Source: Candidatus Iainarchaeum sp. (GTDB taxonomy: Archaea; Iainarchaeota; Iainarchaeia; Iainarchaeales; VGJJ01). From it: a DNA stretch of 32,000 bases. The stretch covers positions 1 to 32,000 of the forward strand of contig JAUYHT010000002.1 in assembly GCA_030688545.1 (NCBI GenBank), read 5' to 3'. Below the pieces are notes generated by a model. That model was not told the origin of the DNA. It searched no databases and saw nothing but the letters and a program-made list of their open reading frames with translations. The position numbers and the translations under genes were made by a program. Shown here one piece after another: positions 1 through 32,000 of this stretch; position 1 is the first letter of the stretch; each line of letters opens with the position of its first letter.

Positions 1-955
1 TATTGATGTCTAAAATTTCCGCAGCGAAACGGGTGATGTGTCTTGGTGTTAATACAATTCCGATTTCTTTTGCGCCATTTCCATATTTTAGGAAAACTTC
101 ATAGAATTTTCCAAGAACATCGTTTCCTGAATTCATCGCTGAACGAATATTTAGGTTTTCAAGCTCTTGAATAGTCTTTACAAGGGCGCTTTTGAATTTG
201 ATGTGATTGTCGGGACTTGGAGGTAGAGCGATTTTTATGCAATCGAAAAACTCAGGTTTTCTATTTCTTACCAAAATGTTTTGCGCTCTGCTGTTAATAT
301 CTTGAATTAGAACAATTGGGGCTGCATCAACATTTGGTCTGCTATCATCGACAAGAGCGAGTAGAAGTGCGGCCATCACTCTAGCTCTTTGATTTTTGTT
401 AATTGCACCCAGATGCAGAATTTTGTTTATTTCTTCTGCTGTTTTAAGAAAAATTGTTTCATCAATTGGCAAGTCTGCAATTTCAGCAGTATTTCTTTCA
501 AGCAATTCTTTACAAATAACGGGTGAAAGTAATCCTGATGCGATTTTTCCATTAATTTTAATTGGGACAAATTCATTTCCGACCAGAAATGCTGATTCAA
601 CGACATATCCTTCATCATCGTTTCCGGCAATTCCTGAAATAATTGGCGCTTTTACTGCTCGACTTTGATTAATTTGTTTTGCGTATGCTTTGGCCTCTGC
701 AATCGCTTGCCCCAATTTGCTTTTGGATGATTTTGCCTCGATAACGTAATATTTGGATTCAGTTAGCTTAACGATGTTCTCTGGCCGGTCTTGAACAAGC
801 CATTTTCGCAGTTCTCCATCTTCTAAACATTCATTTTGGGTGAATAGCTGTCCGCCTTGGACTCGTAAGGGGTTTCTGACAATCCACCCCAGATTTTTCA
901 AGTGGTCTTTGATGAAACCGTATGCGTGAACTTCGCTTATTCGGGGATTAGGCAT
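1..955 (-). CDS. N6-adenine DNA methyltransferase (HsdM / type IIG-like) with a nuclease-like N-terminus; 5' part only, runs off the left edge
   Basis: Absent from the ORF track because no stop lies inside the window. My own minus-strand translation from ATG 955..953 stays open for 318 codons to position 2. It reads MPNPRISEVHAYGFIKDHLKNLGW...SKYYVIEAKSSKSKL (ExK block of a PD-(D/E)xK-like fold) ...DVLGKFYEVFLKYGNGAKEIGIVLTPRHITRFAAEILDIN. The last block is the YE..FL....TPR block typical of N-6 DNA methylases. Confidence 0.6.
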   Translation of the reverse strand, partial: MPNPRISEVHAYGFIKDHLKNLGWIVRNPLRVQGGQLFTQNECLEDGELRKWLVQDRPENIVKLTESKYYVIEAKSSKSKLGQAIAEAKAYAKQINQSRAVKAPIISGIAGNDDEGYVVESAFLVGNEFVPIKINGKIASGLLSPVICKELLERNTAEIADLPIDETIFLKTAEEINKILHLGAINKNQRARVMAALLLALVDDSRPNVDAAPIVLIQDINSRAQNILVRNRKPEFFDCIKIALPPSPDNHIKFKSALVKTIQELENLNIRSAMNSGNDVLGKFYEVFLKYGNGAKEIGIVLTPRHITRFAAEILDIN

Positions 956-1160
956 TGTTTTCACCCCTTTCTGTAGAATGTCTGTCCGTTTTGGTCTTTT
1001 TTATTTTGTATTTGCGCGGGCTATTCCAGTAAGGACTGCGACAACTTGGGCACGTCTTTGGCGGTTTGGCCCCCCTCGGTGGCCAAATATACTCACAACG
1101 GTTACACTTCCAAAACGTTCCTTTAACCTTGGGCATCGTTTGGAGGTAGGTTTCACTCAT
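948..1160 (-). CDS. Small C4 zinc-ribbon protein, translationally coupled to the methylase
   Basis: The track ORF is 948..1190; the likely start is ATG 1160 (MSETYLQTMPKVKGTFWKCNRCEYIWPP...KTCPSCRSPYW). It has two CxxC pairs. Its TAA stop overlaps the methylase ATG (ATGCCTAA, 8-nt overlap). Confidence 0.55.
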   Translation of the reverse strand: MSETYLQTMPKVKGTFWKCNRCEYIWPPRGAKPPKTCPSCRSPYWNSPRKYKIKKTKTDRHSTERGENNA

Positions 1161-1250
1161 ATTTAATCCTAACAGTATGTTGTTCCTCAATGTTTATAAT
1201 TATATTGTTACTAACATATTGTTAGTATGTATATATCGAGTTGATGAACA

Positions 1251-2474
1251 ATGAGTGTCCGAGAAAGTAAAGGAATAGAACTTGCGAAATCCTCGCTCAT
1301 TGATGAGACGAAGGAAGGTTGAATAGTTTCAAGCCAATCAGACAATCGAAGATATTTTATCAAAAAGGATTTTTCGTGCAACTGCCTTGACCATCAAACT
1401 CGAAATGTGAAATGTAAGCACGCTTATGCTGTTGAATTCTTTTTACAAAAACCAGTTTCCAGAATGCAGTCAATAGTTCAACCTATCCGTGAACCGCGTA
1501 AAACTTATTCTCAAATTTGGCCTGCGTATAACAAAAGTCAAACGAGTGAAAAAGAGTTATTCTTGCAGTTGCTTGCAGACTTAACGAAAAGTGAAAGCGA
1601 GAAACATTTTGGAAGACCCAGTGCAAATATGGGAGAGATGGCATTCTGTTGTGTGTTGAAAGTCTATACTCATTTTTCGACTCGACGTGCAAACACTGAC
1701 ATAAAAGACGCTTTCCAGAAAGGATTAATCGGCACACCGTATCACTATAACACGATTATCAAATATTTTGATGAACCCGAACTTACCAAACTATTACAGA
1801 AGCTAATTTTTCTCTCTGCTTCTCCACTTACAACAGTTGAGAAAAAGTTTGCTATAGATAGTAGTGGATTTAGAACAACTCAGTTTAATGAATACGCGAA
1901 AGAGAAGCACGGAACGAAGAAAGAACATCAATGGGTCAAAGTCCACGTTTTATCTGGGACAAAAACGAATATCATTTGTGCGATTGATATTGGTGAGGAA
2001 AATAGTGGAGACAGTCCACGACTGATTCCTTTGACACAACAAACTTTGGATAATGGTTTCAAAATGGAAGAACTCTCCGGCGATAAAGCATATTCCAGTC
2101 GAGACAATCTCTCATTCTTGAATGATAATGGAGTAATGCCATTCATTCCTTTCAGAAAGAATATGACAGCTAACGCGAAAGGTGGAGGATATATTTGGAA
2201 GAAAATGTATCACTATTTTCATTACAACCAAGAGCAGTTTCTTCAGCATTATCACGCTCGCTCAAATGCAGAGTCTACTTTTCGTATGATTAAGGCAAAA
2301 TTCAACGATACCATTCGTTCCAAGAAGAAAACGGCTCAAACCAATGAAATGCTCAGTAAAATCTTGTGTCACAATATCGTTGTGCTAATCCACGAAATGC
2401 ACGAACTCGGCATTAAACCCGATTTTTGCACACAAAGTCCCTTCGATGCCCACAAAGACGACTTTAAAGGCTAG
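1251..2474 (+). pseudogene. IS4/IS5-like DDE transposase with N-terminal SWIM zinc finger, interrupted by an in-frame TGA at 1320..1322
   Basis: The track ORF 1407..2474 starts at a GTG inside the SWIM finger. The same frame is open from ATG 1251 except for TGA 1320: MSVRESKGIELAKSSLIDETKEG*IVSSQSDNRRYFIKKDFSCNCLDHQTRNVKCKHAYAV (CxC...CxH). The C-terminal part carries SGDKAYSS and YHARSNAESTFRMIKAKF (the Y-x2-R-x3-E-x6-K signature of IS4/IS5 DDE enzymes). Confidence 0.7.
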
Positions 2475-3511
2475 TTAATGGGCAAAGCCCATCCCACCAG
2501 GAGGCCGCCCAGCGCCCCCTGGGCGATAATAAAAATAATGATGGAAATGAGGAATATCCCCGGGGCCCAGCGCACCCCCAAAAGGGGTTTGCCTGACCCA
2601 ATCATTCCCATGAACAAGGAACCCAGGATCGCATTACCAAAGAGCAGGATATAGGCCACGCTCACCAGGAAATCAGGGGTAATTCCAACCGTGCCCCCCA
2701 GAAAACCAACGGCCCCCGCATTGGCAGTGGCAAACGAGGCCTGTCCCTGAATCCGGGAGACCAGACGGATGAACTCCACGGCCACCGCCATGAGGAGGGG
2801 GGTGGCGATCATCATGACGAATCCGACGAAGATGACATAGGTTTTGGTGCTCGTCTGCAATTCCTTCTTCAACTCCTGGGATTGCCTTAATTCAGCCGAG
2901 GTGTTCTCGAGGAGCTGGGCCATCTTTCCCCCGCTTCGTACAGCCTGGAGAAAGAAACGGATGGTCTCATTCAAATTTTTGGATTTAATATTGGAGGTAA
3001 TGCGCGACAAGGCCGAAGCAAATGAATTGACCCCCAACGAACGGGAAGTAACCGTCCTTATTTCCTGGGAGAGCGGACCGAATTCGGGGCGCGCACTGCT
3101 CTTGAACGCCGAAAAGCTCGTCATCCCCGCGCGCACATTTCCAGCGACCAAGAGGAGGAAGTCTGGAAGGATATCTTCCACCATCCTCCGGCGTTTCTCA
3201 ACAAGATAATACAAGTGCCACACCCTCAATCCTAATCCTAACGCGAGACCGGTGATAATTCCTATGCCCGCACTCCATAGTGAAGTAATTTCCCCACCCG
3301 GGAGGAGGGTGGCCAACCAAGCGTTGAGGATACCCACCCCGAGATAAAACAGTATACCCCCGCCCAATCCCCCCAAAAAAACAATCAAAAGGGTTTTGGC
3401 CAACCACGCGTGCCCATCCTCCAAACCGCCTTGACGCGCAGCCTCAGCGACCCGCGTCTGCCATTTGTCAGGAAAAAGACGGACAATCCGGTAGGATAAT
3501 GCGCGCATCAT
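2471..3511 (-). CDS. Type IV pilus platform membrane protein, single T2SSF domain (TadC/FlaJ-like)
   Basis: 346 aa and polytopic. The block EDILPDFLLLVAGNVRAGMTSFSAFKSS...ETIRFFLQAVRSGGKMAQLLENTSAELR is typical of GspF/TadBC/FlaJ domains. An ATGA overlap links it to the upstream gene. Confidence 0.8.
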   Translation of the reverse strand: MMRALSYRIVRLFPDKWQTRVAEAARQGGLEDGHAWLAKTLLIVFLGGLGGGILFYLGVGILNAWLATLLPGGEITSLWSAGIGIITGLALGLGLRVWHLYYLVEKRRRMVEDILPDFLLLVAGNVRAGMTSFSAFKSSARPEFGPLSQEIRTVTSRSLGVNSFASALSRITSNIKSKNLNETIRFFLQAVRSGGKMAQLLENTSAELRQSQELKKELQTSTKTYVIFVGFVMMIATPLLMAVAVEFIRLVSRIQGQASFATANAGAVGFLGGTVGITPDFLVSVAYILLFGNAILGSLFMGMIGSGKPLLGVRWAPGIFLISIIIFIIAQGALGGLLVGWALPIN

Positions 3512-4398
3512 TCTTTGTACCCCGCGGGAATGCGCGTGCCGATGAAACCTATAAGGAGAACTTGGATGATAAAGGCAAACCCGATCGTCATGAAAATAGT
3601 ATCATTTCCCACACTGGTGCCCCCAATAGAAGACAGGATGACCAGGAAGGTGATTCCTATCGTGGGAACGGCGGCGGCGATCAACAGGTAAATAAGGATC
3701 CACATGTTGAGTTCCGCCGCATAATCCTTGATGTGCCGCGACTGGAAATCGGAGAGGGATTGGGAAATGGCTTGTAATGCCGCGCTAACACTGCTTCCTG
3801 TTCGGATGGACGTCACCAGTTGCCACACCACTTTCTTCAAGAAATGGGAATCCGTGCGAAGGGCCAGCCTTTCCAACGCGGCCGCCTCGGTGACACCGGC
3901 ATTGATCTCTTGCACCACGACTTCGAATTCTTCAGAAATATGACCATACCCCGCTCGCGCGACATTGGACATGGCATCATACAACCCCACCCCCGAATTC
4001 ACCTGGATGAGTAAACTCTTGAGGGCATAGGTCAAACTTTGATCCACCTCCACCGCATTCTTCTGGGCTAACAACCGGGGATAAATCAGATGCAACCCCA
4101 ACGCCGACATCCCCGCTACAACTCCGGCAACCACTCCCAATTTGATCCCATTTTCCAACCCCCCATCCGGGGAAATGAAACCAACTCCCAAAAATAGGAG
4201 GCCTAATACCAATGCGTACAATCCGGCTGAAACGAACGCGGCCGCGAGATACGCCTCAGGAGTGATGCGCAAATGGGCATAGCGTAATGAATCCTCCAAA
4301 AAACGAAAAATGCGCAAAAAAGGTCGCGCCGCTCCGGTAACGCGGGAAGGGAGCTTATTCGCCTGCTCCATGGTCAACAGCATAAACCGGACACGCAT
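3508..4398 (-). CDS. Type IV pilus platform membrane protein, single T2SSF domain (TadB/FlaJ-like)
   Basis: 296 aa. It contains YALKSLLIQVNSGVGLYDAMSNVARAGYGHISEEFEVVVQEINAGVTEAAALERLALRT followed by C-terminal TM segments. It starts 9 nt after the ATPase stop. Confidence 0.8.
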   Translation of the reverse strand: MRVRFMLLTMEQANKLPSRVTGAARPFLRIFRFLEDSLRYAHLRITPEAYLAAAFVSAGLYALVLGLLFLGVGFISPDGGLENGIKLGVVAGVVAGMSALGLHLIYPRLLAQKNAVEVDQSLTYALKSLLIQVNSGVGLYDAMSNVARAGYGHISEEFEVVVQEINAGVTEAAALERLALRTDSHFLKKVVWQLVTSIRTGSSVSAALQAISQSLSDFQSRHIKDYAAELNMWILIYLLIAAAVPTIGITFLVILSSIGGTSVGNDTIFMTIGFAFIIQVLLIGFIGTRIPAGYKE

Positions 4399-4407
4399 AC
4401 TATTTAT

Positions 4408-6267
4408 TCACCCCAAACCCAGGGAGGGGTCCATGTCCTGGCGCGCGGCTTCCTTCACCTTATCGGGATCCGCATAGAAGACCTGCATCACTTTTCCCAC
4501 TTGGGAAATATCCCCCCATTTCCGGCGGACCAACCATTCCAATATCATCATCCGATCCTCCACTTCATCCTTGATCTCCCGCTCGGAGAGGCCGGTGTGC
4601 ATATTCAGCTTCTGGATCAACCGCACGGGCTCCGCCACTTTCTCCCACACGTCCTCGCGCGCGGTCCACCTAAACACCTCATTGGTTCCCACGGAAGCCG
4701 TGCCCGTGCCCCCTTCTATCTCGGCAATCTCATAGACCCGGCGCTGATTGGATTTGCGATCGCGGTATTGGACGATAATCAAATCAATCGCTTCCACCTC
4801 CACCGCTGGCACATTCAAAGGGGGCTCGATGAGCCGGCGCAACACCTGACGCGCAGAATCCGCGTGGATGGTGGCATACACACTATGCCCCGTATGCATG
4901 GCCTCAAACAATGTTTCCGCCTCCTCCTGCGTGCGCATCTCCCCCATAACTAATCTGTCTGGTCGCATGCGCAATGACGACACTAATAGGTCGAGCATGG
5001 ACACCTCCCCCGTGCCTTCCGGGTTGGGATTGCGCGTGGTCAAGGGCACCCAATTCCACCGCATGTGCTCGGGGAGATTCAATTCCCTGACATCTTCGAT
5101 AGTAATGATGCGCTGGTGCGCAGGGATGAAGGCAAGTAAGGCATTCAGGGCACTCGTTTTCCCGGAAGCCGTCGAGCCCGCGATGAGAATAGAGAGCTCA
5201 TACTGCATCGCCAGCCATACCCACGCGGCCATCTCGGTGGACATCGTCTTGTCTTCCCCGATGAAATTAATAATTGTCCATGGTTTTCGCGAGAAGCGGC
5301 GAATAGTCAACGTGTTCCCATTGGAAGAAATAGGAAATAGGGTCGCATTCACCCGATCACCCGAGAGCAGGTGGGCATCCAGGATGGGATTCAAATTAGT
5401 AATTTCCCGACCCACCTTTCTTCCTATTTGAGCGGAGAGATTCTGGATATGTTCCTCATTCTGCATTATTAAATTAGTTTTCATCCACCCATACTTGAGA
5501 TGGTATACCGTTACCGGGGATTTGGCGGAGTTGATGGCGATCTCCTCCAGGTTATCATCGGCCCCTAAAATCTCCAATTCCCCCAATCCATAGAGGTTGT
5601 GCAACAACTGCCCGGCCATGGATCCCACTAATTCCTTTCCGAATCCAGGGAGGCGCTTGGCCAATTCTTGTTTGGCAATTTTTCCAAATTGGTGCTTGAG
5701 ATTTTGGGCCTGCTGCACATCCGACAAATCGATGGCTTCAATGGGGATGGCGGCGGCCACGCTATCCCTCAATTCTTCCAACAAGAGTTGGGTATAAGGA
5801 CCAAACGTCTGGACCTGCAATGAGTAAAACGGCCGGTTGTCCCCCACCGCATGGATTATGTTTACCCTGGCTGGAACCTCGTCCGCGGAGAACGCATACT
5901 CCTCCATCACTTCTCCTGCGGGAGGGGGGAGGATATTATCTTCTAATGCCTTTTCCAACGTCACTTTAGGGGATTGGATGAGCGACGCGGGATACGCCAA
6001 CTTCACGATCTCCCGCCGCTCGAACATCTTCAATACCCTTTCTAAGTCTTCGGTTTTCCACCGCGCCTCCCGGGCCAACTGGGACAATAACACCTCTCGC
6101 TTTCCCTGGAGGAGGCGCATGACGGCATCAATCAACAAGGGTCCTTCTCCCGTTTCCACTTGGAAGGATGCTGCCCTGGTCTCCGGAGGGGCTTCCTCCG
6201 GGGAAATAGTATGGGGATACGTGATGGCATCCGCCGATTCCAGCTTCACGGGGGGAATATCCGGCAT
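4408..6267 (-). CDS. FlaI/PilB/VirB11-family secretion ATPase (archaeal type IV pilus assembly ATPase)
   Basis: Walker A is GSTASGKTSALNALL, the Asp box is RIITIEDVRELNL, and Walker B/His box is RPDRLVMGEMRTQEEAETLFEAMHTGHSVYATIHA. The ORF is open up to 6351. However, the TATA box at 6289..6298 sits 29 nt upstream of ATG 6267 (MPDIPPVKLE), and the tRNA begins only 30 nt beyond 6351. Confidence 0.9.
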   Translation of the reverse strand: MPDIPPVKLESADAITYPHTISPEEAPPETRAASFQVETGEGPLLIDAVMRLLQGKREVLLSQLAREARWKTEDLERVLKMFERREIVKLAYPASLIQSPKVTLEKALEDNILPPPAGEVMEEYAFSADEVPARVNIIHAVGDNRPFYSLQVQTFGPYTQLLLEELRDSVAAAIPIEAIDLSDVQQAQNLKHQFGKIAKQELAKRLPGFGKELVGSMAGQLLHNLYGLGELEILGADDNLEEIAINSAKSPVTVYHLKYGWMKTNLIMQNEEHIQNLSAQIGRKVGREITNLNPILDAHLLSGDRVNATLFPISSNGNTLTIRRFSRKPWTIINFIGEDKTMSTEMAAWVWLAMQYELSILIAGSTASGKTSALNALLAFIPAHQRIITIEDVRELNLPEHMRWNWVPLTTRNPNPEGTGEVSMLDLLVSSLRMRPDRLVMGEMRTQEEAETLFEAMHTGHSVYATIHADSARQVLRRLIEPPLNVPAVEVEAIDLIIVQYRDRKSNQRRVYEIAEIEGGTGTASVGTNEVFRWTAREDVWEKVAEPVRLIQKLNMHTGLSEREIKDEVEDRMMILEWLVRRKWGDISQVGKVMQVFYADPDKVKEAARQDMDPSLGLG

Positions 6268-6288
6268 ACGGGGGGAAACCGAATGAAC

Positions 6289-6298
6289 CTTATATAGG
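6289..6298 (-). promoter_or_regulatory. TATA box (minus strand CCTATATAAG) for a leaderless ATPase-platform transcript
   Basis: The first T is 29 nt upstream of ATG 6267, the same spacing seen at about ten other genes in the window. Confidence 0.55.
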
Positions 6299-6381
6299 AT
6301 AACCATTCCTCCGGCAAGCGCCTGCTTTTTATGGGTACCATCCCCCATCATGCTAAATCCAAACGCGGCCCATTCACCCCA

Positions 6382-6464
6382 GCAGGGATGGCAGAGCGGT
6401 CAAATGCGCCGGCCTTGAGAGCCGGAGCCGAAAGGCTACGGGAGTTCGAATCTCCCTCCCTGCG
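6382..6464 (+). tRNA. tRNA-Ser(UGA): tRNA-Ser, anticodon UGA, type II with long variable arm, no encoded CCA
   Basis: Hand-folded as gcaggga/tccctgc acceptor, 3-bp D stem, ccggc-CTTGAGA-gccgg anticodon arm, variable arm agcc-gaaa-ggct, and T arm gggag-ttcgaat-ctccc. Total 83 nt. Confidence 0.9.
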
Positions 6465-6523
6465 CTCGCTTTCGATCGAGCGCCCCGATGTTAGGGGTAC
6501 TGCCACCGCAGTACCCCAGACGC

Positions 6524-6805
6524 TTTTTCGCCAACCTTTTTCTAAAAGGTTGGTTCTGAATCTCCCTCCCTGCGTGGCCCGTTCCGTCGGGCCGCTGCGG
6601 GGTTAGGGCTCCTTGCAGGAGCCCAGACAAATCGTGAAGTATTTTTTCGCCAACCTTTTTCTAAAAGGTTGGTTCTGAATCTCCCTCCCTGCGTGGCCAT
6701 TAGCATAGGCCGCTCGCTCCCGGGGTATTGCGCGGCAATACCCCTTAAGAAAAGATTTTTCGCCAACCTTTTTCTAAAAGGTTGGTTCTGAATCTCTCTC
6801 CCTAC
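6524..6805 (+). repeat. Three tandem units (period 119 and 113 nt), each a T-rich-loop hairpin plus a decayed copy of the last ~22 nt of tRNA-Ser
   Basis: TTTTTCGCCAACCTTTTTCTAAAAGGTTGGTTCTGAATCTCCCTCCCTGCG occurs at 6524..6574 and 6643..6693, with a degraded copy at 6756..6805. Compare the real tRNA end GAGTTCGAATCTCCCTCCCTGCG. Each unit is followed by two further hairpins. Confidence 0.85.
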
Positions 6806-6928
6806 ACTCGCTTTCGATCGAGCGCTCCAAAATAGAGGGGTCGCTTCGCGGTCCTTCGGTTGATAAAGACTTCATCAATTGTTACGAAATAATTTTTGGC
6901 TGCTCGTTCGCGGAGTACATTTAGTCAA

Positions 6929-6962
6929 TGTCTCTTGAGACAGGGTGATGATTTTTTTTTTT
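6929..6962 (+). terminator. Stem-loop plus T11 tract; candidate terminator for plus-strand transcription of tRNA-Ser plus the repeat array
   Basis: tgtctc-tt-gagaca lies at 6929..6942, followed by 11 consecutive T at 6952..6962. Oligo-T tracts act as archaeal terminators. Confidence 0.45.
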
Positions 6963-6965
6963 AAA

Positions 6966-7838
6966 CTACCCCGCCACCCAAATGGTATTCGTGTCCACAT
7001 TGGCATCGATACCCCGGATGGTGAGGTTGAGATCGTATCCTCCGCGGGTGCCATTGATGTCGTTCAGCATGTCCCAGCGCACCGCGTACTTCACTTTGGC
7101 TACTGAGGGGTTGGCGAGGATCATCTGATAGGTGCCCTCCCCTTCTCCCGAGAGGAAACGGATGGAAAACGTATCGTTCCCCCCCATCGGGGGAGAATAG
7201 GTCCAGCTCGCGGTGTAGGACAAATCATAATCCAGGTCATAGATCTCGGTTACGGTTTGAGAAGCATTGGTGTCCCGGTAATGCAGATAGACCCGCACGT
7301 CGGCATCCCCTTCCTCCCCCACCGAGAGAGGAGTGTACGTCCCCGCATTCCGGTCCGCAATCGCATTGATATCAAGGATGAGGGGATGTGTTCTTTCATT
7401 CGAAGCCAAAAGGATGAGCGTATTAGTGTCAAGGGATTGCTTCCATACCAATCCTGTGTCGGTCCGCCCGGTGAGGTTGCCATCGGTCAATGTCTGAGTG
7501 AGACCTAAAGATATGAGCAGGTTTTGGTCCTCTCCAAAAGTAGTGAGGCGGCTCGAATATGCCTGGAGATTCCCATTCAAATCTAATGGAGAGGGAATAA
7601 ATCCATTCATGAAAAGAGACGCATGGGTATCATTCTGGTCGATCCGGAGATGCTGATCTAAAAGGGAATTGAAATCCAAGGAAATATCCTGGGCCACTCG
7701 AAGCGGCCGAAGAAGCGTCCACCCCTCACTTCGATCCACTTGCAACCCAAAAAAATGGGTGGCCATGAGCTGGGCGAATAGGAGAAGGAAGAGCGCCAGG
7801 ACAAAGGTGGCGAAACTCAGGACAAATCCTTTGTTCAT
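6966..7838 (-). CDS. Pilin-like protein with class III (prepilin-type) signal peptide
   Basis: The start at ATG 7838 forms an ATGA overlap with the upstream stop. The N-terminus is MNKG/FVLSFATFVLALFLLLFAQL. The track ORF extends to 7871. Confidence 0.75.
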   Translation of the reverse strand: MNKGFVLSFATFVLALFLLLFAQLMATHFFGLQVDRSEGWTLLRPLRVAQDISLDFNSLLDQHLRIDQNDTHASLFMNGFIPSPLDLNGNLQAYSSRLTTFGEDQNLLISLGLTQTLTDGNLTGRTDTGLVWKQSLDTNTLILLASNERTHPLILDINAIADRNAGTYTPLSVGEEGDADVRVYLHYRDTNASQTVTEIYDLDYDLSYTASWTYSPPMGGNDTFSIRFLSGEGEGTYQMILANPSVAKVKYAVRWDMLNDINGTRGGYDLNLTIRGIDANVDTNTIWVAG

Positions 7839-8275
7839 CCGGATGGCCATGCCGTCACCTCCACCACCCAAAAATTAGCATCCGGGGGAGTAGGGACGAT
7901 GAATCCATGACGCACGCGCTCCACCCCCGCGGTCTGGAGCACGCACCCGGTTTTGGTGACGATGAACGCGGCGATATTCGAATCCGGAGAAGAGAACACC
8001 TGCACACTCCCGCACAATGTGGCGGGCCACGCGTCGATAACCGAACGAATAGGAGTTGTATTGTCGAGGATAACCCCCTCCTGGAGCAATTGTCCCTGTT
8101 CCAAAGCAAACGCCGCTCGGGTGACCAATTCACGTAAAACGGTTTGGTTCTCCAATCCAGTGCCCGGGGTATTTATAGTTTCAAACGCCAGCCCCACTAA
8201 CGCGAAAAGGATGGCGAGCGCCAGCAGCGCATCGGTGGCGATGACGAATCCATTTTGAGACCAAAGCAATACCAT
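7835..8275 (-). CDS. Pilin-like protein with class III-type N-terminus
   Basis: ATG 8275 lies 1 nt after the upstream TAA. The N-terminus is MVLLWSQNG/FVIATDALLALAILFALVGL. The track ORF extends to 8341 across the upstream gene. Confidence 0.7.
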   Translation of the reverse strand: MVLLWSQNGFVIATDALLALAILFALVGLAFETINTPGTGLENQTVLRELVTRAAFALEQGQLLQEGVILDNTTPIRSVIDAWPATLCGSVQVFSSPDSNIAAFIVTKTGCVLQTAGVERVRHGFIVPTPPDANFWVVEVTAWPSG

Positions 8276-8276
8276 A

Positions 8277-8774
8277 TTACTCCCCCCACACCTGGAGGAT
8301 GGCCACCACGTTCTCGCCCGCATACACGGTGGGAATGACAATCACATTCACCTGGTTCACATCCACGGGGGCGGTGCCGGCCTGGGAGAGGGTTTGACGG
8401 TTGGTATCCTGCAAAGTAATGTAGAAGTTAACATCGGGGATACGCAGGGCCGTTTTGAGGCTGGGGTAATCATCCCCATTCCAATCCCGCAAGGCCGCCC
8501 ATTTGGAGGAGGAAATTTGCATGCCATTCTCGATCAACCCCACACTCGTAATACCATTCCGGTCAGACAGATGATCCCAATACACCGGGTTCCCGGGGCT
8601 TCCGAATAAGGCCTGCGCGACTCCCTCTGCCCGACGCGCGGATTGAAACCTAAGGATTTGATCCACGGCCTGCTGTTCCAATTGGGATGAGAGCAAGGCG
8701 ATCATGGTCAAGGCGAATAGAAAGATGGTGATGGCGAGGAGGGCGTCCGAACTATACAATTGTCCTTTTCTCAT
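8277..8774 (-). CDS. Pilin-like protein with class III signal peptide
   Basis: The N-terminus is MRKG/QLYSSDALLAITIFLFALTMIALL. An ATGA overlap links it to the upstream gene. Confidence 0.8.
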   Translation of the reverse strand: MRKGQLYSSDALLAITIFLFALTMIALLSSQLEQQAVDQILRFQSARRAEGVAQALFGSPGNPVYWDHLSDRNGITSVGLIENGMQISSSKWAALRDWNGDDYPSLKTALRIPDVNFYITLQDTNRQTLSQAGTAPVDVNQVNVIVIPTVYAGENVVAILQVWGE

Positions 8775-9139
8775 GAGGATCCCCTCATCCAGAAATACCC
8801 ATATTCATCCTTTCCCGCCTCGAAAAAGTTTCCATCGGCGATTCCTGTTCCAAGCCATGTAGTATCCATCACGGGAGCAGAAGCATACGCCCGGGTACTC
8901 CGTACCTCCACCACTCCATTCTGCACGATAATGGTTTGAGGTTCAAGCGAGGGAGGAAGAAACACTCGCACCTCACTCCCGGGCGGACCTAACCCTATTC
9001 CATTCACGGTAAGCGCCACCTCCTGAGCGGCCCTCTGGGCCTCATGCTGTATTTGGAGGGCATCGATGGAGATGATTTGCTGGCCGAATAATGAAATAGC
9101 AATCCCGAGGATGATGAGGAGTAAAGGAAGAACGAGCAT
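8771..9139 (-). CDS. Pilin-like protein; the canonical ATG is at 9139, but the class III motif is encoded upstream of it (to 9178)
   Basis: The frame continues upstream to the TGA of the preceding gene: TGA-ATC-CCT-CCT-CTT-CGG-AAG-GCG-CAA-GCC-ACT-ATT-GAG-ATC-ATG, which reads IPPLRKA/QATIEIMLVLPLLLIILGIAISLF. No ATG, GTG or TTG is available between 9140 and 9178. Confidence 0.65.
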   Translation of the reverse strand: MLVLPLLLIILGIAISLFGQQIISIDALQIQHEAQRAAQEVALTVNGIGLGPPGSEVRVFLPPSLEPQTIIVQNGVVEVRSTRAYASAPVMDTTWLGTGIADGNFFEAGKDEYGYFWMRGSS

Positions 9140-9178
9140 GATCTCAATAGTGGCTTGCGCCTTCCGAAGAGGAGGGAT

Positions 9179-11698
9179 TCAGACCCCTCCCAATGAAATA
9201 TGCTGGTCGAAAATCGCATTCATATCCGAAAACCCTTGGAATAAATCCAGATGAAGTCGCGTGGGGGAAGGGATATGGACTGCGTTTCCATCATAGCGGT
9301 AATTCGAATTGATGATGGTGGTAGAGAGGAGATTGATGCCTAACGAAAATGGATAACTAGGATCTCCCACATAATTGGGCGCCGAACCTGGCACGCCCGG
9401 GGTGTTTGCCACCGGATACCACACTCTCACGTCCCGCAGGCGCGTGCTGTTAAAGCCGAGGGTGACAATGTACGTATTATTGGCATTCGTGTCATCGGCA
9501 ATACGGAGATGCACATTCTTGTCTCCGCTTGATGAAACGAATTTGGTGAGGAGAAATTGGTTCACATCTGGCATGGATAAGGGAGGGGTGCCCGCATAGG
9601 TTCGAGCGAAAGGGATGATGTCAAAATCTCCCAGGGAATACCTGAAAGTATTTCGCGGCCGCGCCACGGGGGAGTTGGAAAAGCCACTATTGTTATCCGC
9701 CTCATCCAAGAAGACGAGAGAGAAATAATAGTCCAATCCCGCATTGAGATCTGTTACCAGTATTGTCCCCGCGGATCCCCCCTGGAGAAAAGGGCCATTG
9801 AATGAAAAACTGTTGGCGGCATCGAATTGAGCTGGGGTGGCGATGGAGGTGGGGGAATATTTCACGACAGCACTGGAAACAGTCCCCGAGTAATTATCAT
9901 CCCCCGGATACGTGAATCGGAGGAGTACCGATTCGGCGTCCGAACCGGATTCGGCGGTGAAATTGAGCACGCTTCCCGGAGGCGTAATATCTTGCGCGCA
10001 CCCGGATCCCAATATTGTTCCCGTGTATTGGGTGCCATCCCCAAATGAAACAACAGGTTGAAACTGCTCATTCTCATCCGAGATGACCGAACTGAAGAGT
10101 ATCTCATTGTCTGAAAGAACACCGGATGCGGAGAGAGTGACATCGCTCACGTCCAATTCATCCCCATCTCCTCCACTTCCCGAAAAGACAGTGTTGCCGT
10201 CGATGACCAGGGTATTCACCACCCCCCTCTCAGTATCGCAGTTCCACCACCGCTGAAGGATAATCGAGGAGATGACTAGGGGTTGGCTGCCCGTGTTACG
10301 AAGGGTAAACCCATCCACGATAGATTCTTCCGCGGTGGCCCCGCTCCAATCCCACTGAAAATAGGCGCTTCCCCCATTAACTTGGACTTCCACCCCCAGG
10401 ATGAGGTGGTTGGCTCCCGTGAAATCAGTGATCGAAACGCTCCCCGTATACAACCCCAAATCAGTTCCACCGGGTACCGTCACCTCCACGTTTACATTTT
10501 GGCACGATTGGGCCGAAAGAGATGATATGATGGAAATGGGCGTAATCCAGTCACCCGCGTTCCCGGAGGAGGGGGTGAAGGATAAGTTGGTGAGGGGAGT
10601 TTGGCCCACGTTGCAAAGCTGGAGGGTCAGGGAATTGGTATCTGCTCCCAGGGTAGAAAAACGCAAAACGGAAGGAACAGACGTGAGCAACCCCTGCGTA
10701 TTGGGAAACACCTCCACATTCACTGGAATAGTTATTGATTCCGGGGTGCCGCTGATGTCCGCATTCATGGTAAGATACCCCACGTAATTCCCAATGGCAG
10801 TGGATTCCGAATAAAAATTCAGGTCCACGTTTTGGGATTCCCCCGGAGAGAGGGTAAAGACCGAAGGTCCAATGGATGCATCCACTAATGTATGGTCCCA
10901 CGTCCACACCAATACTGTATCCGCATCCTGCGTCCCCGTGTTTGAAAAAACCACCCGCGCACTGGCATTGGCATCCCGGGGCATCGCCACATACACGCTA
11001 TCCACATCACTCGTCACTGTTGAGAGGCTGATGAGAACGGAATCCGCATCAGACACTAACCGAAAACGGACTAACCCGGGTTGGCTTGGAATCGTCCCGC
11101 GCAGGGAAGGAATGGCTGTCCCTGCGATTTGGAAATCATACACCTGGAGGATGATGGATCGTCCTTCCAAACGTGAACGGGACGAATCAACCCCCCGCGG
11201 CCAGGGGATGATAATATCACGTGTATTCCCGGGCCCCAAAGAATATACCTCATCGATTTCCCGGATTAACCGTTGCACCCCCTCCTGACCTAACCGAATG
11301 GCATGCTGTTTTTCCACTCGGGAAACCTGGTTCACCGTAAAATCCACGAGCGCCGCCAGCAACACCAATGAGATGGCGAGCACGATCAATAATTCCACGC
11401 TGCTCTGCCCGGCCGTTTTCGTCCGGCCGCCCCGAGGGACGAGGGAGGTCTTTGACCTCCCAGCAGCCAAAACGATTGGTTTCCTTCCGATGCACGCTCT
11501 CGATCGTGCGCTCCGATGGATGAGGGGGATTTTCAATCCCCCGGCGGCCGAATCAATGGGTTTCATTCCAAAGCACGCTTTCGATCGGTCAAATCGACTT
11601 CGATATTTTTTACGAAAAGGATGATTACTTTTGATTGAGCGCTTCAAGGGTCGAAGAGGATTTTCTACCCCCTGACGGCCATGACTTCTATTTGTCAT
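9179..11698 (-). CDS. Giant pilin-headed surface protein (class III signal, Ig/CARDB-like repeats, FN3-like domain), paralog B
   Basis: The cleavage-type motif TAG/QSSVELLIVLAISLVLLAALV is encoded at about 11410. The ORF is open to ATG 11698 (ATGA overlap with paralog A). Alternative starts are ATG 11566 and TTG 11470. TTG 11470 gives the leader MAAGRSKTSLVPRGGRTKTAG, which parallels paralog A. There are four conserved Cys. Confidence 0.8.
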   Translation of the reverse strand: MTNRSHGRQGVENPLRPLKRSIKSNHPFRKKYRSRFDRSKACFGMKPIDSAAGGLKIPLIHRSARSRACIGRKPIVLAAGRSKTSLVPRGGRTKTAGQSSVELLIVLAISLVLLAALVDFTVNQVSRVEKQHAIRLGQEGVQRLIREIDEVYSLGPGNTRDIIIPWPRGVDSSRSRLEGRSIILQVYDFQIAGTAIPSLRGTIPSQPGLVRFRLVSDADSVLISLSTVTSDVDSVYVAMPRDANASARVVFSNTGTQDADTVLVWTWDHTLVDASIGPSVFTLSPGESQNVDLNFYSESTAIGNYVGYLTMNADISGTPESITIPVNVEVFPNTQGLLTSVPSVLRFSTLGADTNSLTLQLCNVGQTPLTNLSFTPSSGNAGDWITPISIISSLSAQSCQNVNVEVTVPGGTDLGLYTGSVSITDFTGANHLILGVEVQVNGGSAYFQWDWSGATAEESIVDGFTLRNTGSQPLVISSIILQRWWNCDTERGVVNTLVIDGNTVFSGSGGDGDELDVSDVTLSASGVLSDNEILFSSVISDENEQFQPVVSFGDGTQYTGTILGSGCAQDITPPGSVLNFTAESGSDAESVLLRFTYPGDDNYSGTVSSAVVKYSPTSIATPAQFDAANSFSFNGPFLQGGSAGTILVTDLNAGLDYYFSLVFLDEADNNSGFSNSPVARPRNTFRYSLGDFDIIPFARTYAGTPPLSMPDVNQFLLTKFVSSSGDKNVHLRIADDTNANNTYIVTLGFNSTRLRDVRVWYPVANTPGVPGSAPNYVGDPSYPFSLGINLLSTTIINSNYRYDGNAVHIPSPTRLHLDLFQGFSDMNAIFDQHISLGGV
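11410..11590. repeat. Three tandem 81-nt copies of the two-hairpin module, upstream of or overlapping the 5' end of paralog B
   Basis: Hairpins are cggccg-ttttcgtc-cggccg (11410..11429) with ggaggtc-ttt-gacctcc (11444..11460), then gcacg-ctctcgat-cgtgc (11492..11509) with gggggat-tttca-atccccc (11524..11542). A partial copy, gcacgctttcgatcggtc, lies at 11573..11590. Confidence 0.8.
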
Positions 11699-14046
11699 AC
11701 GTCACTTCCCCCAGTATCATAAGGGTCGGTCCCCTCGGTCATATTATGGCTCATGTTGAAGTCAATTATCCCCAAAACTACATCCAAATACAGGTCATTA
11801 GGCACCCCCATTCCCACACGGATGCCATTATATCTCCGATTAGAAGGAAATTCGATGGAGTCGATGAGATCTACCCCGCCCGATATCGGGAGGGACTTGG
11901 CAGTGTCATAATTAGCGCTAGTGGACAGATAATTGGCCGGTGCCGGGTACCAAAAACGGACGCGGTTGATGTCAGTCGCATTCATGTCCACGGCAGCGGC
12001 CCATACATTTCCGGTGTTCACATCTTCCACTATGCGGAAGGCGATCCGGGCAAAAGTTACGGCGTCCCCTAATTGGATTTGATGAAGGCGCATTTTATTG
12101 ACATCACTAATCCCAACAGGAGTGGAACTCCCAGGATAGGAACTAGCGAAATAGCTGAAATTGAAATCCCCTCCCGTGAAACGGTATTCGTTCCATGGGC
12201 GTTGCTTGGGGGAATTGGATAACCCACTCATGTTTCCATTCTCGTCCTCAAAGCGGATGGACCAATAACGTGAAAGTCCGGCCATCTGATCGGCGACCAC
12301 GAAAGAGCCAGCGGTTCCTCCTGCTGGGAGGGGAAGGGGGCCGGGCCATGTCAGAGTAGTGGCTCCGTTCCAATCCACCTCCGAATCAATTACTGCCTCA
12401 CTCTTCTTGAGGGTAGCATACACGGCATTCCCAGTGTAGTTGTCGTCCCCCGGATAAGTGAAAGTAATGGCCACGGTGCCCGGCTCCGCACCGGGAACCA
12501 CTATCAAATCCGTCACCGTGGCGGGAGGCGTTACATCACCTGTGCATCCCGGACCAAAGGACGCGCTCGTGTATTCCGACCCATCTGAAAAGGTGACTAC
12601 CGCGCGGAAAGTCTCATTATCATCCTGGATGTTATCGTTGAAAACCAAGGTGTTATCCGAATAGGAGGTCAGCACGGGCAGGGTAACATCTGAAGTATCA
12701 GCTGTGTTTCCGTCCTGGAGGCTTCCTGAGAAGATAACCCCCCCATCCACTTCCATCTGTTCCCAATAGGAATGGGAAAGATCGCATTGCCACCAATCCT
12801 GCAATTTGACATGGGTGAAGGTGATGGGTTTCCCGCCTCGATTAGTCAATGTATAACCCGTAATGGCATTCACCGTTTTTCCCCCCGTGGTCCAATCCCA
12901 ATCGAAGAAGGCGCTCATTCCCAATACGGAGAGAGCGACCGGAATAGTCAAGGTATGGCTGCCCGTGAAATCGGAGAGGAAAAGCGACCCATAGTAGGTG
13001 CCCAACCCCGCGTCAGGGACGTGGGCCACAAGGTCAAAATTGGTGCAGGATTGGGCACTCAAAACAGGGAGGGTGGGTAGGCCCTCCAACCAATCTCCTG
13101 GGTCCCCAGAGGAAGGGGTGAAGGTGAGGGATTGGATGTCCGAATCCCCCACATTGCATAATTGGATGGCGACGCTATTGGTATCCGCGCCGAAGGTGCT
13201 CATCTCCACCGAAGCAGGAAAAGCCACGAGAGGGGAGCCCTGGCCCACGAGAACGCTGGTGCTCAGAGGGAGGCGCAGCGTCTCGGTGTTTCCTGGAAAA
13301 GTCGCGGTAATTGAAAGCATCCCCGTATAGGTCCCCACGGCCGTGGCCCCACTTGAAAAATTGACGTCGAAGGGAAACGTGGCATTCCCTAGGATGGTTC
13401 CTCCTGAAGGAAAAACGATCCCATTCATGTCCACGTGATTAAAATCCATGGCCATAACCAGGGAAGCATCCTCGTCCGACGAATTAGTTAGGGTTACACG
13501 TACGCTCGCATCCTCATTCCGGAGCAACGTCACATGGACCCGAGAAGGGTCCCCCGTTAATCGGGCGTCCCCCAAAAGGACATATCCCTCAAACGCTTTC
13601 ACTCGGAAGAACTGATTGCCCGAATGGGAAGGGAGGGAACCCGCGAGAAAAGGAATGGTTTCCCGTGCGATCTGGGAATCATACACTTGCACCACTATCG
13701 CATGATTTCCAACATACGTGTCAGAAGCATTAACCCCCTCCGGCCACACTAATTGGATTTGGCGCGTGGCCCCCGGGCCTTGGGCATACACCTCTTCTAC
13801 CGCTCGGGCGATGTTTTCCAATGCTAACTCTCCTGTCTTTATATCGCGCTGTTTCTGGAGCGCGCTGATCTGGTCGGCCGTGAACGCCACGAGCACCGCG
13901 AGGATGACCAACCCCGCCGCGAAAAGGACAAGGACTTCTACGCTGCTCTGCCCGCACGCTCTCGATCGTGCGCTCCGATGGACGAGGGGATTCTTCGAAT
14001 CCCCGGCGGCCGCCATTGCTGATTTCAATCGTGCGTCCGCGTCCAT
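11695..14046 (-). CDS. Giant pilin-headed surface protein, paralog A
   Basis: The signal is ...NPLVHRSARSRACG/QSSVEVLVLFAAGLVILAVLVAF. ATG 14046 is 29 nt downstream of the TATA box at 14068..14077. Other possible ATGs are 14061 and 14016. It aligns with paralog B along its whole length, for example FGADTNS..QLCNVG, FTPSSG..GDW, SAQSC, TPP...FTYPGDDNY.G. Confidence 0.85.
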   Translation of the reverse strand: MDADARLKSAMAAAGDSKNPLVHRSARSRACGQSSVEVLVLFAAGLVILAVLVAFTADQISALQKQRDIKTGELALENIARAVEEVYAQGPGATRQIQLVWPEGVNASDTYVGNHAIVVQVYDSQIARETIPFLAGSLPSHSGNQFFRVKAFEGYVLLGDARLTGDPSRVHVTLLRNEDASVRVTLTNSSDEDASLVMAMDFNHVDMNGIVFPSGGTILGNATFPFDVNFSSGATAVGTYTGMLSITATFPGNTETLRLPLSTSVLVGQGSPLVAFPASVEMSTFGADTNSVAIQLCNVGDSDIQSLTFTPSSGDPGDWLEGLPTLPVLSAQSCTNFDLVAHVPDAGLGTYYGSLFLSDFTGSHTLTIPVALSVLGMSAFFDWDWTTGGKTVNAITGYTLTNRGGKPITFTHVKLQDWWQCDLSHSYWEQMEVDGGVIFSGSLQDGNTADTSDVTLPVLTSYSDNTLVFNDNIQDDNETFRAVVTFSDGSEYTSASFGPGCTGDVTPPATVTDLIVVPGAEPGTVAITFTYPGDDNYTGNAVYATLKKSEAVIDSEVDWNGATTLTWPGPLPLPAGGTAGSFVVADQMAGLSRYWSIRFEDENGNMSGLSNSPKQRPWNEYRFTGGDFNFSYFASSYPGSSTPVGISDVNKMRLHQIQLGDAVTFARIAFRIVEDVNTGNVWAAAVDMNATDINRVRFWYPAPANYLSTSANYDTAKSLPISGGVDLIDSIEFPSNRRYNGIRVGMGVPNDLYLDVVLGIIDFNMSHNMTEGTDPYDTGGSDV
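13954..14004. repeat. Single copy of the two-hairpin module, lying inside the leader-peptide codons of paralog A
   Basis: gcacg-ctctcgat-cgtgc (13954..13971), linker gctccgatggacga, then ggggattc-ttc-gaatcccc (13986..14004). The hairpin-1 region and linker (about 35 nt) are nearly identical to the 11492..11542 copy, while the hairpin-2 stem differs. Confidence 0.8.
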
Positions 14047-14067
14047 GGGCTGACAACCCATCCCGGG

Positions 14068-14077
14068 CTTAAATAGG
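14068..14077 (-). promoter_or_regulatory. TATA box (minus strand CCTATTTAAG) of the pilin operon
   Basis: The first T is 29 nt upstream of ATG 14046. Confidence 0.55.
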
Positions 14078-14100
14078 TTTATTCCGAACTTTTTAGAAAA

Positions 14101-14156
14101 GAACCCTTTTGAAAAGGGTTCATCGAAATTTTGATCAAACTTTTTCCAAAAGTTTG
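14101..14156. repeat. Two near-perfect palindromes with T/A-rich centres, between the small membrane gene and the pilin promoter
   Basis: gaacccttt-tg-aaagggttc lies at 14101..14121 and caaactttt-tcc-aaaagtttg at 14136..14156. They are of the same type as ccaaccttttt-ct-aaaaggttgg in the tRNA-Ser array. Confidence 0.7.
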
Positions 14157-14290
14157 AAGTTCGATCAAAAAGGTAATACCTCGCCCTTCAGGACGACATG
14201 CGTCCCTCCATAGTGGCGAGCACAAGTAGCGAGAGTGGATGACGTTTCCTAACCGTTGGATACCCCGGCTTTTAGGCCCCCAAGAGGGTG

Positions 14291-14518
14291 TCATTCCTCG
14301 ATGGGCATGGCGCGGATAAGGTGCTTGGAGCGTGCATACGCCCACAATATTCCCACGAGCGAAGCCGTGGCGATGAGATAATACACCAGCGCATCCAACA
14401 GCTGGCGATTCAACTGGGAGAGAATTCCCTCAATCAGGGTGAAGGCGAACACCACCAATAGTACGAGCGAGCTCGTGAGGAGGAGGGTAACCTTCACCGT
14501 ATCCATGATCTCGGACAT
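14291..14518 (-). CDS. Small two-TM membrane protein, unknown function
   Basis: 75 aa, MSEIMDTVKVTLLLTSSLVLLVVFAFTLIEG...YYLIATASLVGILWAYA. A TATA box at 14541..14550 lies 29 nt upstream of the ATG. Confidence 0.6.
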   Translation of the reverse strand: MSEIMDTVKVTLLLTSSLVLLVVFAFTLIEGILSQLNRQLLDALVYYLIATASLVGILWAYARSKHLIRAMPIEE

Positions 14519-14540
14519 GCCATGAAAGAAAAAATCCGAG

Positions 14541-14550
14541 TATAAAAGGG
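14541..14550 (-). promoter_or_regulatory. TATA box (minus strand CCCTTTTATA)
   Basis: 29-nt spacing to ATG 14518. Confidence 0.5.
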
Positions 14551-14641
14551 TTCCTCGGTTTGGCTCTGTCGTAATGTTGTCTGGTAAGGGTTAGGTGTCG
14601 TATTCGTTAGTATTAAAGAGCAGAGTCTCTTTTTTTGAATT

Positions 14642-14965
14642 ATGGGTTTTTTTCAAAAACTTGGGAAAACTATTAATGTAATACTAAAACGCGAATTTTC
14701 TTCTGCCTACATTAGAAAAAGCAGAGAGGATTGGAGTGGAATATATCATGGGGAAGTGAGTCAGGGAAAAAATAAAGGGTGGAGTGGACTAATATATTTC
14801 GCTATGCAAAAAGGCAGCTTTGCGGTCGGACCACTGCCAGCTTTTTATCGTGGAAGAAAAATAAAACATTGGGTTAGAGTTGATGATGATGAAACGAACC
14901 CACATCGTCCAATTTTTTATAAACAAAAAAGAAGAAATCGAAGGCTCCGACACACAAAACATTAG
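14642..14965 (+). CDS. Hypothetical protein in the AT-rich islet
   Basis: 107 aa, basic C-terminus. A TATTAAAG box lies about 29 nt upstream. I recognise no family. Confidence 0.4.
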   Translation: MGFFQKLGKTINVILKREFSSAYIRKSREDWSGIYHGEVSQGKNKGWSGLIYFAMQKGSFAVGPLPAFYRGRKIKHWVRVDDDETNPHRPIFYKQKRRNRRLRHTKH

Positions 14966-15014
14966 ATACTTTTTTCTATGAGATTTTTCCATTTGTTTCT
15001 TTTCAATCCTAAAT

Positions 15015-15497
15015 TTATTTTGGTCTTGATCTTTTTCTCCTGGCAAGACCAGCTCTGTTAGGTTTTTCATAACGAGTGTCAAACCCAGATGGAAGGTAAA
15101 CACGTTCAGGTTGTAGCTTCGGTAAATGAGCACTATCGAGTTGCATCACCCCTCTCCCTATTATTTTTTTGAAAGGAAAAAGAATACGTTTCCCGCTTTT
15201 AGTTATGAACTTTCCTGGGGGCTGAAATCCAAATTTTCTAAGTGAAGTCATTGTTTTGGCAATGGCATCATTGTGTTGTTCGGTGGTGGTAACGTTTAGT
15301 GGAATTTTATTTAACTCCTTCAATCGTTCTCTTTCTATAGCATAAATTTGTTCATATGGAAAATTGAAACGTTTATAGAAAAAAGGGGCAATGGTAAGCA
15401 TTCGTGTAACAGGGCCATTTCTATCTATGAGCTTCTGCCATCTTAAAAGTTCAATAAAATCCCAAATAGATGAAATGGATCTCTTCTTTTCAGGCAT
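15015..15497 (-). CDS. Hypothetical protein in the AT-rich islet
   Basis: 160 aa. A TTATTAAA box has its first T at 15526, 29 nt upstream of ATG 15497. I recognise no family. Confidence 0.5.
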   Translation of the reverse strand: MPEKKRSISSIWDFIELLRWQKLIDRNGPVTRMLTIAPFFYKRFNFPYEQIYAIERERLKELNKIPLNVTTTEQHNDAIAKTMTSLRKFGFQPPGKFITKSGKRILFPFKKIIGRGVMQLDSAHLPKLQPERVYLPSGFDTRYEKPNRAGLARRKRSRPK

Positions 15498-15557
15498 ATT
15501 AACAGCTAACTTACCAAGTTTAATAACATTTCGAAATATCTGAACTGATTATACTAG

Positions 15558-15641
15558 CGCAGGGAACGAGATTCGAACTCGTGCCTCCGTGAGGAGACCG
15601 GCTTTCCAGACCGGCGCGTTAGACCACTCCGCCATCCCTGC
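15558..15641 (-). tRNA. tRNA-Ser(GGA): tRNA-Ser, anticodon GGA, type II
   Basis: The reverse complement folds as gcaggga acceptor, ccggt-CTGGAAA-gccgg anticodon arm, variable arm ctcc-tcac-ggag, and T arm acgag-ttcgaat-ctcgt. Total 84 nt. Confidence 0.9.
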
Positions 15642-15741
15642 CTGATTTGGAGAATGGATGCCATCTCCAGGTCTACCAAACCGTGCAGGCGTACGCATAA
15701 AAAGAGGTGCTTGACCCAGTTTTCATGAGGTGGGAGGAAGG

Positions 15742-18411
15742 TTATTGGTCTGGGATAGAGATTTTCGAGGAACTTGAAATGACGACTCCATCCTCAAAGC
15801 CGTATCCATATCCGAATCCGTAGCTGAGCCCCCGCAAGCGGTCTAAAACCCCTTGCAGCTCGGGCACCCATTGGTAAGCCTCGAGCGTAATGGTTTTCGA
15901 TGCATCCCCTCGTGTAATGGTCACTTTTTCAGTTTGCCCATCCGCACACCCCGGACACCCAAACGTGTCAGGGAGGGTTTGGAAGGAAGCCCAATCCACT
16001 TCCTCTGCGGTGTCAAAATAGGTGCTGCCTGCCGCACGGGTTTCTGTTTTTATCTCGCCTTGCTCGGGAGAGAAATGCTGGATGGTCAACGCTTCCGCAT
16101 CCAATACCACTTGATCATACGGGCAGGCGTTATCCTTGCAAAATCCTCCGCCCCGCCAATACGTGAAAGAATAATCCCCCGGCACGGGGTTGAAACGGAT
16201 TTCTTTGATTTGGTTCAGGGTGGATATGTCATGCGCCTGGATGAGTTTAGGGGACACCGTATAGAGTGTATCTCCGATGGTTAGCGCGCGGCGCACGCGA
16301 TATTCCTCTCCAAAATAATACCCGCGTTTCAGGTCGTCCTCTTGCGTAAGGTGGGTGATGCGTCCGCGCTCGACAAACCCATTATCTAAATCAACCTGGT
16401 ACACGAATGCTCCCTGGAACACTGGTTCCCCGTAGGGGGGGAAATCCATCCACGGATTCTCATCCCTTTGGGTTTCGTATTGCTGCTTCACGTCTTCCGT
16501 AATCTCATGCAATTGGATGGGCAGCACCAATAAGCCTTTTTCTTTATCAAAGAGGAAGGCCTTGTGGTCGTATAGCACATCCGAATCCGTGCCCCGATCA
16601 CCAATCACAACCGAATGCAACTGGATGGGGTTTTTCACATCTGAGACATCGAATATCGCCATCTTCATCCCCAAGTACCAGGCGAAATCATTCTTACCTG
16701 ATTCGAGGGCGTCCTTGCCTATCCCGATGAGGTGTGTCTCATCATACGGGTGCAAATAATTGGAATACCCGGGGATCTTGAGTTTTCCAAGCACTGTGGG
16801 ATTGCGTGGGTTGCTTAAATCCAAAACAAATAATGGGTCCACATTCTTGAATGTCACGAGATAGCCCCTATCTCCCATGAAGCGGGCGGAATAAATTTGC
16901 TCACCGGGGGCTAAACCATCCAATACTCCCACGGGCGCCATGGCCGGATTGAATATGGTGACGCGGCTCTCCGTTTTTGAGGTTTCCATCCCACGGAAAT
17001 CCCATTGACCATCCACCGTGGTGGCGATGCGGAAGAATCCATTATGGGCGTCCATAGAGAACTGATTGAGCACTCGGCCTATGGCCTTTCCCTGGCCTAC
17101 GTATTCAACTGTATTCCCCTTCAAATCAAATTTATGGATAATGGTTTGAGGGGGTTGATACACGTATTCGGGGGGCACTGGAAAAGTTTCAGGGATCTCC
17201 GGAGCGGGCTCTATTTCAGGGGGATTCTCTGGAGCAACCGGGGGTCGTTCTTGTTCATCACTCGGGAGGGGGGTTTGGGTATCCTCATCCGGGGTTGTGG
17301 GAGGAGAAGGATCGGAACTTGAACCACCTGAAACGGAACCGGGTTCAGCTCTGCCAACCATGAGGGGCATGGGCAATCCAACCCCCCATTCGGAGGAGGC
17401 GAGGTACATACTATTCTCCGACGCGTACACCGTTTGGGCGGAACCCACAATGGTCTCCTGGTTCACGCGCAAGGTATCCAAACGCATGGCAGCGAGGGTG
17501 ATGAACTGCTCCGCCTGGATGGGGGGAATATAGCCAATTCTCTCAGGGGCCGCAATGGGTCTAATTACTCCATCTTCTTCCATCTGGGGAATAATAGGGA
17601 TGTCTTTGGCATTAGGTGTATCCATTTGTGCCCAAATTTGATATTGGGGGTATGATGTAATTACGAAATACACTTGTTTACCTATCATGCGGGAGGAGAG
17701 ATACGTGCCCTCATAGGCCAAATCCTTCTCAAGGGTGGGGTTGGAACGGTCTGAAATATCATACACCTGCACCACGGCCTTAGAGATGCTCCAATAGGGG
17801 GGATAGATGGCCGAATCGATTGCAATGCGGGTTTCGCCTTCACGACCTTTTTCACTGTATGGATAGGGATAATCTCCTTGTTCCTGCTTGGTGCCGAAAA
17901 GGATGAGTTGGTTCCCATTCACAAACATCTCCTGGGGATAGATATTATCCAAGGGAATACGAGTGACCACATTGGTTTCACCCGCGGGATAGGCTTTCAC
18001 GATGGCCACGCTGTTCTTGTAAAACGCGTAGATATAAGTCCCATCCGTTTTCACGATATCGGCCTCATCCACGCCTTGCACTTGCACGTTCGTTTGAGAG
18101 TAATTGTTTCCACTCGGTGAAGGGGAAGCGTCTCCACTTCCTTCTGCCGCGGAAGGGGCGCGGGCCGCATTATCCATCGTCATTATCATTTTAGAGGAGA
18201 ACCCACGCGATTGCGCGTCCTGAAACGCGGCGACAATGGCTTGCTCATTCTCAAAACGGTAAATCTTGTCTTCCAGCTTGGGCTGGCCGGGCAATATCGT
18301 GGGATTCATCACCGCGAGCCCCGCGATAACTACCCCCACCAGTATCAATACCGCCAAAATGGTTACACTTCCTCTTTGCATGCTGTTCGCCTCCAAGCCT
18401 ATGGGTTGCAT
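15742..18411 (-). CDS. Membrane-anchored extracellular beta-propeller domain protein (COG4880 / Beta_propel-type)
   Basis: The N-terminal anchor is MQRGSVTILAVLILVGVVIAGLAV. The block YSQTNVQVQGVDEADIVKTDGTYIYAF is the hallmark N-terminal motif of this family. There is a Pro/Glu-rich linker. ATG 18411 fits the TATA box at 18432..18443 better than ATG 18417. Confidence 0.75.
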   Translation of the reverse strand: MQPIGLEANSMQRGSVTILAVLILVGVVIAGLAVMNPTILPGQPKLEDKIYRFENEQAIVAAFQDAQSRGFSSKMIMTMDNAARAPSAAEGSGDASPSPSGNNYSQTNVQVQGVDEADIVKTDGTYIYAFYKNSVAIVKAYPAGETNVVTRIPLDNIYPQEMFVNGNQLILFGTKQEQGDYPYPYSEKGREGETRIAIDSAIYPPYWSISKAVVQVYDISDRSNPTLEKDLAYEGTYLSSRMIGKQVYFVITSYPQYQIWAQMDTPNAKDIPIIPQMEEDGVIRPIAAPERIGYIPPIQAEQFITLAAMRLDTLRVNQETIVGSAQTVYASENSMYLASSEWGVGLPMPLMVGRAEPGSVSGGSSSDPSPPTTPDEDTQTPLPSDEQERPPVAPENPPEIEPAPEIPETFPVPPEYVYQPPQTIIHKFDLKGNTVEYVGQGKAIGRVLNQFSMDAHNGFFRIATTVDGQWDFRGMETSKTESRVTIFNPAMAPVGVLDGLAPGEQIYSARFMGDRGYLVTFKNVDPLFVLDLSNPRNPTVLGKLKIPGYSNYLHPYDETHLIGIGKDALESGKNDFAWYLGMKMAIFDVSDVKNPIQLHSVVIGDRGTDSDVLYDHKAFLFDKEKGLLVLPIQLHEITEDVKQQYETQRDENPWMDFPPYGEPVFQGAFVYQVDLDNGFVERGRITHLTQEDDLKRGYYFGEEYRVRRALTIGDTLYTVSPKLIQAHDISTLNQIKEIRFNPVPGDYSFTYWRGGGFCKDNACPYDQVVLDAEALTIQHFSPEQGEIKTETRAAGSTYFDTAEEVDWASFQTLPDTFGCPGCADGQTEKVTITRGDASKTITLEAYQWVPELQGVLDRLRGLSYGFGYGYGFEDGVVISSSSKISIPDQ

Positions 18412-18534
18412 GTACACCCCTTCCCTGCCCGCCTTTATATATCGCCGCGAATGCGAAGGGAATCGCCTTTCCCCAGTGACAGGAAAGGAAATCCTAACCT
18501 AATTTCCGGCTAAATTGACATCCATTTTCCAATC

Positions 18535-18546
18535 CATTAAATAGTA
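18535..18546 (+). promoter_or_regulatory. TATA box (CCATTAAATAGT)
   Basis: The first T (18537) is 29 nt upstream of ATG 18566. Confidence 0.5.
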
Positions 18547-18565
18547 GTAAGTATTTCAATTTGCC

Positions 18566-19222
18566 ATGCCTAATTCCCATGCTCGAAAACCAGGGAGTCG
18601 TAAAACTACATCTCCGCCTCGGCGCCATCGGGCGGTATCCGGTCGATCAGTAGCCGCTCGAATGCTCGGCCGGGCCCGGACCATGCCGTGGATGTTATCA
18701 CCAAAAATGTTGCGAGTATACAACCAGTATATCCTCGCCATAATGCAAGAACATATTCTAATGGGTCAAACAAAAGACGTTGTCCGTGAAAGAGTTTCAA
18801 ATATCAAAAATATTCGTGAAGCTGTAAAATCGGTAGAAAAGAAGAACCAGTTTTTGAAAGGTCCAAAATATAGAGGGATTTGGGCCCTATTCGTAAAACA
18901 TGTTCGTAAACCGGCCCATCTATCTATGTTTCCAGTTTTTTTAGAAAATTTATCCGCAATTAATCAGCATGGAAGAGCTAGATTTACAAATGAAAAAGTT
19001 AGATTGGTTCTTAGAATATCTGGACCTGAATTTGTAAACTTTTTGGTGGAGGCTGGACCTTATGAAGCGGCAAAGTTTGTGGAATATGTCGGTGCTGAAT
19101 GGGCTGGACGTTATATTAATCGGAATGGTGGATTTCTGACAGTAGCAGATATTCACCTTCATGGTGGCGTATCAAATTTTGCCAGATTCCATAATATCAA
19201 ATACAATAATATAATGCCATAA
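18566..19222 (+). CDS. Hypothetical protein with an Arg-rich N-terminal tail
   Basis: 218 aa. The start is supported by TATA spacing. The first ~55 codons are GC-rich and encode a basic, low-complexity stretch; the rest is AT-rich. I recognise no family. Confidence 0.5.
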   Translation: MPNSHARKPGSRKTTSPPRRHRAVSGRSVAARMLGRARTMPWMLSPKMLRVYNQYILAIMQEHILMGQTKDVVRERVSNIKNIREAVKSVEKKNQFLKGPKYRGIWALFVKHVRKPAHLSMFPVFLENLSAINQHGRARFTNEKVRLVLRISGPEFVNFLVEAGPYEAAKFVEYVGAEWAGRYINRNGGFLTVADIHLHGGVSNFARFHNIKYNNIMP

Positions 19223-19310
19223 TATAACTCAGAACTTATATGAATCCCTTTGTTTCACCATTTGCGACACCACCGGTTTGTTTTTATTTAAGTAACCGAA
19301 TAATGCTATC

Positions 19311-19730
19311 ATGGAAAAAGAATGCGTATTCTGCCAGATCGTTTCGGGCCAGATCCCATCCCACAAGGTATACGAAGATGACTCCTTCCTGGCTTTCCTG
19401 GACATCGATCCCATTTCACTCGGACATACTTTAATCATTCCCAAAACCCATTCGACTACTCTATTAGAGGCGAATCAAAAAGTCCGCGCGGGGATGATTG
19501 AGATGGTGGCGCGATTAGCGCCAGGAATTCTCAAAGCAGTGGGTGCTCCCGCTTTCAATGTGGGAATCAACACCGGCAAAGAGGCCGGACAGATCATCTT
19601 TCACACGCACGTCCATGTGATCCCCCGATTCCCGCAGGATGGATTGAGATCCTGGGGACGCGCGGCTAACCTATCCCCCAACCTTCCTGACATCGCCCAA
19701 AAAATACGACGAGCGTTGGAATCGAAATAA
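19311..19730 (+). CDS. HIT-family (histidine triad) nucleotide hydrolase/transferase
   Basis: The N-terminus is MEKECVFCQIVSG...; the histidine triad is HTHVHVIPR. A TTTATTTAAG box lies upstream. Confidence 0.85.
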   Translation: MEKECVFCQIVSGQIPSHKVYEDDSFLAFLDIDPISLGHTLIIPKTHSTTLLEANQKVRAGMIEMVARLAPGILKAVGAPAFNVGINTGKEAGQIIFHTHVHVIPRFPQDGLRSWGRAANLSPNLPDIAQKIRRALESK

Positions 19731-20410
19731 TGCTTATTAAGCGCGATACGCCCAATCCCCTCGTGCCTACGAAAACGACATCGTACACCCTTACCTTTGG
19801 TCATTCCCCGGAAGGGCGGCCCGAGGTATATGATTTCCTCTGGGAACACCTGGCACCATTCCTATCAACGATGGGCGAAAAACGCGTGCGTGTCACCATG
19901 GGATTGGATAACCCCATTACCCATTGGTACCGCGCCTGCGGCTGTTCCTTGGAGGAAATGGATTCCCTCCTCCGAAAATTTTCTTCCGACAAACGCTTTT
20001 CCCACCGCGTCCATCTGAATGCCCAAAAACCATTTTTGGAAACGCGTATTCCCGTGGAAAAACTGGATAACTTGCTGAACGCCCACAATATCCTCTTCGA
20101 ATATCTCTTTCCCCATATCCAAATTGAAGGGAAGAAGGTGCGCATTGATTTCGATCCGGCGGAAGAGAATGCGATATGGCTGTCCACGGATGCCACCCTT
20201 GGGAAGAAAGGAATGTCATTCCTCGCACGATCCATGTCTAATCCCCTTCATTTATCCGAACGATTGCCTATTTCCAAGAGTTTGATAGATGCTACCCCCC
20301 GAAAAACAAAAAAAAGTTCTTCCCGGAAAAAACCATCCCATCTTCCTTCCAGTAAAACCTCATCCCATTCACGTTCCCAAACCAAAAAGACCAGGAGTCA
20401 CCATCGATGA
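19730..20410 (+). CDS. Hypothetical protein with a Ser/Lys/Arg-rich C-terminal tail
   Basis: 226 aa. A TAATG overlap links it to the HIT gene. The tail is TPRKTKKSSSRKKPSHLPSSKTSSHSRSQTKKTRSHHR. Confidence 0.5.
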   Translation: MLIKRDTPNPLVPTKTTSYTLTFGHSPEGRPEVYDFLWEHLAPFLSTMGEKRVRVTMGLDNPITHWYRACGCSLEEMDSLLRKFSSDKRFSHRVHLNAQKPFLETRIPVEKLDNLLNAHNILFEYLFPHIQIEGKKVRIDFDPAEENAIWLSTDATLGKKGMSFLARSMSNPLHLSERLPISKSLIDATPRKTKKSSSRKKPSHLPSSKTSSHSRSQTKKTRSHHR

Positions 20411-20919
20411 TCATGACGGGAAACCATACTACGGCCCTCATGCACCTGCTGGCATGGACTGAACTTCATCGGCTCCGCGTCACCCAAACCTGGTCCATTA
20501 CCAAGATAAGGGCCGAGCAAACTGTCATCCTCCACCCCACTTCTCATGACCAGCGGGAGGGCAAATTTGATTTCTATGCGGAAACCCCTACCAAAACCAT
20601 TGGATTTGAGGTCCTCACCCGCCCCAGCAAAGGCAAGCTCCTCAAGAAATTCATCTACCGCCCCGAAGTGGACGAATTCGTATTCATCCTTCCCAACGAT
20701 GCCCTATCCAAATACAGGCGCAAGGAACGCTTCGGGAGACGTGTTCAATCCCACTTCCTCCTGCCCTCCCAGTTTGGGGAAAGAGGATTATTCGTCTGGC
20801 TCATCGACCTCCAAGATCGGCGGATCGTCGCCAAGGAACCCTTTTTCAAAATATATAATGTGGACCCCAATGGCCATGCTCCCAAAAAAGGGAAGAAATC
20901 GCGTCGCAGACGGACCTAA
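20407..20919 (+). CDS. Hypothetical protein with a basic C-terminus
   Basis: 170 aa. An ATGA overlap links it to the upstream gene. I could not confirm any clean catalytic motif. Confidence 0.5.
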   Translation: MIMTGNHTTALMHLLAWTELHRLRVTQTWSITKIRAEQTVILHPTSHDQREGKFDFYAETPTKTIGFEVLTRPSKGKLLKKFIYRPEVDEFVFILPNDALSKYRRKERFGRRVQSHFLLPSQFGERGLFVWLIDLQDRRIVAKEPFFKIYNVDPNGHAPKKGKKSRRRRT

Positions 20920-20921
20920 TT

Positions 20922-21166
20922 GTCCAGTTTCGATTGGACCAACCGAGGGTCTACCGAGGGATTTTCAATCCCTCGATAAATCAATTAAAACAATGGCCCT
21001 TTAGCTCAGCAGTCCAATTTCGTTTGGACCAACCGAGGGACATCCCCGTGGGGTTTTTCAAACCCACGATAGATCAATTAAGCCATGGCCCCGCAACTGG
21101 CCCGTTTCGGCGGCACGCTTTCGCGCGTGCAGGACGAGGGACTACAATGGGGGTTTAACAACCCCC
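20922..21166 (+). repeat. Three tandem two-hairpin modules (first two with a 90-nt period) interleaved with decayed copies of the tRNA-Arg 5' end
   Basis: Unit 1 is gtcca-gtttcgat-tggac (20922..20939) with cgagggatt-ttc-aatccctcg (20955..20975). Unit 2 is gtcca-atttcgtt-tggac (21012..21029) with cgtgggg...cccacg (21047..21068). Unit 3 is gcacgc-tttcgc-gcgtgc (21113..21130) with gggggtt-taac-aaccccc (21149..21166). The tRNA 5' relics are ggccctttagctcagc (20995..21010) and ggccccg (21087..21093). Confidence 0.8.
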
Positions 21167-21191
21167 AGTAGGCCTGAATTAGGAAAGTGCC

Positions 21192-21266
21192 GGCCCCGTA
21201 GCTCAGCCTGGATAGAGCAACTGCCTTCTAAGCAGGAGGTCGAGGGTTCAAATCCCTCCGGGGCCG
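21192..21266 (+). tRNA. tRNA-Arg(UCU): tRNA-Arg, anticodon UCU
   Basis: Folds as ggccccg/cggggcc acceptor, gctc/gagc D stem, CTTCTAA anticodon loop, and gaggg-ttcaaat-ccctc T arm. Total 75 nt. Confidence 0.9.
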
Positions 21267-21348
21267 TAGAAATGAAAAAATACTCTAGCTACCAAAATCA
21301 ACCTACCCATTGAAACAGCCTTAGAATTAACGAAAAATCGGGGCATTG

Positions 21349-21359
21349 CATTAAATAGG
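21349..21359 (+). promoter_or_regulatory. TATA box (CATTAAATAGG)
   Basis: The first T (21351) is 29 nt upstream of ATG 21380. Confidence 0.5.
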
Positions 21360-21379
21360 TGCGTCGCCATGCCTGCCAC

Positions 21380-22582
21380 ATGATTGGGAAGCTCGCAATT
21401 GTTTTTCTCCTTTTATTTTTACTGGGCTGTGTCAACACCCCTAACGAGTCGAATGATCGTGGAAACATCCCAAGTGGAAATTCTCCCGCGACAACAAATA
21501 ATTCATTTAATCCAGATGTTCCGAATCAACCCACTTCAAACGGACAGCCATACAATGCCGGGGATACTGTCGGGAATACCATAGAAAATTGTGACAATCC
21601 TATCTTCACTGCGTATTTTGTCGATCCCAAATATGTGCAAAAGGTCGGACAAGTGGGAGTAGTTCACGGATCGGGGCTGTATATTGTGGAACGCTCATAT
21701 GTTAGCGTAAAAATTGAGTTTAGCGGAGAAAAAATTCCTGTTTACGCTCCCGTAGACTTGACGCTTCGCTCGGGAAGCCATTACCAGAATCCAGCGGCAT
21801 CAAACACCGCGCTACCTGATTATGCATTATGGTTTGACGCGGGATGTGGAGTGGAAGTGAATTTGGCGCACCTGAAGGAAGTCGTGGATCCCATTGCGAA
21901 ACAATTACTCCAAGTAAAAACGGACAGCCGAAGCAGTCAGCTAACTCCAATTACTTTCCGAGCAGGTGATATCATTGGGCACTTTATTCACAACGAAGGA
22001 GATGTAGCGGGATTTGATTTTATCGTGCGCGATAAGAAGGTGATTAATGAATTTATCAACCCCGAACGATATTCAGGAAACCGGGCATCCAACCTCCTTA
22101 ACGGCGTTTGTCCGTATGATTATTACGAATCCGAGAAGAAACAGGAATACTACAACCTCCTCGGAGGGGGCGGGGGAACGTTGTTCACTGTCAAGGACTG
22201 CGGACGCTCTTCGCGCGATGTGATCGGAACGATTTCTGGAATGTGGTTTTTAGACAAAGAACCCCAAGAAAACATCTATGACGGCTACAAAGACGGAGAC
22301 TATGGTAGTACGCTCTCCATAGTGGGGGATGAAGAACGAATTACAATCGGCAACCTGGGACCCAATCCCACGTCATGGGTTTATCCTACGAACCCCACCT
22401 ACACGTTGCCGGAAAAAGTAATCGATGAGCATTGCTACCAAATCGACGGGTATAATCCAAGTCAAAATGCAGGTTGGGTATACATCAAACTTATCTCAAG
22501 TACGGAAGCCCGCGTTTCCTACTCTCCAACAGGAACGTGCCCGGATTCATTCCCAGAAAGTAGCAAGGTCTATTACAAATGA
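21380..22582 (+). CDS. Lipoprotein-like secreted protein, unknown function
   Basis: MIGKLAIVFLLLFLLGCVNTP carries a lipobox-like LLGC, followed by a low-complexity N/P/S/T linker. The track ORF starts at GTG 21359. Confidence 0.6.
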   Translation: MIGKLAIVFLLLFLLGCVNTPNESNDRGNIPSGNSPATTNNSFNPDVPNQPTSNGQPYNAGDTVGNTIENCDNPIFTAYFVDPKYVQKVGQVGVVHGSGLYIVERSYVSVKIEFSGEKIPVYAPVDLTLRSGSHYQNPAASNTALPDYALWFDAGCGVEVNLAHLKEVVDPIAKQLLQVKTDSRSSQLTPITFRAGDIIGHFIHNEGDVAGFDFIVRDKKVINEFINPERYSGNRASNLLNGVCPYDYYESEKKQEYYNLLGGGGGTLFTVKDCGRSSRDVIGTISGMWFLDKEPQENIYDGYKDGDYGSTLSIVGDEERITIGNLGPNPTSWVYPTNPTYTLPEKVIDEHCYQIDGYNPSQNAGWVYIKLISSTEARVSYSPTGTCPDSFPESSKVYYK

Positions 22583-22804
22583 CCCTATAGACCAAAAGGC
22601 GTTTCATTTTCCTTTTCACGATAGAGTTATTTCATTTCAGCACCAAAATAACCTCAAAGTTAAGGGGTTATTATAGCTTATTTTGCCCACCAAGGCTCGC
22701 TCCCCAGGTTGATTTTATCTGGAATATCTGGAATTGGATTGAGGATTAATATCAATCCCCATCCAAGCGACCATTAAATACAGTTGCGAAGCATATAGAA
22801 TGAC

Positions 22805-23416
22805 ATGCGTGTCCTCCTCTTCGGGTTTGAGAAATTCGATATATTGCCAACCAATCCTTCAGAGGATGTTGTCAAACGATTATCCAAATCACTGGAGAAT
22901 ATTCATGATGTCCGATTTGAAATCCTTCCTACCATTTTTTCGGGCGACGATAATTCGGCCACTCGTATCGAAAAAGCGATTATGGATTTCCAACCGGAAA
23001 TGATTCTCGGGTTTGGGGTTTCCGGCCGATCCCGCATTACCATTGAAGCGATTGCCTTGAACAAGATAGACTCTCCCAAAAAGGACAACGCTGGCAAAAT
23101 TTATCGGCACATCCCCATTCGTCCTTCTTCCCCGCTCGCATTGGAGACCTCATTTGATGTACAAGGTTTGACCCATTTCTTAATATCGAAAAATATTCCG
23201 GCGACCGTTTCATATTTCGCCGATACCTATGTATGCAATTTTGTCTATTTTCACTGCCTAGATTTCATTCGTGAAAAAGGATTAGATATGCCATGCGTCT
23301 TCATCCATATTCCCCCTTCTCCCCGCGAGGTAAACGCATTGGATGCCAACTATCCCTCATTCCCAGCCGAAATGATTGCAAATGCCATGGGTGAATATTT
23401 GAATAATCAGAAATGA
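22805..23416 (+). CDS. pcp: Pyrrolidone-carboxylate (pyroglutamyl) peptidase I
   Basis: The N-terminus is MRVLLFGFEKFDILPTNPSE. The Cys context is DTYVCNFVYFH and the His context is CVFIHIPP, about 200 aa in all. This fits the peptidase C15 layout. Confidence 0.8.
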   Translation: MRVLLFGFEKFDILPTNPSEDVVKRLSKSLENIHDVRFEILPTIFSGDDNSATRIEKAIMDFQPEMILGFGVSGRSRITIEAIALNKIDSPKKDNAGKIYRHIPIRPSSPLALETSFDVQGLTHFLISKNIPATVSYFADTYVCNFVYFHCLDFIREKGLDMPCVFIHIPPSPREVNALDANYPSFPAEMIANAMGEYLNNQK

Positions 23417-23484
23417 TGGGGAGTGATTGGATTCGTTTTAGGTCACCGATGCGCATCGAATTTCCCGAAAGCATCCTTAACTTT

Positions 23485-24948
23485 TCATTTTCGGCGATAG
23501 GAATGTCCCGGTCCTTTATTGATTAGATCAGCGCGAACCAGGTTGTCGAGCGCAACATTGAATTCGGGCAAGTGATGTTGAGCTTTGGCTGCCTTTCTCA
23601 ATCCCGATTCAGGCCATTGTCGAGGTACTTTAAAATGAAACGCGCCCAATATTAAACGCTCGAACATCCATACACGCGTTTCCGGGCTCATTTTATGGTT
23701 GGTCATCCCCTTCAACGTGGTCCATTCCTCGCGGGATAACTCAAAGGAGTCTCCCAGTTTGTCCTGCATGGCCGTAATTGTTCGTGGAATGGCCACCTGG
23801 GATTTTGGGGGTTGCGGATGGGGAGAATGGGGCTTCCCAGTGCTTTTTTTCCTTTTTTGAGAAGTGGGAACTTTTGTGGCAGGTGCAGGGTGTCCTTTAG
23901 AGGGGATTTTTACCGGTTTTTGGGTTTCCCGAGAAACCTTGGGCCCGTATTTATCGAGTAGTTTTTTCACATTCTGTTTTTGGGCTTCTGAAGTAGGTGA
24001 AACGCGCAATACGTGAAATAATAATTTCAAACGCCGCACGCCAATAACTGAATCTTTAGATATTCCCAGATCGAATAATACCTTCTCGGCATTCAACCCA
24101 AGGCTCGAAAGTTTTTCCTTGGCAATCGAGCGGGATCGACTATAGGCACTTCCTATGGCCAGTGCCCGGACATCAACCCCCCTTTCATCCGCTCGGGTTT
24201 TCACCTGGCGGTATATTTCCCTACGTTCTTTTCGGGGAAGGGTAAAACGACTGATAGCCCCGCTTTCGATCACACGCCTCATTTTCAAATTGGTTTCGCG
24301 TTGGGTATCAAGCCGCTTCCGTTTCTCCTCCTGCATGGAGTGGATCAAATCGTTTGCAATATCGGGATAAAGAGATTGGATTTGGGTAACTTCCATCGCC
24401 TTTCGAAAATCCAGGTCGTGGGCGAATTTTTTCAGAGCATGATGAATCATTTCAATGGGGGCGTTAATCCCATGCGCCGCCAATTCTCCCCGCAACTGGA
24501 AAGCGATCCCCAGTTGGGTTAATGACTTTTCCATCTGGATTGATATTTGTCTTGGCTGCATTCCCATTTTAAAGGATCCAGCAATGGATTGGGCTCCTCC
24601 AAGAATATCCCCGATAGTGGTTATTTCTCGGACCACTTCCTTGATTTCCTTTTTCATGTATTGGTTAAGCAGAGTCCCCCCTTCAGATTCAATTGTTTTC
24701 CAGATAAACAATTTTTCTTGCCGGGAAAGGGGAGTTTTAATGGCCTCACTCCGCGCTTGGATCATCCCGCGGGTCAATTGATCTCCCAATCGCTGGGCAT
24801 CCGCGAGGGATTCCCGCGCGCGTTCCCTGATCTCTCGCTTTATCAGATGGAGACTCCGGGAGCTCGCTCCGGCTAATATCTCGGCTCGTCTGGGATCTCC
24901 AATTGGAGGGAATTTTTTCAACGGCCTCTTTCCTGATCTTTTTGGCAT
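23485..24948 (-). CDS. Large basic hypothetical protein
   Basis: 487 aa, Lys/Arg-rich, with a Pro/Lys-rich linker (KPVKIPSKGHPAPATKVPTSQKRKKSTGKPHSPHPQPPKS). TATA spacing supports ATG 24948. I recognise no family. Confidence 0.55.
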   Translation of the reverse strand: MPKRSGKRPLKKFPPIGDPRRAEILAGASSRSLHLIKREIRERARESLADAQRLGDQLTRGMIQARSEAIKTPLSRQEKLFIWKTIESEGGTLLNQYMKKEIKEVVREITTIGDILGGAQSIAGSFKMGMQPRQISIQMEKSLTQLGIAFQLRGELAAHGINAPIEMIHHALKKFAHDLDFRKAMEVTQIQSLYPDIANDLIHSMQEEKRKRLDTQRETNLKMRRVIESGAISRFTLPRKERREIYRQVKTRADERGVDVRALAIGSAYSRSRSIAKEKLSSLGLNAEKVLFDLGISKDSVIGVRRLKLLFHVLRVSPTSEAQKQNVKKLLDKYGPKVSRETQKPVKIPSKGHPAPATKVPTSQKRKKSTGKPHSPHPQPPKSQVAIPRTITAMQDKLGDSFELSREEWTTLKGMTNHKMSPETRVWMFERLILGAFHFKVPRQWPESGLRKAAKAQHHLPEFNVALDNLVRADLINKGPGHSYRRK

Positions 24949-24969
24949 ACGAGGTAGAAAAGTTTTGAC

Positions 24970-24997
24970 CCATAAAAAGGGAGAGGTTTATTATAGG
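24970..24997. promoter_or_regulatory. Divergent promoter pair (two TATA boxes back to back)
   Basis: Minus-strand CCCTTTTTATG (24970..24980) lies 29 nt from ATG 24948. Plus-strand GTTTATTATAGG (24986..24997) lies about 29 nt from ATG 25016. Confidence 0.5.
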
Positions 24998-25015
24998 GAA
25001 AAGAAAACTCCCCCA

Positions 25016-25972
25016 ATGTCCCTCTATTCCTTGGCCGCGGTGCTGGCGGTGGTGGCGTTTGCTACGATTGGGGTGTTTGTGAAGCTGTTGGTGCCTGAAT
25101 TTCCTCTCCCTTGGATTACGTTCATGCGGGCGTTTTTTGGATTTCTGTTCGTGCTTTTTCTTATTCCCCGGTATGACCCCAATTTCCGTAAATTAGGGAA
25201 GCAGGATGTGAAGGAATATGTCTGGGTGGGGTTATCCCTGGCGGCGACGATGACGTTCTACAATTATGCGTTCGCATTGGCGCCCTTAGCCGATGTGGTA
25301 TTGCTCAACTACACGCATGTATTATTCGCCCCTGTCCTCGCTTATTTCATCCTCAAGGAAAGGATGGAACGGAGATCATGGATCTACCTCATCACTGGGA
25401 TGTTAGGCATCGTGCTCATTAGCCCCTTCACGGGATTGAATGTCCTTGGCAATAGTGCCGCGCTCGCGGCGGGGATTACCTATGCTATCATGGTGGTGTA
25501 CATGCGCCGTGCGGACAAGCACCATGGCATCGGAGATGTCGTTTGGTTTCTGGGGTTCGCCTCCCTATTCCTTTTCATCCCCGCGCTCATGACGCCCATC
25601 ACGTGGACGGGAGAAGGTTTCCTTCTCCTGGCTCTCGCCGGAATCGTCACCACGGGATTAGGTTACCTATTCTTCAACATCGCCCTGGAAAAACTCCGCG
25701 TGCACCAAGTCTCGATGCTCGACCTCGTATTGGGCTCGCTCATCGCCCTAATGGCCTCGGTCTTCCTGTTCGGGGATCCCCTCACCTGGAATGTGGCGTT
25801 AGGGGGATCCATTTTGGTGGCCTCGGGATGGCTGTTTATTCGGCGCCAGCACCTTTTCAGCCTGGGTTTAAAACGTCCGCATTCCAGAGTAGGGATCTAT
25901 GGAACCTCCTTCCTACAGCTCAATCCTCGCCCAAAAAGTGGACGACGCCCTGGCCGCATTGGGACATTCTAG
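25016..25972 (+). CDS. EamA/DMT-family permease
   Basis: Multi-pass hydrophobic protein with two similar halves. The track ORF starts at TTG 24965; ATG 25016 (MSLYSLAAVLAVVAFATIG) fits the promoter. Its tail overlaps the argS start by 74 nt. Confidence 0.65.
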   Translation: MSLYSLAAVLAVVAFATIGVFVKLLVPEFPLPWITFMRAFFGFLFVLFLIPRYDPNFRKLGKQDVKEYVWVGLSLAATMTFYNYAFALAPLADVVLLNYTHVLFAPVLAYFILKERMERRSWIYLITGMLGIVLISPFTGLNVLGNSAALAAGITYAIMVVYMRRADKHHGIGDVVWFLGFASLFLFIPALMTPITWTGEGFLLLALAGIVTTGLGYLFFNIALEKLRVHQVSMLDLVLGSLIALMASVFLFGDPLTWNVALGGSILVASGWLFIRRQHLFSLGLKRPHSRVGIYGTSFLQLNPRPKSGRRPGRIGTF

Positions 25973-27623
25973 GGTGGGGGAAAAAACGTTAATCAACCTC
26001 GTCACCCGTCCCCCCGCCCCGGATAAAGGGGACTTTTCATTGCCGGTATTTCGATTCACTCCTCCGAATAGTAATCCAGGGGCTTTGGCCCAGGCCATCG
26101 TAACTCATCTCCAACCGGATGACACATTCGTTCGATTTATTGCCATGGGGCCCTATGTGAATGCTTACCTAGCCCCCGGGAGGTTAGCCCAGGAGGCCCT
26201 CGCCAAGGCTGCCTTTTCCCCCTCCCCACCTGCTTCCGACGCCCCACGGGTGATGGTGGAATACGCCTCTCCCAACACCAATAAGCCCCTTCACGTGGGG
26301 CACCTGCGCAACATCGCCCTGGCCCAGAGCATCATAGCCCTTTTCGAACGGGCTGGGAAAAAAGTGGTTAAAACCCAGGTGGTGAATGACCGGGGGGTGC
26401 ATATCTGCAAATCCATGCTGGCCTACCAGAAATGGGGAAATGGAAAAACACCCGAATTCGAGAAAATGAAACCCGACCATTTCGTGGGGAAATACTACAC
26501 CCTTTTTTCCATTCGCGCCAATGAGGATCCAAAATTGGAGGAAGAGGCGCAGGCGATGCTTCAGCAATGGGAGCAGGAAAATCCCAGCGTACGGGCGCTC
26601 TGGAAGCGCATGAATGAATGGGTGGAGGCCGGGTGGAATCACACGTATTCTATTTTGGGGGCGTCATTCGACATCACGTATTATGAGAGCGTTTTTTTCG
26701 CTGCCGGGAAGGAAATGGTTATGCAGGCGTATGACAAAGGGTTGTTGAAAAAAGCCGATAATGGGGCTATCATCGTACCATTGGAAACATACCAACTGCC
26801 CGACAAACCCATTGTTAGAGGGGATGGGACGACGCTTTACTTTACGCAGGATATTGCCCTTGCTATTAGGCGCATGCATGAATATCCTGATTTAGAAAAG
26901 ATCATTCATATCGTGGGGAATGAGCAGGAGATGCACTTCAAGCAACTCTTCGCCACCCTCGATCTCATGGGAGTGGCTCCTTCCCACAAATTCCACCATT
27001 TGGGATACGGGTTGCTCCGCCTTCCCACGGGTAAGATGTCCTCGCGAGAGGGCACGGTCGTAAACGCGGATGATCTGTTGCAGGAACTGGAAACGTTAGC
27101 CCACTCCGAATATGACTCTCGCCACCCTGATTTATCCCCTGATGAAATTAATCGCCGCTCCCGGATAATTGCCTTGTCCGCCATGCGCTTCTTCATGATC
27201 AAGCAGGACGCGCGGAAGGAAATAGTATTCGATCCCAAAGAGAGCCTTTCGTTCGACGGGCAGACGGGTCCTTATTTGCTTTATGCCAATGCCCGCGCCC
27301 AGAGCGTGCTCCACAAATCAACGCGGCAACCCAATCCTACTCAGGGGGGGTTGCTCATTCTTCCCCGGGAAATAGAACTGCTCACCCTCCTCGCTCAAAA
27401 GGAAGACATGATTGCGGACGCATTCGCCCATTATTCCCCGCACATCCTCGCGCATTACCTTTTATCTCTGGCCAACACGTTCAACACATATTATCATGAA
27501 ACCAAAGTTATTCAAGAAAATGAAGAAATGGAACAGGCGCGCCTCGCCCTCGTGAAAGGCATTCATGAGGTGCTCGAGGAAGGATTGCGGCTCCTTGGTA
27601 TTGGGACGCTGGAAGAGATGTGA
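25899..27623 (+). CDS. argS: Arginyl-tRNA synthetase
   Basis: The HIGH-type motif is NKPLHVGHLRN and the KMSKS-variant is GKMSSREG. A C-terminal anticodon-binding region follows. 574 aa. Confidence 0.9.
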   Translation: MEPPSYSSILAQKVDDALAALGHSRVGEKTLINLVTRPPAPDKGDFSLPVFRFTPPNSNPGALAQAIVTHLQPDDTFVRFIAMGPYVNAYLAPGRLAQEALAKAAFSPSPPASDAPRVMVEYASPNTNKPLHVGHLRNIALAQSIIALFERAGKKVVKTQVVNDRGVHICKSMLAYQKWGNGKTPEFEKMKPDHFVGKYYTLFSIRANEDPKLEEEAQAMLQQWEQENPSVRALWKRMNEWVEAGWNHTYSILGASFDITYYESVFFAAGKEMVMQAYDKGLLKKADNGAIIVPLETYQLPDKPIVRGDGTTLYFTQDIALAIRRMHEYPDLEKIIHIVGNEQEMHFKQLFATLDLMGVAPSHKFHHLGYGLLRLPTGKMSSREGTVVNADDLLQELETLAHSEYDSRHPDLSPDEINRRSRIIALSAMRFFMIKQDARKEIVFDPKESLSFDGQTGPYLLYANARAQSVLHKSTRQPNPTQGGLLILPREIELLTLLAQKEDMIADAFAHYSPHILAHYLLSLANTFNTYYHETKVIQENEEMEQARLALVKGIHEVLEEGLRLLGIGTLEEM

Positions 27624-27660
27624 TAGCGCGGGAGAATATATCCCCCGGAACAAAGGATCG

Positions 27661-27670
27661 CTTTTATATT
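27661..27670 (+). promoter_or_regulatory. TATA box (CTTTTATATT)
   Basis: About 29 nt upstream of ATG 27693. Confidence 0.5.
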
Positions 27671-27692
27671 TGGAACTCGGCTGTACCCTTTC

Positions 27693-28760
27693 ATGCCAAG
27701 CCCCCCGAAAGAGGCTCCTATCAACACGATTCGCATCCGGAGCACCTACAATACAACCGGTCTCGTGGCATTGGCGATGGCCATCGGTTTCCACCTCTTT
27801 ATCCTAATAGGTGCTCTCTCAAGGGAACACTTTTCGTCGCCTATTGATGCTAACACGGGGAGTGAGGTCAGCCCATACCTATTCTTTGGTGTTTTGTATG
27901 TGTTAATCCTGGGATTCATGGAAGTGGGCATCCACCTCGCTCGGGCCTCCAAAACTATGAAAGTGACCCATTTGGACACTTCGCATTCATCTGATCGAAC
28001 ACTCGAAAACGTGCAAATACTCTATCATGATCTTAATTCCAAATTCGTAGGAATCTTCATGATAGGGGGTATGATCTTTGGTTTGCTCCTCCTATCCATC
28101 TTCATCTTCACCAAACCCATTTTTATAACCCCATTCGCGCTCACCATCTTTTTCATTCCAATTGTCTACTTCCTTATTCTTCGACCCGTGCTGGGGTTCA
28201 TTTATCGGCTTGTCAGGGAATCCAAATTGGATTTTTTCACTTATCCAGCATTTTGGATTTCTATCGGCCTCACCTTTTTTGGAATATTGGGGTGGGCAGC
28301 CTATGGCATCATTTCGCTTCCAGGATTGGTGGCCGGCTTTCTATTTGTTGTCGGCCTTTCCTCCATACTTGCGGTCATTTTTTTGGCCAACATTTCCTAT
28401 CGCTTTGAAGGGAATGACCTGGTGATTTTCCCACACTATTTTACGTATTCCCTTCCCATCATTAAACAAGCCGAATTTCATTTACCCGTAAAGGATATTC
28501 TCACGTACAAGCGCATTACCCATATGGAGATTAATGCGCTGATCCAATCCTACTCCCGCAAACCCGCGTATCTAATTCATTCGGGGGCTAAACTCGTTGA
28601 ATATTGGGTGTTACGTAAAACCGACAAACCCTTATTGTACCTGGCCAATGGGGGAAGGGAAAATATTTATCTTGCGGGAGAAAATTTTCATTATGTCATC
28701 AGCGTGAGGAACGCCGACCAGTTGCTGTCCAGGATTGCCGCGATGAAGAAAAGAAGATGA
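27693..28760 (+). CDS. Polytopic membrane protein with a soluble C-terminal domain, unknown function
   Basis: 355 aa with several long hydrophobic segments, then about 110 soluble residues. I recognise no family. Confidence 0.6.
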   Translation: MPSPPKEAPINTIRIRSTYNTTGLVALAMAIGFHLFILIGALSREHFSSPIDANTGSEVSPYLFFGVLYVLILGFMEVGIHLARASKTMKVTHLDTSHSSDRTLENVQILYHDLNSKFVGIFMIGGMIFGLLLLSIFIFTKPIFITPFALTIFFIPIVYFLILRPVLGFIYRLVRESKLDFFTYPAFWISIGLTFFGILGWAAYGIISLPGLVAGFLFVVGLSSILAVIFLANISYRFEGNDLVIFPHYFTYSLPIIKQAEFHLPVKDILTYKRITHMEINALIQSYSRKPAYLIHSGAKLVEYWVLRKTDKPLLYLANGGRENIYLAGENFHYVISVRNADQLLSRIAAMKKRR

Positions 28761-28792
28761 TTGGGTTTTGTATATGGTTAGCAGGCTAATGG

Positions 28793-31441
28793 TCACTCCA
28801 GATACAGCGCCGGTCTTCCTTTTTGCGCTTTCTGCATCTTGCCTAATGGGTCGTGAGAATCGTTTATTTTAACGATTAACGTGGTGTGCCGGCGCAGGGC
28901 TTCCTGGGCCTCATTCAACCAACGGGTTTCCGTGGCATCCGGGGAATAGAGATAGAGGGTCGTTACCTGTTTGCCTTTCACGAGCTTTTTCACCCGTTCG
29001 ATGTCTCCCAATACCTTTTCGATGAAGTTCATATGATCATCCATGTGGGGGGAAGGGTTTCCAATTGGTTTTTGGAGCGCCTGCAGGCTGGCAAACCCTT
29101 TCCAACCGGATTTGGCCCATAATTCTTCTCCTAAAAAGGGAGTGATGGGGGTGAGGAGGACGAGCCATTCCTTAAGCACGCGTTTCACGGCCGGTGTTTC
29201 TTTCTCCCCAAATACTTTCTTGAACCGCTTGATGTCATTGAGGGTTTCGAAAAATATTTTTTGGGCCGCCAGCATCATCTCCATGTCGTCGTACGCGGCA
29301 TAGGCTTCCCCCAGGCGCTGTTTAAGCGTTTCGGCCAGCCATTCCTGCGCGGGAGAGAGAGTTTCTTCCTTTTGGGAGGCGGCGGCTTCCAATACCCCTT
29401 CTATTTCCTGCAGCTTCTTCTTCACCTGCGGCACCTGCGTATCCTTCCAATCCACCACGCGCTCAAACCCGGCGGAGGAAGCCATATACAACCTCACCAA
29501 ATCCGCTCCATGGTCGCGAATGGCCTGCTGGAGGGGGATGACGTTCCCTTTGGATTTGGACATCTTTACACCATTACGCACGAGCATCTCATTGAACGTA
29601 CACGCCTTGGGCCAATAGGATTCATCGAAGAGCAAGGTATGCGTGAGGAGGAAGAAGGAGATATGATTGGAAATATGGGCCGGAGCGGTATGACGCTGGT
29701 CATTGGGGTACCAGAAAGTAATCTGCTCGTGGATGGTTTGAGCCGTTTTACATCGTTTATCGGAGGAATTCAATTCCTTTCCCAATAGAGCCGCATCCCA
29801 GAATACATCATCCAAATCATCAATGTTTAACCCGCTTTCTCGAATGAGGGGGATGGCCAGGTAAAAGAGCATGTAAATAGTGCTGTCGGATAAGGGTTCG
29901 ATCATCCATTCTTCTTTGGGATTATCAAAAGGGAAAGGGGTTCCCAATCCCCGCTTGCGGATGCAGGGCCGGTGGTCCAACCAATCAATGGCATCCATTA
30001 TGTTCCGACGGAAACGAGGGGGAAAAATAGTCATCTGTTCGACGTGGCGCTTAGTGGTTTCTTTCCATTGCTTCCCCGAATAGTCTATGAACCATTGGTC
30101 GGGGAGGATGGCCACCTGCACCTGTTTTCCCGCCCGGGTTTCAGCCGGGCGCGAGGGTTCATAAAGTATGCCACCCATTCCCTTTTCCTGGAGAAAAGCC
30201 ACCATCTTATCCTTGGCCTCCTTCACCGGGAGGCCGCTCCACGCCCCATTGAATTGATTTAGCGTCCCTTCATAAAATTCACGCTTGTACAATTCTTCGG
30301 TGGCGGCCTGGATGTTTTTGGTCTTTTCGAGTGAAAGGGCTTGGTGAGAAACGAGAAAGGCGTCCATTCCATCAAATCCGGGGAGATCCACAATGGTCTT
30401 CACTTCTATGTTTCCCGCGCGGGGATGGCCCTTTTGTTTTAGCTCTTGCAAGGCCACGAAATCCCAGGGGGCATGACCCGGAACGGCGAATACCATTCCG
30501 GTGCCCCGGGTGCCGCTAACGAACGTGGCGGGAAGAATAGGCATTCTCATTTGGTCATCCAGGGGATGGAGGACTTCCTTCTGCAGCAATTGCGCAGAAG
30601 GAACAGGGGCGATGGTTTCAACAACATGGTTTTGCAACCGCAGTTTCTCCACAGCCTCTTTGGAAATGATCCATTCTGCCCCATTCACACGGGCACGCAC
30701 ATACTCCTCTTGAGGGTGCACCCATACATGGGTGGCGCCATAAATGGTTTCAGGGCGGAGGGTGGCGACGACGATGGATGTGTTTTCCCCCACGATTTTA
30801 AATGGAAGCCAATAGAACTCCTGGATGCTCACCTTGTCGGTGTCCCCGTCCTTGATGTCATCTTCCCCCACCGCATTCTGGTCCAGAGGAGAATAGAGAA
30901 TTGGATAATTTCCCTTCACCAACACCCCTTTCTCTTTCAGCTTTGAAAACTGCCATTGGACGAAGCGTTGGTATTCCGGGTCCATGGTGGTAAAGCGGGA
31001 GCGCCAATCGATGCTGCAGCCCAGGAGATCCAAATCCTCAGAGACTTTTGAACCGAAATAATTGGCTACCGCGAGGGGTTGGGTAAAAGATTGGACGATG
31101 GCATCAATCCGTGAGGGATCATTTTCATAGAGGCCCACATACGAATGGTACAACTCAATCGTTTTGGCATCCTTCCGGGAAATGGCATCGCTAATAGCCA
31201 AAACCGGGGTTCCCGTGACATGGAAACCCATGGGCCAAAACACTTCCTTGCCTTTCACCCTCTGGAACCGGGCGAGGGCATCCCCATTCAGGTAGGTTCG
31301 CCCATGCCCCACGTGCAGGGGCCCAGTGGGATAGGCATAGGGAACGGTGAAATAGAACTTATGCTTGTCCGTGGGAAAAGAAGGCTCGAAGACATGGGCT
31401 TCCTTCCACCTCTGGACCCAGAGGCGTTCCCGGATGGTCAT
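28793..31441 (-). CDS. leuS: Leucyl-tRNA synthetase (archaeal type)
   Basis: The HIGH motif is PLHVGHGRTY and the KMSKS motif is VKMSKSKGN. The N-terminus RWKEAHVFEP is typical of this enzyme. 882 aa. Confidence 0.9.
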   Translation of the reverse strand: MTIRERLWVQRWKEAHVFEPSFPTDKHKFYFTVPYAYPTGPLHVGHGRTYLNGDALARFQRVKGKEVFWPMGFHVTGTPVLAISDAISRKDAKTIELYHSYVGLYENDPSRIDAIVQSFTQPLAVANYFGSKVSEDLDLLGCSIDWRSRFTTMDPEYQRFVQWQFSKLKEKGVLVKGNYPILYSPLDQNAVGEDDIKDGDTDKVSIQEFYWLPFKIVGENTSIVVATLRPETIYGATHVWVHPQEEYVRARVNGAEWIISKEAVEKLRLQNHVVETIAPVPSAQLLQKEVLHPLDDQMRMPILPATFVSGTRGTGMVFAVPGHAPWDFVALQELKQKGHPRAGNIEVKTIVDLPGFDGMDAFLVSHQALSLEKTKNIQAATEELYKREFYEGTLNQFNGAWSGLPVKEAKDKMVAFLQEKGMGGILYEPSRPAETRAGKQVQVAILPDQWFIDYSGKQWKETTKRHVEQMTIFPPRFRRNIMDAIDWLDHRPCIRKRGLGTPFPFDNPKEEWMIEPLSDSTIYMLFYLAIPLIRESGLNIDDLDDVFWDAALLGKELNSSDKRCKTAQTIHEQITFWYPNDQRHTAPAHISNHISFFLLTHTLLFDESYWPKACTFNEMLVRNGVKMSKSKGNVIPLQQAIRDHGADLVRLYMASSAGFERVVDWKDTQVPQVKKKLQEIEGVLEAAASQKEETLSPAQEWLAETLKQRLGEAYAAYDDMEMMLAAQKIFFETLNDIKRFKKVFGEKETPAVKRVLKEWLVLLTPITPFLGEELWAKSGWKGFASLQALQKPIGNPSPHMDDHMNFIEKVLGDIERVKKLVKGKQVTTLYLYSPDATETRWLNEAQEALRRHTTLIVKINDSHDPLGKMQKAQKGRPALYLE

Positions 31442-31461
31442 GTCCCAACCTGGCCCAAAAA

Positions 31462-31475
31462 GGCTTTTTAACTAA
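31462..31475 (-). promoter_or_regulatory. TATA box (minus strand GTTAGTTAAAAAGC) for leuS
   Basis: The T at 31470 is 29 nt upstream of ATG 31441. Confidence 0.5.
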
Positions 31476-31481
31476 CAAGGC

Positions 31482-31871
31482 TTATCCGAGGGTTTCCCAA
31501 CGCGTCTGGGATCGCCAACGCTGGAATATCTGGTTGACTTTAGCATGCGTGACATGCGGGCGGTGCTGACGAAACCCCCCTCCAAATGAATGGGGAATAT
31601 GCATCAATTCATGAATCAATGTCTTGATCTGCTCCTCTTCGGTTTGGCGGTCGAATCGTTCTGAAATGAGTTCAATGGCATAGAAAGGAGGTTGTTGCGT
31701 TCCCATTTGGATGATCTTGGGCATGGTATGAATGCGGGCGATGGTGCGCCTGGATTTGCTTCCTTTTGACATAAAGCACGCGATGCGATCGGGGGGGATG
31801 TGAGAAAATGCCAATTCGCTCGCCAGTTGCCGCGTGCGTTCCGTCCACTCGGGGGAAGGGATATACTTCAT
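31482..31871 (-). CDS. Small putative zinc metallopeptidase (HExxH)
   Basis: 129 aa with HELMHIPHSFGGGF. A TATA box CATTTATG has its first T at 31900, 29 nt upstream of the ATG. Confidence 0.6.
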   Translation of the reverse strand: MKYIPSPEWTERTRQLASELAFSHIPPDRIACFMSKGSKSRRTIARIHTMPKIIQMGTQQPPFYAIELISERFDRQTEEEQIKTLIHELMHIPHSFGGGFRQHRPHVTHAKVNQIFQRWRSQTRWETLG

Positions 31872-31937
31872 GGAATAATTGTGAGACGCACTCCCATAAA
31901 TGCCTATGTTCTTTTTTGGGCCGGCATAACAGCTGGG

Positions 31938-32000
31938 TTATGTTGGGACAAAGTTTCCTGTTCCAGGAATTTTTGCTCGAACAGCAACTCCAATAACGCC
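31938..32000 (-). CDS. 3' end of an unidentified gene running off the right edge
   Basis: My translation of the minus strand reads ...GVIGVAVRAKIPGTGNFVPT then TAA (31940..31938). Only 20 codons are visible. Confidence 0.3.
   Translation of the reverse strand, partial: GVIGVAVRAKIPGTGNFVPT

Follow-up and report, generated by a model that had tools for sequence, protein, structure and literature searches.

What are the two-hairpin DNA modules, about 50 nt long, that recur beside tRNA genes and in pilin-like genes of an Iainarchaeota (DPANN) archaeon? The question arises from a 32,000-nucleotide stretch of a Candidatus Iainarchaeum sp. contig (the window), in which an earlier note had proposed a family of elements whose architecture is conserved and whose stems change in a compensatory way. 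The modules are a real, lineage-specific family. A covariance model, run with filters off over the 32 kb, gave ten strong matches of 34.9–58.4 bits (starting at 6464, 6576, 6806, 11411, 11492, 11623, 13954, 20922, 21012, and 21113), all ten on the plus strand and restricted to the four loci reported earlier, and the best remaining match reached 19.6 bits. In 1.13 Mb of unrelated DNA from viruses and bacteria, matches of the same model did not exceed 21.3 bits, and 21 metagenome loci having only the ‘pal’ motif described below gave no match; Rfam has no entry matching the family. In 241 kb of Iainarchaeota loci, which represent one genomic neighbourhood, come entirely from MAGs, and are designated here by L-numbers (L003, L014, and so on), 26 matches had E < 0.01. 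About 16 additional copies occur in related Candidatus Iainarchaeum-type MAGs, where they adjoin tRNA-Ser, tRNA-Arg, and tRNA-Ala genes or occupy the 5' coding parts of pilin-like genes, and at orthologous sites the stems are retained but altered in sequence.

Hairpin 1 (H1) combines a 5–7 bp stem with an 8-nt loop, nTTTCGwy, which resembles a tRNA T-loop. It is followed by a linker containing CCGA and by a second palindrome, either a G/C-rich hairpin 2 (H2) or an A/T-centred palindrome (‘pal’); units of the tRNA-Ser(tga) trailer array additionally include a T-run. Sequence is conserved in the H1 loop and in the CCGA of the linker but varies in the stems; the unpaired motifs TTTCGAT (H1 loop) and CCGAT (linker) are about one helical turn apart. 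Folded as single-stranded DNA and compared with dinucleotide shuffles, nine of the ten window copies adopt the exact two-hairpin layout (z-scores of −2.2 to −6.1); the copy at 6806 is decayed. All the hairpin stems listed in the earlier note are present in the sequence at the coordinates given there: for H1, gcgctcg/cgagcgc (6462), ggcccg/cgggcc (6576), ggcc/ggcc (6695), cggccg/cggccg (11410), gcacg/cgtgc (11492, 13954), gtcca/tggac (20922, 21012), and gcacgc/gcgtgc (21113); for H2, ggggtac/gtacccc (6494), gggctcc/ggagccc (6606), ggggtattgc/gcaatacccc (6722), ggaggtc/gacctcc (11444), gggggat/atccccc (11524), ggggattc/gaatcccc (13986), cgagggatt/aatccctcg (20955), and gggggtt/aaccccc (21149).

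Table 1. Modules, tRNA-derived repeats, and associated genes in the window.
Feature	Position	Strand	Evidence
tRNA-Ser(tga)	6382–6465	+	ARAGORN, Rfam; sequence
M1	6462–6517	+	40.6 bits; DNA fold z −6.1
Repeat copy 1	6524–6574	+	56-nt direct repeat; exact 15-mer; 17-nt identity block
M2	6575–6624	+	41.4 bits; z −3.1
Repeat copy 2	6643–6693	+	100% identical to copy 1
M3	6694–6744	+	19 bits (first model, R1); z −2.2
Repeat copy 3	6756–6806	+	Degenerate tRNA fragment, 3 mismatches in 15
M4 (distal, decayed)	6806–6854	+	35.2 bits; repeat family D2; DNA fold z −0.2
Pilin-like gene 2	9179–11566	−	ORF translation, orthologue comparison
M5a	11410–11461	+	56.7 bits; antisense inside pilin-2 ORF
M5	11492–11542	+	58.4 bits; antisense inside pilin-2 ORF
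Two degenerate module remnants (11573–11618, 11623–11673)	11573–11673	+	15.5 and 34.9 bits
Pilin-like gene 1	11695–14046	−	Promoter and orthologue comparison
M6	13954–14004	+	57.5 bits; antisense inside pilin-1 ORF
Two A/T-centred palindromes (‘pal’) upstream of pilin 1: gaacccttttgaaaagggttc and tcaaactttttccaaaagtttga	14101–14157		
M7	20922–20975	+	54.1 bits
Displaced tRNA-Arg 5' fragment GGCCCTTTAGCTCAGCA	20995–21011	+	0.07 chance matches expected
M8	21012–21068	+	45.1 bits
M9	21113–21166	+	39.8 bits; sequence
tRNA-Arg(tct)	21191–21267	+	ARAGORN, Rfam

All 12 modelled base pairs covary, with pairing in 94.7% of cells, and at least 12 different stem pairs are found across four tRNA contexts, three pilin-like gene types, and 10 genomes. 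These data already contradict the notion, to which we give almost no credence, that the family arose from tandem duplication at each locus combined with fortuitous hairpins, or owes its similarity to the coding of similar signal peptides. M5 and M6 are indeed paralogous, the two pilin genes being duplicates, and the units within each array are local; yet the tRNA-flank copies are non-coding, the control DNA is empty, matches recur in the Iainarchaeota loci, and the compensatory changes between M5 and M6 alter the peptide (GDSKNP vs. GGLKIP) while retaining the hairpin. Of 282 cells, 264 are Watson–Crick, 3 G-T, and 7 A-C, and folding energy shows no asymmetry between the strands. With almost no G-U wobble on either strand, nothing indicates a single RNA strand, and the pattern is no less compatible with DNA palindromes than with an RNA. 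For the covariation, selection on structure, as suggested in the earlier note, is one reading among others.

At tRNA-Ser(tga), the last 3 nt of the tRNA form the foot of M1 hairpin 1 (gcgctcg/cgagcgc), which is followed by H2 (ggggtac../..gtacccc) and a T5 run. A 56-nt repeat then occurs three times in tandem (100%, 100%, and 88% identical; spacing 119 and 113 nt), and it includes a T-run, a palindrome centred on A/T, and a duplicate of the tRNA 3' end; in copy 1 these are, in order, tttttcgcc, ccaacctttttctaaaaggttgg, and the displaced tRNA-Ser fragment ttctGAATCTCCCTCCCTGCG. At the end of each unit of 113–119 bp, the last 17 nt of tRNA-Ser are reproduced exactly, except in copy 3, where the fragment is degenerate. 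M3 joins a weak H1 (4 bp, without the TTTCG loop) to a strong 10-bp H2. An age gradient runs along the array, from perfect repeats at the proximal end to a decayed fragment and a decayed module at the distal end, this last module being orthologous to the trailer module of L003. M4, whose H1 is 90% identical to that of M1, matches the single L003 trailer module in linker and H2 and is therefore probably the ancestral trailer, while the proximal M1 is probably the newest unit.

This layout also occurs at Ser(tga) in L014 and L005, at Arg in L017, and at Gly in L067; at Ser(gga) in L010 and L015, a displaced fragment is followed by the original trailer. On one side of the cassettes stands the complete tRNA end and on the other its displaced copy, with an identity block of 13–17 nt from T-loop to 3' end or, in the 5'-side version, from 5' end to D-loop, and several of them stack in series. 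Displaced 5' fragments precede tRNA-Arg and tRNA-Ser(gga). In the window, the tRNA-Arg 5'-end copy directly before M8 has three mismatches, and M9 is likewise preceded by a more degenerate copy, read from the sequence. Modules are patchy at orthologous tRNA flanks, the tRNA-Ser(gga) of the window having none. The 17-nt array ends and the tRNA-Arg 5'-end copies go beyond the earlier note, as does the location of pilin copies inside ORFs. In this clade, the 3' flanks of tRNA genes are also hot spots of foreign DNA, examples being a 1-kb stretch of 33–37% GC in the window (14500–15550) and, in L011 and L016, toxin-antitoxin and BRO-N genes.

The pilin copies are located inside ORFs of the minus strand, antisense to them, in the stretch from the start codon to the G|Q cleavage site, rather than in upstream leaders. 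They form an in-frame part of an extended class III signal peptide and are missing from most orthologues. Of the locations proposed earlier, tRNA flanks hold, and pilin ‘5' ends’ are better described as signal-peptide insertions. Mature pilin 2 begins with QSSVELLIVL (G codon beginning at 11410), and its start codon is likely at 11566, giving a signal peptide of 53 aa vs. 4–10 aa in orthologues from eight related genomes. M5a codes for ..AAGRSKTSLVPRGGRTKTAG, immediately ahead of the G|Q site, and M5 for ..AAGGLKIPLIHRSARSRAC, both read antisense to the module; the two degenerate remnants lie upstream of the likely start codon. In pilin 1, the ATG (14046) is 21 nt past a TATA-like ATTTAAG (14074–14068), a spacing kept in relatives, so its mRNA is probably leaderless; the signal peptide has 32 aa, and M6 codes for ..GDSKNPLVHRSARSRAC ahead of G|QSSVE. 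The pilin-1 promoter and ATG are conserved, but the signal peptide spans 3–8 codons in L020, L007, L015, and L008 and 32–53 codons in the window and in L010, L014, L003, and L004. Between L014 and L020, the promoter is identical. Homologous 54–55-nt inserts occupy one point in antisense in L003 and in sense in L014. In L015, a cassette is nested in the loop of another H1, in the signal-peptide region of a third pilin-like gene.

Taken together, the modules, the duplicated tRNA ends, and the in-frame pilin insertions look like the footprint of a small mobile element. With about even confidence, we regard the modules as the conserved core of small (~55–120 bp), non-autonomous palindromic cassettes, specific to a clade within Iainarchaeota, that accrete at tRNA ends by recombination in T-arm-like hairpins. 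Entry would proceed by site-specific recombination, with crossover in T-arm-like (or D-arm-like) hairpins, and the cassette would supply a substitute tRNA end together with a trailer and an oligo-T terminator of its own, leaving the tRNA gene intact. Because hairpin 1 would mimic the T-arm, resident cassettes would become new targets, which would explain both arrays and nesting. In a compact genome, cassettes may persist only where tolerated, namely at tRNA flanks, directly after stop codons, and in the N-terminal portion of class III signal peptides; prepilin peptidase removes this portion, and only in-frame, stop-free copies would survive there. Lineage specificity, the integration-like footprint, the age gradient, presence/absence, both orientations, nesting, the lack of strand asymmetry, the perfect stems of M2 and M3 past two T5 runs, and the foreign DNA at tRNA 3' flanks all count for the cassettes.

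Any host use of the hairpins, for example in 3'-end formation, would be secondary to cassette insertion. The main rival, possible but in our judgement unlikely, makes such use primary: the modules would be cis-acting RNA structures of tRNA trailers, leaders, or 3' UTRs, which would aid 3'-end formation, promote termination at the oligo-T behind them, or shield the RNA from 3' exonucleases, with the pilin copies as by-products. Besides the strong covariation, hairpin 1 begins 0–11 nt past the 3' end of Ser(tga), Ser(gga), Arg, and Ala tRNAs in several genomes, T4–T8 runs follow H2 in trailer copies of the tRNA-Ser(tga) array (window, L003, L014), and 19 of 20 tRNA-adjacent copies are oriented like the tRNA; this co-orientation and the oligo-T also fit a transcript-level function and count against the cassettes. 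Similarly, M7 begins 2 nt past the stop codon of the ORF at 20407–20919, and L003 and L015 have a module after the same gene. An RNA role is harder to reconcile with the near absence of G-U pairs, the equal strand energies, the patchiness at orthologous tRNAs, the antisense and sense copies within ORFs, and the lack of an Rfam match. Moreover, M2–M4 lie behind terminator-like T-runs; M2 and M3 sit past two T5 runs, so their co-transcription with the tRNA is unlikely, yet their stems are perfect.

A trans-acting antisense RNA is highly improbable. Here, modules freed from tRNA precursors by RNase Z/RNase P would anneal to the 5' coding region of pilin mRNAs, to which they are complementary, and thereby control how many pili are made; tRNA genes neighbour the pilus operon in all relatives, and the M1 trailer, M5, and M6 share CGCTyTCGATCGwGCGCyCCGATG, opposite in sense to the pilin mRNA. 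However, this complementarity covers only H1 and linker in one pair, most relatives have tRNA-flank modules but pilin genes without one, and the pilin-gene copies of L014 and L015 are in sense orientation.

The conserved H1 loop and linker, amid variable stems, would also suit a lineage-specific DNA-binding protein that uses the modules as operators or promoter elements, an improbable reading in which the palindromes and TTTCGAT/CCGAT are bound and the T-rich H2 loop is a TATA box flanked by G/C. The H2 loop of M9, TTTAACAA, lies ~31–38 nt ahead of tRNA-Arg and may double as its TATA box; the arrangement is shared by L016, L017, and L012, with H2 ~20–25 nt before the tRNA, in the expected TATA place. 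Promoters in the clade are GG-TTAAAAG-CCC-like, and nearly pure Watson–Crick pairing is compatible with such sites. Nevertheless, a sequence-specific dimer would have no need for the covariation that the stems show in place of conservation; the majority of copies (tRNA trailers, ORF interiors) have nothing downstream to regulate; and the duplicated tRNA ends and insertion polymorphism are left unexplained.

Several observations count against the cassettes themselves. No recombinase was found: no integrase, casposase, Y1/HUH transposase, or RAYT was seen in the window or the flanks analysed, the sole transposase in the window being a DDE IS transposase (1407–2474). The stems differ between copies, which is unusual for ends read by one sequence-specific enzyme, and flanking duplication was not seen at the pilin insertions. 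A circle of 60–120 bp is implausible as a recombination substrate, which implies larger parents cut down, or another mechanism.

We found no mobile element of this type described in the literature, and known systems match the modules in part. Archaeal intrinsic-terminator-like/oligo-T regions share the G/C-rich hairpin, T-rich loop, and T4–T8 of the tRNA-Ser trailer copies, but the T-run is 4–13 nt off, or missing in pilin and tRNA-Arg leader copies, and hairpin 1 and linker carry conserved sequence superfluous for a terminator. Integron attC sites, one analogy of the earlier note, likewise conserve structure rather than sequence and form arrays of uniform orientation; the analogy fails on the absence of the defining RYYYAAC/GTTRRRY core motifs, of IntI, and of cassette ORFs, and on the archaeal host. 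Bacterial REP/BIME (REPIN) elements, another, are likewise imperfect palindromes of small size that recur for the most part at the 3' ends of transcription units, often in mosaic clusters with other short motifs and with possible secondary roles in termination or mRNA stability. The modules, however, lack the GTAG head, no RAYT gene or Y1 transposase was seen, and they consist of two different hairpins in tandem vs. inverted REP doublets, in an archaeal host, at low copy number, with a tight tRNA-end link and copies in coding sequence. As a whole, the earlier interpretation is partly supported: the family, its architecture, and the compensatory stem changes hold up, the attC and REP analogies do not, and the statements on structural selection and on pilin ‘5' ends’ need amending. 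None of the outcomes that the earlier note named as refuting it was observed.

IS200/IS605-derived miniature elements (PATEs) are known in haloarchaea (PMC3119063), and their mechanism is treated in PMC10055086. They resemble the modules in being non-autonomous, in having hairpins at or close to their two ends, in their uniform orientation within a region (10 of 10 window copies on one strand), and in lacking terminal inverted repeats; unlike them, the modules have stems that vary by copy, 13–17-nt target duplications at tRNA sites, no conserved 4–5-nt target beside the left end, and no TnpA/TnpB seen. Casposons (Cas1-dependent transposons) insert site-specifically at tRNA 3' ends with a long target duplication (13–17 nt here), but the modules are about a hundred times smaller and lack Cas1, polymerase, and terminal inverted repeats. 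The casposon target duplication is 14–15 bp. tRNA-integrated elements (tyrosine integrases; tandem accretion, CIME-like remnants bounded by att sites) differ in that the modules are gene-free units of only 55–120 bp with no integrase found, include one cassette type that faces both ways with respect to the tRNA-end duplication (L014 vs. L015), and also occur inside ORFs without a tRNA-derived repeat. The likeness lies in an insert flanked by the complete tRNA end and its displaced copy, in serial stacking with the newest unit beside the gene, and in an identity block from T-loop to 3' end, the classic integrase sublocation. In archaea, tRNA fragments of this kind have been linked to mobile elements (PMC3293823). 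Among the analogies offered earlier, a tRNA-targeting miniature element fits best.

Every stem listed in the earlier note, which had described a dispersed family of two-hairpin modules (hairpin 1, H1; a linker; hairpin 2, H2; ~50 nt in all), was found in the sequence, and the proposed layout is borne out by folding: nine of the ten window copies adopt it as single-stranded DNA, with z-scores of -2.2 to -6.1. A covariance model, built first from 15 hand-picked copies and then rebuilt from 24 hits, was run over the window with filters off and returned ten matches of 35-58 bits, all on the plus strand and all at the four places reported in that note, the next-best score being 19.6 bits. In 1.13 Mb of unrelated DNA, nothing exceeded 21.3 bits with the covariance model, a control that included 74 viral contigs picked for containing an H1-like 17-mer; the 74 viral matches to this 17-mer are therefore dismissed as chance. 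Scans of viral contigs also gave no hits for the pattern of pal, an A/T-centred palindrome described below, or for the tRNA-Ser 3' 17-mer, and BLASTN of the array beside tRNA-Ser(tga) against phages and plasmids found no match. Further copies, expected in relatives if the family is real, are present there: 26 hits at E<0.01 were obtained in 241 kb of related archaeal loci, 25 of them at ~350 nt or less from a Ser-tga, Ser-gga, Arg-tct or Ala-cgc tRNA, or in the 5' coding part of pilin genes 1 and 2. The sole exception, at position 16094 of the related locus L015, falls in the corresponding 5' part of a third pilin-like gene. Metagenome archaea retrieved by a scan with the pal pattern contain pal elements and no two-hairpin modules. 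Searches of Rfam 15, at the gathering threshold and at E up to 5, matched only three tRNAs and no module, ARAGORN called no tRNA within the modules, and literature searches found no description of the family.

Stem sequences vary while pairing is kept. In the 24-sequence alignment, which is fitted to the covariance model and hence flattering, yet brings together a dozen or more unrelated stem sequences, each of the 12 modelled pairs has changed on both sides, 94.7% of the cells are standard pairs, the observed covariation score was reached by none of 500 shuffles, and shifting the partner by one column leaves pairing at 45-55%. Among 282 paired cells, 264 are Watson-Crick, three are G-T (1.1%) and seven are A-C (2.5%), and the summed RNA folding energies of the sense and antisense strands are equally good (-535 and -545 kcal/mol, respectively). 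Since pairs are nearly all Watson-Crick and the strand energies equal, no one transcribed strand is singled out. The constraint is the one that a DNA palindrome, or an element needing to fold on both strands, would show. Outside the stems, nTTTCGwy in the H1 loop and CCGA in the linker are conserved.

The modules are found around an archaeal type IV pilus-like operon on the minus strand of the window, bracketed by tRNA-Ser(tga), tRNA-Ser(gga) and tRNA-Arg(tct). Besides a T2SSE ATPase, the operon has two genes for FlaJ/UpsF-like (T2SSF/UpsF-like) membrane proteins and six whose products begin with a class III-type signal (G|QSSVE.. or G|F.., then a hydrophobic helix), so that class III signals occur together with a PilB/FlaI-type ATPase and a FlaJ/TadC-type membrane protein, as in type IV pilin operons. 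Curated pilin models gave no match to these proteins, and the name 'pilin-like' therefore rests on motif and operon. Among 5.8 billion proteins, just ten are related to the large pilin-like protein; they were traced by a genome scan to MAGs, of which two bear the label Candidatus Iainarchaeum, a DPANN lineage. The same three tRNAs surround the same operon in 11 related loci, and all related loci sampled represent one genomic neighbourhood and come from MAGs. Compared with the related locus L003, window positions 15557-18417 have a gene order unlike every relative: the beta-propeller gene and tRNA-Ser(gga) lie on the opposite side of the pilin genes, with the tRNA inverted, and the end points of the rearrangement are the two tRNA-Ser genes, which have similar 3' ends.

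Next to tRNA-Ser(tga), the modules are part of an array. A 56-nt sequence occurs three times 3' of this gene (identity of 100%, 100% and 88%; spacing of 119 and 113 nt) and consists of a T-run (tttttcgcc), pal (ccaacctttttctaaaaggttgg) and a copy of the tRNA-Ser(tga) 3' end from the T-loop (ttctGAATCTCCCTCCCTGCG, 17 nt exact); the gaps between repeats are occupied by the trailer modules M1-M4. The 113-119-nt array was missed by Tandem Repeats Finder and recovered by a repeat search. Its unit most distant from the tRNA is decayed, and the module in that unit corresponds to the only trailer module of L003, which argues that the array grew by successive additions beside the gene. Among related loci, L014 shows the order tRNA, module(s), T-run, pal and displaced 3' fragment at Ser(tga), and the same layout is seen without a module at Ser(tga) of L005 and at tRNA-Gly of L067, and with H2 only at tRNA-Arg of L017. 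At tRNA-Ser(gga), L010 and L015 have a ~105-110-nt insert plus a duplicated 15-17-nt tRNA end between the tRNA and its original trailer, the module being in reverse orientation in L015 and reduced to an H2-like hairpin in L010. Direct repeats of the att type, namely 13-17-nt identity blocks anchored at the tRNA 3' end, are thus present in the window, L014, L015, L010, L017 and L067. Copies of 5' ends occur as well: of tRNA-Arg before modules (window 20995-21011, L016, L017), of tRNA-Ser(gga), followed by pal, before that tRNA (L011, L012, L015, L016), and of tRNA-Ser(tga), with pal, upstream of that tRNA in L017. Most displaced 3' fragments (window 6554-6574 and 6673-6693; L010, L014, L015, L005) have one extra T in the T-loop, TTCGAAT becoming TTCTGAAT and TTCAAAT becoming TTCTAAAT, across different tRNAs and genomes; this T may mark the recombination joint.

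The pal elements have the form N4-6 C TTTT(T) NN AAAA G N4-6 and often adjoin TTTTCGCC or TTTGATCAAAA. The Iainarchaeota loci hold 29 in 241.5 kb, 20 of which are <300 nt from a tRNA, in zones making up 6.9% of bases, and 600 kb of bacterial loci hold two. Several directly adjoin a tRNA 5' end (position -1 to -3). In other metagenomic archaea, pal with GGCGAAAAA is found in an anticodon-loop insertion of tRNA genes, in the orientation without a T-run. These insertions (38 nt in locus L059, longer in L072) look like introns, and the tRNA genes were found by the Rfam tRNA model and missed by ARAGORN.

Coordinates of the operon ATPase, the pilin 1 promoter-like element and the pal elements
Feature	Sequence	Position	Strand	Remark
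T2SSE ATPase	window	4408-6351	-	pilus-like operon
Promoter-like element	window	14068-14074		pilin 1; ATG at 14046
pal	window	6531-6553		
pal	window	6650-6672		
pal	window	6763-6785		
pal	window	14101-14121		
pal	window	14135-14157		
pal in tRNA anticodon-loop insertion	L059	1232-1339	-	38 nt
pal in tRNA anticodon-loop insertion	L072	907-1034	-	longer than the 38 nt of L059

The earlier note had placed further copies at the 5' ends of pilin genes; copies are indeed there, and the location needs correction, as they lie inside the open reading frame, in the signal peptide, and not upstream. Relatives share a promoter-like GGTTAAAAGCCC, and the pilin 1 ATG begins 21 nt past the end of its TTAAAAG core; ATATAAAG plus ~21 nt lies upstream of pilin 2 in relatives. 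Such spacing suggests that the pilin mRNAs are leaderless. From ATG to the G|Q cleavage site, four relatives (L020, L007, L015, L008) have just 3-8 codons (MDKG|Q, MVKG|Q and similar), while L010, L014, L003, L004 and the window have 32-53 codons after the same promoter and ATG; these long leaders are modules and pal elements, always open in frame. L014 and L020 have identical promoters and are distinguished by a block of 46 codons. Relative to L010, L014 has an extra 54-nt H1-linker-pal insert in the sense orientation, and L003 carries a homologous 55-nt insert, antisense, at the same point. A like insert in L015 is nested in the loop of another H1, in the leader of the third pilin-like gene (the orthologue of window 6966-7871). 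In pilin 2, two modules plus remnants are unique to the window, all eight orthologues having a 4-10-residue leader such as MxRG|Q. The copies M5 (pilin 2) and M6 (pilin 1) are paralogous, and compensatory changes keep the hairpin as the peptide goes from GDSKNP to GGLKIP. In the databases, several orthologues (P0003, P0005, P0006) have gene calls that begin at the pilin 1 ATG or before it and take in the inserted repeats.

Five observations favour spread as DNA over a fixed functional RNA: orthologous sites may hold or lack a copy, one site carries copies in both orientations, copies nest, stacked units have tRNA-end repeats as borders, and pairing is Watson-Crick-only. Repeats of tRNA ends are what integration into a tRNA gene classically leaves behind. 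The main rival explanation gives the modules a role as RNA trailers or terminators, or sees such a role as a secondary use of the element; it is kept alive by the tRNA-side copies, which show a strong tendency to point the same way as the tRNA and, in the Ser(tga) arrays of the window, L003 and L014, are followed by oligo-T. Integration of DNA, for its part, has to contend with very small units, varying stems, no flanking duplication at the pilin sites, and no recombinase found in the window or the fetched flanks.

Foreign DNA is indeed present in related tRNA 3' flanks. In the window, ~1 kb at 14500-15556, immediately 3' of tRNA-Ser(gga), has 33-37% GC (neighbours, 50-60%) and two ORFs of unknown function (15015-15497, minus; 14642-14965, plus); it is probably a foreign insertion, with no second tRNA fragment found there. 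The adjoining tRNA-Ser(gga) has no trailer module, unlike in L003 and L014. Small cargo genes flank tRNA genes in related genomes: those for PemK/MazF toxin and MazE antitoxin in L011 (6640-7032, 19523-19801) and one for a BRO-N domain protein in L016 (5015-5860). MazE and BRO-N are no more than 0.6 kb away from the 3' end of a tRNA, and the ORFs scanned in these flanks yielded no integrase. A small window ORF (31482-31871, minus) hits PF18894, a putative phage metallopeptidase (E 4e-19).

We tentatively propose, with more doubt than confidence, that the modules may be a new class of gene-less, 55-120-bp, site-specific integrating cassettes that use T-arm-like DNA hairpins as attachment sites, with H1 as a T-arm mimic, and that deliver a replacement tRNA end, trailer and terminator, giving self-extending tRNA arrays and seeding further insertions by which DPANN pilus signal peptides become longer and more diverse. 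Apart from that proposal, the reading as DNA-level spread carries three inferred steps of its own: the crossover would lie in T-arm-like hairpins; H1, with its T-loop-like loop, would turn resident copies into new targets; and copies would survive just at sites that a compact genome can tolerate, among them the cleaved-off part of class III signal peptides.

DPANN genomes are small and generally held to be poor in such repeat elements, and no REP-like or mini-integrative repeat family would have been described in these archaea before this one. It offers concrete, datable cases of tRNA gene-end duplication and displacement, which bear on the debate over the origin of split, permuted and intron-bearing archaeal tRNA genes (e.g., PMC3293823). 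Selfish DNA could be absorbed into the removable part of a class III signal peptide, whose length goes from ~4 to ~50 residues, and genome annotators will mis-call the starts of pilin genes lengthened in this way. Should there be a recombinase that reads the shape of a hairpin and not its sequence, it would have practical interest.

The modules differ from several known families. Their ends are without the conserved R''/R' cores typical of integron attC sites: the RYYYAAC/GTTRRRY pair is absent within 15 nt either side of all ten window modules, a lone RYYYAAC occurring at one, and no tyrosine recombinase domain (as in IntI) was found among the window ORFs scanned. They also do not have the GTAG 5' head that defines REP palindromes and BIMEs; this tetranucleotide is absent from nine of ten modules, the single case not being at the 5' end, and no RAYT (Y1 transposase) gene was found in the 32 kb scanned. 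Nor do they have the terminal inverted repeats of MITEs, since the first and last 12 nt match at just 2-6 of 12 positions. A DDE IS-type transposase gene at window 1407-2474 (plus; PF01609, E 6.6e-25) shows no module-like ends, and no terminal inverted repeats similar to the modules were found around it; this gene, toxin-antitoxin genes and BRO-N were all that searches for a transposase or integrase returned from the window and the L011 and L016 tRNA flanks. Readings as a tRNA-like fold (H1 as anticodon arm, H2 as T-arm) fail on the 8-nt H1 loops and the lack of ARAGORN or Rfam tRNA matches. On inspection, the linker lacks fitting motifs for a C/D-box, H/ACA or K-turn element, and a CRISPR-like array is contradicted by 'spacers' that share one architecture and by the absence of cas genes. 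The uniform strand of the window copies fits an IS200/IS605-derived family such as the PATEs of haloarchaea (PMC3119063); the left flanks of modules, where such elements have a conserved tetra- or pentanucleotide target, differ (..ctgcg, ..ctgccc, ..taatt), and no TnpA/TnpB-type parent was found in the sampled DNA. As for tRNA-integrating elements, no integrase was found in the window or fetched flanks; tRNA fragments are tied to mobile elements (PMC3293823), and here direct repeats of tRNA segments bound the inserts, with an intact tRNA on one side, as att sites do.

Follow-up and report, generated by a model that had tools for sequence, protein, structure and literature searches.

What kind of process leaves gene-less copies of a tRNA 3' end, one after another, behind a tRNA gene that is itself intact? 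The question is raised by the tRNA-Ser(UGA) locus of a genome (1.13-Mb, nine contigs, 96% complete) identified as archaeal by its 16S and RNase P RNA, which we analyzed in a window of 32,000 nucleotides (C4:1-32000). An earlier reading of this window, made from the sequence only, had described an array at 6451-6825 and considered two origins for it, the scar of repeated integrase-mediated integration and excision or a miniature non-autonomous element multiplying at this site. The coordinates and counts of that array were borne out by the repeat search, ARAGORN, and Rfam. Our analysis suggests, with moderate confidence, that the array consists of three tandem copies of a family of gene-less modules, which would have been inserted behind tRNA genes with duplication of the tRNA tail.

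Anatomy of the array behind tRNA-Ser(UGA)

The tRNA-Ser(UGA) gene was called on the + strand at 6382-6464/5 by ARAGORN and Rfam (60.4 bits) and is intact, with the 5' strand of its T-stem at 6440-6444, the T-loop TTCGAAT at 6445-6451, and the last 13 nt of the tRNA (positions 61-73, hereafter the tail) at 6452-6464. On its 3' side lie three gene-less units of 113-119 nt each, all composed in the same order: hairpin A, hairpin B (of the type GGGG...CCCC), a short linker, a run of five or six T followed by CG, a 23-nt hairpin, the T-loop look-alike TTCTGAAT, and a copy of the 13-nt tail. Hairpin A begins exactly past the discriminator base and pairs with the final 2-3 nt of the tRNA tail. The T-run and the hairpin next to it are treated here as one element, abbreviated THP.

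The units share a 56-nt direct repeat (6524-6579, 6643-6698, and 6756-6811; spacing of 119 and 113 nt), whose first two copies are 100% identical, while the third is 88% identical to both and carries three changes, all of them located in the tail. An outer direct repeat of 39 nt (6448-6486 versus 6790-6828; 90% identity) contains the 33-nt core described by the sequence-only reading, with 30 of its 33 positions identical. Three copies of the 23-nt hairpin CCAACCTTTTTCTAAAAGGTTGG are present, compared with 0.00 expected from 100 shuffles, and an RNA fold of 6382-6830 yielded all the predicted hairpins (z = -9.6 versus shuffles). Tandem Repeats Finder reported nothing on the array because the units are too divergent between the repeats. 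With permissive thresholds, the tRNA was the sole Rfam match in the array region, and the repeat search revealed no terminal inverted repeats of the unit, only internal hairpins.

Moving away from the tRNA along the + strand, hairpin A1 (GCGCTCG-cTTTCGAT-CGAGCGC; 6462-6483), whose stem starts inside the final 3 nt of the tRNA, also forms the trailer hairpin behind tRNA-Ser(UGA) in congeners. It is followed by hairpin B1 (GGGGTACTGC-cacc-GCAGTACCCC; 6494-6517) and by THP copy 1 (6524-6553), made of T5, CG, and the 23-nt hairpin CCAACCTTTT-tct-AAAAGGTTGG. The look-alike TTCTGAAT (6554-6561) and tail copy 1 (CTCCCTCCCTGCG, 6562-6574, matching the tRNA at 13/13 positions) close this segment (6554-6574). 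Together, B1 and the THP share 93% identity over 83 nt with the trailer of tRNA-Leu(CAA) at C4:143853-143935. The trailer of unit 1 (6575-6624) comprises hairpins A2 (6575-6595) and B2 (6606-6624), which are also present behind the genuine tRNA-Leu(CAG) at C4:229140 (90% over 80 nt), and B2 with its THP recurs at tRNA-Ser(CGA) (90% over 118 nt). THP copy 2 (T6, CG, and hairpin; 6642-6672) precedes the second look-alike and tail copy (6673-6693; tail 13/13) and the trailer of unit 2 (6694-6744), formed by hairpins A3 (6694-6713) and B3 (6722-6744). A relative of this last trailer, with 78% identity, lies in inverted orientation just 5' of tRNA-Ala(CGC) (C3:2267-2356). Finally, THP copy 3 (6756-6785) is followed by the look-alike and tail copy 3 (CTCTCTCCCTACA, 6786-6806), which has three mismatches.

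After copy 3, a perfect second hairpin A1 (A1', 6807-6825, 19/19 versus A1) and a weak hairpin B4 (6837-6857) make up the putative original trailer (+ strand, 6807-6857). In alignments, A1'-B4 fits the trailer of module-free congeners better than the tRNA-proximal A1-B1 does, and tail copy 3 retains the CTCTC T-stem strand of the congeners. Both features indicate that the right end of the array is its old end, and tail copy 3 is probably the oldest, displaced tail. The T5 run read in the + strand at 6893-6897 is probably the original terminator of the tRNA gene.

The array separates two sets of genes, as the sequence-only reading had proposed. To the left there is a T2SSE-family ATPase gene (4408-6351, - strand) and, after it, two genes for T2SSF platform proteins (3508-4398 and 2471-3511), and to the right four small genes (6966-9139, - strand) encode pilin-like N-termini resembling class III signals, e.g., MRKGQLYSSDALLAITIFLFAL, the last of these genes facing the array with its 3' end. 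Three mechanical ORFs that overlap the array had no Pfam family match, so the claim that the intervals hold no cargo stands; furthermore, no integrase was found within or near the array.

Modules at other tRNA genes and in other genomes

The genome contains 15 modules in total behind 11 of its 47 tRNA genes, with one to three per locus. The hosts are Ser(UGA) (three modules), Ser(CGA), Gln(CUG) (two), Gln(UUG), Lys(UUU), Lys(CUU), Leu(UAG), Trp, Ile(GAU), Pro(CGG), and Pro(UGG), and partial forms occur at Leu(CAA) and Leu(UAA). Every tail copy in this genome matches its own local tRNA and is followed by an A-type hairpin exactly past the discriminator base, as behind a real tRNA. Blocks shared by different tRNA loci are 90-93% identical, and the homology ends precisely where the tail starts. 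By count, hairpin elements equal tails minus one, and the last tail usually has no hairpin element after it.

The tail and the look-alike that precedes it differ in their source. Tabulation of 23 distinct modules, drawn from 10 genomes, shows that the final 13 nt of the tRNA (positions 61-73) are what is copied; they are identical to the local tRNA at 13/13 positions in 18 modules and have one or two mismatches in the other 5. Directly before this segment lies the look-alike, GTTC-Y(1-2)-GAAT, which in the Ser(UGA) array is one base longer than the T-loop of the tRNA (TTC-T-GAAT versus TTCGAAT). Where the tRNA has the loop TTCAAAT, the module still reads ...GAAT in 8 of 10 cases, and the look-alike is therefore the module's own rather than a local copy. 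Thus, the earlier description of the fragments as copies of the T-loop plus the acceptor 3' strand applies to the 13-nt tail, whereas the T-loop part is longer and module derived; a crossover 3' of the T-loop is conceivable. Beyond the tRNA end, identity continues for 0-2 nt in 15 modules, for 5-9 nt in 6, and over the whole unit in one tandem case; the outer repeat of the window measures about 36-39 nt, reaching 19-22 nt past the tRNA end (hairpin A1). According to this spread among modules, the right-hand junction stays constant, whereas that on the left varies. No antisense guide or inverted tail copy was detected in the modules, the longest complement to their own tRNA averaging 5.04 nt versus 4.93 nt in mismatched pairs.

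The THP has a wider distribution than the modules, with about 78 oriented copies in the genome, 74 of them intergenic. Among these, 32 lie between convergent genes and 55 of the 74 are oriented toward the 3' end of a gene on the other strand, often at a distance of ≤15 nt. Their stems co-vary around a conserved T(4-7)-CY-A(4-7) core; the T-run meets the hairpin at a conserved junction, and both parts co-vary as a single structure. In all six variants whose T-tract has an internal C (Ile and Trp here, L023, L017, L057, and L071), which occupies four different positions among them, the pyrimidine tract ahead of the hairpin repeats its 5' arm in mirror order. Such a mirror tract is needed for the parallel third strand of a Y*R-Y triplex, and the THP is potentially capable of forming a triplex of the pyrimidine-purine-pyrimidine type. 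GNRA loops occur in some variants. Hairpins of the THP type are also flush with the 5' ends of tRNA-Ala(GGC), Leu(GAG), Leu(UAA), and Ile(GAU) and with the 3' end of the 5S rRNA. Given these placements and the position at gene 3' ends, the THP resembles either a terminator (or 3'-end element) of general use or a REP-like selfish palindrome. A main role as a tRNA promoter was rejected, considering that TATA-like boxes (CTTTTTAT/CTTTTATAA) are found 35-60 nt 5' of most tRNAs and that the hairpins cluster at gene 3' ends. Should the triplex-capable hairpin take part in forming RNA 3' ends, it would represent a new type of archaeal terminator or stabilizer.

Related genomes were compared for differences in unit number. 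The syntenic Ser(UGA) locus carries no modules in three congeners (G012, G003, and G007), one in G010, two in G011, and three here, so the conserved array that would have refuted the sequence-only reading is not observed. The two modules of G011 belong to hairpin subtypes that differ from those found here, and the convergent neighbor gene is unchanged in G012, G007, and G010, the congeners with alignable downstream sequence. A strict module pattern gave 10 matches in this genome versus 0-2 per genome in 16 congeners, and this comparison of sequences shows that the modules spread recently within this genome, in a burst. A looser pattern, whose reversed control stayed at chance level and from which matches in coding DNA were dropped, placed modules in 9 of the genus's 17 species; inspection of its matches added two further families of the phylum (G121 and G186). 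The tRNAs that carry modules in this survey include Ser, Leu, Gln, Lys, Pro, Trp, Ile, Arg, Ala, Asn, and Met. Across genomes, one hairpin subtype is found at different tRNAs and one tRNA is found with different subtypes.

The exact 19-mer AAAAGGTTGGTTCTGAATC was also found in three metagenome-assembled genomes (MAGs): two titled Methanosarcinales, where it stands behind tRNA-Pro, Gln (twice), and Glu (two tandem units), and one from Woesearchaeota, where it stands behind tRNA-Val. In each case the local tail comes next. However, the two genomes titled Methanosarcinales measure 0.9-1.3 Mb and gave no match to mcrA, which makes their label doubtful and weakens the cross-phylum claim that depends on them. 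No free or excised module form, and no pair of empty and filled sites inside one species, was seen in the genomes compared. Taken together, the sequence comparisons establish for the family a common anatomy, the match of each tail to the local tRNA, a patchy presence among species, a recent spread within this genome, and the lack of cargo. The idea of a miniature non-autonomous element fits much better than that of a scar but not as a feature of one site, as the modules occur behind 11 of 47 tRNA genes, in other species, and in other archaeal phyla. For annotation purposes, these modules explain many of the "tRNA fragments" and hairpin-dense gaps in DPANN genomes.

Origin of the modules and competing explanations

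We name this family of modules archaeal tRNA-linked repeats. A module has four parts: an optional pair of GC hairpins of the trailer type (A and B), a T-run followed by an AT-cored hairpin (the THP), the module-owned look-alike GTTC-Y(1-2)-GAAT, and a copy of the final 13 nt of whichever tRNA stands upstream. In the reading that we favor, modules are inserted directly behind a tRNA gene by a process that would duplicate the tRNA tail, and this duplication behind the gene would leave the tRNA gene intact. At each insertion the older tail would be pushed downstream, and three successive insertions could have produced the Ser(UGA) array, with the decayed tail and the original trailer A1'-B4 at its right end. 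Insertion is favored over local duplication because the A/B hairpins differ between units, the hairpin elements number one fewer than the tails, and relatives of the units exist at other tRNAs. Two one-gene cassettes, one of 760 nt found at Ser(CGA) and another of 956 nt found at Gln(UUG), bear the right-end signature of the modules (..TGAATC plus the tail); this shared signature links the empty modules to the cassette accretion at Tyr, Glu, and Thr, and the process behind the modules may carry cargo too.

Two routes may be considered for this insertion. The first is a target duplication generated by a staggered cut anchored at the T-loop; its weakness is that the length of the duplication varies (13 nt plus 0-2 nt, plus 5-9 nt, and about 36-39 nt for the outer repeat), which argues against a rigid transposase stagger. 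The second is an att-type recombination within a block of identity beginning right past the T-loop; this route is weakened by the physical awkwardness of a double-stranded circle of 60-120 bp and by the many tails associated with one subtype. Cas1, Y1/HUH transposases (PF01797), and reverse transcriptases are absent from the 96%-complete genome. It contains four tyrosine recombinases, one Xer-sized and three larger, located at C3:439205, C4:412819, and C6:103886; the latter adjoin tRNA-Cys, tRNA-Arg(TCG), and a second tRNA-Gly, are Xer-like, and scored 33-77 bits against integrase_gron, far under its cutoff of 265.

A bolder proposal, which we put forward tentatively, is that the modules represent an undescribed kind of gene-less archaeal mobile DNA, which would home behind any tRNA gene by means of its own T-loop look-alike and duplicate the 13-nt tail with a host-encoded or unrecognized enzyme. 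That enzyme, or the machinery of transcription or 3'-end formation, would recognize the conserved triplex-forming hairpin. If this is true, the modules would parasitize tRNA genes without any protein of their own, in parallel with the tRNA-linked repeats (TLRs) of bacteria, and they could explain the origin of the latter.

Among the alternatives, a function at the RNA level is the most viable, although we regard it as rather unlikely. Modules would be functional RNA units like the RrA/B/F TLRs of E. coli, co-transcribed with the tRNA via read-through, with a 5' end originating from the cut at the tRNA 3' end and a 3' end from a similar cut past the tail copy. The triplex-capable hairpin would serve as a terminator, a 3'-end stabilizer, or both, following the logic of MALAT1. 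This role concerns the activity of the modules and is compatible with an insertional origin. Several of the features described above are in line with it, such as the A-type hairpin behind every tail copy, the hairpins flush with four tRNA 5' ends and the 5S rRNA 3' end, the mirrored pyrimidine tract, the GNRA loops of some variants, and the clustering of hairpin elements at gene 3' ends; additionally, the repeated 3' end of E. coli RrB has been proposed as a processing signal (PMC8144298). On the contrary, the T5-6 run lies inside each unit, ahead of the hairpin, and the tail alone cannot make the acceptor/T-arm helix needed by RNase Z or RNase P. The patchy presence of modules and their fast turnover at orthologous tRNAs also argue against an important function.

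Integrase-bearing elements typically leave direct repeats of a tRNA 3' segment, and the array could thus be read as classic attL/attR scars, left when larger elements repeatedly entered the T-loop region of the tRNA and later lost their cargo, retaining only their two ends. The genome does contain kilobase-sized arrays flanked by tRNA fragments at Tyr, Glu, and Thr, together with the three tRNA-adjacent tyrosine recombinases. The two one-gene cassettes at Ser(CGA) and Gln(UUG) also share their right-end signature with the modules. Nevertheless, we consider this origin improbable for the modules themselves. All copies in all genomes examined are cargo-less and 45-190 nt long, and a single hairpin subtype serves many different tails. 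Since T-run and hairpin meet at a conserved junction and form one co-varying structure, they do not correspond to the two ends of a larger deleted element.

The search for a partner element points in the same direction. The sequence-only reading had named as a refuting result the lack of any integrative element carrying the matching att sequence; neither an attP nor a cognate autonomous element was found in the genome, its relatives, IMG/VR, or metagenome contigs by limited, exact-match searches. In IMG/VR, the hairpin plus look-alike gave 17 chance matches in coding DNA and the Ser tail gave no match, and the exact Ser module had 0 matches in metagenome contigs (both exact-match, limited searches). 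With no integrase nearby, the recombinases located at other tRNAs, no matching att sequence in the contigs searched, and a T-loop part that is not local, the interpretation of the array as a scar of integrase-mediated integration and excision finds no support. This case advises caution against taking every repeat of a tRNA end for a prophage scar.

A purely local origin, in which slippage or template switching between the tRNA T-loop (GGTTCGAAT) and a similar sequence after the terminator hairpin duplicates the unit with neither an element nor an enzyme, appears very improbable. Triplex- and hairpin-forming DNA is prone to stalling, generic hairpins are followed by TTTTGAT, which resembles a T-loop, and tandem units with identical trailers do exist at Pro(CGG) here and at Glu(CUC) in L071, where identity continues for 47 nt. 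However, the A/B hairpins are unrelated among the three units of the Ser(UGA) array, yet these units share an identical hairpin element and tail; segments of the units have relatives of 90-93% identity at other tRNA loci; the last tail usually lacks a following hairpin element; and slippage leaves unexplained the GAAT look-alike beside local AAAT loops. For this array, simple slippage was rejected on these grounds. A split, permuted, or T-loop-intron tRNA was dismissed given the intact tRNA upstream and the T5-6 run in each unit.

Relation to known repeats and mobile elements

The closest counterpart in print of the archaeal tRNA-linked repeats are the TLRs of E. coli, with which, judging by analogy, they have a design in common though not necessarily a descent, and no relation in sequence is expected. 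TLRs have been known since 1978 and, to our knowledge, have no accepted origin or general function; they are reportedly treated by Egan and Landy (1978) and Rudd (1999). In the tyrT/tyrV locus of strain MG1655, we observed 19-nt tail copies (positions 58-76) recurring every 178 nt. The 22 E. coli units are distributed over ten loci, with 1-5 per locus, and each ends in the final 18-19 bp of the upstream tRNA or rRNA; no role has been assigned to them except for RrA/B/F, three TLRs that are small RNAs binding Hfq and CsrA (Stenum et al. 2021, PMC8144298). Both groups are gene-less, lie on the same strand directly behind tRNA or rRNA genes, form tandems, and occupy many loci, and in both each unit closes with a copy of the 3' end of the upstream gene, starting in or just past the T-loop. 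In contrast, the archaeal units are shorter (45-190 nt), their tail is 13 nt long without CCA, and they possess the T-run/AT-cored hairpin and a look-alike with one or two extra pyrimidines. Their trailers are also shuffled among loci, and the units turn over rapidly between species.

In the literature searched, we found no archaeal modules of this kind. An archaeal family that follows the logic of TLRs suggests a general, overlooked way by which tRNA genes gather small passengers. Moreover, with a different sequence, a rapid turnover, a look-alike of its own, and a presence in several phyla, this family offers many natural filled and empty sites for work on the mechanism.

The modules also resemble the att repeats of integrative elements and CIMEs, as a tRNA 3' segment is duplicated around the insert, the gene stays intact, and units are stacked with the oldest farthest from the gene. 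Similar to CIMEs, they are flanked by att-type repeats and have no recombination genes; unlike CIMEs, no autonomous element with the same att site was found in the genome, relatives, and collections searched. They depart from ordinary att repeats in that the inserts are cargo-less and only 45-190 nt long, the T-loop part is not local, and one subtype is found at many tRNAs. Two other repeat systems were discarded. An integron cassette array is contradicted by the scores of the recombinases (33-77 bits versus the cutoff of 265) and by repeats that are not attC-like imperfect palindromes spanning the unit ends. A CRISPR array is contradicted by a repeat that contains the tRNA tail, by "spacers" that are hairpin pairs recurring at other tRNAs, and by the absence of Cas1.

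A casposon at the 3' end of tRNA-Pro in Aciduliprofundum boonei generates a fixed duplication of 15 bp with a 5-bp overlap of the tRNA, and casposons, besides encoding Cas1 and PolB, carry terminal inverted repeats (PMC5137440). As in that case, the target of the modules would be set by the T-loop region of the tRNA, with a short duplication immediately downstream. However, the modules lack inverted repeats and Cas1, and their duplication starts at position 61 and ranges from 13 to about 39 nt.

At the 3' end of MALAT1 and MEN-beta, a U-A-U triple helix precedes a tRNA-like substrate of RNase P. The modules resemble this arrangement, in logic only, by placing a triplex-capable U/U/A element flush with a tRNA or tRNA-like piece. 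They differ in that the A-tract lies within the hairpin and the tRNA piece is a 3' half-strand unable to fold alone.

The THP itself is comparable to REP/BIME sequences, being a short extragenic palindrome that occurs about 78 times, frequently as tandem copies and for the most part between convergent genes. Unlike REP/BIME, it is found in a genome without a Y1 (RAYT) transposase, and its loop is conserved while its stems co-vary. REPs do not copy the end of the neighboring gene. As a separate observation, a 142-nt hairpin-rich element with the same kind of hairpin at its end is located between 37-nt direct repeats of non-tRNA sequence.

Single-gene cassettes within tRNA arrays

Two tRNA arrays of the studied genome (G000) include a cassette that carries one gene, in addition to the gene-less modules. 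In the tRNA-Ser(CGA) array (L004; G000:C3:10851-11919), a 760-nt cassette lies 3' of the tRNA, with ends of about 30 bp that resemble inverted repeats, and its single ORF of 184 aa, encoded on the opposite strand, had no match in Pfam or NCBIfam. The cassette is followed by a decayed copy of the tail, the last 13 nt of the upstream tRNA, and then by a mini-module whose tail copy is perfect. In the tRNA-Gln(UUG) array (G000:C4:259495-260627), the mini-module comes first and is followed by a 956-nt cassette, whose right end consists of half a hairpin, CTGAATC and a tail copy. The ORF of this second cassette, of about 290 aa on the minus strand, contains a CxxxCxxC motif and resembles a radical-SAM protein.

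Hairpins and tRNA copies outside the canonical module

At tRNA-Ser(GCU), outside the window (G000:C4:139739-139946), the module design was observed in a mirror-image arrangement. The first 19 nt of the tRNA (CGGGGTTGGCAGAGTGGTC) are copied flush against a T-run/hairpin, and this 5' copy is followed by two hairpins and by the intact tRNA, which begins 82 nt beyond. Thus, tRNA 5' ends can also be duplicated next to the hairpin. In the congener genome G007, locus L086 (G007:C144, around 3076-3093) presents a tRNA-Met-like body (positions about 21 to 52) followed by a trailer, a T-run/hairpin, the T-loop look-alike and a single tail; it lacks a second tail and a clear 5' part, and represents a fragment that has decayed or else a module of intron-like form.

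Members of this hairpin family also occur away from modules. An element rich in hairpins and about 142 nt long (G000:C3:250540-250770) terminates in a T-run/hairpin and lies between the two copies of a 37-nt direct repeat whose sequence is not that of a tRNA; its relatives are found in tandem at C3:181860-182350 and also on C2 and C6. At G000:C3:126430-126520, the 3' end of the 5S rRNA is flush with two family hairpins in reverse orientation, in the order hairpin, ATC and A-run, and a copy of the 5S rRNA end is absent from this interval. Within the window, two such AT-cored hairpins (14101-14157) lie just beyond the end of a 788-aa gene (11695-14061).

A segment rich in hairpins, about 70 nt long and comprising GCACGC..GCGTGC, GGGGGTTTAACAACCCCC and AGTAGGCCTGAATTAG, forms the 5' leader of both tRNA-Arg(UCU) and tRNA-Ile(UAU) and is found again within the Ser(CGA) array (copies at ~21120-21190 of the window, G000:C4:~205090-205158 and G000:C3:~10990-11060). 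Apart from tRNA-Ser(UGA), the tRNAs of the window are tRNA-Arg(UCU) (21191-21267) and tRNA-Ser(GGA) (15557-15641), and both lack a module.

Probable attachment sites, suggested contig order and genome labels

GTTCTAATCACGGCCCCCGCT with a similar trailer occurs at G000:C6:8700-8760 and is probably the attR of the element at tRNA-Cys that carries an integrase (G000:C4:412069-413650). Since this site is close to the start of C6, that start is suggested to adjoin the end of C4 in the genome. The att partners of the second tRNA-Gly likely lie at C9:10435 and C2:84586.

The metagenome-assembled genomes of L057, L058 and L071, labeled "uncultured Methanosarcinales archaeon," span just 0.9 to 1.3 Mb and gave no match for mcrA; consequently, they may be mislabeled taxonomically, or the bins may be very incomplete. 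In the window, a DDE_Tnp_1 (IS4/IS5-type) transposase ORF (1407-2474, plus strand) adjoins the T2SSF platform genes.

Follow-up and report, generated by a model that had tools for sequence, protein, structure and literature searches.

Tandem pilin-headed proteins with Ig/FN3 bodies as candidate adhesive subunits of a type IV filament operon in Candidatus Iainarchaeum

In bacterial modular pilins, such as Streptococcus sanguinis PilB/PilC, ETEC CofB and V. cholerae TcpB, a pilin module is followed by C-terminal effector modules, which are often lectin or beta-sandwich domains and for which a tip location and a role in adhesion have been predicted or shown (PMC8179133). In archaea, clade 1/system 1 (Epd-like) loci encode an ATPase, two TadC proteins and two large proteins for which a role as tip adhesins has been predicted (PMC4858521, PMC13705601); system 1 has been reported from Nanobdellati (DPANN) (PMC13705601). 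The type IV filament loci of DPANN archaea are mostly "dark matter", made up of genes of unknown function (PMC6393860, PMC13705601).

Here, we analyzed a window of 32,000 nucleotides from Candidatus Iainarchaeum sp., a tiny DPANN archaeon, which encodes two large proteins, A and B, in tandem. Judged from their sequences and predicted structures, both carry extra folded domains after a small N-terminal pilin module, as bacterial modular pilins do, and by this analogy they most likely represent a new archaeal example of the modular-pilin design. They differ from the bacterial proteins in being archaeal and having a QxSxE class III motif instead of the IPR012902 N-methylation motif, in carrying five added beta domains in a long rod, and in forming two ancient tandem paralogs; no sequence or Foldseek match was found between A/B and bacterial modular pilins. 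The initial annotation had described them as very large subunits compared to typical pilins; for such sizes there is precedent in bacterial modular pilins of up to 860 aa and in large class III proteins of archaeal loci that were predicted to be adhesins (PMC8179133, PMC4858521).

Like clade 1/system 1 loci, the locus as a whole combines an ATPase with two separate TadC-like platform genes, several minor pilins and a pair of large secreted proteins; it differs from them in having neither an EppA-type peptidase nor FleN/MinD. Moreover, the large proteins of clade 1 loci carry DUF2341, whereas this domain was not detected in A and B at E <= 0.1 or in the separate domains of A at E <= 5.

Genes A and B in a type IV filament operon

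The genes of the locus are given below; a slash marks the predicted cleavage site.

11695..14061, or 11695..14046 with the conserved start, minus strand: gene A, stop codon 11695-11697, mature protein 751 aa
9179..11698, or 9179..11566, minus strand: gene B, stop codon 9179-9181, mature protein 742 aa
8771..9178, minus strand: small pilin p122, mature protein 128 aa, LRKA/QATIE, family homologous to the A/B head
8277..8774, minus strand: class III pilin-like protein p165, MRKG/QLYSSD
7835..8275, minus strand: class III pilin-like protein p168, QNG/FVIATD
6966..7850, minus strand: class III pilin-like protein p301, MNKG/FVLSF, without an acidic residue at +5/+6
4408..6351, minus strand: secretion ATPase (T2SSE), FlaI/TadA-like
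2471..4398, minus strand: split platform protein, with 3508..4398 as the N-half and 2471..3511 as the C-half of ArlJ/UpsF
14291..14518, minus strand: 75-aa membrane protein, kept in the operon of relatives
15742..18417, minus strand: beta-propeller protein PF09826 with an N-terminal membrane helix

A and B had been proposed to be tandem paralogs, which is confirmed by their minus-strand reading frames and by 39% identity across 763 residues (E = 0). The longest reading frame of A begins at ATG 14061, and the start position conserved in orthologs is ATG 14046. The longest frame of B begins at ATG 11698, overlapping the TGA of A; further candidate starts are ATG 11566 (53-aa leader) and TTG 11470 (21-aa leader), and the first residue of mature B is coded from 11407. 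A canonical start codon is absent from p122, the frame of which continues directly from the TGA of B.

In relatives, the operon consists of A, B, four RG/Q or RG/F pilins, the small membrane protein, the propeller protein, the ATPase and T2SSF. This entire gene set is present within the window, with A and B as the first operon genes and one T2SSF domain in each half of the split platform protein; the PF09826 propeller gene, located between the pilins and the ATPase in relatives, has here moved upstream of A. By its gene content (T2SSE, T2SSF and several class III proteins), the locus is a type IV filament operon. A Flp-like major pilin of ~50-70 aa was not found at the A/B locus; one is encoded at another locus (contig C6). 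In bacterial T4aP, the tip adhesin PilY1/PilC, with PilY1 itself not being a pilin, occurs alongside four minor pilins. By analogy only, the A/B locus is similar to this set in combining four small pilins, one or more large candidate adhesins and a propeller protein, although the propeller family of PilY1 differs from PF09826.

Of the 16 genomes in the genus, at least 11 carry A and B in tandem. The clades of A-type and B-type proteins are both well supported (99/98 and 100/99), and the duplication is therefore old. Relatives retain the N-terminal 470-540 positions and the class III signal, and their C-terminal modules differ (Laminin_G_3, H_lectin, Big_7, DUF7035). The only database names seen for the family are "hypothetical protein" and "uncharacterized", and an NCBIfam search returned no named family for A, the head of B or the small pilins.

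Pilin head and Ig/FN3 body

The domains of A, all read on the minus strand, are arranged as follows.

13567..13950, minus strand: pilin head, Q1-S-S-V-E5, alpha-1 helix and beta meander
13243..13566, minus strand: Ig-like domain 1, from AlphaFold and Foldseek, with the B equivalent matching PF22544
12916..13242, minus strand: Ig-like domain 2, with an invariant Cys pair at codons 13156-13158 and 13045-13047
12541..12915, minus strand: beta domain 3, with a WDW...WW.CD motif and the second Cys pair at codons 12784-12786 and 12544-12546
12187..12540, minus strand: FN3 domain, TPP..V.DL...FTYPGDD...DE.GN.S..SN
11698..12186, minus strand: C-terminal beta-sandwich, where family members diverge most (mean pairwise identity 0.29)

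The head of A comprises an alpha-1 helix of 54-57 residues, the first ~20 of which are hydrophobic, followed by a five-strand antiparallel beta meander. AlphaFold placed the helix at residues 26-79 in the full model and at residues 2-57 in the head model, the latter having a pLDDT of 90.8 and a pTM of 0.75. Q1 and E5 are invariant across 19 head sequences. Comparison of the A/B head profile with the p122 family by hhalign gave a probability of 95.7% (E 9e-9, 86 columns), with the alignment running beyond the helix into the first strands, and the control comparisons with the other three small pilin families gave probabilities of <=3.5%, which speaks against homology to these. On the basis of these profile comparisons, the A/B head and the small pilin p122 encoded next door are homologs. 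The pilin head suggested earlier is thus supported by its long N-terminal helix and its kinship with p122, but not by a structural match to a solved pilin: when the head model was compared with the PDB by Foldseek, the 50 listed matches did not include a pilin (best E 0.14, OB-like folds). PDB sequences searched with profiles of the head and p122 likewise yielded no solved pilin and no significant match, and the A/B head is not covered by any model in Pfam or NCBIfam.

Beyond residue 80, the body is all strand in the AlphaFold model, in agreement with the beta-rich body of ~740 residues that had been described. From the N-terminus, a 54-residue helix and a small beta head are predicted to lead into a pair of Ig-like domains, beta domain 3, FN3 and a divergent C-terminal sandwich. 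The Ig-like nature of the first blocks is supported by Pfam PF22544 (HYDIN/VesB-like Ig), which is above cut-off in B, and by a Foldseek search with the whole model, whose 50 listed matches include tandem Ig/FN3 chains at E values between about 1e-15 and 1e-9; the more specific assignment to CARDB did not hold, as B has only sub-threshold matches to NPCBM_assoc (E 0.0091) and DUF1573 (E 0.042). Ciliary hydin-like proteins and receptor phosphatases, which appeared in the whole-model Foldseek search, were rejected as relatives because they are generic tandem Ig/FN3 chains and imply no functional homology. The FN3-like segment noticed at the outset was recovered as well: positions 475-590 of the family profile match FN3 repeats in thousands of proteins, and the region has a weak match to the FnIII domain of chitinase A1 (PDB 1k85, E 0.034).

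Beta domain 3 and the C-terminal domain of A match no family, and no significant match to PDB sequences was obtained with a profile of domain 3. A match of domain 3 to Pfam Arch_flagellin (E 0.014) was rejected because it was reproduced in only 1 of 15 family members. Identity is lowest in the C-terminal domain, at 0.29 compared to 0.42-0.47 for the head and Ig-like domain 2.

Each mature protein contains exactly four Cys at aligned positions, as initially observed (265/302/389/469 in A and 265/302/390/470 in B). All four are invariant in a 13-sequence and a 22-sequence alignment of relatives, and they may form two disulfides per protein. N-x-S/T sequons, which had seemed numerous, are not enriched over composition in either protein (A, 11 vs 7.0 +/- 2.3; B, 7 vs 8.6 +/- 2.6).

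Leaders and predicted cleavage sites

Archaeal class III signal peptides (PF04021) are substrates of PibD, FlaK and EppA. A and B resemble class III proteins in their predicted cleavage after G or A, the Q-x-[ST]-x-E motif and the hydrophobic helix, and differ from them in a non-basic -2 residue and in leaders several times as long as in most same-genus orthologs (4-8 aa). In both proteins, G/QSSVE is followed by a hydrophobic stretch of ~20 residues. The motif and helix reported in the initial annotation are therefore present, but the proteins do not begin with them: leader lengths from the nearest usable starts are 22-37 aa for A and 21-53 aa for B.

13951..14046, minus strand: leader of A, MDADARLKSAMAAAGDSKNPLVHRSARSRACG, predicted cleavage after G (codon 13951-13953)
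11408..11698, minus strand: region 5' of the B cleavage site, with the same hairpin repeat in two good and approximately two decayed copies

Within the leader of A, a single copy (60 nt) of a dispersed two-hairpin repeat has been inserted in frame at positions 13954-14013, and the copies upstream of the B cleavage site are all open in the frame of B. Residue -2 is Cys in A and Ala in B, compared to K/R in most orthologs and in most other predicted class III proteins of the same genome, a few of which also lack it; basic residues are still present at -4 in the A/B leaders. The same-genus orthologs have canonical short leaders, for example MDKG/Q, MRSRG/Q and MNRG/Q. The genome contains two Peptidase_A24 (PF01478) prepilin peptidase genes, and the motif predicts that A and B are cleaved after Gly. 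With leaders that consist of 21-53 aa of translated repeat and have Cys/Ala at -2, processing may be inefficient. In-frame leaders of 45-48 aa are found on the A-type gene in two other lineages, which argues that long leaders are tolerated. Neither A nor B reaches Class_IIIsignal (PF04021) in Pfam, and some of their relatives score weakly. A search of the leader regions against Rfam returned no family, and the long leader of one A-type ortholog (L002/G011), examined as a dispersed repeat, matched only itself.

Candidate roles of A and B

Given a pilin head combined with an Ig/FN3 rod of ~620 residues, A and B most likely serve as adhesive components of the pilus encoded by the adjacent genes, and we consider it reasonably probable that they are archaeal modular minor type IV pilins acting as adhesins. 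According to this working model, A and B would each be synthesized with a class III signal, and one of the two A24 prepilin peptidases would cut after Gly, exposing Q1...E5 and the hydrophobic alpha-1 helix. The adjacent ATPase and split platform protein would then pull the helix from the membrane and place the ~130-residue head into the filament, the core of which is probably formed by the head-only paralog p122, possibly together with other pilins. The other ~620 residues would project from the filament, either at the tip or as sparse lateral decorations. With its putatively disulfide-clamped domain 3 and variable C-terminal sandwich, this rod would bind to surfaces or partner cells as an adhesin. 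The retention of both ancient paralogs makes it probable that A and B differ in function or work together as a pair. We infer filament incorporation, the position on the filament and adhesion; an adhesin would fit the fast C-terminal divergence, the lectin/Ig module swaps and the precedent of bacterial modular pilins (PMC8179133).

Class III signals are also common on archaeal surface proteins that do not form filaments (PMC13705601), and A and B could be such proteins, using the signal for export and anchoring only. The helix, whether or not it is cleaved from its leader, would remain within the membrane or a short pseudopilus, and the Ig/FN3 domains would not decorate long pili but form a surface coat or a binding layer, an arrangement similar to the Sulfolobus bindosome. 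Rods of ~750 aa could span the cell envelope by length, the locus is without an obvious major pilin, and NCBIfam gives a weak match of B, well short of the cut-off, to a putative S-layer protein (E 0.0013). However, the head retains Q1/E5 and has a homolog in a stand-alone small pilin, A and B are conserved together with four more pilin-like genes, the ATPase and the platform protein, and domain searches found no substrate-binding-protein domain in either protein; we regard a purely surface-anchored role as unlikely. With the ~50-70 aa Flp-like pilin located on contig C6 and not at this locus, and with A and B leading the operon and both having Q1/E5, one or both might instead build a thick filament as its major subunits: their heads would form the helical core, and their ~620-residue arms, one per subunit, would yield a bottle-brush fibre. 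Fitting a five-domain arm onto each subunit of a type IV filament lattice is sterically demanding, and the head-only p122 of the same operon is the more natural core subunit, making this arrangement improbable. Bimodular PilB modelled in the filament body likewise clashed with neighbouring pilins (PMC8179133).

The leaders raise the question of whether A and B are crippled in this genome, that is, poorly made or processed because repeat insertions destroyed the short leader and the basic -2 residue; the intact bodies would then imply a recent event. This idea is consistent with the repeat-derived leaders and C/A at -2, in contrast to most orthologs, and with the downstream p122, which also lacks a canonical start codon. 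Yet both bodies are full length and stop-free and contain all family-invariant residues including the four Cys, every insertion is in frame (60 nt in A), and basic residues are kept at -4. The 45-48 aa leaders in the two other lineages and the few other class III proteins of the genome without K/R at -2 also argue against a defect, which we consider very improbable. A bolder version of the adhesin model, and in our view a quite doubtful one, would have A and B form a conserved heteromeric Ig/FN3 stalk adhesin of ~20 nm that co-polymerizes with p122 on a Tad/Epd-like pilus and attaches small-genome DPANN archaea to partner cells; the leader would be a tolerated landing site, and the hairpin module would have been co-opted to supply a start codon and a basic leader peptide.

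Our analysis defines a previously unannotated family, in which a pilin module is combined with an Ig/FN3 rod in a genus-wide tandem pair, and in whose more distant relatives lectin-type modules take the place of the distal domains. The ability of class III leaders to take long in-frame insertions matters for motif-based predictors of such proteins. The family also allows tests of the cargo size limit on an archaeal pilus. Little is known about the cell-cell attachment machinery of DPANN archaea, for which A and B provide concrete adhesin candidates that may be targeted by antibodies or cryo-ET labelling in enrichment cultures.

Two tandem paralogs with an Ig/FN3-like body

The window spans positions 1-32000 of contig C4 in a genome of 1.13 Mb (9 contigs, 96% complete). 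It carries two adjoining genes, A and B. One of the closest database homologs is labelled 'Candidatus Diapherotrites archaeon', which places the source among the DPANN archaea.

Paralogous genes
11695..14061, minus strand: gene A, ORF adjoining B
9179..11698, minus strand: gene B, ORF adjoining A

The two proteins align at 39% identity over 763 residues (E = 0), and both show G|QSSVE, the bar marking the predicted class III cleavage site, followed by about 20 hydrophobic residues. The predicted mature lengths are 751 aa for A and 742 aa for B. Each mature protein contains exactly four cysteines (A 265/302/389/469, B 265/302/390/470), which are invariant in family alignments of 13 and of 22 members. 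The ORFs, paralogy, motif, mature lengths and cysteine positions thus confirm the initial annotation, which had described tandem paralogs with this N-terminal signal and four cysteines at aligned positions. The N-x-S/T sequons, of which it saw many, show no enrichment over composition.

We modelled A with AlphaFold2 on a 22-sequence alignment (mean pLDDT 82.7; pTM 0.40, at which the relative domain orientation is not determined). The model shows a disordered leader, one helix at residues 26-79 and only beta structure thereafter; the domain borders within the beta part are our own division of the model.

Beta domains of A in the AlphaFold2 model (model residues)
84-148: head sheet
~151-258: Ig-like domain 1
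~259-367: Ig-like domain 2, first cysteine pair inside
~368-492: third beta domain, WW.CD motif, second cysteine pair at its two ends
~493-610: FN3 domain
~611-765: C-terminal sandwich

The proposal of a multi-domain Ig/FN3-like body was checked by structure prediction and Foldseek and was upheld: for the whole A model, the matches listed (E 1e-15 to 1e-9) are Ig/FN3 chains from hydin-like ciliary proteins, receptor phosphatases and contactins. In Pfam, only a HYDIN/VesB-like Ig domain in B scored above threshold, and matches to NPCBM_assoc and DUF1573 were sub-threshold. An exhaustive profile search with the A/B family returned about 9,900 proteins; most of the best 150 match via profile positions 475-590, with up to 39 repeats per protein. 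Two proteins matching these positions carry the Pfam label fn3, and the family profile aligns weakly with the FnIII domain of chitinase A1. We regard the FN3 assignment as solid.

A pilin-like head within a pilus operon

The head model (mature residues 1-132; pLDDT 90.8, pTM 0.75) consists of a helix at 2-57 followed by a five-strand antiparallel meander, an arrangement that type IV pilins generally have. However, Foldseek of this model against the PDB gave no significant match, with no pilin among the 50 matches listed, and sequence profiles likewise matched no solved pilin; we therefore treat pilin-fold membership of the head as putative. The strongest positive support, which comes from sequence profiles, lies inside the locus, in p122, a small pilin encoded immediately downstream of B (mature 128 aa, site LRKA|QATIE). 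The head profile matched the p122 family with 95.7% probability (E 9e-9, 86 columns), across the helix, a common G-P-G turn and the first strands. Compared in the same way, the operon's remaining three small pilin families reached 0.5, 3.5 and 0.2% probability, which argues that the p122 match does not merely reflect shared hydrophobicity. A and B thus resemble a pilin module of the p122 type to which about 620 residues have been added.

The start of p122 itself (9157-9181) is unusual: the class III site is clear, yet no ATG, GTG or TTG precedes it, and the frame runs on directly from the TGA stop of B. In orthologs an ATG is present, with a leader of about 11-13 aa. Translation of p122 may therefore use a non-canonical start or depend on reinitiation or readthrough.

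B is followed on its 3' side by four small proteins that carry class III-type sites (RKA|Q, RKG|Q, QNG|F, NKG|F), and these by a secretion ATPase and two T2SSF proteins. Of the latter, one matches the N-half and the other the C-half of ArlJ/UpsF; the platform protein is thus split.

Platform genes
2471-4398: split platform protein, two genes (TadB/TadC style), ArlJ/UpsF halves

A plus-strand DDE transposase (1407-2474) directly adjoins the operon end beside these genes. The largest small pilin, p301 (6966-7850), lacks an acidic residue at +5/+6, in contrast to the remaining five class III proteins of the operon; it may cap the filament, by analogy to tip pilins of the GspK type.

The same order is found on two contigs from related lineages, L001 and L002: A-type, B-type, four small pilins (all RG|Q or RG|F), a membrane protein of 75-87 aa, a PF09826 beta-propeller protein, ATPase and T2SSF. 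There, the propeller and membrane proteins lie between pilins and ATPase (L001:17097-20058, L002:9113-11990). In the window they are shifted upstream of A (14291-18417), beside tRNA-Ser(GGA), and their former position (6382-6966) holds tRNA-Ser(TGA) and repeats.

The genome as a whole has six ATPases of the T2SSE type and two A24 prepilin peptidases. In a second locus for type IV filaments (G000:C6:76900-86000), an ATPase and an A24 peptidase are encoded along with three very short, Flp/Epd-like pilins (47-52 aa mature, Q-x-[AS]-[LI]-E) and several class III proteins of larger size. Large proteins with class III-type heads also occur at G000:C7:3454 and C4:292399 (mature 525 aa and 418 aa), so A and B are not the only large pilin-headed proteins that this genome encodes.

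Leaders and a dispersed hairpin repeat

Same-genus orthologs usually have leaders of 4-8 residues (MDKG|Q, MRSRG|Q, MNRG|Q) after a conserved upstream context. In A, a 60-nt element (13954-14013) lies precisely between the start region and the G|Q codons (GGG CAG) and keeps the frame; in B, the 290 nt before G|Q (11408-11698) are filled, in frame, by at least two good copies and decayed ones. Depending on the start codon used, the leaders comprise 22-37 aa in A and 21-53 aa in B; they are basic, with C or A instead of K/R at -2, the second residue before the cut. The element consists of two hairpins with conserved flanks (GGCCGCYG-hairpin-YCGTCCMTCGG-second hairpin, ~60 nt), whose stems vary between copies with complementarity retained. 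It matched no Rfam family. As a dispersed repeat it has 22 strict copies genome-wide, mostly intergenic and often in tandem.

Examples of further element sites (about 20 in the genome)
C4:163065-163318
C3:181579-181715
C3:191312-191456

A-type orthologs in two other lineages also have long leaders of 48 and 45 aa (L001:10001-10144, L002:2120-2254), in frame with a conserved start codon and with a TPTRG motif in common; within its own genome, the L002 insert does not recur as a dispersed repeat. Because the frame is kept in every leader insertion, we infer that long leaders are probably translated, and would be tolerated because they are removed. That the insertions impair A and B in this strain appears very improbable to us.

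Family distribution and possible roles of A and B

All 16 other genomes of the genus contain a match, at least 11 of them with two tandem copies; in the order's other families, matches are mostly confined to the first 350-530 residues. In a tree, A-type and B-type sequences form separate clades (support 99/98 and 100/99), indicating that the duplication is older than the genus and that both copies were kept. The head and Ig2 are the best conserved domains (identity 0.42-0.47), and the C-terminal domain is the least conserved (0.29). More remote relatives (600 to 1,532 aa) retain the class III signal together with positions 1 to 470-540, but end in other modules (Laminin_G_3, H_lectin, Big_7, DUF7035). 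Adhesins are expected to show such a pattern, in which the carrier is conserved and the distal end varies.

The gene content of the locus follows the pattern described for archaeal clade 1/system 1 (Epd-like) loci, which are reported in DPANN: an ATPase, a pair of platform genes, several minor pilins and a pair of large secreted proteins. In those loci the large proteins were predicted to act as tip adhesins (PMC4858521, PMC13705601). They carry DUF2341, which was not detected in A or B at E <= 0.1.

The most probable reading, in our view, is that A and B serve as modular minor pilins in the filament that the operon builds, where the p122-like head would anchor them and the Ig/FN3 rod and variable end domain would serve adhesion. 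Surface display in the manner of a bindosome or coat, with no long filaments, seems unlikely, and we think it improbable that a thick fibre has A, B or both as its major subunits. The observation itself is real and makes biological sense. With its conserved carrier and variable distal end, the family resembles bacterial modular pilins (PMC8179133), and it represents an unannotated archaeal addition to this known class rather than a new kind of system.
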